The notes beneath the pieces were generated by a model. It did no database searches. It had not been told where the DNA came from and saw only the letters and a program-made list of their open reading frames with translations. From assembly GCA_963514005.1 (NCBI GenBank), contig OY740791.1, positions 43,028,001-43,092,000 on the forward strand: a stretch of DNA of 64,000 nucleotides, written 5' to 3'. Made by a program: the position numbers and the translations under genes. Of the stretch, positions 1 to 64,000 are shown piece after piece (the first letter of the stretch is position 1; every line of letters begins with the position of its first letter). Source of the stretch: Raja brachyura. Lineage: Eukaryota.

Positions 1-3000
1 CCCCTACACATCCACCGGACATCGTTATTATGAGAGACCATCTGGTGGTGAAAGCTCGAAGGCCGGCCCACCTGCACAACGGTCTTTTTAGACCATGGCC
101 CAGCCCGGCCTTCTTGGAAAATGCGCCAACCCCACAACGCAGCAACACTATACACGAAGAAACAAGGACAGAGACAACCCACACAACACCGGTAACCTTG
201 GAGGTAGGTGAGTCTGGTTGTCTCAAAAACATTGCTGCCTAGATTCATCAAGGGTTGGTGGTCGGTTGCACTTGTTTCATCATGTGTGGAACACTCTTAC
301 CCCTGATCCTTACATACTCGGAAGTATTCAGGGTACTAATTGAATTTGTATATGAACTGTTAAGACTAAAGGGAAAAAAGGGTAATTGAGAAGGCAATCA
401 GAATCTCAAGAGTTCGTATCAAATATTTTTACAAAAACAAAAAAGATGACGGATGCCGCATCATTATAGATTTGACCGAACTAAATACTTCCGTTCAGTA
501 TGCCTATTTCAAAATGGACACGTTTGTCACAGCCAAATAGCTAATTTCTGATAGGTACTTCATGGCTTGCATCAATTTAAGGATGCATACTATTTAGTGC
601 CAATACACAAGGATCATGGGAAATATCTAAAATTTATCTGGATGGGACAGCCTTGGCAGTATAAAGCCTTACCCATTGGGTTGTCATCGACACCCAGGCT
701 GCTTACAAAATTGTTAAAACCAGCTTTAGCATAATTAAGGAAACATAACCATATTGCCATGGTTTACCTTGACGATATTCTCATTGTAGGTGAGAATTTG
801 GAGATGGCTACATTGGCAGTATCAGCCACAAAACATATTTTTAAAAGCTGGGATTACATACATCCAGATAAATCAAAAAATGAAACCCTCCACTACCATG
901 GATTATCTGGGGTTCACTATCGATTCTGTTCAAATGTCTATCACCTTGCCACCAAACAAAGGGACAGACTTGACGGAAGCATGTAAAACCCTCACTGGCA
1001 TCAGGGAACCATCCATTCTGCAAGTAGCCAGAGTGATTGAGAAACTAGTGGCTGCATTCCAGCAGCACAATTTGGACCACTCCATTAACAAAACCTGCAA
1101 GAGCAAAAATTCTAGCTCTTGAAAATCATGCGGGCCATATTTGATAGGTCTATGAAACTACCAGAGAAGCTAAATTACAATTATATTGGTGGATAGAAAA
1201 TGCTCAGCATTGCTCTGACCCCATCACTATCATGAATCCCTCGGTTATATTACAGACTGATGCCAGTGTTAAAGGTGGGGAGCAGCTAATACCACCACTA
1301 GTTGTGGTGGCAGATGGAGTGCACAAGATTTAACCCTGTTGGGAGCACTAGGGATTAATTATCTAGAAATGCTGGGAGCATTTCATGGACTCCGGGCCTA
1401 CTGCTTAGATATGCACCAGTTGCATGTACGATTACAAATTAATAATACCACAGTGGTGGCCTATATTAATCATATGGGTGGAATAAAATCGATATCATGT
1501 GATGAATTGCCTAATTACATCTGGCACTGGTGTCTGGATAGAGAGATTTGGATCTCAGCCACTTACCTTTCAGGTAAACTAAATACGGTGGCGGACACCA
1601 GGTCACACAATTCAACGACAACATTGAATGGATGTTGGATCGGGACCCGGGGCCAGCAGCGATGGATGTTTCTCGCTGCATTGGGGGGATTGTTTTGCTA
1701 TGCATTTCCCCCCTTCTGCCTCATCAGTCGGGTCTTACAAAAAATTAAATAAGACTCCGCAACGGGTATTTCGGGTTTCCCGACTGGCCTACCCAACCAT
1801 GGTCCCCAGCAGTACAAAGATGGCCGCAGAATACTGCTTTCGGATCCTCAAAGGGCCAGGCCTGTTGGCACACCCTGTGACGGGTAAGTCATCCGTGCCA
1901 TGATCGAATGAACCTATTGATGCAGATTCTGAACAGGCCATTTTTGGACTACGGACTCTCCGACAGGACGATCTATGTCAACACAGCGTCGTGCATGGAG
2001 TCCACCAGAGACAGCACTGACATATGTCAGAAGATGGGAGTGTTCTGCTTTAGAACAAACACTTCATATGACTCGGCCACCATCACTGAAGTGCTGGAGT
2101 TCTGGCCACCCTTCATTCCATGAAGGTTTGAGCTACAGTGCCATTAATTTTGCAAGGAGTGCCCTATCTAATAACCTGGGCCGAGGGAGTGATCACCTGC
2201 CTATAGGATCACACCCACTGGTATCTAAACTGATGAGGGGTATTCATTCTATTCCCCCAGGGCTAGATACACCCATACATGGGACTTAGGCATAGAATTT
2301 ACTATGCTTCGAGGATGGACAACCAATATCGGGGCTCACTCTGGATAAACTAACATATAATATGGTTATGTTTATGGCACTTGTAACAGCACAACGGGTC
2401 CAGTCTTTATAAAGCTAAGTATGGATGCCATGTGTTAACCAATGGTAGATAACCTTTCTGATACAGGGGTTACTCAAACTATATCGACCCAGTTCCTCTG
2501 GCCAAATATTATCATTCTGGCCTACCCTGCAGATAGTCGGCTCTGCATTGTGACATATATTTTACGATATAGAAGGAACCAAGAATCTAGGGGCACGGAG
2601 AGGATTTTACCCATAAGCCACAAACACCCTCATCATAAGGTCACAGTGCAAGCCACTTCCAGTTGGTTAAGGGTGGTATTGGGTGCAGCGGAGATGGACA
2701 CTAATGTTTTTAAATCTCACTCCACCAGGGCTGCATCCACATCAGCGGCTAGGATGATGGGAGTTCCTATGGACCACATCCTTGCTACAGCGGATTGGAG
2801 CAGTGAACGGACTTTTCAGCACTTCTATTATAAACCCGTGGCCGCTCCTGAGACGTTTGCAGGGGAAAATGTTAAGTTCTGTTACATGATTTACCCAATG
2901 TGGGGCATATCACTTTAGGTATGATTAAATACCTTCTTTGTTTTTCAGCACAGTATCATATCTGAAATACGTTCATCCTCCATCCCTAGCATGGCAGTGT

Positions 3001-3383
3001 GTGAGCATGGACTCGTTCCAGGGCATGAAATCACAGACCTTTGAAATCTTCGCGTAGTCACTCACGTGACTCCGAAGTAAAATAGTAAGATTAAATGAGA
3101 ACTTACCAGTTTGAAGTTTGATCTTTATTTTATGAGGAGTTACGATGAGGGATTACGTGCCCTCCGCTCCCAAAACCCTCTATTATAAAGTTCAACTGGT
3201 ATGAAAGTTCTCTCTTATCTTACTACGTTAGTCTACTCTGGTATCTGTGATTTCACACCACTGCTTTGAAGAATGTCGCGCATGCTTGCTGGCGGGGTCT
3301 TCACGTAATCCCTCATAGTAACTCCTCATAAAATAAAGATCAAACTTCAAACTGGTAAGTTCTCATTTAATCTTACTATTTTA
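1..3383 (+). mobile_element. Decayed DIRS1-like tyrosine-recombinase retrotransposon (5' end outside window)
   Basis: Frameshifted RT (YLDDILI, DYLGF), RNase H (QTDAS, INYLEM, VAYINHMGG), methyltransferase-like segment (YAFPPF) and YR (HSTRAASTS, WSSERTFQHFYYKP). Ends in an inverted repeat. Confidence 0.92.
3078..3383. repeat. 82-bp inverted repeat (3078-3159 / 3302-3383), DIRS terminal ICR/ITR structure
   Basis: The two arms are reverse complements with one mismatch, separated by a 142-bp spacer. Confidence 0.9.
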
Positions 3384-3592
3384 TATTAAAATGTAGCTTA
3401 GATCTGTTTGGTCCATTAACTCGCAGGCACTTTTTAAGTGCATATTTTGATTACTTTCCATTCTACCATAGAGATATAACGTCTATCATAGATTTTATTT
3501 GTATTTCTATGATTCTACAGACCTTGGCTGGGAACCTGGGGCTCACCAAAATTGTGCCCAATTGGGCCCCGCACCTTCTAAGGCCGGCCCTG
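3384..3592. mobile_element. Terminal fragment of a hAT-like DNA transposon
   Basis: Ends in TAAGGCCGGCCCTG (reverse complement CAGGGCCGGCCTTA), typical of hAT/Tip100 TIRs. The other end is not visible. Confidence 0.4.
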
Positions 3593-6500
3593 TGTATAGA
3601 GGTGTATGAAACCATCAGGGGAATAGATTGGGTGAATGCATATTTTTACCCAGGATAGATGAATCAAGAAGCAGAGTATATAGGATTACGGTGAGGGGGA
3701 AAGATTTAGTTGGAACCTGAGAGGTAAGTCATTGATAGGACGGCTCAGTTGCTTCATAACAGTGGGGAAGGAACTGTCCCTGAATCTGGAGGTGTGCGTT
3801 TTCACACTTCTTGCCTGATGGGAGAGGGTAGAAGAGAGAGTGACCGGGGTGAGACTTGCCCTTGATTATGTTAGTGGCCTTGCCGAGGCAGCGTGAAGTG
3901 TAGATGGAGGCAATGGAAGGGAGGCTGCGATATGTGTGGGGGGGGGGGGGGGGGGGGGAGGTTGATATGAGGAGACTAGAGTGAGCTTGAGCTTGGCAAA
4001 GACGCTCAGCTGTCATCAACGCCAATTTCAGACTGAGATATCAGATTCCAATTTCCATATTCTGGAGAACGTTAAACCTCCATGTCAATAAAGAACAGGA
4101 AATTCTCGCAGAAAGTTGGCTTGAGGCTCCACTTCTACCATGCCACAGAATCACTTTGTTCCTGAAACAATTTAGCTTTTCAAAATCTTTGACTGCAACC
4201 CCCCCTGTGTACAACTTGTTCCATCGACGTTTAACACTTTGTGTGCTTCCATGAAGTAATTACAGTTCAAGAGGTTGCTCGTTCCAGCAGCCAGCACCTA
4301 ACCTAGGCTGAGATGCCCTGTGCTACAGACCTAGGACGAGTGTAGATGGGACATGTTGGTTGGAGTGGGCAATTTGGGTTGAAGAGCCTGTTTCAACATT
4401 GTATGACTCTGTGAGAGCAGACCCTGCGGCCGCAATAAATGCACGTGCCCCCTGCCAGCCCATTTGATTGCAACATCATGCGGATTTGGCTGCCCCTCTG
4501 CTCGCCCAGCTGCCTCTGCATTGCTCAGTGGCAGAGTGACTCCAGATACGAGTTCTATGCCCACAGTCAGTGAATTCACAGATGCATTCACCACATGCGG
4601 TCCAGCCAGCTCTCCCCCCTACCCACTCCCCACTCCCCACCCCTATTAGTGCCCCCCCAGAGTGAGATCTGCACAGGGCTGTAAAGACCAGCACTATCTC
4701 CAGCCCTAGCTCATAGAGTGACCCAGTGGTAGAGTTGCTGCCTCACCGTGCAAGAGACCTGGTTTTGATCATGATTATGGGTGCTGTCTGTACAGATTTT
4801 GTACGTTCTCCCCATGGCCATGTGGGTTTTCTCCGGGTGCTCCCGCTTCCTCCTACACTCCAAAGACGTACAGGTTTGTAAAATTGTACATTTTACCCAG
4901 TGTGTAGTGTAATGCTAGTGTGCAGGGCTCGCATGGGCTGCACAGACTGGGTGGGCAGAATGGTCTGTTTCCGCACTGTGTCTCTACAGTAAACTAAACC
5001 ACCCTGACTCTAACAACAGGTCAGCATCGCCCCAATTGAGGGAATTCCCTTGTTTTGCCTGTGGTCCACAAGGAAATGGGCCAAATGCAGGCAGCAGGGG
5101 CATGTTGGTCAGCATGGGCCAGGTGGGCTGAAGGGCCTGTTTCCATGCTGTGACATCTGTCTGCACCACCACACCCGGCAGCGCATTCAGGGCCCTCACC
5201 ACCCTCTGAGCAAACAATTGCCCTGCACATCTCCTTGAAACATTGCCCCTCTCATCCACCTTAAAGCTAAGCCCTCTATTCCTTGACATTTCCACTCTGG
5301 GGAAATGGTTCTGACCGTCCACCCAAAAAGTTTCTGACTCTCATAATTTTAAATACTTCTATCAGGTCATATAGTCAAACAGTGCGGAAACAGGCCCTTC
5401 GGCACAACTTGCCCACACCGGCCAACATGTCCCATCTACACGAGTCCTACCTGCCTGTGTTTGGCCCATATCCCTCTCAACCTTTCCTATCCATGTACCT
5501 GTGAAAGTGTTTGTTAAACATTGTGATGGTACCTGCATAGGTGTCCCCTCGACCTCCGACTTTCCATTGAAAACAATCCAAGGCTGTCAGACCTACTGGA
5601 GTCAAATAATCCCTGTGACATTATTCAAACAGGGACATCCGACGGGACCCAATCTTTTAATTTAAGAGGTGAATCTGGAATATATCATCATAAAAATTCT
5701 ACCACTGTTTTCATCTCCAGTTGATCTGCTGCCTATTGGCAATTTAATAAAGGACCCATCTCCTGGGAGAGTGAAGATGTGTCCATAATTCAAATGGAGA
5801 ACGAAATAAGAATGGAGGGATAAATGCCAATAAAAATGAGTGAGTCATGCGGGATTGCAAGAGCAATATGTGTAGGAAGGAACTGCAGGTGCTGGTTTAC
5901 ACCGAAGATAGACACAAAATGCTGTCGTAACTCGGCGGGCCTGGCAGCATCTCTGGGGAAAAGGAATAGGTGACGTTTCGTGAGACCTTTCTTCAGAGCA
6001 ATGGTCTGCTTATGTTGAGCTTGGAGCACTGAAGCAAGTCTGATTGGCCCATCACTCTATACTGGCCATCCAGCTTCTGTCATTCACCTTCCTTCCATCT
6101 CCATCTCCCTCATTCGTTGGTCAGACTTCCCCGGTTAATGATGACATAAGGAACTGCAGATGCTTGTTTTTTTTTAAAAAACACAAAGTGCTGGAGTAAC
6201 TCAGCGGGTCAGGCAGCATCTCTGGGGAACATGGATAGATGACGTTGCAGTCAGAAAAAGAGTCCTGACCCGAAAGGTCACCTGTCCACATTCTCCAGAG
6301 ATGCTTAAGAAGGAACTGCAGATGCTGCAAAATCGAAGGTAGAAAAAAGTGCTGGAGAAACTCAGCGGGTGCAGCCCGAAACGTTGCCTATTTCCTTCAC
6401 TCCATAGATGCTGCCTGACCTGCTGGTTTATTCCAGCACTGTGTCTTTCGCTGTAAACCAGCAATGGAGTTCCTTGTTTCTAATATAAACGGTATATGGT

Positions 6501-8329
6501 GCAATAGAATCACACAGCGTGAAAACACACCCTTCGGCCCAACTTGCCCACACTGACCAACCCACCCCATCTACAAACCTGCCCGCGTTTGGCCCATATC
6601 CCTCTAAACCTATCCTATTCATGTACCTGTCTAAATGTTTCTTAAACGTTGCGATAGTTTAAACTGTAAAAAAACTGTAAACCCTAGTTTTAACAGACCC
6701 CTTTATAATGCGATTTTGGTTACAGTGGATGGACCTGCCAAGTGCCAACCCATCCCGGGTAACACCGCCACCCCGGCTTTCCACGCCACCCCCCAGTGGC
6801 AAGGTGCTCAGGCGAGCCCTCCTTCACCCACCGCACGGTGGTGTTCCAGCTGCTGTTTCAGCTCACATTGTGTCCTTCTTGGGTAGAGTGGATGCGGAGA
6901 GGATGTTTCCACTAGTGGGAGAGTCTAGGACTACACAATCACTCACAATCACAATAATACTTTATTAGGCAAGAATGTTTTGCAACATACGAGGAATTTC
7001 ATTTGCCAAGTCAGTCATACAAATAAATGCAACGGAACACACAAAATACATTTTAACATAAACAGAGAGGTCGTATCCTCAGAATTAAAGGCCGTTCCTT
7101 TAGGACGTCAGAGGATGATGAATCTGTGGAATTCTTTGCCAAGTCAATGAATATTTTTAAAGCAGGGATAGATAGATTCTTGATTAGTATGGGTGTCAGG
7201 GGACAACCATGATGGAATGGCAGAGCAGACTTGGTGGGCCAAATGGCCTAATTCTGGTCCTATCACCAATGATCTTATGACCTTATGACTTAGTTAATGG
7301 TCTCCATCAAACAGCACTGGCTTGCTTCAACTAAAGTCCGCACCTTCTAACCTCAAGGTAAGTGCTTGGGCAACCGAGCCAAGCACTGCACAAATAAACC
7401 GTTGGCACACAGCCATGCCAGCCACTCGCATAAACAAGGCTGTGTACTAAAATCTACTGTGATTTCTATAGCTTCTGAGCTGTAAACAGCCTCACTGTAC
7501 TCATCGAGCTAAATCCCTGTGGGGTAAAGACACTTCTTACACAAGAGCCACATAGAAAGACACAGGTTGGAAACAGGCCCTGCAGCCCAACGTTCCCCTG
7601 CTGACTAACATGCCCCATTTACGCTTGTCCCACCTGCCTGCATTTGGCCCATATCCCTCTAAACCTTTCCTGGCCATGTAACTATCCATATGTATTTTAA
7701 ACATTGTTACAGTACCTGCCTCAACTATCTCCTCTGCAAGCTCGTTCCATATACAGTAGCTACTACCCTCTGTGTGAAAAAGTTGCCCTGTATGTTTCTA
7801 TTAACCGTGTCGGGGTGGCAGTGTGGCGCAGCGATAGAGTTGCTGCCTCACAGCACCAGGGACCCGGGCTTGATCCTGACTAAGTGTGCTGTCTGTATGG
7901 AGTTTGCATGATCACCTTGTGACGGCGTGGCTTTACTCCGGGTGCTCTGTTTCCTCCTGCGCTCCAAGAACATTCAAGTTTGCAGCTCGATTCACTTCTG
8001 TAAATTGTCCTTAGTGTGTCGAATAGAACTAGTGTGAATGGGTGATTAATGGTCAGCGTGGACCCTTCAAGGTGGGCCGAAGGGCCTTTTTTCTACAATA
8101 TTTCTCTTTATGTACACAGCGCAGTTCAGGAAAAAAATAAAGCCTTTAACGGAGACACAAGAAACTGCAGGTGCTGGAATCTTGATCAAACGCACAACGT
8201 GCTGGAGGAACAAAGCAGGTCAGGCAGCATTTGTGGAGGGAATGGATAGGTGAGGTTTCGGGTCAGGACCCTTCTCCAGACTATAATTCTTCCAGCACTT
8301 TGTGTTTTGCTGTTGTAACAACTAATAGG

Positions 8330-8888
8330 TGTAATGCTGAGGCCTTATAAGGCATGGGCCAGACTGCATTTGGAGTATTGTGAGCAGTTTTGGGACCCAT
8401 ATCTGAGGAAGGATGTGCTGGGATTGGAGAGGGTCCAGAGGAGGTTTATGAGAATGATCCCAGGGATGAACATATGATGAGCGGTTAACATATGATGAGC
8501 GTTTGACGACACTGGGCCTGTACTCGCTGGAGTTGAGAAAGATGAGGGGGACCTCATTGAAACCTACCGAATAGTGAAAAGCCTGGATAGAGTGAGTGTG
8601 GAGAGGATGTTCCCACTAGGACTAGAGGGCACAGCTTCAGAATAAAAGGACATAGCTTTAGAAAGGAGACGAGGAGGAATTTCTTTAGCCAGAGGGCGGT
8701 GAATCTGTGGGACTCATTGCCACCGACAGCTGTGGAGGCCTAAGGTGGAGATTGACAGATTCTTGATCAATAAGGGTGCCAGCGGTTATGGGGAGAAGGC
8801 AGAAGAATGGGGTTGAGAGGAAAAATAGATCAACCAAGATTGAATGGGCTGAATGGCCTAATTCTGCTCCTATAATCTATGAACATAA
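8330..8888 (+). mobile_element. CR1 LINE 3' fragment (representative; similar pieces near 23090, 27640, 40430, 41520, 42810, 53320, 58420)
   Basis: Degenerate HLEYCxQFW / SLE-RR-RGDLIE / NLWNSLP coding sequence plus the GAATGGCCTAATTCTGCTCC 3' UTR. Confidence 0.8.
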
Positions 8889-9311
8889 AGGGTTAATATT
8901 GAGTCTGAAGAAGGGTCCTGACCCAAAATGTCACCCATCCTTTTCCTCCAGAGATGCTGCCCGACCCGCTGAGTTACTCCAGCACTTTGTGTATATATTA
9001 GGCATAGACCAGCATCTGCAGTTCCTTTCTACACAAAGGGTTTAAATACACTGTGTAAAACTACAAAGCGTAAATCAGACATGACAGTTGCTGACATCAG
9101 CCGATCTGTGGTCACATGTGCTGAGGGTGAACAAAGCAAGCTGTCAAAAAAAACTAGATTACATTTGTTTACTTTTGTTGTTTTAAAGGGTGCAGCAGGC
9201 CAGATGTGAACAGATGTGATCACTCGTCCAACTGGAAACAATTCCACATCTGGTGTTCATTGAGAAATAATGAAGTGATAAACAGGCCAAGACATCATCT
9301 GGTGTACATTG

Positions 9312-9625
9312 GCGGAGAGAGAGAGGGAGGGAGGGAGAGAGAGAGAGGGAGAGGGAGAGAGGGGGGGGGAGGGGCGATAGAGGGAAGGGGAAGGAGAAGG
9401 AGGAGAAAGGGGAGGGGGAGAGAAGGGAGGGGGAAACGGAGAAAGAGTGGGGAGGGAGGGAGAGAGAGGGAGAGGGAGGGAGAGAGGGGGGGAGGGGCGA
9501 TAGAGGGAAGGGGAAGGAGAAGGAGGAGAAAGGGGAGGGGGAGAGAAGGGAGGGGGAAACAGAGAAAGAGTGGGAAATGAGGGAGGGAGAGAGAGAGAGA
9601 TATATATTATTATATATATATATAT
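9312..9625. repeat. Polypurine (GA-rich) tract with ~120-bp tandem duplication, followed by (TA)n
   Basis: GGAGGGGCGATAGAGGGAAGGGGAAGG... occurs twice. Confidence 0.85.
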
Positions 9626-12515
9626 TCTGGTCTTTCTAATTGGGAATTCATCAGAGAACAGTTCAGAGATTTCAGAGCCAGCATGGGATCAGTGCTGACC
9701 CCACGGATAACACCGCTGTCGTGGGCCGAAGAGCATGTCTCTATGACTCTAACAGAGAGCTAGCTACCTGCTGTGACAATTCCATGCAATACAGTCCAGT
9801 TAGTTAAACTGCTCGAGAAACCATGCCGTGTGCATTACTTGATCTTTTTTGGCTCGGCAAAAGCCATAAATAATATTACTCAGGAACTTACAGTATATAA
9901 AATTCAGTTCAAACCGGCGGAGTCCGGTCAACTTACAATGTGTCGAGGCTCTGGCAATCTGTTGGAGAGTTTAGTTTAGTTCAGAGTTACAGCGCGGAAA
10001 CAGTCTCCGCACACTAACACTATCGTTCACACTAGAGATAATTTACAATTTACAGAAGCCAATTAACCTACAAATCTGCACATCTTTGGAGTGTGGGAGG
10101 AAACCGGAGCACCCAGAGAAAACCCACGTGGTCACAGGGAGAACGTACAAACTCCGTACAGACATCACCCATAGTCAGGATCGAACCTGGGTTTCTGGCA
10201 CTGTGAGGCAGCAGCTCTACCCGCTGCGCCACTGTGCCGCCCTGGAGCCAGAGATGGCTCCGATCCCTTGTGGGGTTGGAGTGGTAGCAGTTACAGGTTC
10301 TGCTGAGGCCCAGGAGGCATCAACTTCTCCTTCATTGCTTGCCTGCTGTATGTTTCACTCATTCCGTTCCCAAATCTCGTTGGAAACTGTCTAACAGTTT
10401 GATAGTTCTTTAGCATAAAGGTACAAACATTCTCTAAGGTATAACCATTGAATTCTCCAGTTTTAGCTGACAACCATGTTGTCTGAAGATGCAGACAATA
10501 TAATATGAGGATGTTGCCAGGGCTCGAGGGCCTGAGCTGTAGGGAAAGGTTGAGCAGGCAGGGACTTTATTCCTTGGACCGCAGGAGGATGATCTTATAG
10601 AGGTGTATAAAGTCATGAGAGCAATAGATTGGGTAAATGCACAGTCCTTTACCCAGAGTAGGGGAATCAAGAACTAGAGGACATGAGTTTAAGGTGACAG
10701 GGGAATGATTGAATAGAAACCCGAGGGGTAACCTTTGCACGCAAAGGGTGGTGGGTGTATGGAACGAGCTGTCGGAGGAGGTAGTTGAGGCAATGTTTAA
10801 GAAACATTCAGACAGGTACATGGATAGGAAAGGTTGAGAGGGATATGGGCCAAACATGGGCAGGTGGGACATATATAGATGGGACATGTTGGCCAGTGTG
10901 GGCAAGTTGAGCCGAAGGGCCTGTTTTCATGCTGTGTATCTGTAAAGAGCTGAGACTTACACAGGTTGAAACACAAGCATCCTTATTGTTCAGGTCATTA
11001 ACTTCTACGCAGGTCATCACACGTTCACACTGCTACAGCTACTGGTAGACAGTGGGTAGGTTCTTACACTATGAATGTTATAATTAGGCGGGGTTATAAT
11101 TACTAAGCATTCTAATTGGCTAACATGCTATAGCCAATCTACATCTCTTCTTGTATAATTGAAAAACAAGTAAAGCATTACAACTACAATGAGTAAATAA
11201 AATGTGAACTGCAAAAGTCTACAGAGTAGCACCGAGTCCAATTCCTTACTGCTCAGCTTTGGATCAGCCCCAAATTCATTTGCAGCTTCAGTGAGGAATA
11301 CTCCTGGTAAAGCATTCACTGGGCCAGTCGCTGAGGGGAGGAGAACGGCAAAGCCAATGGCAGGCTGCGTCTTCATCTTGCTAACTCATGGATCGTTGAG
11401 TCATGGTCTTCTGGAGATAATTCTGTCTCAACCCACCAGCTGTTGTCCTGACACACCAAGCTGCCGACGTTCCTGGTTTATCTGTCCAGATGCCTATTGC
11501 ATGTGTGTGTAATCGCAGGAAGGGGCTGTGGTTTGCAGCTTGGCTTGGTCAAGCTGATAGCTGTCTGTTGTCAAAGCACACAGCTCCCAGCTAACATACA
11601 TTTTTTTTTTCACTTCATGCCAAGCCTTGACTCTGGAGACAGTCCAGATACAACAGAAAGAACACAGATCATAGAACATAGAACAGTCCAGCACAAGAAC
11701 AGGCTCTTCAGAGCGCAATGTCTGTACCGAACATGATGCCAAGTTCAACTAATCTCTTCTGCCTGCATGTGATCCATATCCCTCCATTCCTTGCACATCC
11801 ATGTGCCGATCTAAAAGCCCCTTAAACACCTCTCTGGTATCTGACTCCACCACCGCCCGCGGCAGCACGTTCCAGGCAGGGAGAACGTACAAACTCCACA
11901 CAGACAGCCCCATAGTCAGGTTCGAACTCGGGTCTCTGCCACTGTGAGGCAGCAACTCTGGCACTGCACCACCATGCCGTCTCCTAAACACCACTATTAC
12001 GTACGCCTCCACCGCCACCCCAGCAGCACGTTCCAGGCACCCACCACCCTCTGTGTAAAAAAACCTGCCCCGCACATCTCCTTTAAACTTTGCCCATCTC
12101 ATCTTAAAACTGTACCCTCTAGTCTTTGACATTTCCACCCTGGGGTGAAAAAGGTTCTGACTGTCTACCCTATCTATGCCTCTCATAACTTTATATCAGG
12201 TCTCCCCTCAATGTCCGACGTTCCACAGAAAACAATCCAAGTCTGGATTGAGCAGGGAAATGGGAGAAATTGGGGAAATCATTTTAAAATGGAATTGGAT
12301 GAAAGCCAGGGTAGTACCTGCCTCCACCACCACCCCCAGCAGATGTGTGATAGAATTTGTCTGGGTAATTGCAGCTCCAATAACCCTCAGGAATCTTGGC
12401 GTCGCCCAGCCCACAAACCTTGTGTGACGGGCAACCTGCCCCCCTAAAGATTCACCCCTCCACCACCAGTCACAGTGGTTTAGGTCTGCCCTCAACTTCC
12501 CGAACTCCAGAGAAA

Positions 12516-12835
12516 ACGGGCGGCGCGGTGGCGCAGCGGGTCGAGCCACTGCCTCACATCGCCAGAGACTCGGGTTCGATCCTGACCTTGGGTGCCACCT
12601 GTGTTTGTGTGGAGTTTGCACGTTCTCCCTGTGACCGTGTGGGTTTCCTCCGGGCGCTCTGGTTTCCTCCCAACACTCCGAAGACATGGGGAGTTTAGAG
12701 GTTAATTGGCTTTGGTAAAATTGTAAATCGCCCCTAGTGTGTAGGGTAGTGCTAACGTACGGTGCGATCGCTGGTTGGCACGGACTCTGTGGGCCGAAGG
12801 GCCCGTTTCCACGCTGTATCTCTGAAGTCCAAAGT
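12516..12835 (+). mobile_element. tRNA-derived V-SINE (elasmobranch HE1-like), near full length
   Basis: A box (GTGGCGCAGCGG), B box (GGTTCGATCC), V domain (TGTGTGGAGTTTGCACGTTCTCCCTGTG...CCGGTTTCCTCC) and a CR1-like 3' tail. About 20 further copies, e.g. 4720, 7813, 15522, 16214, 19673, 37657, 44793, 45411, 63340 (+) and 9970, 28750, 32290, 35010, 41880, 42500, 43425, 49440 (-). Confidence 0.85.
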
Positions 12836-14407
12836 GTAAAACAACCAAGCCTGTGCAACCTCTCCCTGTGGCTAATATCCCCTAATCCAGGCTTCATTCT
12901 GGCAAACCTCCCTCTGCACCCTGTCCAAAGCCTCCACATCCTTCCTGTAATGGGGCAACCACATTTTTAAGAGTAATGCCAGGTTAAGTAACTTTGGCAT
13001 GTCACAAATATACCACTAACGATCTCGGGGGGATTGGAGCCCAGGTTTCCTGAGGGAAGCATTGGCAATTACTGAGAGCTGCTTTAATGCTCACACTGTT
13101 GGGGAGTGCGGTCTGGGTCGCGACCGACAGTGTCATTAGCAGACCTGCTCCTTGCAGCACAATAATGATCTCGGCCTGGGGTCATAGGAGTAGGATCAGA
13201 AAATGCTGGAAATAATTGGCGGCTCTTGCGAGAAACGCAGTGTTCAGATTTATTTTAACGAGGGCACATCTCACCAAGTGTTGCCAAGGTGCAGAGAACC
13301 GAGCTGTAATGAGCGGGGAGGAGGGTTGGGCAAGAGACACGGGCTGGCGCGGTGGGCAAAGACGGGGCAAATGGAGTTTAATGCTGGGAAACAGGAGGTC
13401 ATTAATTTTGGTAAGTGGGGTGGGGGGAGGGAGAATGTATAGAAAAGAACTGCAGATGCTCGTTCATACCAAATATAGACACAAAGTTCTGGAGTAACTC
13501 GGCGGGTCAGGCAGCATCTCTGGAGAAAAAGGATGGGTAACGTTTTTGATCGGGAACCTTCTTCAGACTGAGTAGAGGCGGGAAAAGGCCAGAACAAAGC
13601 AGGACCAGCAACTGATGGCCAAGGAAGGGTGGAGCTCCCCCCCCCCCGAACTATTATAGTCATCGTCCACTCCCTTCCCCCCCCCACCCGAGCCGTAATT
13701 CCCTTGCTCCCCTCTCTAGTCACATCCTTGTATCCCTTCGCTATCACCTCTTCCCCAGCCTACAATGGACCATTGTGGGCTCCACCCCTTCCCTGGTCAT
13801 CTGTTGCTGGCCCTTGATTTGGTCTGGCATTTTCCTACCTCCAGTACCCTCCCCTCTACTTGCAGTCTAAAGAAGGGTTCTGATCCGAAAAGTCACCAGT
13901 CCTTTTTCACCAGGGATGCTGCTTGACCCGCTGAGCTACACCAGTAATTTGTATCTATCTGAGGGGCCATGTTGACTGATGGAAATAGTTTGTGAGAAGC
14001 AGATTTTTACACAAATCTTCAAAGTAGACAGGACAGCATAAGACTTTAACTAAACGTTATTCCCTTTATCTTGTACGTGTACACTGTGAGTAGCTTGATT
14101 GTAATCATGTACAGTCTTTTCACTGACAGGATTGCATGCAACAAAAGCTTTTCACTGTGCATCGGTACACGTGACAATAGACTAAACTAGAGATAGAGCA
14201 TGAAAAGATCATAAAATCATGTTAGGAGCAGAATTAGACCATTCGGCCCATTAAGCCTACTCCGCCATTCAATCATGGCTGATCTATCTGACTCTCCTAA
14301 CAGGCCCTTCGACCCACCAAGTCCATGCTAACCATTGATCACCTGTTCATGCCCATTTTATGTTATCCCACTTTCTCATCCATTCCCTACACACTAGGGG
14401 CAATTTA

Positions 14408-15334
14408 ATCATAATCGTATCATAATCATAATCATACTTTATTAGCTAAGTATGTTTTGCAACATACGAGGAATTTGATTTGCCATACCGTCATACTAAT
14501 AAAAAGCAACAGAACACACAATATTGACAATAGACAACAGTTGCAGGAGTAAGCCATTCGGCCCTTCGAGCCAGCACCGCCATTCAATGTGATCATGGCT
14601 GATCATCCACAATCATTACCTCGTTCCTGCCTTCTCCCCGTATCCCCTGACTCCGGTATCTTTAAGAGAGATACATTTAAATATCCACCACAGTGACTCC
14701 TCCACATTCCTCACGGTGAAGGAAGGCGAAATAAAGTTCAGTCTCTTCCCTTCTTTGTCCTCCAGCAGTCGGGGACCTCTAACCTTCTGTTGATGGGACG
14801 ATCTTACACCCGTAGCCAAGCAGCGGGCCTCTTCGTCGGGCAATCAAGCTCCTGCATCGGGGGGAAACTCAATTCCCCGCGCTGGGCGATCTACCTCAGG
14901 TCGGGGCTAGTCGAACGTCGTGCGGTTTTGGAGCTTCCCGACTCGATCTCTCCCGAGTCTGTGATCTCCTTGATGTTAAAGTATGGAGGCCACGGTTGGA
15001 GCGCCGAACCCAGTCAAGGGATCGGCTCCAATGGTAAGTCCACGCCTCCGCGGTTGGGCTCAAAGTCAGTCCCGAGCAAGGCCTCCAGCTCCACAATGTT
15101 AGGCCGCAGAGCGACCAGAGGTATGACCTGGAAAACAATCGCATCTCCGGCAAGGTAAGAGAATGAAAAAAGGTTTTTCCCGACCCCCCCCCCCCCCCCC
15201 AACCCCACATAAAACACACCAGAAAACATTAACACAAACTTTTTAAACACAATAAAAATAACAAAAAAAGATGAAAAAGACAGACAGACTGTAGGTGAGG
15301 CTGCCATCAAAGCGCCACCCAGAGCTAATGGGTG
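14408..15334 (-). mobile_element. Related non-coding retroelement, inside a SINE and itself interrupted by a CR1 tail
   Basis: Shares AATATCCACCACAGTGA and AGACAGAC.GACTG.AGGTGAG blocks with 30604-31503. Has AATAAA plus an (ATTATG)n tail. Confidence 0.55.
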
Positions 15335-15850
15335 GTAATTACACTGGGCCAATTAACCTACAATCACTTTAAGACTTGGGAGGCAATCGGAGCACCCAAT
15401 GGAAACCCATCAAGTCACAGAGAACATGCAAACTCCACACAGACAGGGTGATCCCTGGTCAGCGTGGTCCCGGTGGACCGAAGGGCCTGTTTCCGAGCCA
15501 TCTCTAAAGTCTCATGTTTATGGCGGCACAGTGGCACTGAGGTAGAGCTGATGCCTTACAGCGCCAGAGCCCTGGGTTCGATCCCAACCTCGGGTGCTGT
15601 CTGTGTGGAATTTCTACATTCTCCCTGTGACTGTGTGGGTTTACTCCAGGTGCTCCAGTTTTCCTTCCACATTCCAAAGACATGAGGGTTTGTGGGTGAA
15701 TTGGCCCTCTGTAAATTGTTCCGAGTGTATAGGGAGTGGATGAGAAAGTCTCCCTCTCTCTCTCTCTCCTCTGTGTTTCTCTCACTTCATTTGTCTCTCT
15801 CCCATTCTCTGTCTGTCTGTCTGTCTGTCACCCTCTCCCCCTCGCCCTTT

Positions 15851-15893
<43 letters not shown>

Positions 15894-16548
15894 TCCATCA
15901 GTAGAGCTTGTATAAACTCAAGTTCTAACACTTGATTTGTCAGTTTTACAACATTGAGAAATAGCCAGATAATATAAATGGAGCCAACACTTTAGGGAGC
16001 TTTTTGAGCGAACACAATGTTCTTCCAGAGGTTCAGCGATGATCTTGCAGGTACATGGAAGCTCCAAATGGCCCTAACCTCATACACAAGAGAGTGTGTA
16101 GTGAGTGCTAGGGTATCGGTGACCGCTGATTGGCGCTGACTCAGTAGGTCGGTGGTTCCCTGCTGTATCTCTGAACTAAACTAAAACAAAGTTGTTCCAT
16201 CCCACACTTAACCAGGCGGCACAGTGGCACAGTGGTTGCCTAATAACGCCAAAGACCTGGGTTCGAACCTGACTACGGGTGCTGTCTGAACGGAGTTTGT
16301 ACGTTCTCCCTGTGTCCGCGTGGCTTTTCTCCGAGTGCTCCGGTCTCCTCCCACATTCCAAAGACGTGCAGATTTGCAGGTTAATTGGCTTCTATAAATT
16401 GTGTCGAGTGTGTAGGATAGAACTAGTGTACTGATGATCATTGGTCGGAATAACCCTTAATCTTAAACTGTAGCCCCTGGTCCTGGACTCCCCCAACATC
16501 GGAACATGGTACCCAGCTTTGGTCCTTCATCTAAATCATTCATGTATA

Positions 16549-16812
16549 CTAGACTAAGTGGGACCCATTGGGTCCCTGTCACACGGGACCTGGTTTCCCA
16601 ACGCAACCCGTTCCCCAATGCAATATTCCACCACTCACGCATTGCCCCCAACTGCGCAGGCGCAGTTCATTTCCCATCCCCCAGCACCCCCCCCCCCTCC
16701 TCTTCACCCTCCCTCTTCTTTCCCCTCTCCTCCTCCCCTCGCCCAATCCCTCCCTCACCTCTCCCTCCCTCTCTCTTCTTTCCCCTACCCTCAGTCACTC
16801 TCTCCCTCCCTC
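16549..16812 (-). mobile_element. Probable Helitron 3' terminus
   Basis: On the minus strand a GGGACCC-AAT-GGGTCCC hairpin, a 7-nt spacer, then CTAG followed by T. The 5' end was not identified. Confidence 0.5.
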
Positions 16813-17004
16813 CATAAAAAGCAGCATCTGCAGTTCCTTCCTCCACAGGTCATTCATTGGTAGCTGTCATTTAGATCCAGTTGATGACGATTGGACCAGT
16901 TTGCATTATTTGTGTGTGCGTGTGTGTGTGTGTGTGTGTGCGTGCGTGTGTGTGTGTGTGTGCGTGTGTGCGTGCGTGTGCGTGTGTGCGTGTGTGCGTG
17001 TGTA

Positions 17005-17600
17005 TCCAATGCATCCACGATTTCTAGAGCCACCTCCATGAGTACCTTGGGATGCAGACCATCAGGCCCTGGGGATTTATCAACCTGCAGTCCCATCAGT
17101 CTACCCAACACCATTTCCTGCCTAATGTGAATTTCCTTCAGTTCCTCCGTCACCCTAGGTCCTCTGTTCCCCTCGTACCACTGGGAGATTGTTTGTGTCT
17201 TCCTTAATGAAGACAGAACCAAAGTACCTGTTCAACTCTTCTGCCATTTACTTGTTCTCCATTATAAATTCACCTGTTTCTGTCTTCAAGGGACCCACAT
17301 TTGTCTTAACTAATGTTTTCCTCTTCACATACCTAAAGAAGTTTTACTATCCTCCTTTATAATCTTGGCTAGCTTACCTTCGTACCTCATCTTTTCTCCC
17401 CGTATGGCCTTTTTAGTTACTTTCTGTTGATTTTTAAAAGTTTCCCAATCCTCTGGCTTCCCGCTCATCTTTGATATGTCATACGTCTTCTCTTTTATTT
17501 TTTACTATCCTTGACTTCCCTTGTCAGCCACAGTCGCCTCTTACTCCCCCTTAGAATCTTTCTTCCTCTTTGGAATGAACTGATCCTGCATCCTCTGGAT
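17005..17600 (-). mobile_element. CR1 LINE ORF2 internal fragment
   Basis: DKSPGPDGLHPKVLMEVALEIVDAL motif. Confidence 0.8.
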
Positions 17601-20305
17601 TCATACGGTGATGGGCCCAGCACCCATCCCTCAGGCCCACCACGAGTCACAGGCTTAATTCCATATCTTATTCTGAACTCGTACAACTGATAAATTGTAA
17701 TCATGCCCAAATTTAGTTCTTATCCACATAACTAATCTGATTTTTGTGGCTTAACGGGCATCCAGAAAGCATTTCTTTTTAAAGCCAAATATTTCTGTGC
17801 AGCTTTTGCACAAAGTCCTATTTGGTAATCCTGTTTAATGTCTGCGATGGAACTACTTCACAAAAAACATATTTAGCTCCGAGTATTTCATAACCTGCAG
17901 TAATTAATTTAGTAGTTCTGGATTTTGTTTAATGAATTCTCCACATCAAAACTTCTGAAGGAACTCGGAGTCTCAAATAAATTCTGAGGACGAGCAACTG
18001 TGGTTACTTTGATACTAACAATAGACAGAGAGGAGATGGCAGTGTGGTGGATAGATATTCATACAGCACGGGAACAGGCCCTTCGACCCAACTTGCCCAT
18101 GCTAACCAACATGGCCCAACTACACTAGTCCCACCTGCCTGCATTCGGTGCATATCCCTCTAAACCTGTCCTATCCAGGTACCTGTCTAATATTTCTTAA
18201 ATATTATAGTACCTGCCTCAACTATCTCCACTGGCAGCTCATTCCAAACACCCTCCACTGTTGAATTAAACGCCATTTGTCATTCCTCGGCCCACTTAGC
18301 CTAGTTCAGTTTATTATTGTCACATGTACCAAGTGAAAAGCATTCGTTGCATGCTATTCAATTAACGAAAAGACTATACATAATTACAATCAAGCCATCA
18401 GCAGTGTACAGATACAGAAAATAGGAGTACGATTTAGTGCAAGATGAAGTCCAGTAGAGTTCAATTAAAGATAGTCCAAGGGTCTCCAATGAGGTTGACG
18501 GGTGGTTAGGGCTGCTCTCTAGATGGTGAGAGGATGGTATTATCCAGCTGAACAAGCTCCCTCTGTAATTATTATAGTTTAGAGATACAGCATGGAAACA
18601 GCCTTCAGCTGACCCAGTCCACGGCGACCAGCGATCAGTCGTACACTAGCAAGATGCTACACACTAGAGACAATTTACAGAAGCCAATTAACCTACAAAC
18701 CCGGGGGGTAAACACAAAATGCTGGAGTAACTCAGCGGGACAGGCAGCATCTCTGGAGAGAAGGAATGAGTGACGTTTTGGGTCGAGACCCTTCTTCCGA
18801 CTGATTTATTTATCTTTATTTGTGCTTCAGTTTGAAGGAGGGTCTCGTCACCCATTCCTTCTCTCCAGAGATGCGGCTTGCCCTGCTGAGTTACTCTGAG
18901 TTGCTCCAGCATTTTGTGTCGACCTTCGATTTAAACCAGCATCTGCAGTTCTTTCCTGCACAACCTACAAACCCGCACGTCTTTGAGATGTGGGAGGAAA
19001 CCAGAGCACCCGGAGGAAACCCACGCGGTCACAGGACTGCACCCGTAGTCAGGATCGAACCTGAGTCTCTGGCGCTGTAAGGCATCGACTCTACCTCTGC
19101 GCCACCATGTCTCCCTAATGTTCCTTCAGCACTTTGCCAAGTACCTTCAGCACTTTGTGTTTTGCTTGAGATTCCAGCACCTGCAGTTCCTTGCTTCTGC
19201 GGATACTTTTTCCCCGTTGAAGGCTCATTAACAGAGCAGGTTTCTGATGTGGAAATCACTTTTTGCCTTTGGGCAAAATCTCACACCTTCGTCTTGAGAC
19301 CAGCACACCAAACCGCACTGCTAACTTAAAAACACATTACAGATCTAAAGAGGGTGAACATATTACCCAACAGGTAAACAGACCGAAATATTTGGACAGA
19401 ATTGAGTTTCCCTTTGAACTGTGCACCTTCTGTCTTGGTGCCTTAAGAATACTTTCTGCAGGCTTGAGGAATTACTTTGAAAACAATTTTGCTTTTTTTT
19501 GTTTCAATATTATTTTTGCCTAATCACGCAATCAAAAGTCGTTCTGTACCCACACTCCCCACCGAATCCTCGTGGCTATTCATCCTGTGCACCGGTCTGA
19601 TCAATGCTCCACTTGTGTGCAGACCCTTTACTGGGAATTAAAGCATTAACTCTTTCTGTCCAAGCTTTCACAGGGCAGCACAGTGACGCAGCAGGTAGAG
19701 CTGCTGCCTCGCAGCGCCAGGGACCTGGGTTCCATCCTGACCTCGGGTGTTATCTGCTTGTGTGGAGTTTGCACGTTCTCCCTGTGACTGCTTGGATTTC
19801 CCCCGGGTGCTCCGGTTTCCTCCAACATTCCATAGACGCCCAGGTTTGTAGGTCGATTGTCCATCTGTAATTTGCCCTCTAGTGTGCAGGGAGTGGATGA
19901 GAAAGTGGGATAACATAGAACTAGTGAGAACGAGTGATCGATGGTCGGCGTGGACTGGGTGGGCAGAAGGGCCTGTTGCCACATTATATCTCTAAACAGC
20001 AGACCTCAGTACATCGGAGGCCTGGACGCAAGGAACTGCAGATGATGGTTTTCATAACAGGACACAAAGTGCTGGAGTAACTCAGCAGGTCAGGCAGCAT
20101 CTCTGGAGAACATGAATGGGTGATGTTTTGGTTCGGGGCCCTTCTTCAGACTGGGAGTCTGCTGCTTGTCACCTCAAGTCATAGAGTTACAGCGATGAAA
20201 CTAGTCCCACCTGCCCACTTTTGGCCCATATCTCCCTAAACTGTCCTATCCATGTTGTTTAAGAAGGAACTGCAGATGCTGGAAAATCGAAGGTGGACAA
20301 AAGTG

Positions 20306-20333
20306 CTGAAGAAGGGTTTCAGCCCGAAACGTT
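20306..20333 (+). ncRNA. Minimal hammerhead motif (Penelope-derived repeat)
   Basis: CTGAAGAAGGGTTTCAGCCCGAAACGTT; variant stem II that still pairs (GGGUU/AGCCC). Confidence 0.55.
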
Positions 20334-20758
20334 GCCTATTTCCTTCGCTCCATAGATGCTGCTGCACCCGCTGAGTTTCTCCAGCACTTTTGTCTACCTG
20401 TCCTATCCATGTGCCTGTCCAAGTGTCTTTCAAGATTAGTTGCTGTACCTACCTCAACCTGGGAATGATTGGGTTAACGTCTGATGAGCATTCAATGGCT
20501 CTGGGCCTGTACTCGCTGCAGTACTCAACAGCCCGCTCAACCTCTCCCTATAGCTCAGGCCCCCGAGTCCTGGCAACATCCCCGTAAAAGTTCACTGCAT
20601 TCTTTCCAGTTTAATGGCATCTCCCTTATAGCAGGGGACGACCAACCTGAACACAGTGTTTTAGAAAGAACTGCAGATGCTGGAAAAATCGAAGGTGGAC
20701 AAAATTGCTGGAGAAACTCAGCGGGTGAGGCTGCATCCATGGAGTGAAGGAAATAGGT

Positions 20759-20786
20759 GACGTTTCGGGTCAAGACCCTTCTTCAG
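20759..20786 (-). ncRNA. Minimal hammerhead motif (Penelope-derived repeat)
   Basis: Reverse complement reads CTGAAGAAGGGTCTTGACCCGAAACGTC. Confidence 0.6.
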
Positions 20787-21569
20787 AATCCCAGTCACAA
20801 GAAGGGTCTCAAACCAAAACGTCACCCATTCCTTTGCTCCATAGATGCTACCTCACCCACTGAGTTTCTCCAGCATTTTTGTCTAACTTGATACCTGAAG
20901 TATTCAAGATGGCCACAAAAAGCTGGAGTAACTCAGTGGGACAGGCAGCATCTCTGGAGAGAAGGAATGGGTGACATTTCGAGTCGAGACCCTTCTTCAG
21001 ACGCCACAGTATGCAAGTGCAGCCTCTTGATTGAGAGAACATTGTTGACATGACTCATGCAATGATTGTGTAGAAACAAGGATGTGCAGATGCTGGTTTA
21101 CATAAAAGGACACAAAGTGCTGGAGTAACTCAGTGGATCAACTTCAGAGCTGCTGCCTGACCTGCTGAGTTACTCCAGCACTCTGTGTGCTTTCATGCTG
21201 TGATTGGATGTTGAGTTGAGTTGAGTTTAGTTTAGTTTAGTTGAGTTTATGCAGTCAACGGAAAGACTATACATGATTACAATTGAGCCCTTCACGTGCA
21301 TAGATACAGAGTAATGTTTAGTGCAAAGTCCAGTAAAGTCTGATTAAAGATAGTCTGGGGGGCTCCGATGAGGTAACTGGGAGGTCAGGACGATTCACTG
21401 GTTGGACAGAACGGTTCAGCTCTCTCTCGCTCACTCTTATACCATTCTATTCTCCAACTCCCCCACATTCTACCCCTCACGCACACACTAGCAGCAATTT
21501 ACACAAGTGGGCGGGAAATGAAGCACCCGGATAAACCCACGCGGTCACAGGGAGAAGTGCAAACTTCAC

Positions 21570-22172
21570 ACAAATGCACACACACACACTCACACACACA
21601 CTCACACTCACACTCACACTCACACGCACACACAAACGCATGCACACAGACAAACACACACAGGCAGACACACGCATACTCAATATCTTGATTCAATGCG
21701 TTAAAAAAACAGGCCCTTCCGCCCATTGTCAATACCATACACGCACACGTGCAGACATAAACATATACACACACGCACACACACACACACACGCACACAC
21801 ACACGCACACACGCACACACGCACACAAGTACACAAGTACACATACATACCCGCACGTGCAGACGTAAACATAGACACACGCACAAACACACACACGCAC
21901 ACAAGTACACATACATACCCGCACGTGCAGACGTAAACNNNNNNNNNNNNNNNNNNNNNNNNNNNNNNNNNNNNNNNNNNNNNNNNNNNNNNNNNNNNNN
22001 NNNNNNNNNNNNNNNNNNNNNNNNNNNNNNNNNNNNNNNNNNNNNNNNNNNNNNNNNNNNNNNNNNNNNNNNNNNNNNNNNNNNNNNNNNNNNNNNNNNN
22101 NNNNNNNNNNNNNNNNNNNNACAAACGCACACACAGACACATACATAGACACATAACCGCACAAACAAACAC
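21570..22172. repeat. Compound (CA)n repeat containing an assembly gap (N 21939-22120)
   Basis: Directly visible. Confidence 0.9.
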
Positions 22173-22276
22173 ATTGAACCACTGTCTCTGGCGCTATGAG
22201 GCAGTGTCTCTACCCGCTGAGCTCGAGGCTTGTAGGCTCATTAAAAAATGAGCAGTTAATAGGAACAAATGAAATA

Positions 22277-22476
22277 CAGCTGCTCCTCGACCTACGATGG
22301 GGTTACGTTCCGATAAACCCATAGTAAATCGAAAATATCGAAAGTCGAAAACGTATTTAATACAATGCGATCACAGGACCGGCAGTGACGCGCGGCTCGC
22401 TGCTGTAGCCCAGCGTCTGCACCATCGTAAAGTCGAAATATCGTAAATCGAAGCATCGTAAATCGGGGAGCATCTG
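22277..22476. mobile_element. 200-bp pogo/Tigger-type MITE
   Basis: TA flanks on both sides. 23-bp TIRs CAGCTGCTCCTCGACCTACGATG and (reverse complement) CAGATGCTCCCCGATTTACGATG, with subterminal ATCGTAAATCGAA repeats. Confidence 0.88.
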
Positions 22477-25464
22477 TAATGAAGTGTTAGTTACAATGGC
22501 TAATCAGAGTTAATGAAGGATCGCAGCTGATTAAGCCTCAGCGAAGCTGGTCTCTCTAGAGGCCCTCTGTAAACGGCCTCCTCGTGGGTAGGGATCTATA
22601 GCCGGCGTGGACTCGGTGGGCTGAAGGGCCTGTTTCCATGGAAACTATTTTTTTGGAAATGTGGTTAAGTTCTCAAATATATTTTGTGAGATTCATTCCA
22701 GGGGGAGGCTTCATGAAATGTGCTGTCAGGCTTCTATATTTCATATCTTTATTAATCCCAGTGCTGCACAACTATATGGAAATGCAGTGAGGAGTTTTTT
22801 TTGTGTGCATTGTCACAGGTTTAACCTTGTGGCTTGTAAGAATGTAAAGCAAAATTACAGTTTTTAATTAATCAGTGACTCATCTACTTCAGAAAGAAGT
22901 CGGAAGAAAAATTATTAGTGTCAGTGAGATGGAGCTCAGACTCCTCTCTGAACCGTTGATGCACAATTCATTAGAAGACGGCTAGTTTATTTTATTTTAG
23001 TTTATTGTCACGTGTACCGAGGTACAGTGAAACATTTTTTTGTTGCTGCATGCTATCCAGTCTGTGGAAAAACTAGTTTAGTTTAGTTTATTATCAAACC
23101 GCATTTAAAGTATTGTGTTCAGTTCTGGGCACCATGCTATAGGAAAGATGGTGTTAAGTTGGAAAGGATTCAGAGAAGATTATCAGGGATATTGGCAGGA
23201 TGTGAGGGCCTGAGGTACTGGGAGAGGTTGAGCAGGCTAGGACTTGATTTCCTGGAGCGCAGGAGAATGAGGAGTGATCTTATAGAGTTGTACAAGATCA
23301 TGAGTGGAATAGAGCGGGTGCATGCCCGGAGTCTCATGCCAGGAGTAGGGGAATCGAGAACCAGAGAATAGGTTTATCAAGGGGGAAAGATTTCATAGGA
23401 ATCTGAGGGGTAGCTTTTTCCACACAAAGGATGGTGGGTGTATGGAATGAGCTGCCGGAGGAGGTGGTTGTGGCAGGCACTCCAGTCAGCAAAAAGACTC
23501 GTTTAGATTTGTTTTGTTTAGTATAGTTTGTCACATGGACTGAGTTACAGTGAGAAGCTTTTTGTTGCGTGCTATCCAGTCAGCAGAATGACTCTACATG
23601 ATTACAATCATGCCATTTACAGTGTGCAGATACAGGATAAATGGAATAGCATTTGGTGCAAGATAAAGTCCAGTAAAGATTAAAGATAGTCCAAGGTCCG
23701 TAGTGAGGTAGTTGGGAGGTCGGGACCGTTCTCTATTTGGTCGTAGGATGGTTCAGTTGCCTGATAACAGCTGGGAAGAAACTGTCCCTGAATCTGGAGA
23801 TGTGTGTTTTCACACTTCTGTACCTCTTGCCCGATGGGAGAGGGGAGAAGAGGGAGTGAGCGGTGGTGAGACCGGTGATTGGTTATGCTGGTGGCCTTGC
23901 CGAGGCAGTGTGGTGTAGATGGAGTCAATGATTAGAGGGTTACTATGGAAGTGAGTACATTCGCCAGTCAGAGAAAGCATCAGTTTCATGTTACGAGAAA
24001 TGGTAAATTCAAATGTCACTCATAGGATAATAGAGCTGGACAGCACAGAACAGGCCCTTCAGCCCAGCCTGTCCATGCTAACACTTGTACCCAACCACAG
24101 ACAGCTGTGAAGGCCAAGTCTTTGGGTATTTTTAAAGCAGAAATTAATAGACTCTTGATTAGTTCAGGTGTCAAGGGTTATGGGTAGAAGGCAGAAGAAT
24201 AGAGTTGAGAGGGAAATATAGATCAGCCAAGATTGAATGGCAGAGTAGCTGAATGGCCTAATTCTGCTCCTAGAACTTAGCCTCTATAAGCTAGCCTCTC
24301 ATATCGCATCTCATTGTAGAAATAAGGAACTGCAGACGCTGGTTTACAAAAAAAGACACAAATGCTGGACTAACTCAGCGGGTCAGGCAGCATCTCTGAA
24401 GAAAATGGGTAGGGGGTAGACGACATTTTGGGTGGGGACCCGGTGAGCTACTCCAGCACTTTGTGTCAATGTTGAAGCCGTGTCTGGGAAGTGGAGTTGT
24501 AGTTTGTTTTGTGAACCTGTTGCTCCATCTGCTGGTGAAGACTTGCCAGCACCAGGGATGAACATGGACAGACCCTCGAGCTAGCTCAACCCTCAAGATC
24601 CGTCCCACAAACACTTCCCGGCGAGCGTGGCCATACCCCTGACAGCAGGCCTGGCTCACCTGCCGCGGAAACACCGAGCCCGGCCCTTCAGGTGTCAGCG
24701 GTTACAGGAAGAAGACAGGAGAACGGGGTTAGGAGGGAGAGATAGATCAGCCATGATTGAATGACGGAGAAGACTTGACGGGCCGAATGGCCTAATTCTA
24801 CTACTATCTCTTCTGACCTTATGGCCTTATAGCCCCTGCACACCCCTGAAGACTGGAAACCAAAGATGAGGGTGGTGGGAGTCGGCCATGGTGGCAGATG
24901 ATGGACTAAAGGCCCGAAGATATCTAAGAAGGCAGGTGCGAGGAGCAGAGGGCCAGTGAGCAGACCGGCTGCAGGAGGCAGTGCACTGCCTCGATGGTGG
25001 TGGGCCACTGGAGAACTTGCAGCAGCCTGGGGCTCACTAGACCAGGGGCCGCACCAAGAGGCCCGAGCGCATGGAGTAAACATGGCCTGATTCTTGCCTC
25101 CAAACCTGTACATCTTTGTAGTGTGGGAAGAAACCAGAGCTCCTGGAGAAAGCCCACACAGTCACAGGGAGAACGTACAAACTCCGTACAGACAGCACCC
25201 ATAGTCAGGATCAAACCTGGGTCTCTGGCGCTGTGAGGCAACAGATCTGCTGTTTTTAAAAACATTTTTTAAACGTGGAAAAGTGGAACAGGCCAACTGT
25301 CATGACATTACTTAGACTCAAGGTGGTGACTGTGTTTCGTTGAAAGTATTGGCTGCATGGAACTGCCTTGGTTGCTGCAGAAACAAGGAACTGCAAATGC
25401 TGGTTATTGCACAAAAATACAGAAACGTTCATGCTGGAGTAGTTCAGAAGGTCAAGCAGAACTC

Positions 25465-25950
25465 CCTTTCATGTAGGTCATTCCCACACTGACTCTTCTG
25501 TCCTGGGCCTCCTCCTCTGTCAGAGTGAGGCCCAGCACAAATTGGAGGAACAGCACCTCATCTTTCGCTTGAGCAGCTTACAACCCAACGGTGTGAACGT
25601 TGATCTCTCCAATTGCAAGTAACTCCTGCATTGCCTCCCCTCACCTCTCCCCCAACCCCCCCCCCCCCCTTCCCCACCCTAGACCACAGTTTGCATCATT
25701 GTATTTCTCACGTTATTACCGTTTCCATGCCGACAATCGGCCATTTTGGGGCCTTAGCTATCTGTTGCTGGCCCTGATTTGTTCAGGCCTTTTCTTGCCT
25801 CCAGTTTATCCCCCCCCCCCCCACTTCTGCTTTCAGTCTGAACAAGGGTTCCCACCCTTTTATTTGTCTCCAGAGATGCTGCTTGACCTGCTGACCAGTT
25901 ACTCCGGCATTTTGTGTCTATCTTCCGTGTAAACCAGCATCTGCAGTTCA
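25465..25950 (+). mobile_element. Penelope-like 3' fragment
   Basis: Degenerate SVLGLL...KLEEQHLIFRL endonuclease C-terminus followed by pseudo-LTR sequence. Confidence 0.7.
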
Positions 25951-26179
25951 ATCCTGCTCATCCGCTGGTCTCCTCTCACACTGGGAGAAGAAAAACTAAA
26001 AACCAAGATACCCCACATCTACACTCGTCCCACCTGCCCAGATCTGGCCCATATCCCTCTAAACCTTTCCTATCCATGTACCTGTCCAAATGTCTGTTAA
26101 ATGTTTTCATAGTATCTACATCTGCCTGTTCATATTGTGAAGACATTATAAGCCATCAGGATAGAGTTGGGAAAATGTC

Positions 26180-26770
26180 GACAAGAGACTGCAGACGCTG
26201 GTTTGCACAAAGGAACACAAAGTGCTGGAGTAACTCAGCGGGTCAGACATCATCGGTGGAGAACATGGAGAGGTGACTTTTCGGGTCAGGACCCTTCTTC
26301 AGACTGTGTAGGGGAGGGGAACTGGAAGCAAGAAAAGATCAGAACAAATCAAGGCCAACAATAGATGCCCTCTGGTCGGGATGCCCATGGTAGACCAATT
26401 GTGCTCTACCATGGGACAACGTGGTCTCGACGGGATATCTCGTTGCAAACAGTTGATTTGGTTTAACTACTTTAAATGGGGGGAAATTAGGGGGAGGGGG
26501 AGGGTGAGAAGGGGGAGGGGAAGGGGGACAAGGAAGTGCTTGTATAAGTTACCTAAAATTGGACAATTCAATGTTTGTTACCGCTGGGCAGTAAGATGCC
26601 CAAGTGGCATATGAGGTGCTGTTCCTGCAGTTTGCGTGTGGCCTCACTGTGGCAATGGAGGAGGCCCAGGACAGAAAGGTCAATATGGGAATGGGAAGGG
26701 GAGTTAAAATAGTTAGCAACCGGGAGATCCAGCAGGGCTTGGTAGACCGAGCGCAAGTGTTCGACAAAGC
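26180..26770 (-). mobile_element. Penelope-like 3' fragment
   Basis: DLPVANYFNSPSHSHIDLSVLGLLHCHSEATRKLQEQHLI in ORF 26568-26756, plus a pseudo-LTR. Confidence 0.72.
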
Positions 26771-26952
26771 TTGAATAGGTTTGTTGAACATGTCTTCCCT
26801 ATCATGTTGCCTCTGGCTAATCCGATTAGGGCCCCGAAACCAGTTCCGTGCTGGTGAATTCCAACATTTGCTCATGACCAGGACTGCACTTCCTCATTTT
26901 CTGTCTTCCTTTTTCTTAAATTGTCGTGCTCCATTTGCTACCTCCTAATCTG

Positions 26953-28249
26953 CAGGGCTGCCAACTCTCACGCTTTGAGTGTGAGAATCACTCATTTGGC
27001 CAAATTCTCACGCTCTCACGCTGATCGCAAATTTCTCACGCTCTCTCGTGAGAAATTCTGTGATCAACGAAAACTTCAAAACGCATATAAACCACATGGG
27101 CCGCGGGTGTTGGAGAGCCGGGGCTGAGGGGGGGATGGAAGCAGCGGCGGGGGCAGATGCGGACGGGGAGGCAGGATGGCTAGCGTTTGCCGGGCTGGCT
27201 AGCGTTTGCCGGGCTGGCGAGTGTTTGCCGGGCTGGCGTGTGTTTGCCGGGCTGGCGAGTCGCTCGCTGCAGCTCCGGCCATGAAGCAGCCTCAGCGCAA
27301 GAGTCCCGGGCCATTGGAGGCGTCGGAAGCAAAGATCCTATAGCGAGCATATCGGATCTTTGATCGGAAGCGTTGCACCGCTGCCATGAGAGTCTCGGGT
27401 GGAAGAGAAAGAGGGGGGGGGGGCAAAGAGAAAGAGGAGATAGAGACAGAGGAGAAAGAGAGAGGGGAGAGAGATGGTGGAGATGGTTCAGGCTGCGGTT
27501 CGGTTCATCCTGGAGGACAACCAGTGGCTGCTAGAAGTAAGTACCAAGCACTGGGTAGAAACGGTGGAAGATAGTGGACTTCAAATGGGGGTGTTTGGAG
27601 AAAGCATCCTGCTTGCCTGCTAGATTTTCACTTACTGTTACTGCAGGAAAAATGTTCCCGATGTTGGGGGAGTTCAGAACCAGGGGTCACAGTTTAAGAA
27701 TAAAGGGGGGGCCAGTTAGGACTGAGATGAGGACAAACATTCTTCACGCAGAGAGTTGTGAGTCTGTGGAATTTGCTGCCACAGAAGGTAGTGCAGGCCA
27801 ATTCACTGAATGTTTTCAAGAGAGTGTTAGATTTAGTTCTTGGGGCTAACTAAATCAAGAGATATGGGGTAAAAACAGGAAAGAGGTACTGATTTTAGAT
27901 GAACAGCCATGATCATATTGAATGGTAGTGCTGGCTCGTAGGGCCGAATGGCCTATTCCTGCACCTATTTTCTATGTTTCTATGCTTGAGTATATGGCAA
28001 TAAAACTTGATCACTTGATTTTGAAGCATTTACTTCATACAAAAAATTGAAATCATACTTCTACAATGCACTAAAACATGATTTTAATACATCAAATTTC
28101 AAAAGGTCCCTACCCTGGGAGGGGGGACACCCCCCCTTCCACACCCTCTCCCCACTCGGTTGCTCCACTCCGTCACCAGGTACCCCCATGGCTTGTGATC
28201 AGTGATCGCTCAGCCCCCCCCCACTTTCAAAAATGCTACATGGCCCCTG
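26953..28249. mobile_element. Probable hAT-like non-autonomous element with CR1 insertion
   Basis: Starts CAGGGCTGCCAAC with subterminal CTCACGC repeats and an internal GTTTGCCGGGCTGGC x4. The possible right end TGGCCCCTG is imperfect and there is no clear TSD. Confidence 0.4.
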
Positions 28250-29159
28250 GTTCTGACAGAGAACACTGGCAGATGTGAGCGGGGAACAGAGGCCAGTTGT
28301 CCGTGATGTCTGGATCCCAATGCTCGGCGCTTCATGTTTTGTAGTTGGCTAATGTTATTCATTTGTAATTAGCCTGATTTGCAATTAGTTGATAAAACCT
28401 TAATTTATTAATCCGGAATATCCATGGGGATGGGATAAGTGTAATATTAAAATGACATGCAAGGTGTCAGGCTGTCTGTCACAACATACAGCCCCGATAA
28501 CCCATTATTTCTTTCAGTTAAATATTGGGAAGGTAGTACTATTGTCATTTGTCACTCGACTATTATGTTTGTTTACCTCGCTGACTATTTCTAAACCCCT
28601 CCAATTCCTTTGATGAATAGAAATGTCCCCAATCACGTTGTTTTATTAATTGAACACATAGATGAACGTCCTCAAGGAGTGCAATCAGATGGAAACTGAT
28701 TCAGATGCGATATTTAAGAGCTTGTTCATAGAAGGGGCATATGCCTTTGAAGTGTGACAGGAAACCGGAGCACCCGGAGAAAACCCAGGCGGTCACGGGG
28801 AGAACGTACAAACTCCGTACAGACAGCACCCCTAGTTAGGATCGAACCTGGGTCTCTGGCGCTGTGAGGCAGCGCCTCTACTCGCTGTTACACCGAGTTT
28901 GTCGTGTGGCGCGTGACATCAGTCTACAGCGCACAAAATGGGAAGCGAGGGTGAGAAGGGGAAACGTGAAACCTCAACAAAAGAGAACTTAAAGAGAAAG
29001 TGATAAAGGGGTCACTTCCTTCTAGTCAGAGAGGAAACATCTGCTTTACCAGTGTATTTCATGACCAGAAGCCCATGAAGAACAACTTTAGGGCCGGAGG
29101 TGTCGAGTACAGTGGAAATAAGAATGTTTACCTCAGACTTTCCCCATTTCCTCTTTTGC

Positions 29160-29968
29160 ATTTGAATGTACAGATTGATAGGACTTTGGTCAGATCATGT
29201 TTGGGGTATTGCATGCAGTTCTGGTCGCCCCCCCCAGCCCCAATTACAGGAAGGATGTGGAAGCTTCGGAGAGGGTGCAGAGGAAGTTTACCAGAATGCT
29301 GCCTGCATTGGAGGAAATTAGCTTTCAGGACCTTCATAGCAAAAGGATTTGAGTATAGGAGCAGGGAGGTTCTACTGCAGTTGTACAGGGTCTTGGTGAG
29401 ACCACACCTGGAGTATTGCGTACAGTTTTGGTCTCCTAATCTGAGGAAAGACATTCTTGCCATAGAGGGAGTACAGAGAAGGTTCACGAGACTGATTCCT
29501 GGGATGTCAGAACTTTCATATCAAGAAAGACTGGATAGACTCGGCTTGTACTCGCTGGAATTTAGAAGATTGAGGAGGGATCTTATAGAGACTTACAAAA
29601 TTCTTAAGGGGTTGGACAGGCTAGATGCAGGAAGATTGTTCCCGATGTTGGGAAAGTCCAGAACAAGGGGTCACAGTTTAAGGATATTGGGGAAGTCTTT
29701 TAGGACCAAGATGAGAAAATTATTTTTCACACTGAGAGTGGTGAATCTGTGGAATTCTCTGCCACAGAGGGTAGTTGAGGGCAGTTCATTGGCTATATTT
29801 AAGAGGGAGTTAGATGTGGCCCTTGTGGCTAAAGGGATCAGGGGGTATGGAGAGAAGGCAGGTACAGGATACTGAGTTGGATGATCAGCCTTGATCATAT
29901 TGAATAGCGGTGCAGGCTCGAAGGGCCGAATGGTCTACTCCAGCACTTATTTTCTATGTTTCTATGTA
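29160..29968 (+). mobile_element. CR1 LINE 3' fragments (one nested in another)
   Basis: LVRPHLEYCVQFWSP...SLEFRRLRRDLIETYKI...RVVNLWNSLP with a TTCTATG tail. Preceded by an older copy of the same motif. Confidence 0.88.
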
Positions 29969-30603
29969 GGAGAGATTGGGCAGATTTGGATTGTTTTCTC
30001 TGGAATGGCGGAGGCTGCGGGGAGTTTGTACGTTGTCCTATGGGTTTTCCCCAAGTGCTCCAGTTTCCTCCCACACTCCAACGACATGCAGGTTTGTAGG
30101 TTTATTTGATTTGGTAAAATTGTAAATTGTCCCTAATGTGTAGGATAGTGCTAGTGTATGGGGTGGTCGCTGGTCGGCACGGACTCAATGGGCGAAAGGG
30201 CCTGTTTCTGTGCTGTTTTGTCTAAAGACTGTGTTAAGGGCCTGTCCTACCAGCATCCGACTCCATGCGATCAAACTAGAAGCGGGGGCCGCGCGGAGGT
30301 CGGGTGATCCCTGTACAGGGCCGTTTCCACCAGCATGCGCCTGCATGCGAAGAAAGCGACCAAACCGGCAGCGAGGGCCGCGCGGAGGTCGGGTGAGTGG
30401 CGCAACGCGGCGCAAAGTGAGGCGAACTTGGAGCGAAGTCTTAAAGGTAAGTTCGCCAGGACAGAGAGGGACACACAGAGAGGGGCACAGAGGCACACAC
30501 AGAGAGGGCCACGGAGCCACACACAGAGAGGGTCACGGAGGCACCTACAGAGAGGGTCACGGAGGCACGATGTCGAGGCGGTGTGTAATGCGTCGAGGCG
30601 ACT

Positions 30604-31503
30604 TTGAATTGATTGAATTGAATGCCTTTATTGTCATTCAGACCTTTCGGTCTGAACGAAATTTCGTGCCTGCAGTCATACATATATAAAAATAACAATA
30701 CCATACAATAAACACAAAATTAATATCCACCACAGTGAGTTCACCAAACACCTCCTCACTGTGGTGGAAGGCAAAAGTCTTAGGGTCTCTGTCTTTTCTC
30801 CCCTCCTTATTCTCCCTCTGCGCTGAGGGGATCCAGGCCGCCGCCACCGCTGACGCCAGAACGCCGGAACACCGCCACAGGGCCCGCCGCCGGAACGTCG
30901 CTGGAGCACCGCAGCTCCCGAAACCCAAGCCGCCACTGGAGCACCGCAGCTCCCGAAACCCAGGCCGCCGCTGGAGCACCGCAGCTCCCGAAACCCAGGC
31001 CACCGCTGGAGCACCGCAGCTCAGAGGGAGCCAGGCCGCCGCTGGAGCACCGCAGCTCCCGAAACCCAAGCTGCCGCTGGAGCACCGCAGCTCAGAGGGA
31101 GCCAGGCCGCCGCTGGAGCACCGCGGCTCCGAAACCCAGGCCGCCGCTGGAGCACCGCAGCTCTCGAAACTCAGGCCGCCGCCGGAAGCCAGGTCGTCGC
31201 TGAAGCTCTGAAGGCCGTGCCGCCGCCGCTGGAAGCTGGAAGGCCGTCACCAGGGCCTCAGCACAGACGGAGACGGTGTCGGGGGACACGACAGAAAAAG
31301 TCGCATCCCCCCGAAGGGAGAGACCAAAACCCCGTTTCTCCCACCCTCCCCCCACCCCCCCCCCACACACATACACAACCCAACAAACCAAAAATAAACA
31401 CCAAAAACAGGGACGAGGACAAAAATAAAATAAAAGACAGACGGACTGCAGGTGAGCCGCAGCTGACAAGCAGCGCCGCCACTCCGAATTGGCGGTGCTC
31501 GCC
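30604..31503 (-). mobile_element. Non-coding non-LTR retroelement (GC-rich head, internal minisatellite, AATAAA plus (ATTCA)n tail)
   Basis: Interrupts the MITE at an ACT duplication and shares blocks with 14408-15334. Confidence 0.6.
30890..31180. repeat. GC-rich minisatellite, 8 copies of a 34-36 bp unit
   Basis: CTGGAGCACC recurs at 30901, 30936, 30971, 31006, 31042, 31077, 31113 and 31147. Confidence 0.92.
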
Positions 31504-32789
31504 ACTGCGAGTCGACAAGTCGTTGCCGCGCAGAATTTTTGGACATAGTCAGTTTTTCGGAGCCCCGCACGATGTCGGGACGAACTCCGCACAATTCCGC
31601 ATGGCTCCGGCGATCGAAGTGGGACCGGCCCCGTGACGCCAGACGGCTCAAGCGACCACGTTAGGTCCCGCTCAGCGCATGGAGTTGCATGCTGGTGGGA
31701 CAGGCCCTTTAGGGTCAGGTGCTAATTTAGCTCCTACGTAGGTGTCTGTAACTCAGATTAAAAGTTATGCAGATCCTCTTTGTGAGTTCAAATGAAAGGG
31801 GAAGTGCGTTGGGGATTTTCCACAGTTGCACAGTTGCTGTGCATGCCGTCTCATTCTGTTGTTTAATCGAAGAGGTAGAGATGGGCCATCATGATCGGCA
31901 TAGACGAGTTGGGCCGAAGGGCCTGTTTCCATGCTGTGTAACGCTGCAACTCAGTTCCCACCACCCTACACACAGTGAGTTTCACAATAAATCACCCTTT
32001 CTACAAAAATGTTTTCCCCCACAAGTTCGTTGTACATTCTGCCCAAAATATTAAACCTGTGGTTCCTATTATTTGAATATCTTCCTTTCACAGGTCGTGT
32101 CTGAACAAGCCGTGTTTAGTTTAGAGTTACAGCGTGGAATCAGATCCTTCAGCCCACTGGGTCCGCGCCGACCAGCGATCCCCGCACATTAACATAACAC
32201 CCATTTGGGACATTTTTTACATTTACCAAATGCCCAGATAGTTGTGAATAAGTTGCCAGTCTATAGAAGTGTGGGGAAGTTGACCATCATTATTTTAGTT
32301 TAGTTTTGTTTCGAGATACAGCCTGGAGACAGGCTCTTTGGCCCACCGAGTCCATGCTGACCATCGCTCACACATTCAAGCTAGTTTAACATTATCACAT
32401 TTTCTCATCCACTCCCTACACAGAAGGGGTAATCTACAGAGGGCCAATTAATCTACACACCCCCACGTCTTATGATGTGGGAGGAATCCGGAGCACCCAG
32501 ACGAAACCCACACGGTCACAGACAGAATGTGCAAACTCCACATACAGGCAGTATCGAGGTCAGGATCGAACCTGGATCTCTGGCACTACCAGCTGCACCA
32601 TTTCATCCATTCCAACAGAACAAAACTAATCTGTATTCCCTGAAAGATGAAACTCATAAGTTCAAAAATCATAGGAGCAAAATTAGGCCATTTGGCACAT
32701 TGAGTCTATTCTGTCATTTAATCATGGCTGATCTCTTTCCCTCTCAGCCCAATTCTCCTGCCTTCTCCCCGTAACCTTTGACACCCTTA

Positions 32790-33368
32790 AGGGCCTGTCC
32801 TACCAGCATCTGACTCCATGCGATGAGCGCGATCAAACTAGAAGCGGGGGCCGCGCGGAGGTCAGGTGATCCCCTGTACAGGGCCGTTCCCACCAGCATT
32901 TGCCTGCATGCGGCAAGCGCGACCAAACCGGCAGCGAGGGCTTCATGGAGGTCGGGTGAGTGGCGCAACGCGGCGCAAAGTGAGGCGAACTTGGAGCGAA
33001 GTCTTAAAGGTAAGTTCACCAGGACAGAGAGGGGCACACAGAGAGGGGCACAGAGGCACACACACAGAGGGCCACGGAGCCACACACAGAGAGGGTCATG
33101 GAGGCACCTACAGAGAGGGTCACGGAGGCACGACGTGGAGACGGTGTGTAATGCGTCGAGGCGACTGCGAGCCGACAAGCCGTTGCCACGTGGAATTTTT
33201 GAACATGGTCACTTTATCGGAGCCCAGCGCGATGTCGGGACGAACTCCGCGCAATTCCGCACGGCTCCGGCAATCGAAGTGGGACCGGCCCCGCAACGCC
33301 GGACGGCTCAAGCGACCACGTTAGGTTGTGCTCATCGCATAGAGTTGCATGCTGGTGGGACAGGCCCT
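32790..33368. mobile_element. PIF/Harbinger-type MITE (579 bp) inserted in a CR1 fragment
   Basis: Same TIRs and TTA duplication. CpG-rich, with internal CACAGAGAGG repeats. Confidence 0.82.
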
Positions 33369-33754
33369 TTAACTAATGAAGAACTTGTCAATCTCAGTTT
33401 TAAAAATACCCAAATACCTCCACAGCCGTCTGTGTCAATGAATTCCACAGATTCACCACCCTCTGACTAAAGAAAATCCTCCTCCTCTCCTTTCTAAAGG
33501 TAAGTCCTTTTATTCCGAGGCTGTGCCCTTTGGTCCTAGACTCACCCACTAGTGGAAACATCTTCTCCACATCCACATTATCCGGGCCTCTGGTAAGTTT
33601 CAATGAGATCCCCTCTCATCCTAAACTCCAACGAGTGCAGATCCAGAGCCGGCAATTGCTCACAAATTTCCGAGGAAGTCCAAGAGAAACCATTGTGTTC
33701 GGAAGAGCTATGTACCCAAATTCCCCACACCCCAATATTCTATAGAAGCTAGGA

Positions 33755-34505
33755 ATTGCAAACAATTCAATTACTCTGCCATTTCTTTATTCCACATTAT
33801 CACTTCTTCAGCATCATTTTCCAGTGGGCCAATGTCCACTCTTGTCTCTTTCTTACTCTTTATATATCTGAAGAAACCTTTGCTATCCTCTTTTATATTA
33901 TTGGCCAGCTTACTTTCATATTTTCTCCCCGTATTGCCTTTTTTAGTTACCTTCTTTCGTTTTTTAAAAGATCCCAATCCTCTGGCTTCCCACTAATCGT
34001 TGCAATGTTGTGTGCCTTCACATTTAGTTTTATACCGTCCTTGACTTCCCTTGTCAGCCACGGTCACCTCTTTCTCCCGTTAGAATCTTTCTTCCTCTTT
34101 GGACTGAAAAGAACCTGTGTCCTCTGAATTATTCCCAGAAATTCCTGCCATCGCTGTCACAGCATCATTCCTGCTAGGATCTCTTTACAATCAACTTTAG
34201 TCAACTCCTCCCTCATGCCTCTGTTGTCCACTTTGCTCAGCTGTAACACAATCGCATCTGATGTCATCTTATTCCCTCTCAACCTGGTTGGTCCTTTACC
34301 TTAAATGTTCTAATCAAATGTGGTTCATTACACACCGTCAAATCAAGAATTGTCTTTCCCCTGGAAGGCTCCACTACATGCTGCTCTAGAAACCATCTCG
34401 GAGGCACTCTACAAATTCCCACTCTTAGTGTCCAGTACCAACCTGATTTTCCCAGTCTACCTACATATTGAAATCCCCCATCACCACCGTAACATTGCCT
34501 TTCTT
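33755..34505 (-). mobile_element. CR1 LINE ORF2 internal fragment
   Basis: YESKLANNIKEDSKGFFRYIKSKK, typical of the CR1 ORF2 region between endonuclease and RT. Confidence 0.75.
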
Positions 34506-35468
34506 ATTGAATTAGCCAATTTTAGGTAAACCCCCTCACTTTGTCACCCCCCCCCCTTTCCTGTTCACCACCCCAGTCCAATTCTCTAACTATCCTGCTC
34601 CATTTCCCCCCACCCCCATTCCACCTATATATCCAGCCCCAAAATTTGACTTTACATTTCATTCCCTTTCTCTCTATCTCACACCCTTTGGTTTTCCTCC
34701 CATCTTTGGCATCTGTCCATCCACCTGCCTAACAACCTTCCACCCCTCACCTGTAACAACCACCTATCACTTGTCAGGCTTTGTCCTGCCCCACCTCTCT
34801 TCTAGCTTTCTCCCCCCCCCCCCCCCCCTCCCGCCCCCCACTACAATCAGTCTGAAGAAGGGTCCCAACCCAAGATGTCACCTATCCATGTTCTCCAGAG
34901 ATGCTGCCTGGCCCGCACTTTGTGTTCTTTATAAACCACTATTTGAAGTTCCTTCAGTTTTACTTTGGTTCAGTTCAGTTCAGTTTAGTTTAGTTTAGTT
35001 TAGTTGACTTTAGTTTAGAGACACTGCATGGAAACAGGCCCTTCGGCCCACCGAGTCCGCGCAGAGAATAGATCACCCGTTAACACTAGTTCTGTGTTAC
35101 ACCATTTTCTCATTCATTTCCTACACACTGGGAATAATTTACAGAGGGCCTATTAACCTACAAACCTGCACGTCGTTGGGATGTGGGAGGAAACTGGAGC
35201 ACCTGGAGGAAACTCAAGCGGTCACAGGAAATACATGCAAACTCCACACAGACAAACAGCACCCGAGGTCAGGATCGAACCCGGCTCTCTGGCACTGTAA
35301 GGCAGCTGCTCTACCAGCTATGCTACTGTGCCACCCTAATAATGCTGGTCTTCGTAAGAAGCAAAGAGGTTTGAAAAAAGAATAACATGTAAAGTCAGAG
35401 GGAGGGAACCTCTTTTCTTACTTGTGCAGGAAGGAACTGTAGATGCTGGTTAAATCCGAAGACCCAGC

Positions 35469-35496
35469 CTGAAGAAGGGTCTCGACCCGAAACGTC
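35469..35496 (+). ncRNA. Minimal hammerhead motif (Penelope-derived repeat)
   Basis: CTGAAGAAGGGTCTCGACCCGAAACGTC; core intact, stem I poor. Confidence 0.6.
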
Positions 35497-35799
35497 AACC
35501 ATTCCTTCTCTCCAGAGATGCTGCCTGTCCCGTTGGGTTACTCCAGCTTTTTGAGTCTATCTTCTCTTTTGTAGTTTTCTCCCCCCAACTCTATCAGTCA
35601 AAGAAGGGTCCCGACCCAAAACATCACTTGTCCATCCCCTCCACAGATGCTGCCTGACCCTCCCAGTTCGTCCACCACTTTGTTTTTTTAAAATATACCA
35701 ATAAAATATATCCACCCATTTTCCTCATCAAAGTATCATATCTGCAATATGACAATAAAATATCGTCATTCCTTCATTCAAAGTGAGGTAGAATACAGC

Positions 35800-37152
35800 A
35801 GACTGTTCAAGGAAGGCGGGAGAGAGAAAACAGGGAATTATAGACCAGTTAGCCTGACATCGGTGATGGGGAAGATGCTGGAGTCAATTATAAAAGATGA
35901 AATAGCCGGACATTTGGATAGCAGTAACAGGATCGGTCCAAGTCAGCATGGAAATCATGCTTGACTAATCTTCTGGAATTTTTTGAGGATGTAACTAGGA
36001 AAATGGTCAAGGGAGAGCCAGTGGATGTAGTGAACCTGGACTTTCAGAAAGCGTTTGATAAGGTCCCACATAGGAGATTAGTAGGCAAAATTAGGGCACA
36101 TGGTATTGGGGGCAGAGGCCTGACATGGATAGAAAATTGGTTGGCAGACAGGAAACAAAGAGTAGGGATTAACGGGTCCCTTTCAGAATGGCAGACAGTG
36201 ACTAGTGGGGTACAGCAAGGCTTGGTGCTGGGACCGCAGCTATTTACAATACGCATCAATGATTTGGATGATGGGATTCAAAGTAATATTAGCAAAGTTG
36301 CAGATGACACAAAGCTGGGTGGCAGTGTGAACTGTGAGGAGGATGCTATAAGAATGCAGGGTGACTTGGACAGGTTGGGGGAGTAGGCAGATGCATGGCA
36401 GATTAAGTTTAATGTGGATACATGTGAGGTTATCCACTTTGGTATCAAAAAAAGGAAGGCAGATTACTATCTAAATGGCGTCAAGTTGGGAAAAGAGGAA
36501 GTACAACGGGATCTGGGGGACCTTGTTCATCAGTCAATTAAAGTAAGCATGCAGGTACAGCAGGCAGTGAAGAAAGTGAATGGCATGTTGGCCTTTATAA
36601 CAAGAGGAGTTGAGTATAGGAGCAAAGAGGTCCTTCTGCAGTTGTACAGGGCCCTAGTGAGACCACACCTGGAGTATTGTGCGCAGTTTTGGTCCCATAA
36701 TTTGAGGAAGGACATTCTTACTATTGAGGGAGTGCAGAATATGTTTACAAGGCTGTCATGTGCTGAGAGAATGGCGCGGCTGGGCTTGTACACTCTGGAG
36801 TCTAAAAGGATGAGAAGGGATTTTATTGAAACATATAAAATTGTTAAGGGTTTGGACATGCTAGAGGCAGGAAACATGTTGGGTGAGTCCAGAACCAGGG
36901 GCCACAGTTTAAGAATAAGGGGTAAGGCATTTAGAATGGAGACGAGGAAACACTTTTTCTCACAGAGAGCTGTGAGTCTGTGGAATTCTCTGCCTCAGAG
37001 GCCGGTTCTCTGGATATTTTTAAGAGAGAGCTAGACAGGGCTCTTTAGGATACTGGGAGAGGGCAGGAACGGGGTACTGATTGGGGATGATCAGCCATGA
37101 TCACATTGAATGGCGGTGCTGCATGTATTGCCTATTGTCTATTGTCTATTGT
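35800..37152 (+). mobile_element. CR1-clade LINE, 5'-truncated RT and 3' UTR
   Basis: GNYRPVSLTS, LDFQKAFDKVPH, SGVQQGLVLGP, ADDTKL, LVRPHLEYCAQFW. Contains stops and frameshifts and ends in a (CTATTGT)n tail. Confidence 0.93.
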
Positions 37153-39454
37153 TTATAACCGCACATAGCTATAAGGTGAGAGGGGCAAAGTTTGAAGGAG
37201 ATGTGCGGGGCAAGTTTTTACACAGAGGGTGGTGGGGGCCTGGAACGCGCTACTGGGGGTGGTGGTGGAGGCAGATACAATAGTGGTGTTTAAGAGGCTT
37301 TTAGATAGGCATATAGATATGCAGGGAATGGAGGGATATGAATTAAGTGCCGGCAGATATGAGTTGGTCTTGGTATCATAGTTCAGCATTCAATTGATTT
37401 TAATTACATTTCATTGAAATTTGAAATTGTCATTTTCATTGATGCATTATCAGAACATATGACACTTGAAGACACATATAATCCCATCTTTAGTTCATTG
37501 GGCACCAAAATATCTCGCCCTCCCCTCTCGAGTCTGAAGGTTGATGGTTCAAGTCCAGAGACTCCATGGTAAAGCCCAAACTGAGACTCCCTCGGCACGA
37601 TGGAGGGAATGCTGCACTGTCACCGGCCTTTCTGGTCAGATGTTACCAGATGTGAGGACGGCACAGTGGCACAGCTGTACAGCAGTTGTCTCACAACACC
37701 CGAGACCCAGCATCGATCCTGGCCACAGGTGCTTGGAGTGTGGAGTTTCTACATTCTCCCTGTGACCACGTGAGTTTTCTCCGGGTCCTCCGGTTTCCTC
37801 CCACACTCCAAAGGCGTGAAGGATTGTAGGTTAATTGACTTAGTGTGTAGGATAGAACTAGGGGGTGGAAGATTGCAACCTTCTCGTGGTCCGCCCTGTT
37901 TCGACTAATGCAATCAACTCGACGTGCACAAACGGAAGATCAAATAGAACAAGTTGTCCAACAACTTTAGGCTGTGCACGCCACACGAGAGAAGAAGGAG
38001 GATAGTACTTGTATACAGGGTGATCGATGGTCAGCGTGGACTTAGTGGGCTGAAGGCCTGTTTCCGTGCTATATCTCTATACTGAAAGTTATATTAATGC
38101 CCTTTCAGATCAACAGTAAAAATGTTTTATAGAGATTAAGCATGGGAGTGTCTATGCTGGCCAACATTTAATGAGTTTTACATCACACATTTATGTTTTC
38201 TATCAAAATGTTATTGTAACATTTATGGCGGGCATTGTATTTGCAATATTGAGGTCACATTTGGAGCATTGGGTTCAGTTTTGGTCAGTTCAGGACTCGA
38301 GGGCCTGAGCTATAGGGAGAGGTTGCGCAGGCTACGACTATTCCTTGGAGCGCAGGAGGATGAGTGGTGATCTTATAGAGGTGTATAAAATCATGAGGGA
38401 GATAAATAGGGTGAATGCACAGTCTTTTACCCAGAGTAGGGGAATCAAGAAACACAGGACATAGGTTTAAGGTGAAGAGGGTGGTGGGCGTATGGAATGA
38501 GCTGCCACAGGAGGTAGTTGAGGCAGGTACTGTAACAACATTTAAAGAGGCATTTGCACAGGTACATAGATAGGAAAGGTTTAGAGGGATATGGGCCAAA
38601 TGTGGACAGGTGAGACTAGTGTAGATGGGGCATCTTGATCAGCATGGGAAAATTGGGCTGTATGACTCTGTGACTCTATGACTGATCAGCTTTGCGATGC
38701 ATAATGGTATTGTTTCTTATGGATTGTAGATTTCTTTGGGACATTTTAAAAAGGCACTAGATAAATGCAATTGAGTTCTTCTTTATTGGGGAACAAAGAA
38801 ACAAGATGTGTGTCAAGATTTTTATCTCACGTCCATTTCGATCATATTGCCTTCCCCGATATAAAGAGCTGCCTTGATCTTTGATGGGGCAGGAGACAAC
38901 ACCATCATGAACTCTGAATGTCGTAAAGGTGCTGGAGTATCTCAACGGGTCAGGCAGCATCTCTGGAGAATATGGATAGGTGACATTTTGGGTTAGGACC
39001 CTTTTACCACACTGATTGGAACTGAGACCAAGGGACCCGACCCGAAACGTCACCTATCCATGTTCTCTAGAGATGCCCCCTGACCTGTTGAGTTACTCCA
39101 GCATTCTGCGTTTTGTTCAAGATTCCAGCATCTGCAGTTCCTTGTGTGACCAGTCTGTACACCTCTCCACCATTAACTCGAAATCTCGCGGCAATATCCG
39201 TATGAATCTTGTAGGAATAAGGAACTGCAGATGCTTGTTTACAAAAAAAGACACAAAGTGATGGAGTAACGCAGTGGCTCAGTCAGCATCTCTGGAGAAC
39301 ATGGGAATTATTATGTGAGTTTGAACCGGAATCTCTGACTCTTGGCTCTCCAGAAACACGAGCCCAAGCACTTCATCAACTACTCTCTAAAATTTCTTGT
39401 GGTCTTAGATGGAGTTGTTCCCAAGCCATGCTGTGATGCATCCCGATAAAATTT

Positions 39455-39925
39455 AGAGAAATGTGGACGCAGCCCAGACCATCACCCAAACCAACCTCCC
39501 TTCCATTGACTCCATCTACACTTCACGTTGCCTTGGCAAGACCACCAGCATAATCAAGGACCAGTCTCACCCCGGTCACTCCCTCTTCTCCCCTCAGGCA
39601 AGAGGTACAGAAGTGTGAAAATGCACACCTCCAGATTCAGGGACAGCTTCTTCCCAGCTGTTATCAGGCAAATGAACCATCCCATCACCAACTAGACAGT
39701 GGTCCTGTCCCATCTACCTCTATGGAAACCTTTGAACTATCTTTAACCGGACTTTACTGGACTTCATCTTGCATTAAACATTATTCCCTTTATCTTGTAT
39801 CTTTACACTGTGGACGGCTTGATTGTAATCATGATTAGGCGTTTCGCTGACTGGATAGCACGCAACAAAAGCGCTTTTCACTGCACCTCGGGACACGTGA
39901 CAATAAACTAAACTGAACTGAGCTA
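39455..39925 (+). mobile_element. Rex1/Babar-like LINE 3' end (similar pieces at 3730-3920, 23520-23930, 49855-50185, 60230-60650)
   Basis: IIKDQSHPGHSLFSP...GKRYRSVK.HTSRFRDSFFPAVIR C-terminal motif, then GACAATAAA and a (CTAAA)n tail. Confidence 0.7.
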
Positions 39926-40105
39926 AAGTAAAGTAAAGTAAACCCCTACCTTTAACCTTAGATTTATTCTATCCAATGAATGAACGATAATGGGCTGAAG
40001 CCTGGATGACAGGCCCCTAACACAACAACCCTTCATTTACCCCCAACATCCAGTCCCAATTGTCTCCACAATTCAAAGAGAGAGATTAAATACAGTTCAA
40101 CACCC

Positions 40106-40111
40106 TTTATT
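40106..40111 (-). terminator. Probable CD74 polyadenylation signal (3' UTR ~900 nt)
   Basis: First AATAAA I found on the minus strand after the stop codon. It is followed by T/GT-rich sequence. Confidence 0.5.
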
Positions 40112-40995
40112 GCAACGTAATATTCCCCAGCAATTGTTAGCCATTATCAATGAGCAAATTAACATAATCTAGAAGCAATATTATTCTTCAGCAAATTAAT
40201 TCTTGGCAATTCTTAAAACAAAGTGGTGAATGTTTATATCTTGCATGCAAAGGAGCATTGCTGAGAATCATAAACTGTAGCCCCAACTCTACTGAATCCC
40301 AAAGTAATGGTGGGTGGGGGGGGGGGGGGGGCTTTATATACCCCTGCAATCCTTCAATCTCCGATGGTGGTGTTCCCAGTGGTAGGCAGAGCCGTCTGGA
40401 TTATGGACCAAATACCCAAGTGTTCAGGTGAGAGGATTGATAAAATCATGAGAGGAATAGATGGGGTGAATATACATACTCTAGAACCAGAGGGCACAGC
40501 CTCAGAATAAAAGGACGTAGAAACTTTAGAAAGGAGATGAGGAGGAACTTCTCTAGTTGTGGTGGTGAATCTGTGAAATTCATTGCCTCAGATGGCTGTG
40601 GAGACCAAGTCATTGGGGATTTTTAAGGAGGAGTTTGACAGATTCTTGATTAGTACGGGTGTCAAAGGTTATGGGAATAAGGCAGGAGAATGGGGTTAAA
40701 AGGGAAAGATAGATCAGCCATGATTGAATGGCGGAGTAGCCTTGATGGGCCGAATGGCCTATTTCTGCTCCTACGATTTATGAATTTATGAACTTATGAG
40801 CAATTTGATTGTCTACTTATTAGCTAAATAATCCTCACGGACAAATCATAAGCAGGATAGAAGATACATCTACTGGGTCCAAGTCAACAGCCGAATAATT
40901 ATCAATCAAAGTAAATGTTAATCAATCTTTGCAATTAATGTACGTCTGGGGAGCAAAGCTGGTCTTAAGGATCTGTGTCCATCGACATTTCATCC

Positions 40996-41009
40996 TTAGG
41001 CTTCAAAAG
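40996..41009 (-). CDS. CD74: CD74 terminal coding exon (AFEA-stop)
   Basis: Very strong acceptor (TTTTCTCTTTTCTCTTTTCTTGCAG), phase 1. A few codons then TAA, like the short last coding exon of mammalian CD74. Confidence 0.68.
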
Positions 41010-41874
41010 CTGCAAGAAAAGAGAAAAGAGAAAAACATTGTTAGTTTCGGAGATATCTCACCAAACTTGGTTCAGCAATCCCTTCATCTTTAAATATTGG
41101 GTAGATTCATCAAGCAAGGAGCTGAGAGATTGCAAGACAAGGCAGGGCAAGGGTGTCAGGGGTTATGAGGAGAAGGCAGGAGAATGGGGTTGAGAGGGAA
41201 AGATAGATCAGCCATGACTGAATGGCAGAGTAGACTTGATGGGCCGAATGGCCTAATTCTGCTCCTAGATCTTATGAATTGATGCCTTATGAAGAATGCA
41301 GTGGTTAGATCAGCTGTGTTATGGATGGTTGGAGTGAGGCAAAGGGAGTGAATGGTTATGTTTGCTCCTGTTTTGTGCGCTTGCAGTTCCTTCATTCCAT
41401 GTCCATGGTGAGGCAGGGCCGCGAAGAGGGACCTCTGTCAAGTACAACATCTAGTGCATTAGGTCGGACACATTCAGAGTATCGAATGCAGTGCTACTTG
41501 CCGCCCTCCATTGCGTATGACGGCACTGGGCCTGTACTCGCTGGAGTTTAGAACGATGAGGAGGGACCCTCATTGAAACTTACCGAATAATGAAAGGCCC
41601 GGATAGAGTGGATGTGGAGAGGATGGTTGCACGAGTGGGAGAGTCTAGGACCATGAACCATAACCTCAGAATAAAAGAACGTACGGTTGGAAAGGAGATG
41701 AGGAGGAATTTATTTCATCAGAAGGTGGTGAATCTGTGGAATTCATTGCCACAGATGGCGGTGGAGGCCTTCAATGGGTATTCTCAAGGTGAAGATTGAC
41801 AGATTCTTGATTAGTGTGGGTGTTAAAGGTTATGGGGAGAAGGCAGGAGAATGGGGTTGAGAGGGAAAGGTAGT

Positions 41875-42200
41875 TTTAGTTTAGTTTAGTTTAGCGATAC
41901 AGAGCGGAAACAGGCCCTTCGGCCCACCGGGTCCGTGCTGACCTGCGGTCCCTGCACATTAACACTATCGTACACCTACAAGGGACATTTTTTTACATTT
42001 ACCAAGCCAATTAACCTACAAACCTGTACGTCTTTGGAGTGTGGGAGGAAACCAAAGATCTCAGAGAAAACCCACGCAGATCACAGGGAGAACGTACAAA
42101 CTCCGTACAGACAGCACCCGTAGTCAGAATCGAACCTGGGTCTCCGGCGCTGCTTTCGCTGTAAGACAGCAACTCTACCGCTGCACCACCGTGACCGCCA
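41875..42200 (-). mobile_element. V-SINE (HE1-like), young full-length copy in last CD74 intron
   Basis: Complete A/B boxes, V domain and (CTAAA)n tail. It interrupts a CR1 3' UTR. Confidence 0.8.
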
Positions 42201-43808
42201 AGATTGGATGGCGGAGTAGCCTTGATGGGCCAAATGGCCTAATTCTGCTGCTATGACTTATGAACTTATGACCTTATTACATGAAGGATGTGGAGGCTAT
42301 TGAGAAGGTGCAGAGGAGGTTTATCAGAATGATGTCCCGATTATAAGGAGAACTTGAACACGCTTGGCTTGTTTTCCCTACAGCGTCGGAGATTCGCAGG
42401 AAGATCAGATAGAATGTTTATACACTCATGAGAGGCATAGATAGGGTACAAAGTCAGAACCTTCCCCCACAGTGGAAATAGCAAGGACTACAGGGCACTG
42501 TTTAGTTTAGTGTTAGAGAAACTGTGTGGAAACAGGCCCTTCCGCCCACCAAGTCCGTGCCGACCAGCGATCACCTTATACACTATCCTATACACTAGGG
42601 ACAATTTACGATTTTTACCAAAGCTAATTAACCTACAAACCTGTATGTCTTTGGAGTGTGGGAGGAAACCTGAGCACCTGGAGAAAATTCACACGGTCAC
42701 TGGGAGAATGTACAAACTCCGTACAGACAGCACCTGTAGTCAGGATTGAACCCGGGTCTCTGGCACTGTAAGGCATCAACTCTACCGCTGGGCCACCGTG
42801 CCGCCCCATTTACAGGAAGGATGTGGAGGCTTTAGGGATGGTGCGGAAGCAGTTCACAAGAATGATGCTCGGATCATAAGGGGAGGTTGGACAAACTTGG
42901 ATTGTTTTCTCTACAGCATCAGAGGCTGAGGGGAGACCTGATAGACGTTTATAATATCATGAGAAGCATAGATAGGGTAGACAATCAGAACCTTTTCCCC
43001 AGGCTGGAAATGTCCAAGACTAGAGGGCATTGCTTTAAGACGAGAAGGGTAAAGATCAAAGAAGATGCATGGGACAATTTTTGTTTTTGCACAGAGGGTG
43101 GTGAGTGCCTGGAACGCGCTGCCAGAGGTGGTGGTGGAGGCAGATACGTTGTGGCGTTTAAGAGGCTTTTTAAAGACAGGCACATGGGTATGCAGGGAAT
43201 GTAGGGATGTGCATCACATGCAGGCAGAGGAGATTCATTTATCTTGGCATCATGTTTGGCACAGACATTGTGGGCTGAAGGGCCCGTTCTTGTGCTGTAC
43301 TGTTTTATGTTCTATGTTCTATGTTTCATGGTCCTTGAATTTAATTCTCTATATTTGAACTAATCTCTAGAATCCTGGAACATAGAACATCAGAGAACAA
43401 TATTAAAGCTACTCTTCACCATTTAGTTTAGTGTAATTTAGTTTAGGGATACAGTATGGAAACAGGCCCTTCGGCCCACCGAGTCCAAGCCAAAACATCG
43501 ATCACCCCGTTCACACTAGTTCTATGTTATTCCACTTTCTCATCCACTCCCTGCACACTAGGGCCAATTTACACAGGGCCAATTAACCTGCAAACCTGCA
43601 CCTATTTGGAATGTGGGAGGAAACTGGAGCACCCGGAGGAAACCCACACGGTCACAGGGAGAACGTGCAAACTCTACACAGACAGACAGACACATGGAGA
43701 TCAGGATTGGACCCGGGTCTCTGGTGCCGTGAGGAAGTGTCTCTACACGCTGTGCCATTTGTGTTGTTTTCTATCTTCAGTTTTGCTTAGAATATCTGCC
43801 ATTTATAA

Positions 43809-44329
43809 AGGGCCTGTCCCACCAGACCAAACGTGGTCGCTTGAGGCGTACGGCCTCGCGGGGCCGGTCCCACTTCGATCGGCGGAGGCGTATGGAGTTG
43901 TGCAGGGCTGGTCGCGACATCGCGCGGGGCTCCAAAAGTCTTACACTGTCCGAAAATGCCGTGCGCCAACGGCCTGTCGGCCCGCAGGCGCATTGAGGGC
44001 GTACGCAGCGTCTCGACATTGTATGCAGCGTCTCGACATCGTACGCAGCGTCTTGACGGCGTACACCTGCGCGAGGCGTTGCACGATGATGTCACCGCCC
44101 GGCGTACCGTTGCATGATGACGTCACCGCCCGATGCCGTGCGGCGTCCAAATTCAGTCAGCCCGCCTCATGCCCAGCTGATTGGTCAGTATGAGGTTGGG
44201 ACCAGCCCCGCACAACTAAATACGCCTCTGCGGAACGAAGTGGAACCGGCCCCGCGAGGCCGTACGCCTCAAGCGACCACGTTTGGTCGCGTTAGACGCA
44301 TGCAATCGCATGCTGGTGGGACAGGCCCT
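43809..44329. mobile_element. PIF/Harbinger-type MITE with long inverted arms in CD74 last intron
   Basis: Same TIR, TAA/TTA flanks, ~100-bp subterminal inverted arms. Confidence 0.8.
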
Positions 44330-45224
44330 TTACTTGTCTCAGAATTTTACTCTTCCCAAATTTTAGATGCACTGTTTTGAGACATTAGTGCAAAGGTTAA
44401 TGATCAAAGCGATGCGACCGCTATTGAATTGTGGAATTCATTGCCACAGACGGCTGTGGGGGCCAAGACATTGGGTATTTATAAAGCAGAGATTGATAGG
44501 TTTTGACAAGGCGTTAAAGGCTCGACCATTACACCACTGTGTCGCCATTTCTTTAACCTGACATCATGTCCAGCACGGTCAAAGGTGCTACACTAGTCTA
44601 TGTTCTATGTTTTCTACTAGTCTATGTTTTGTCACAGCGGAGATTGTCAGGTTCTTGATCAGTAAGGGTGTCAAAGGGCTACGGGGAGGAGGCAGGAGAA
44701 TGGGACTGAGTGCGAACGTTAGATCGGCCAAGATTCAATGGGCCAAATGGGACAAAGAACTCGCTATAAAGTTAGGTTCAATTGGCCTCACTAGGGGCGG
44801 CACAGTGTCGCTGCGGTCGTGTTGTCACCTCACACCACCAGAGACTCGGGTTCGAACCTGACTACAGGTGCTGTCTGTACGGAGCTTGTACGTTCTCCCT
44901 GTAATCGCCTGGGTTTTCTCTGGGTGCCCCGGTTTCCTCCCACGCTCCAAAAACGTGCCGGTTAGTAGGTTAGTTAATTGGCTTCTGTAAATTGTCCCTC
45001 GTGTGTAGGATAGTGCTAGTGTACGGGGTGATCGCTGGTTGTCGCAGGCTCATTGGGTGAAGGGAATGCTTCCATGCTGTATCTCCAAAGCCTAAAGGAA
45101 TGGTCAAGGAAGGATAGACAAGCGTGGTTAGTGGATTAGGGAAGCTAGAGGCAACAAAGGGGCTGTCGCTCCCTTTGGCCAAGTGGACATCTTGGCTTAA
45201 CCATGGCCGATCCCTGCTACTCAC

Positions 45225-45266
45225 CACCAAAGCCGGAAAAGGTTTGGTCATCTGGCTTTTGGTAGC
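45225..45266 (-). CDS. CD74: CD74 penultimate exon (SYQKPDDQTFSGFG)
   Basis: TTTCCATCTTCAG acceptor, G|GTGAGT donor, 42 nt, phase 1-1. The acidic-SG motif resembles human EDPSSGLG, the chondroitin sulfate site. Confidence 0.85.
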
Positions 45267-45769
45267 CTGAAGATGGAAAGAAAGCCGTATTTAAGCCGCA
45301 AGTGAGGCTAACATTTCACCTGTCAATATGTTAGAACCTCAGTCAAAACTAGTCCACAATAGGAACCATTCAAGTTCATGAACAGTTTCATGGAGTATTC
45401 CCTAAGAACTAGGGCGGGTACAGTGGCGCAGCAGTAGAGTTGCTGCCTTAGGTCCTGGGTTCGATCCTGACCACAACTGCTGTCTGTACTGAGTTTGCAC
45501 GTTTGACTGTGTGGGTTTTCTCCGGTTGCGCCAGTTTCCTCCCACGGTCCTAAGATGTACAGGTTTGTACGTTAATTGGCTTTTTGTAAATTGTCCCTGG
45601 TGTGTAGAATGGAACTAGTGTATGGGTCAGTGTCGACTCAGGGGGCCAAAGGTGCCTTTTCCACGCTGTATCTGTAAATTGATGGTCAACGTTGGTGATG
45701 GGGAGAGTGTTTCTGGAAGGGGATTCAGTGGGTGGTCAGCATGGACAAGTTGGGCCGAAGGGCCTGCTT

Positions 45770-46035
45770 TCATGCTGTATGACTATGATTGATCCTATAG
45801 CTCTATGGGACAATGACTATGGTTCTATGACTGGCTCAGACTCTATGACGTTACATGACCATGATTCTAGCTCTATAACTATGGCTATGACTATGACTCG
45901 ATGGGTCTATATGGGTCTATGACACTATGATTATGACATTATGGCACTATGACTATCACTATAGCTTTGACACTATGGCTGACTATATGGGTCTATGACT
46001 CTATGCCTATGGTCCTATAACTGTTACTATGGCTC
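45770..46035. repeat. Degenerate (CTATGA/CTATGG)n tandem repeat next to the thyroglobulin exon donor
   Basis: About 25 imperfect CTATG units extending from a CR1-type tail. Confidence 0.8.
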
Positions 46036-46069
46036 AATACAACAGGTAGCTGAAGAAACTCAAGCCTAC

Positions 46070-46270
46070 TTTGACAATTATCCAGTTCCTTCCTGGTTGC
46101 GGTCTCTTCAATCTTGGTCCCATTGGGATAGGAACACCAGCAGTAGCCAGTGCTTGGCCAGCATTGCTTTGGCTCAAAGTTCCCATCCTTGTCACAGCTT
46201 GGCTGGAATGCTCCGGGCTTAATGTCCGCCTCCCTTTTCAGTTGCTCACACTTAGTCTCCGCATTGAAAA
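46070..46270 (-). CDS. CD74: CD74 thyroglobulin type-1 domain exon (p41-type exon 6b)
   Basis: Encodes TKC...FQPSCDKDGNFEPKQCWPSTGYCWCSYPNGTKIEET...C with six cysteines plus QC and CWC motifs. 201 nt, phase 1-1. Confidence 0.97.
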
Positions 46271-47100
46271 CTGCGTGAGGGAAAATAACAGCGGTCACAA
46301 CAGTGTCCTGCAGAGCCTGAGACTGCCCAGGGCATCCAAGACCGCAAGAAATTGCAGAGAGTCGTGGACATAGCTTTGAGAGGTATAGAAGGTGTACAGT
46401 AATCTTGCCTTCATCAGTCGGGGCTTTGAGTATGAGAGTCAGGAAGTCATAATGCAGCTCTGTAGGTCTGCAGCTTTGGTCAGACTGCATTTGGAGTGTT
46501 GTGTGCAGTTCTGGTCGCCCCATTACAGGAAGGATGTGGAGGCTTTGGAGAGGGTGCAGAGAAGGTTTACCAGAATGCTGCCTGGATTAGTTACAGGGAG
46601 AGGTTGGACAGACTTGCATTGTTTTCTCGGGAGCGTTGGAGGTTAAGGGATTTTACCAGGGTGAAAATGGAAAAGAAAAGTTTAAAAGGATATGAGCCAA
46701 ACGAAGGCAAATGGAACTAGCTTCTTGGTGAGCTAGCTTGGTGGGGCATCTTGGTGGGCTTTGACGAGTTGGGCCAAAGGGCTTATTTCCGTACTGTATG
46801 ACTCCAGAGCACAGGTGAGCGGTGAGCGGGACAAATTATAAAGGAGATGTGCAGACCAGGTATGTTACACAGATGGTGGTGGATGCATGGAACTTGCTGC
46901 CCGGGGTGGTGGGCAGTTTGCGTTTGTGAGGCTTTTGCATGGGTGCATGGATGGACATGTCGGGAATGGAGGGCTATGAATTACATGCAGGTACGTAAGA
47001 GTTGGTCTTGGCATCATGTTCAGCACAGACACTGTGGGCCGAAGGGCCTGTTCCTCTGCTGTACTGTTCTATGTTCTGAAATACTCGTCGGCATAGTTAC

Positions 47101-47208
47101 CCCTTTTTCTAGGAATGACTGCAGCATTAACGGATTGCTTGGAGTCTTCCGCTGAGCTATGGAGGTTGATCAGTGGGCTCATGACCAAGCTGGAGAAGGC
47201 CTTCCTCC
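47101..47208 (-). CDS. CD74: CD74 extra linker exon (RKAFSSLVMSPLINLHSSAEDSKQSVNAAVIPRKR)
   Basis: Non-repeat island with TTGTTTCCACAG acceptor and G|GTAAC donor. 108 nt, symmetric phase 1-1, open in the frame set by exon 6. Confidence 0.72.
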
Positions 47209-47417
47209 CTGTGGAAACAAGAATCATTTGGTCACTTCAAGGCAACTAACAAAACATGATTATGACACAATAACATCCAAAGATACATGCTGCGATTTGC
47301 AGGCTTGCTCTGCTCGACACTGCCTCCCAGTCCAACAATGATGTGACTTTAGTTTAGTTTCGTTTAGGTACAGTGAAAAGCTTTTTGTTGCGTGCCATCC
47401 TGCCAGCGGAAAGACTA

Positions 47418-47612
47418 NNNNNNNNNNNNNNNNNNNNNNNNNNNNNNNNNNNNNNNNNNNNNNNNNNNNNNNNNNNNNNNNNNNNNNNNNNNNNNNNNNN
47501 NNNNNNNNNNNNNNNNNNNNNNNNNNNNNNNNNNNNNNNNNNNNNNNNNNNNNNNNNNNNNNNNNNNNNNNNNNNNNNNNNNNNNNNNNNNNNNNNNNNN
47601 NNNNNNNNNNNN
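47418..47612. other. Assembly gap inside CD74 intron 6
   Basis: Run of N. Confidence 0.99.
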
Positions 47613-48659
47613 TGCGCGCGTGCGCCTCAGTGTTTGTACTTTGTATGTTCTCCCTGTGACCACATGATTTTCCTTCGGGTGCTTCGGTTTCCTTCCACAT
47701 CCCAAAGACATGCCCATGCAGGTTTGTAGGTTAATTGATTCATTGGCCCTCTGTGAATCCCCCCTGGTGTGGGAGTGGATGAATAGATGAAAAGTGGATG
47801 AATAGATGGAAAGTGGGAAAACATAATAGAACATTGACCGGCACAGCACAGGAGGACACAAATTGCTGGAGTAACTCAACAGGTCAGTAAACCACTGGAG
47901 AACATGGATTGGTAACGTTTCAGGTTGAGACCCTTCTTCAGTACAGCACAGGGACAGGCCCTTCGGCCCACAATGCCTGTGCCAAATATGAAGCCAAGTT
48001 AAACTAATCTCCCCCTCCCTGCACGTGATCCATATCCCTCCATTCCCTGAATCTATAGCTTCCTCTGGCAGCTCCTTCCAGATACGGACTATCCTTTGAG
48101 TGAAAATTTGCCCCTGAGGTTCCTCTTAAATGTCTCTCACCTTAAGCCTGTGCCCTCTGGCTTTAAGATCCTCTAAAGAAATGTCCCGACACAAGACATC
48201 ACCAATCCGTTCTCCAGAGATGCTGCCTGACCCGTTGAGTTATTCCAGCACTTTGTGTCTATCTTTAAAATCCTATTCCCTTGGGAAAAAGACGGTGACG
48301 TTAACTTTAAACATGCCCCTCATGATCTTGCACACCTCAATAAGACCACCCTTTGGACTTTAGGATACAGCGCGGAAACTGGCCCTTCGACCCAATGAGT
48401 CAGCGACAAACAACGATCTCTCCGTAGACTAGCACTAACCCTACACACTAGGGACAATTCACAATTTTTACCGAAGCCAATTAACCTACAAACCCGCACG
48501 TCCTAAAGCACAAAGTCTAAATAAGGTCATCCCTCGCCCTCCTAGGCTCCACACAAAAAATGTCAAGGCTGTCCAACCTCTCCTTGTAACTCAAGCCGGC
48601 AAGCCAAGGATCTTGGAGCAAGGTCTCATTGGGGTGGAGAGAAGAAGGTTGTCACGTAC

Positions 48660-48783
48660 CTCTGGCTGGCATCTCATGGCGGGGCAGTACTCGGGGTACC
48701 TGGGGTGCCTGGGTTGGTGCAGTCTTCTTCTCAGGCTGAACAAGTTGGAAGAGGAACCAATTCTGAAGCCAAGATTCAAAATC
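48660..48783 (-). CDS. CD74: CD74 exon 6 (trimerisation domain, DFESWLQNWFLFQLVQ plus Pro-rich linker)
   Basis: TTTTTAG acceptor, G|GTACG donor, 124 nt, phase 0-1. FESWxxxWxLF matches human VFESWMHHWLLF. Confidence 0.96.
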
Positions 48784-49174
48784 CTAAAAATAACACAAAA
48801 AAAGCACACGCCACCAGGTTATTTCAGGGGTTGGCAATGGAGTGTTCATGTACATAAGGCATAGAAGCACATTTAGGCCATTCGGCCTATCGAGTCTACC
48901 CCACCATTCAATCGTGGCTCATCTATCTTTCCCTTTCACCCTCATTCTTTAGCCTTCTCCAAGTAACCTTTGACACCCTCACTAATCAAGAACCTCTGCT
49001 TTAAAAATACCCAATGTCTTGGCCTCCACTCCCATCTATGGCAATAAATTCCACAGATTCACCACCCTCTGGCGAAAGAAATTCCTCCTCGTCGCAAGGA
49101 TCTGGAGATGGTGGAGTCTTGCGGCAAACGCAAAGTGCTGGGGGAATTCTCACATTGGACAATTGAACACCAAC

Positions 49175-49270
49175 CTCCCAGTCGGATTCGTTCAGATTCT
49201 CTTTCAGCAGCTTGAGGTTGTCGGAGAAGCTTCCAATCATTTCCGGAATCCCCTGTGTTCGGTTTCCATC
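49175..49270 (-). CDS. CD74: CD74 exon 5 (trimerisation domain, DGNRTQGIPEMIGSFSDNLKLLKENLNESDWE)
   Basis: 96 nt, phase 0-0. GSFxxNLxxLK...DW matches human GSFPENLRHLKNTMETIDW. Confidence 0.96.
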
Positions 49271-49676
49271 CTGAGAGGGGAAAAGAGTAGTAACGATCAG
49301 CCTAACGATCGGGCAAAAGGTCCCGTCAACGTGGGGGCAACACGGGGACGCAGCGGGTAGTGCCGCTGCCCCACGAGTGCTCCAGTTTCCTCACACATCC
49401 CAAAGGCGTGTCAGTTTGGCTTCTGTAAATTGTCCCTGGAGTGTAGGGACAATTTACAGAAGCCAATTATCCCACAAACCCGCATGTCTTTGCAATGTGG
49501 GAGGAAACCAGAGCACCCAGAGGAAACCACGCAGTCCCAGGAAGAAAGTGCACACCCCACACATTCACACGCAGCACCCGTAGTCAGGATCGGACCCAGG
49601 TTGTGGCGTTGTGAGGCAGCAACTCTACCGCTGCACCACCGTGCCACCTGTTCTGTAATAGGTTGGAGATACGTAC

Positions 49677-49742
49677 CTTCAGCAGCTGATGAACCTCTTC
49701 CATCAGGGTCATTGGTCGAGTTGTAGATTGAGGTGTGGGAAG
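49677..49742 (-). CDS. CD74: CD74 exon 4 (LPTPQSTTRPMTLMEEVHQLLK)
   Basis: CTTTCCTCAG acceptor, AAG|GTACG donor, 66 nt, phase 0-0. EEVHQLL corresponds to human EDHVMHLL. Confidence 0.92.
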
Positions 49743-51504
49743 CTGAGGAAAGACAAGGACAAAGAAGGTGACATTTCCGTCATCGCCCAACCAACACACA
49801 CCGCTCCAGTTAAGACTGGCAACATAAGGAACCTGCAGTTCCTGCAGTGCTGACATCAGGCAAGTGGTACAGAAGTGTGAAAACACACACCTCCAGTTTC
49901 AGGGACAGTTTCTTCCCAGCTGTTGACAGGGAACTGAACCATCCTATCATCAACTAAAGAGCGGTCCTGAGCTACCATCTACCTCATTCGAGAGCCTCGG
50001 ACTATCTTTAATCAGACTGGACTGGACTTTATCTCGCACTAAACATTATTCCCTTTATCCTGCGTCTGTACACTGTGGACGGCTCGATTGTGATCATGTA
50101 TAGTCTTTCTGCCGATTGGTTAACATGCAAGAAAACTTTTGTCACTGCACCTCGGTACACGTGACATTAAACTAAACTAAACTTAACTAAACCAAAACCA
50201 CAAAGTGCTAAAGGAATTCAGTGGGTCAGGCAGCTTTGTGGAGGGTGGGGTCGGGACCCTTCTTCAGACCGACGGAGGGGGAGGGGGGAAGCTGGAAGAG
50301 AGAGGTGGGGGTGGGACAAAGCCTGGCGAGTGAGAGGTGGATACAGATTGGGGGGGGGGGGGGGGGGGGGGAGTGATGGCCAGATGGGTGGAGTAAGTGA
50401 TAAAAGCTGGAGGTGAAAAGGAGGCAAAGGGGTGTCAGAGAAGGGGAGAAAAGGAGGAGTGAAGTATAAAGTCGGAGGGAGGGATGTGGGTGGAAGGGAA
50501 CCGGGGGGGGGGAGTGGGTGGGATAAAAGTGAAATTGGAACTCATGGATGGGATATGAACGTACGGAGTTAGGGGAAGGGGTGACTGAGGGGGTGGTTAG
50601 GAGATGGTGGTAGGAATGACTGGGGATAGGGGGTGGAACAGTCACAAGAGAGAGGGGGGTATGATTTAAAATTGGAGGATTCAACGTTCATACTGCTGGG
50701 TTGTACCCTACCCATGCTGTTCCTCCAGTTAGCGTGTGGCCTCACTCGGGCAATGATGGAGGCCCAGGAATGAGTGTGGGAACGGGGATGGGAGTTAAAA
50801 TGTTTAGCTCCAGCAGGCCTTGGCGGGCCAAGCGCAAGTGTTCGGATGTCGGTATGTGGCACCAAAGGCCAGCATTTGTTGCGCATCTCTAATTGCCCTT
50901 GTATATTGTGTACCTAGTGGGAGGTGCCATGGCCACAGTGCCGGCTGAAGGCTTGTCGATCGGTGGGACCGGGAAGGAGGCGCTGGAGACGTCGGCTGGA
51001 CGTGAGGAGCGAGGGGCGGTGGGTGGGTGGGTGAACCGGGGGAATGCCTCCAGCCCCTTCAAGGTGGGCTGCAGGAGGTGCCCCCGGGTCACAAAGGTGG
51101 CCGGGTGAGGAGAGGGATACAGGTTAACCGCGTTGGTGGGGTATGTAAGGCAGATTTCCTCCTCTGAGGAATGTCAGTGGACCAGAATGTCACATCCATG
51201 GTACCCATCCCATCCATGGACACCAGATGAGTGGACCATGGTACCTATCTCAACACCAAGACCAACTGCTCCCATCTCTGTTATTGTGAGTAGTTTTGGG
51301 CGCCAGATCTGAGGAAGGAAATGCTGGCGTTGGAGAGGGTCCAGAGGAGGTTTACAACAATGATCCCGGGGATAATTGGGTTAACGTATGATAAGCATTT
51401 GATGGCACTGGGCCTGTACTCGCTGGAGTTTAGGAGGATGAGGGGACACCTCGTTGAACTCACCGAATAGTGAAAGGCCTGGATAGAGTGGATGTGGAGA
51501 GTGT

Positions 51505-52598
51505 TAAAGAAGGAACTGCAGATGCTGGAGAATCGAGGGTACACAAAAGGCTGGAGAAACTCAGCGGGTGCAGCAGCACCTAAGGAGCGAAGGAGATAGG
51601 TGACGTTTCGGGTCGAGACCCTTCTTCAGACTGGTTAGGGATCAGGGAAATGAGAGATATAGACGGTGATGTGGAGAGATAAAGAACAATGAATGAAAGA
51701 TATGCAAAAAAGTATCAATGATAAAGGAAACAGGCCATTGTAAGCTGTTTGTAGTTTGAAAATGAGAAGCTAGTGCGACTTGGGTGGGGAGAGATAGAGA
51801 GAAGGAATGCCAGGGCCCGAGGGCTGAGGGAGAGGTTGGAGGGGGAGGAGACAGCCAGGGTTAACAGAATTGAGAAAATTCAATGTTTAAGCCCAGAGGA
51901 TGCAGACTCCCCAAGCGGAATATGAGGTGCTGTTCCTCCAACTTGCGGTGTTGCTCACTCTGGCCTTGGATGAGGCCCAGGACCGAGAGGTCGGATACGG
52001 AATGGGAGGGGGAGTTGAAGTCTGTGCCACCGGGAGGTCGGGTTGGTTATTGCGGACCGAGCGGAGGTGTTCGGCGAAACGATCGCCAAGCCTCCGTTTG
52101 GTCTCACCGATATAGATCAGTTGGCATCTGGAGCAACGGATGCAGTAGATGAGGTTGGAGTAGGTGCAGGTGAACCTCTGTTGGACCTGGAAGGACTGCT
52201 TGGGTCCCTGAAAGGAGTGGAGGGGGGAGGTGAAGGGACAAGTGTAGCATCTCTTGCGGTTGCAAGGGAAAGTGCCCGGGGAAGGGGTGGAGCGGGAGGG
52301 AAGGGAAGAATTGACAAGGGAGTTGCGGAGGGAGCGGTCTTTGTGGAAGGCAGACGGGGGGGAGATGGGAAGATGTGGCGAGTGGAGGGGTCACGTTGGA
52401 GGTGGCGAAACTGGCGGAGGACTATGTGTTGTATGTGCCGGCTGGTGGGGTGAAAGGTGAGGACCAGGGGACTGCCCTTGTTGTGAGTGGGGGAATGGGC
52501 AGAGAGGGCAGTGTTGCGGGGTATGGAGGAGACCCTGGTGCGAGCCTCATCTATAGTGGGGGAGGGGAATCCCCGTTCTCTGAAGAATGAGGACATTT
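51505..52598 (-). mobile_element. 5'-truncated Penelope-like element (GIY-YIG endonuclease plus 3' pseudo-LTR) in CD74 intron 3
   Basis: PLVLTFHP, then LIYCIRCSRCQLIYIGETKRRLGDRFAEH (GIY-YIG core at ~52100-52153) and RKLEEQHLIFRLG, followed by the terminal repeat with a hammerhead motif. Confidence 0.9.
51602..51629 (-). ncRNA. Minimal type I hammerhead ribozyme motif in Penelope pseudo-LTR
   Basis: CUGAAGA-A-GGGUC-UC-GACCC-GAAA-CG-UC: intact catalytic core, 5-bp stem II and a palindromic ACGU in place of stem III. Confidence 0.72.
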
Positions 52599-53116
52599 GT
52601 GATGTGGAGAGGATGTTTCCACTGGTGGGAGAGTCAAGGTCCAGAGGGTGGTGTAAAGCCCCAGAATAAAAGTATGTAGCTTTTGAATAGAGATGAGGAT
52701 GAATTTCTTTAGCCAGATGGTGGTGAATCTATGGAATTCATTGCGACGGTCGGCTAAGAAGGCCAAGTTGATGAAAAAAATTTTAGACAGAGATTGACGG
52801 ATCTTGTTTAGTACGGGTGTCAAAGGATATGGGTAGAAGACAGGAGAATAGGATTGGGAGGGAAAGATGGAACAGCCATGATTGAATGATTGAATTAAGC
52901 CAAGCCACAACTCGAATGGCCAAATTCTGTTTCAATGATTTATGGACATGGACATCTGCCACCTCCCCAGCCTTTGTGTCTTAGCTTCTGAATCCCGAAC
53001 CCTTGCTTTGTTTCGTTAAGACCTAATGAAGGGAACGGAGGAGGCCCAGGGCTGAAAGGTCGGTGTGGGAATGGGATGGGGAGTTAATATTCCATAATGT
53101 TTCGGTGAGAAGTCAC

Positions 53117-53199
53117 CTTTGGTGCGTCGACATCGGGGTTGATGTAGGAAATGGGCAGATCCATCATCATTGGTCTCAGGTGCATGATTGGCTTCGGTC
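53117..53199 (-). CDS. CD74: CD74 exon 3 (CLIP region PKPIMHLRPMMMDLPISYINPDVDAPK)
   Basis: Polypyrimidine tract plus CAG acceptor, AAG|GTGAC donor, 83 nt, phase 1-0. Met/Pro-rich peptide at the CLIP position. Confidence 0.9.
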
Positions 53200-54084
53200 C
53201 TGAAGGATAAAAAGATACAAGAAAAAATGGAGACACATGAAACTGTAGATGCTGCTTCACAACCCTCACCCCCCCCTCCCCCTTCCTCCCATCCCCCCTC
53301 CCCCGCTCTCTTCCCTGTTCACCAGAATGCTGCCTGCATTGGAGGGTTTCAGCTACAAGGAGAGGTTGGACAGACTTGGATTGTTTTCTCTCGAACGTCA
53401 AGATGCTTGGGAGAGACCTGATAGAAGTATATAAAACTATGAGAGGCATATATAGGGTCAGAACCTTTATCCCAGAGTGGAAATGTGCAAAACCAGATTC
53501 CACCGCTTTAAGGTGAGAGGGGGAAAGTTTAAAGGAGGTTCTACAGTACGATTTATGATTCTAAAGTTTGAAGGATTTTTTTTTTTACACAGAGGGTGGT
53601 GGGTGCCTGAGATGCGCTGTCAGGGGTGGCTAGTGGAGGCAGATATGATAGTGGTGTTTAAGAGGCTTTTAGATAGGCACATGGAAATGTAGGGAATGTA
53701 GGGATATGGATCACATGCAGGCAGAGGAGATTAGTTTAACTTGCCATCATGTTTGGCATGGACATTGTAGGCCGAAGGGCCTGTTCCTGTGCTGCACTAT
53801 TCTATGTCCTATTGCAGAGTAAACTATACCAGTGTATCTCATCTGAGCTGATGAAAACCAAAGTGCATCCTACTTCTAGCTCACTCTGGGGCTCCCCCTC
53901 AAGAGTGTGTGAGTTGAGGATTTAATTTAGCTCAGAGAGGGTTATGGGGAAATTCAGTGCAGGCGAATAAACAGAATGAGTAACAAACTGAGTGGGCCAA
54001 TGGTCTTTTTGAAATCCCCACACAACGCCAGCCCAATGGTGGCACAGTGGGTAGAGCTGCTGCCTCATGGTGCCAACAATCAAG

Positions 54085-54385
54085 TAATGGACCAATCGGT
54101 CAGGCAACCAATCAATAAATTAACAAATAAATTAATCAACTAATCGATCGGTCAATTAATCCCCAACCAATGAATTAATCACTTGCCCATTCAATCAACC
54201 AATGAATCATTTAATTAATTAATCAATCAGTCAATTAACCAGTCAACCAATCAAATGATCAATCAGTGAATCAATCAATCATCAAATCAACCAATCACCC
54301 AATTAAACGGATTGATCAATTAATCAGTCAATCAATCAAGCACCCAATTAATCATTTAATTACCCAATCAACCACCCAATCAGCT
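54085..54385. repeat. Degenerate (AATC)n / (AATT)n simple repeat
   Basis: Directly visible, ~50 bp into CD74 intron 2. Confidence 0.85.
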
Positions 54386-54434
54386 GATGACCATTGTAAG
54401 TGTCCAAGGGACCATTGCTGGCGGCTCTGCTTAC

Positions 54435-54613
54435 TGAATGGTCCACGGCTCGCCGAGTACTTGCTCTCGATACGTCTCGTGGTCTTCTGCAGCCCGTCTA
54501 TCTTGTCCTGTTGCTTCATCAGGAACATGATGCCGACCACCTGACCAGCGATGAGCATGGCCACCAGGATTGACACGCCGGCATAGAGCAGCCCTCGGCC
54601 CCAGCTCAGGCTC
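54435..54613 (-). CDS. CD74: CD74 exon 2 (type II transmembrane segment)
   Basis: Encodes RGLLYAGVSILVAMLIAGQVVGIMFLMKQQDKIDGL, which aligns with human [42 protein letters not shown] acceptor, A|GTAAG donor, 179 nt, phase 2-1. Confidence 0.96.
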
Positions 54614-54967
54614 CTGGAAGGCAGACAGTAATGGTGAGGAGGGGAGAGCACCTCAATGCTTCACTGGCCATGTACGACATCTGAGACGGTGTGTGAGTGG
54701 CCCCTGATCCACAGAGAGACACAACGTACAAACAGGCCCTTCGGCCCACCCAGTCACTATCACTCATTTACACTAACCCCATTGCAGTTCAGTTTATTGT
54801 CACGTGTAACGAGGTACAGTGAAAAGCTTTTGTTGCGTGCTATCCAGTCAGTGGAAAGACTGTACATGATTACAATCAAGCCGTCCGCAATGTACAGGTA
54901 CAAGTTAAAGGGAATAACGTTTAGAGCGAGATAAAGTCCACAACAAGTCTTTGGAGGGATTTGAGTA

Positions 54968-55090
54968 TGATTGGTGTTATTAGTGAGGTGCGACTTGCAG
55001 TGAATTTGTCCAGGAAGCTTCTCTGTAATTTACAAGGGACTTTCCAAAGGTCTGTGTCAATTAATTATTTATTGTAACAGGGTAATTCCC
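54968..55090. promoter_or_regulatory. Candidate CD74 intron-1 enhancer (kB sites, CCAAT)
   Basis: Perfect GGGACTTTCC at 55036-55045, kB-like GGGTAATTCCC at 55080-55090 and TGATTGG at 54968-54974, in non-repeat sequence. Confidence 0.4.
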
Positions 55091-58000
55091 TGGAAGTAAA
55101 ACTGGTGTTCAGGACTTCTGAAAACTTCCACTGGACGGCACAACAAATAACAATGAGCCGTGAATCCAATAAATGTCAGGATCTGTGTGTCTCTCTCTCT
55201 CTCTCTCTCATTCCCCTCCTTCCAAAGTCTCTCAGCTACTCTCCAGATTCTTACACATCACGCAAACAGGCCATTCAGCCCAACTCATCCATGCCGACCA
55301 AGATGCCCAATCTAAACTAGTCCCAACTCCCTTATCCGGGGATATGGATGGAAGATGAGTTAAATTGGTTAGCAATAGACATTAGGTGCAGGAGTAGGCC
55401 ATCCGGCCCTTCAAGCCAGCACCGCCATTCAATGTGATCATGGCTGATTATCCCCAATCAGTACCCTGTTCCTGCCAATATCCCCTGACGCTGCTATCTT
55501 TAAGAACCCTATCTAGCTCTTTCTTGATAGTATCCAGAGAACTGGCCTCTACCGCCCGCTGAGGCAGAGTATTCCACAGACTCACAACTCTCTGTGAGAA
55601 AATGTGTTTTCACATCTCTGTTCTAAATGGCTTGCCCGTTATTAATACCCCTTAGCAACCGGGAGATCCCGTAGGCCTTAGTGGTCGAGCGTAAATTGTT
55701 CAGATGTCTGGCATCGTTGGATTTATTGACTATCCCCAATTGTTCTTGTGTCTCGTGAGAGGTCTAGAGAAGTTAAGAGTCACCCACGATGGTGGGTGTA
55801 GGCTCAGGCAGGGTATGGAAGGCAGATTTCCTCCTCTGAGGGATGTTAGTGGACCTTCCAAGACAACTGTTTCCATCTCCTTCATACCATCTGCCCCCTC
55901 TCCTGCCTTTGTGCCTTAGCTTCTGAATTCCCATTCCATTGACTTAATGTGGGGAGACAGGTTGTGCGAGTGGAGGGGAGGAAGGGGGCCATGAATTACA
56001 GGGGTCAACCTTCCATCCTGACAAATCCATCGCTTGTGGGCAAGGACCAACAGTTTATTTCACTAGTCTCAAGAAGGGTCCTGACCCGAAACATCCCCTG
56101 TCCATTCCCCTCCACACCTTCCCTGGCCAGCAATGAACTATCAGGCACCACCCTGCCTGAGGTCATTAGTGGTCGTTCAAGCTTGGTCCTGGTCTTTCCT
56201 CGACTCCAGTCATCACCCCCCTCTCGACTTCACCCCCACCCCACTTTCAGTCTGAAGAAGAGTCGCAACCAGAAACGTCACCTATCCATGTTCTCCAGAG
56301 ATGCTGCCTGAGTTACTCCAGCACTATTTGTTTTGTTCAGGATTCCAGCATTTACAGTTGCATGAGTTTACAGAACATAGATTTGCGTCTCACCACTGAC
56401 CTCTGGTGGAGGTGGAGAGTGTCTACGGATCATGGTAGACACCAAAAGTAACATAGAAACATAGAAGGGTCTCGACCAGTCTGAAGAAGGGTCTCGACCC
56501 GAAACATCGCCTTTTCCTTCTCTTCATAGATGCTGCCTCACCCGCTGAGTTCCTCCAGTATTTTTGTCTACCTTCGATTTTTCCAGCATCTGCAGTTCTT
56601 TCTTAAACATAGAAAATAGGTGTAGGACTAGGCCATTCAGCCCTTCAAGCCAGCACCGCCATTTAATATGATCATGGCTGATCATCCAGAATCAGTTCCC
56701 CGTTCATGCTTTTTCCCCATATCCCTTGATTTCATTAGCCCTAAGAGCTATATCTAGCACTCTCTTGAAAACATCCAATGGATTGGCCTCCACTGCCTTC
56801 TGAGGCAGAGAATTCCACAGATTCACAACTCTCTGGGTGATAAATTTGTTCCTTATCTCAAGTCCTACCCCTTATTCTTAAACTGTGACCTGTGGTTCTG
56901 GACTTTTTTTCCTGCATCTAGCCTGTCCAATCCCTTAAGAATTTTATACAATAGACAATAGGTGCAGGAGTAGGCCATTCGGCCCTTCGAGCCAGCACCG
57001 CCATGCAATGGCTAAATTTTTTATGTTTCTATAAGATCCCCTCTCATCCTTCTAAATTCCAGTGAATATAAGCCCAGTGTACATAGAACAGTACAACACA
57101 GAAGTGGGCTCTTCGGCCCACAGTGTTGGTGTTGGCATGATGCCAAATGAGCAAGGGGAGAATGGCCAGGTGGATTTGCCAGTGTTTTCTGTTGGGGGTT
57201 TTCCATCCTTCTCTCCACCTCCTCCCCATCCTGCCCCCACCCACCCTTCCCAAGCCACAACAGTCTGTAGAAGGGTCCGAACCCAAAGTGTCACCTATCC
57301 AGGTTTTCCAGATCACTCCCTGATTAGCATCAAGAAAGTGGTGGAGAGACACACTCGTGAACTGCTGAAGTCCTTCTCTTGGTGAACTGTTGGTTTTTTG
57401 TTGACTCCTATGGTGTTGATGGAGAGGAATTTCCAGCATTTACACCTGGTGTGTGTCCAAGTCATGATGGTTTGTACCAAAGATGAATGCAAAGTGCTGG
57501 AGTAACACAGCAAGTTAGGCAACAAGTAACTCAGCGGGAAGAAGGGTCTCGACCCGAAACGTCGCCTATCTCCTTCGCTCCTTAGATGCTGCTGCACCCG
57601 CTGAGTTTCTCCAGCTTTTTGTGTAACCCTCGATTCTCCAGCATCTGCAGTTCCTTCTTTAACAAGTAACTCAGCGGAACAGGCAGCTTCTCTGGATAGA
57701 GGAATGGGTAGCGTTTCAGGTCGAGACCCTTTTTCGGTCTCGGCATTACCTTCCTACACATAACGGATGATGGTACATAGACTCACGTACCACAGAAACA
57801 GGACATTCGGCCCACCGTGTCCATGCTGGCCACTCATCTTTACTAACCTTACTTGCCAGTATTTTGCCTGAATCTTCCTAAACTATGGTATTTTATAAGA
57901 GCAGGAGCAGACTCAGGCCATTCAGTCCTACTCTGCCATTCAATCATGGCTGATCTATTTTTTCCTCTCAACCCTGTTCTCCTGCCTTCTTTTCATAACC

Positions 58001-59734
58001 TTTGACTCCATACTAAACAAGAGCCTATCAATCTCCTTAAAAGGACCAATGACCAGGCCTCCACCACCATCTCTAGCAATGAATGCCATGGATTCACCAA
58101 CCCCTGGCTAAAGAAATTCCTCCTTGTCTCCTTTCTAAAGGTACGTCCTTTTGTTCTGAGACTGTGCCATCTGGTCCTAGACTCTCCCACTAGTGGAAAC
58201 GTTTTTTTATTTCCCACGTCCATTCCCCACCCTAATTCCATCACCCTAATTCTAAGAACTCCCACTTGGTGAAAGAATGCCAGAGACTCTCAAATATCAA
58301 AGTGTTTTTATTGTGCGAAACCAGTTCTCCAACAGGAAATTCCCCACAACAGGAAATGTAAATCTTTCATGATTTATAATTAGTATAGATGGGACATCTT
58401 GGTCAGCTTAAATTCATACATTTAGAAGCTCTAGGAGCAGAATTAGGCCATTCGGCCCATCGTCTACTCCGCCATTCAATCATGGCTGATCTATCTTTCC
58501 CTCTCGACCCCATTCTCCTGCCTTCTCCCTGTAACCCCTGACAACCATTACTAGAATCTGTCAATCTCCACCTTAAAAATACCCAATGACTTGGCCTCCA
58601 CAACCGTCTGTGGCAAATAATTCCACAGATTCACCTTCCTCTGACTAAAGAAATTCCTCCTCATCTCCTTTCTAAAGGTACGTCCTTTTATTCTGAGGCT
58701 TTACCCTCTGGTCCTAGAATCTCCCACGAGTGGAAACATCCTCTTTGCATCCATTCTATCCAGGTATGGCCAAGTTGGGCCGAAGGGGCTGTTTTCATGC
58801 AGCATCACTATAATTCTATTACTCCAACGCAATGGCAGGAACATTGAATTCTCCAATTCTATGTAACACCCCCCCCGCCCCCGCCCCCCTTTGCAGTGCC
58901 ACTCTTCCACCCTGGTGTGCACCGATTTCTCCTACCATCCAGCCCCTCCATCCCATCCCCTCCGTCCCCTTCCACCCATATCCCTCCTTCCGGCTTTACA
59001 TTTCACCCCTCCCCATATCTCTTAATCTGACATCCTTTTGTCTCCTTTTCACCTCCTTTCTTTGGCAGAGGTCAATCCAGCCAATCAAAACCCCCTCACC
59101 TGTATCTACCTATTAGTTGCCAGGCCTTGTCCTCCCCCCACCTCTTTACCAACTCCATCAGTCTGAAGGAGGGTCCCGTCTGAAACAGTGTCTGTCTGTT
59201 CCCCTCCACAGATGCTGCCTGACCCGCTGAGTTCCTCATTTTACCACTTTCAGTTCAGTTCAGTTTAATTTAATGCGTGCTCACTGAATACCACCTGTGG
59301 CTCGGCAGAAATGGAGTTGGTTAGTTCATTGTCATGTGTACCGAGCTACAGTGAGTTCAGGAGTAGGCCATTCAGCCCTTCAAGACAGCACTGCCATTCA
59401 ATATGATCATGGCTGATCATCTAAAATCAGTACCCCATTCCTGCTTTTCCCCCATAATCCCTTGATTCCTTTATCCCTATGAGCTAAATCTGACGCTCTC
59501 TTGAATTTTAGATAACTAACTTTCAACAACCCCTCCTCCTGGACCCCTTCCACCTGTATTCCCTCCTCTGGCTTCATATTTTGCATTTCTTCTCTCCTTA
59601 TCTCCTTTATCTCGCAGCCTTTTGTAATCTTGGAGGCACAAGGAACTTCCGATGCTGGTTTACAAAATGAAGACACAAAGTGCTGGAGGAACTCGGCAAG
59701 TCAGAGGCACCATCTGTGGAGAACATGGACAGGC

Positions 59735-59762
59735 AACGTTTCGGGTCGGGACCCTTCTTCAG
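59735..59762 (-). ncRNA. Minimal hammerhead motif in CD74 intron 1, sense to the pre-mRNA
   Basis: Reverse complement reads CTGAAGAAGGGTCCCGACCCGAAACGTT. Confidence 0.6.
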
Positions 59763-61969
59763 ACACAAGGAAGATGTCTTCTTCCTACCTCTGTCCACCC
59801 ATTTGCCAATCAAACCCCTTTACCTGTATTCATCTGTCATTTGCCAGGCTTTGTCCCGCCCCCACCTCTCCCTACTTTCTCCCCCCAATCCCCATCAGTC
59901 TGAAGAAGGGTCCCGACCCGAAACATCACCTTTCTATGTTCTCCAAAGATGCCGCCTGACCTGCTGAGTTACTCCAGCACTTTGTGTTTTGCTCAAGATT
60001 CCAGCATCTGCAGTTCCCTGTGTCTACGAGACCAGCTGCAAGCTCTGGCATTCTCAGCCTTTACACGTTGCAGCTGCTTCCTCTTTAATTACGACCTGGT
60101 TCAAAACTCTCCCTCATCTCCGACTTCTGCCCGGCAACTGGTGAGTCAACAGTCAGCCAATTGTCTCTCTCCCTCTGAATGCCTTGGGTGCGGCTGGGCA
60201 GGAGACGTGGAACTATTGGAGATGGTTCGGTCATTGTCACGTGTACCAGGGTACAGTGAGTGACAGGTACTTGCGTGCTAACCAGTCGGCGGAAAGACTA
60301 TATATAATGGCAATCAAGCTGTCCACAGTGTACAGATACAGGATAAAGGGAATAATGTTTAGGGCAAGATAAAGTCCAGTTAAAGATAGTCCGAATGTCT
60401 CCAATGAGGTAGATGGGAAGTCAGGACTGTTCTCTGGTTGTCGATAGGACGGTTCAGTTGCCCGATAACAGCTAGGAAGGAATTGTCCCTGAATCTGGAG
60501 GTGTGTGTATTCACACTTCTGTACCTCTTGTCTGATGTGAGAGGGGAGAAGAGGGAGTGACTGGGGTGAGACTGGTCCTTGATTATGCTGGTGGCCTTGG
60601 AATCAATGGAAGGGAGGATTGTTTGTGTGATGGTCTGGGCTGCGTCCACAACTATCACTAACTAGAGAGCGGTCCTGACCTCCCATCCAGCTCACTAAAA
60701 CATGGCTGATCTCTGCCTCCTATTCCCATTTTCCTGCCTTCTCCCAATTACCCTTGACATCCATTCTAATCAGGAATTTGTCTATCTCCGCCTTAAATAT
60801 ATCTACTGACTTGGCCTCCACGGCCCTATGTGGCAATTCCACAGATTAACTACCCTCTGACTAAAGAAGTTTCTCCTCACCTCCTTTCTAAAAGAGTGAC
60901 CAGGAGTGACCTCTGGTCCGAGACTCTCCCACCAGTGGAAACATCCTTTCCACATCCATTCTATCTATGCCTGTCGGACTATCTTTAATCAGACTTTACT
61001 AGACTTTATCCTGCAATAAACATTATGCCCTTCATCCTGTATCTGTAGACTGTAGACGGCTCGATTGTAATCAGGTATAGCTTTTCCGCTGTCTGGTTCC
61101 CACGCAACAAAAGCTTTTCACTGTACCTCGGTACACGTAGCAACTAAACCTCAAACTTCCAGAATTTAAAAACATAAAGGATGACACAGCCACAGATTTC
61201 CTTCAGACAATTAATCAAAATCAGAAGGATCATTGGCCAATACAGCACAGTACAGCATAGGAACAGGCCCTTCGGCCCACAATATCTGTGCCGACCATGA
61301 TGCCAATCTCCGCGGCTACATCTGATATTTAGATTGCTTTGTCAGACTGAAACTCACACTTCCTATTTTGTGTTTTCCCCTGAAAGTTTACAATTTTAAC
61401 TCCCTGAATGTGACCCAAAACATCTCATGCATCAATGAACAGAAAGCAGAAGTCTGAAGTAGGGTCCCGACTCAAAACATCGCCTGTACATTCCCTCCGG
61501 AGACACAGAGACGCTGTTCCTCCAGCACTCAATAAACATGTTTCTATATTTGACCTTGGGTCGCTTGCACCCAGTGGTATGAACATTGAATTCTCCAAGT
61601 TTAGATAATCTCCAACAAGCCCCCTTCCCTTTCTTCACCACCCTAGATTCGCACCTATTTCTCCCCCCGCCCCCCCCTCTTCTTTCATCTACATTCCTTC
61701 CTCTAGCTTCACAATTTGCAACTCTTCAATCCTTCCTTCTGGTGGCCTTGCCGAGGCAGCGTGAAGTGTAGATGGAGTCAATGGAAGAGTTTTGGCCCGA
61801 AACGTCGCCTATCTCCTTCGCTCCTTAGATGCTGCTGCACCTGCTGAGTTTCTCCAGCCTTTTGTGTACCCTCAATGGAAGGGAGGTTGGTTTGTGTGAT
61901 GGTCTGGGATTCTAGCTTTCCACTGCACCTCGGTACTCGTGACAATAAACTGTGCTGGACAGTTGCGAT

Positions 61970-62467
61970 TAAGGTTTCCAACTGTCCCATATTAGCCGGG
62001 ACATCCCGTATATTGGGCTAGATTGGTTTGTCCCATACGGGACCGCCCTTGTCCCGTATTTGACTGCTACTACTTGGGTCGAGGGGACTGTCGGGCCAGA
62101 GCACCGCGTCCAGCCCCGCCTCACCCGTCCCGACATAGTGCAGCCCATGGAGTGCAGCAGCAGCGCCTCACCCATGGCACCCATCGGTCGGCAGCCCGGC
62201 CAGCTGTCCCACCTTCGGACCTCCGCTTACCACCGACACTACCACCCCCTCCTTCTCATGTCCGATCGTCGGTTCACGAGTTGGGTGGGGTGCTGGACTT
62301 TGCGCGCGGGCCAAAACTCCTCAGCTGACCCGCTGGCTGGGCTTTGTGTGCAGTCAACTCATCATTCACCCAGCCATGGCCGAGTCGGTCAACGAATTGC
62401 TGTCGGGAATTTGTTCCTTATTTGACCTTTTGTCCCTTATTTGGGAGTGAGAAATTTGTCAACCCTA
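61970..62467. mobile_element. hAT (Blackjack-like) MITE in CD74 intron 1
   Basis: Ends TAAGGTTTCCAAC and (reverse complement) TAGGGTTGACAAA, with subterminal TGTCCC motifs. 8-bp flanks GTTGCGAT / GTTGCCGT match at 6/8. Confidence 0.72.
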
Positions 62468-62562
62468 GTTGCCGTCCATCCTTGAGGCCCCAGAACCCGG
62501 GAATCATTGACCCGCTCCCCGGGAATGGGGAATGGGGAAAGTGACTTCTGTCAAGGCCTTAC

Positions 62563-62675
62563 CTGTGGACTGGCACTGCAGCAGGGGTACCCCCCCTCAC
62601 CTCCACATCCGAGTTGCTGGCTATATCCTGCTGAGAGTCTCGCAGCAAAGCGTTCTGCTGCTCGCTCGCTGACAT
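62563..62675 (-). CDS. CD74: CD74 exon 1 (cytoplasmic tail MSASEQQNALLRDSQQDIASNSDVEVRGGTPAAVPVH)
   Basis: GCC-ATG start at 62675 with an in-frame TGA 14 codons upstream. EQQNALL resembles the acidic-dileucine sorting signal. The AG|GTAAG donor is phase 2 and matches exon 2. Confidence 0.88.
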
Positions 62676-62763
62676 GGCTACGATGGACTTCACTGTCGAC
62701 TGAAGGGTGAGCTCTCAGTGAGATGTGTGTGCAGAGTGACTGCAGGGCAAGGCAGGCGGTACG

Positions 62764-62822
62764 TTTTAATCTCAACAAAGCCAAAAGGAGGAAGTTGGCT
62801 CTCCCGCAGCTTGGAAAGTCCC
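62764..62822 (-). promoter_or_regulatory. CD74 proximal promoter: NF-kB site, PU.1/ETS box, TATA-like element
   Basis: Perfect GGGACTTTCC (minus strand, 62813-62822), GAGGAAGT at 62788-62795 and ATTAAAA at 62764-62770, all within 150 bp of the ATG. Confidence 0.6.
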
Positions 62823-64000
62823 TGGCCTACCGTACTTTACCATATATAAACCCGCCCTCGAATATAAGAACCTGCATTGTGTTGGTCTAATCATGTTATC
62901 AGGCAACTGAACCACCCTGTCACCAACTAGAGAGTGGTCCTGACCTCCCATCTACCTCATTGGAGACCCTTGGACCATCTTTAATCAGACTTTACTGGGC
63001 TTTAGATACAAAAAGCTGGAGTAACTAAGTGGGTCAGGCAGCGTATCGGGGGAAAAGGAATAGGTGATATTTCAGGTCGAGACCCTTCTTGCACTATTCC
63101 CTTTATCCTGTATCTGTACACTGTGGACAGCTCGATTGTAATCATGTATAGTCTTTCCACCGACTGGATAGCACGCAACAAAAAAATCTTTTTGCTGTAC
63201 CTCAGTAAACGTGACAATAAACTCAACTAATCTAAGCCAAACTAAACTAAACTACAGTACAGAAACAGGTCTTGTACACATCTAGAGAAACTAGGAACTG
63301 CAGATACAAAAATAAACGACACAAAATGCTGGAGGAATAGTTTCACAGCGGCGCAGAGGGTAGAGCCACTGCCTCACAGTGCCAGAGACCCGGGTTTGGT
63401 CCTGACCGCGGGGGGTTAGTGTGTGGAGTTTGCACGTACTCCCTGTGACCGCGTGGGTTTTCTCTGGGTGCCCCGGTTTCCTCCCAAAATTCCACAAACC
63501 TGCGGGTTTGTAGGTTAATTGGCTTCTGTAAATTGCCCGTAGTGTGCAAGAAGTGGACGTGAAAGTGGGATCACATAGAACCAGTGTGAACGGAAGGTCT
63601 CGATGTTTCCATGCTGCATCTCTAAACTAAACTGAAATAAACTGCAGACAGCATCCCTGGAGAACATGGATAGGTGACATTTTGGGTCCACTTCTCTTCA
63701 GGCTGATTATAGGGATTTAGGGGGGCTGGTAGGTACAGCAATTTTACCAGGATGCTGCCTGGATTAGGGCCTATTAGCTTCAGGGAGAGGTTAGACAGTC
63801 TTGGATAGTTTTCTCTGTCTGGAATGTCGGAGGCTGAGGGGGGACGAGATAGCCGTATATAAAATCTAGAGAAGAATAGACAGGGTAGACAGTCAGAACC
63901 TTTTCCTCAAGGGTGCAAAACAAAGCAATAGTACCTGTGCAGAGAATAAACCTAACCCTACATCCAAAGTGAAAGGAAAGACTAAAGCAGACAAACTGCT

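Follow-up and report, generated by a model that had tools for sequence, protein, structure and literature searches.

A pseudo-LTR repeat with a minimal type I hammerhead, from a Neptune-type Penelope-like element of Raja brachyura

Minimal hammerheads have been described in the pseudo-LTRs (pLTRs) of metazoan Penelope-like elements (PLEs; Cervera and De la Pena 2014, PMC4209133), and the repeat analyzed here resembles them in its core, the extra base after A9, the G10.1-C11.1 pair and the palindromic 15.2-16.2 pair. As in those families, it occurs mostly as single dispersed copies, with opposite-strand pairs and few copies within full elements. Helix II has 4 bp, against 7-8 in the schistosome families, and helix I has 2 bp, against 4-5 in the schistosome families and 2 in D. 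virilis. The available text of that study names neither cartilaginous fish nor a fixed 5' edge. Neptune-type EN+ PLEs (Craig et al. 2021, PMC8557442) combine a reverse transcriptase (RT), a C-terminal GIY-YIG domain and a CX2-5CXXC linker, as does the element described below, and share with it partial tandems, inverted 5' copies and a 30-40-bp tail often present at one end only. 5' truncation is described there in general terms; here a single stopping point accounts for about half of the young copies, which are more numerous than the ORF-linked ones. In PAc, the Poseidon element of the green anole (Frangieh et al. 2024, PMC11167929), the tail is delimited by two internal start sites, as here. 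PAc also shares with the copying proposed below the cutting and extension of both strands, uncut RNA as the main template and a hammerhead at the pLTR-ORF junction. The ORF of PAc starts inside the hammerhead, whereas here the first ATG lies 163 nt past C3 (+163); the available account of PAc does not mention run-off copies that begin at the RNA start. Non-LTR retrozymes (PMC7229834; Li et al. 2026) resemble the ORF-less copies in their type I hammerhead, lack of protein, relation to pLTRs and very high copy number. They are tandem 150-450-nt units, each with a full, usually canonical hammerhead, and are expressed as circles; unlike them, the copies here are dispersed 95-130-nt singles and inverted pairs. 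The literature covered, largely open-access, describes neither fixed-start pLTR copies nor this family in cartilaginous fish. The scale and end statistics reported here bear on how PLEs copy themselves and on the purpose of their hammerhead.

Copies in the window and in the genome

The window is the whole stretch of 64,000 nucleotides that was analyzed. An iterated nhmmer profile detected 47 copies of a 95-130-nt pLTR module in it, from 5907 to 63701 (46 when the window was searched jointly with other loci), and none in the reversed window used as a control, which bears out the more than 20 copies reported by the first-pass annotation. A strict minimal-hammerhead descriptor gave seven matches in the window and none in 20 out of 20 Markov shuffles. 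Five of the matches are the cores that had been called intact, all of which are present, with C3 at 20306+, 20786-, 35469+, 51629- and 59762-; the two others are at 47941- and 21000-. The copies at 56481+ and 59900+, previously listed as near-intact, retain the 11 core nucleotides and have lost the helix III palindrome (GAAACAUC). Rfam returned 19 matches up to E 10, none to a hammerhead family and none at gathering score; this blank is no evidence against a hammerhead, because the minimal motif falls below those models. Genome-wide, about 1.2 million copies were found, 60,059 of them with the exact core, in agreement with the proposal of a very abundant and mostly ORF-less repeat. The same descriptor matched 33 times in 0.8 Mb sampled, which extrapolates to about 110,000 motifs genome-wide, compared with 4,000-9,000 in coelacanth and Xenopus (PMC4209133). 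The main features of the window are the following.

6179..6448, both strands: two neighbouring head-to-head pairs, modules truncated
18709..18922, both strands: decayed head-to-head pair
20256..20398, plus: inverted tail-bearing end joined to a copy starting at C3; one insertion, with a 14-bp target-site duplication
20655..20889, both strands: head-to-head pair; the minus arm has a tail and an intact hammerhead (20759-20786), the plus arm begins at 20791 and is decayed and tailless
20909..21002, minus: core-intact copy; stem II has a G-U pair, and U-G replaces the C-G palindrome
25480..25949, plus: old endonuclease-linked copy (module from 25836+), GAAA region deleted
26188..26768, minus: older endonuclease-linked copy; its GIY-YIG fragment spans 26557-26768 and the module runs from 26304
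35468..35561, plus: ORF-less copy with its start near C3; hammerhead 35469-35496 intact, stem I of 0 bp
38926..39115, both strands: head-to-head pair, both arms starting inside the core
47853..47941, minus: ORF-less copy from C3, in sense orientation to CD74; intact core, weakened stem II
51499..52600, minus: 5'-truncated PLE with RT thumb end, CX4CX2C linker, frameshifted GIY-YIG, 3' UTR and pLTR module with tail; 5' limit approximate
51602..51629, minus: intact minimal hammerhead, stem I 2 bp, ORF-linked
56479..56609, plus: ORF-less tailed copy; core retained, helix III palindrome gone
57538..57664, plus: young ORF-less copy starting inside the core; tail and 17-bp target-site duplication
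59640..60017, both strands: divergent pair of a minus copy, whose hammerhead 59735-59762 is intact, and a plus copy at 59898

The plus copy at 59898 has a pyrimidine-rich, 3' UTR-like stretch in front of it and has lost the palindrome, and the hammerhead at 20306-20333 belongs to a GGCCC-type subfamily. The copy at 50269- probably also follows an endonuclease fragment (detected by blastn only). The hammerhead at 51602 sits between two CD74 exon matches, in sense orientation.

Parent element and hammerhead motif

The first-pass annotation had placed the 51602 copy directly 3' of a GIY-YIG frame. This holds, the frame being frameshifted and its Pfam match (E 1.7e-4) falling just under the curated cut-off. 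Outside the window, a near-full-length element (L041) in partial tandem contains an RT with YIDD, a CX4CX2C linker and a GIY-YIG domain; in its 1037-aa frame, RVT_1 (E 4e-4) and GIY-YIG (E 2e-3) are both under the Pfam cut-offs. The atlas clusters carry RVT_1, HTH_animal and GIY-YIG at 0.95-0.97. The CX4CX2C linker of the window frame and of L041 fits the CX2-5CXXC motif of PMC8557442; the Neptune type is assigned by this motif, which Nematis shares according to the same source. Partial-tandem pLTRs, inverted 5' copies, an optional 30-40-bp tail and target-site duplications are all present. In long copies, the module comes after the GIY-YIG ORF and 3' UTR; in tandem copies, it stands in front of the 5' UTR and ATG. 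The repeat is the pLTR end of a Neptune-type PLE with a minimal type I hammerhead, in support of the first-pass annotation, which had proposed a Penelope pLTR with such a hammerhead. The motif class is already published for PLE ends, the inserted copies are decaying and the window is ordinary repeat content.

The motif has CUGANGA, GAAA and UH, the extra base after A9, G10.1-C11.1 and the palindromic 15.2-16.2 pair. Stem II folds as 4 bp with a 4-nt loop; its earlier description as GGGTC NN GACCC would require a 2-nt loop. Stem I, given before as 2-3 bp, is absent (0 bp) at 20306 and 35469, consists of one pair at 20786 and reaches 2 bp at 51629 and 59762. Across the 33 sampled matches helix I is always 0-3 bp, typically 2 bp, and never reaches the 4-5 bp of most published families. 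Stem II had also been said to vary while keeping its pairing. We rejected compensation at 20306, where the A of AGCCC reads as CpG decay of the GGCCC subfamily, and none of six pairs in stems I and II showed a two-sided change among 16 copies with little variation. Changes in both stems are one-sided, and pairing is retained via G-U. The loop does vary, mostly through CpG decay rather than freely.

Core mismatches across inserted copies were 1.01 times the expected number (95% interval 0.81-1.24): inserted copies decay neutrally, and the excess conservation that the annotation had asked for is absent at this level. It appears between source subfamilies, where the motif differs at 2 of 28 positions against 20 of 60. 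This constancy indicates that the source elements were under selection.

Such constancy might also be that of a core promoter or protein-binding site, the motif being no longer a ribozyme in this lineage. The 2-bp stem I and the missing two-sided covariation would suit this reading, as would predicted folds in which the core pairs with the tail. Nor did copy starts peak at the cleavage site in a low-power tally, made by eye with 30 rows re-scored by script, in which about 57 of 100 rows were usable (43 were dropped for internal indels or as duplicates): +27/+28 collected 7 starts, each position from +30 to +41 about 3-5, and the stretch +24 to +26 a total of 2. A small peak may escape a tally of this power. 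In the anole element, the cleavage site coincided with neither read starts nor read ends (PMC11167929). Against it, subfamilies that have diverged by up to about 20% share the core, the extra base after A9, G10.1-C11.1 and the C-G palindrome, the changes in stems I and II preserve pairing, and the anole hammerhead cut once its protein was added (PMC11167929). We regard loss of ribozyme function as rather doubtful. A hammerhead with a 2-bp stem I is predicted to be slow and to need dimerization or the element's protein for cleavage; selection kept it in the source elements, yet the RNAs that were copied would be uncut ones.

Start edge of the copies

We selected 100 young copies by their downstream sequence only and read their starts by eye, with 30 checked by script; the 100-copy tallies draw on the first places of one contig, and six rows represent one local triplication. 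Starts reach at least 34 nt upstream in 35 copies, lie at -7 to 0 in 46, at +2 to +10 in 13 and further in in 5, with a single start at -19. The edge falls just before CUGA, at an initiator-like CAGTC. The upstream lineages fall into 22 clusters, of which 11 end in TCAGT or CCAGT. We counted these ends in favour of a transcription start at the edge, as they match the initiator TCAGTY (PMC1779564). The probable start of transcription is the A of (C/T)CAGTC, which lies three bases upstream of CUGA; in that case the hammerhead would be the first 31 nt of the transcript. Four contig sets examined for RNA evidence, two of them flagged as probable DNA, yielded no transcript starts, ends or usable splice joints.

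The base preceding AGTCTG in exact young copies was G in 2,039 cases, A in 1,075 and T in 627, so that G precedes the edge in 55% of them, against 26% expected from the flank composition. An extra G is a cap signature, known from LINE work. A is also above T at this position, so some of the excess of G may come from untemplated addition of purines. Of the 22 upstream clusters, only one large one and two singletons have a TATA-like word where a TATA box would be expected; the TATA box was dropped as general support, being weak. Inside the core, a downstream-promoter match (4 of 5 consensus positions) was not used as support.

A fixed 5' edge could also come from processing or stalling: at a 3' splice site, where RT halts at the pyrimidine-rich 3' UTR, or where a self-priming antisense template has its 3' end. 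All upstream lineages are indeed pyrimidine-rich and many end in CAG, an intron ends at helix I in D. virilis (PMC4209133), and head-to-head palindromes have been read as self-priming on an antisense template (PMC3846280). However, the AG or CAG itself is often inside the copies, several lineages have no AG at the edge, and target-site duplications abut the edge instead of lying beyond an exon. Only 1 of the 100 starts lies among the 26 positions between -33 and -8, which a diffuse stall should populate throughout, and none of these models predicts the G excess. An edge of this kind thus appears unlikely. The motif itself, YCAG preceded by a pyrimidine tract, is also compatible with a 3' splice site, which speaks against a run-off start.

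Pairs, tails and the origin of ORF-less copies

The 3' ends of the copies lie at two fixed points 35 nt apart, +91-95 or +125-131, which probably correspond to the pair of priming sites that the anole element uses in vitro. A head-to-head partner was found for 138 of 393 copies, against 20 expected, and exactly one tail is present in 36 of the 50 scorable pairs (p=0.001). Duplications of at least 10 bp flank 16 of 46 pairs (controls, 0-2), but target-site duplications flank only 14 of 126 solo edge copies (control, 1-2), which counts against the run-off reading. The head-to-head pairs probably form when both nicked strands are extended and the two cDNA ends join.

The first-pass annotation suggested a non-autonomous, retrozyme-like family. 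On a reading of this kind, ORF-less copies would propagate themselves as a separate family of non-autonomous elements (retrozyme- or SINE-like), their RNA being cut by dimeric hammerheads, circularized and re-inserted by the Penelope enzyme. Most copies are ORF-less and uniform in size, some with target-site duplications of their own, and retrozymes have been proposed to derive from pLTRs (bioRxiv 10.64898/2026.07.22.740005). Copies with a same-strand neighbour number 30 of 393, slightly more than the roughly 19 expected by chance (range 11-27), an excess that did not sustain a separate family, and a tandem 66-nt derivative exists elsewhere in the genome. That unit lacks CUGANGA and stem II, however, so that its arrays miss half the core, and the window holds no tandem units with full hammerheads. 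Copy starts precede the core and are not at the cleavage site, and the sequence that the anole protein requires beyond the tail is missing from the short copies (PMC11167929). Every subfamily checked includes endonuclease-linked members with the same hammerhead module: 7 of 30 in A, 4 of 30 in C, 4 of 30 in the GGCCC type and 2 of 30 in the D type, one match each in the C and D counts being a separate neighbouring element. ORF-linked and ORF-less copies thus occur together in A, C and GGCCC, and self-propagation seems very improbable.

We consider it likely, on these end and pair statistics, that the ORF-less copies of this Neptune-like pLTR module are dead by-products, left when internally primed reverse transcription ran off a probably capped 5' end. 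The element's RT would start internally and run off the likely capped end of an uncut RNA.

More tentatively, and short of what we would call probable, the copies may be read as a fossil record of Penelope copying. Both strands of a staggered cut would serve a dimeric enzyme as primers at two fixed sites, and the enzyme would run off the capped RNA start; it would then either join the two cDNA ends, giving head-to-head copies with one tail, or jump back onto the RNA just past the tail, giving new partial tandems. Forming the first 31 nt, the hammerhead might be a protein- or dimer-gated switch that removes the cap and is held off by tail pairing, and the widespread 66-nt tandem derivative might supply only the partner half-site. 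A million sharp-ended copies permit specific and cheap tests, such as one-base cap mapping and cleavage with and without the element's protein.

Back-splicing from the AG before the core to the GT at the ATG was rejected, since no such junction was seen in the 100 young rows or among the joints listed. Among 30 copies spanning the ATG region, about 10 join that region directly to a module starting at the same edge, as expected from run-off followed by a template jump.

Abundance, fold and parentage of the repeat

We recovered 47 copies of the repeat from the window by iterated profile search, and none from the reversed window. All five intact cores named in the first-pass annotation were found where it had placed them, and a strict descriptor detected seven hammerheads in the window against none in 20 shuffles. 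Both copies described as near-intact (56481+ and 59900+) are present, but the helix III palindrome is gone in each. Stem II, previously written as GGGTC NN GACCC, actually folds into 4 bp with a 4-nt loop; it had been said to vary while keeping its pairing, and a two-sided change was seen in none of the pairs of stems I and II in 16 copies. Stem I is short, as proposed, but has 0-2 bp in the named copies rather than 2-3 bp. An Rfam search returned nothing matching the repeat.

Exact matches to the core pattern number 60,059 in the 2.7 Gb genome (reversed control, 0). The 347 copies counted in eighty systematic 10-kb samples extrapolate to 1.17 million genome-wide (0.98-1.37 million), bearing out the very high abundance first proposed, and the 33 descriptor-positive copies in these samples to about 110,000. 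Minimal hammerheads in such pLTRs, mostly single and sometimes in opposite-strand pairs, are already reported in the accessible part of PMC4209133; the repeat is a new, extremely abundant member of a known motif class.

The 51602 copy had been tied to a Penelope ORF, and it does adjoin the 3' side of a GIY-YIG frame, which is frameshifted. Used as query, this frame gave 150 scored matches among 134,071 candidates. The near-complete element at L041, a locus elsewhere in the genome, lies in partial tandem.

Order of parts at L041
Truncated copy
pLTR module
5' UTR
Long frame (RT, CX4CX2C linker, GIY-YIG)
Second module

This layout is the same as that given for Neptune-type elements in the portion of PMC8557442 consulted, an assignment by architecture. 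The first ATG of the long ORF lies 160 nt past the hammerhead and is overlapped by an AG/GT resembling a splice donor (L041:6418-6430).

Constancy of the motif

A mixture model divided 448 copies into six subfamilies, each 2.5-21% diverged from its own majority sequence. Subfamilies differ at 2 of 28 hammerhead positions versus 20 of 60 downstream (p=0.008). The 115 endonuclease-linked copies form 22 upstream clusters, including a few singletons that are not true 3' UTRs, and these mostly converge on one and the same module. The excess core conservation across copies about which the first-pass annotation had asked is absent: in 166 inserted copies, 146 core mismatches were observed for 145 expected from matched downstream bases (ratio 1.01, 0.81-1.24). 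Core A positions were somewhat better preserved in these copies (p=0.02), and G12, which lies within a CpG, worse (34% vs 23%). Constancy between subfamilies, together with decay within copies at a ratio of 1.01, indicates that the motif is kept in source elements and that inserted copies are not under selection.

Copy ends and a proposed route of copying

Young copies picked on downstream sequence only number 47,071 genome-wide. The 5' starts of 100 were read by eye, with core position C3 set to 0; these were the first 100 places on one contig, six rows coming from one triplication, and the leading degenerate base of the pick means that copies starting at the edge (0-7 nt before CUGA) are undercounted.

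5' starts of 100 young copies
34 nt or more upstream, within the 3' UTR: 35
-19: 1
-7 to 0: 46
+2 to +10: 13
+20 to +22: 3
+28 (cleavage site): 1
+32: 1

The same pattern was obtained by script in 30 of these copies and in 33 sampled copies, and the edge appears likewise in listings of three other subfamilies. Two 3' ends were found by script, at +91-95 and +125-131. A further search, selecting for starts from +24 to +41, revealed no peak at the cleavage site, where an estimated 0.6% or so of young copies start; its power is low, and rare cutting would be compatible with it. Exact young copies carry G immediately before AGTCTG in 2,039 cases, A in 1,075 and T in 627; G thus reaches 55%, versus 26% predicted by flank composition. 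An extra G is the trace left when a cap is copied, and untemplated purines could account for part of the excess. Eleven of the 22 upstream clusters end in TCAGT or CCAGT; with the first base of CUGA added, TCAGT matches the initiator TCAGTY described in part of PMC1779564. Judged from these genomic ends, the reading that ORF-less copies were probably made by RT reaching the 5' end of the RNA is well supported.

For the anole element, the available text of PMC11167929 describes two internal RT start sites that define the tail, extension of both strands, a requirement for sequence downstream of the start sites, uncut RNA as main template, and hammerhead cleavage only with protein present. Applying this scheme here, we infer that transcription would begin three bases ahead of CUGA, at an A; with only those three bases upstream, the hammerhead would have a 2-bp stem I. 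Priming on the 5' pLTR at +94 or +130 would leave only 95-130 nt to copy, hence short copies, while priming on the 3' pLTR would yield ORF-linked copies truncated at the 5' end. Pairs would result from extending both strands. Short copies would be dead ends because neither the 3' UTR upstream nor the sequence beyond the tail is present in them. Hammerhead cleavage would take off the cap together with 31 nt. In predicted folds the core is paired to the tail (z -1.3 to -2.1, covariation absent), which is only a hint. Within the tail, an 8-nt word (+103 to +110) is nearly invariant across subfamilies, with variable neighbours; its complement occurs at +48 to +55 and, in part, in the CUGAAGA core.

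Pairs, junctions and neighbouring sequence

A head-to-head partner lies within 160 nt of 138 of 393 copies, versus 20 expected; in the window, 17 of 46 copies are so paired. Of 50 scorable pairs, 36 have the tail on exactly one arm (p=0.001), and both arms belong to the same subfamily in most classified pairs. Duplications of 10-19 bp flank 16 of 46 pairs, versus 0-2 in controls, and many pairs are perfect palindromes centred on CAG-T/A-CTG. One-sided tails and inverted copies are already described in the parts seen of PMC8557442 and PMC3846280.

The first-pass annotation suggested a separate non-autonomous, retrozyme-like family. Retrozymes, as outlined in sections of PMC7229834 and bioRxiv 10.64898/2026.07.22.740005, are tandem units with complete hammerheads. 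Such a family was rejected, since same-strand neighbours were few and only slightly above expectation (30 of 393 copies, versus 11-27 expected) and every subfamily checked has endonuclease-linked members. Closest to retrozymes are arrays, dispersed over loci outside the window, of a 66-nt module piece; they share one junction (33,136 exact matches genome-wide).

66-nt arrays outside the window
L043:5988-6543
L207
L217
L261-L286

The unit retains GAAACGUC, without CUGANGA and stem II. Many arrays open with a normal hammerhead head and close with a normal 3' end, and no endonuclease fragment was found directly upstream in 25 loci inspected. With the GAAACGUC half-site alone, the unit might in theory partner the head in a dimer.

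The region of the element's first ATG is present in 1,162 copies genome-wide. Most of the 30 inspected (L317-L346) consist of 5' UTR and first codons fused to another element piece, the part up to roughly +184 to +283 being joined to that piece's 5' end; about 10 rows, three of them from one locus, show a fusion to a module beginning at the edge. Such junctions may preserve a trace of how partial tandems, presumably the active form, arise.

Other features of the window
45996-46586 and 54355-54660, minus: exons of CD74 (invariant chain), with Pfam CLIP and thyroglobulin-1 matches
47941 and 51629, minus: core-intact copies, 3.7 kb apart
790-2918, plus: decayed element carrying a frame that resembles tyrosine recombinases (atlas 0.98; 35% of the top cluster have the phage integrase family)
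28970-29875, 35928-37034 and others: LINE reverse transcriptase fragments (RVT_1 E 1e-14 at 35928)

The two core-intact copies lie in sense orientation between the CD74 exons, where dimer cutting, if efficient, would sever the pre-mRNA. Frames upstream of the recombinase-like frame gave no match in a Pfam search; they resemble RT/RNase H and methyltransferase parts of a DIRS-type retrotransposon. The window also holds another short, abundant repeat, about 180 nt long (families D3, D5, D8 and D12).
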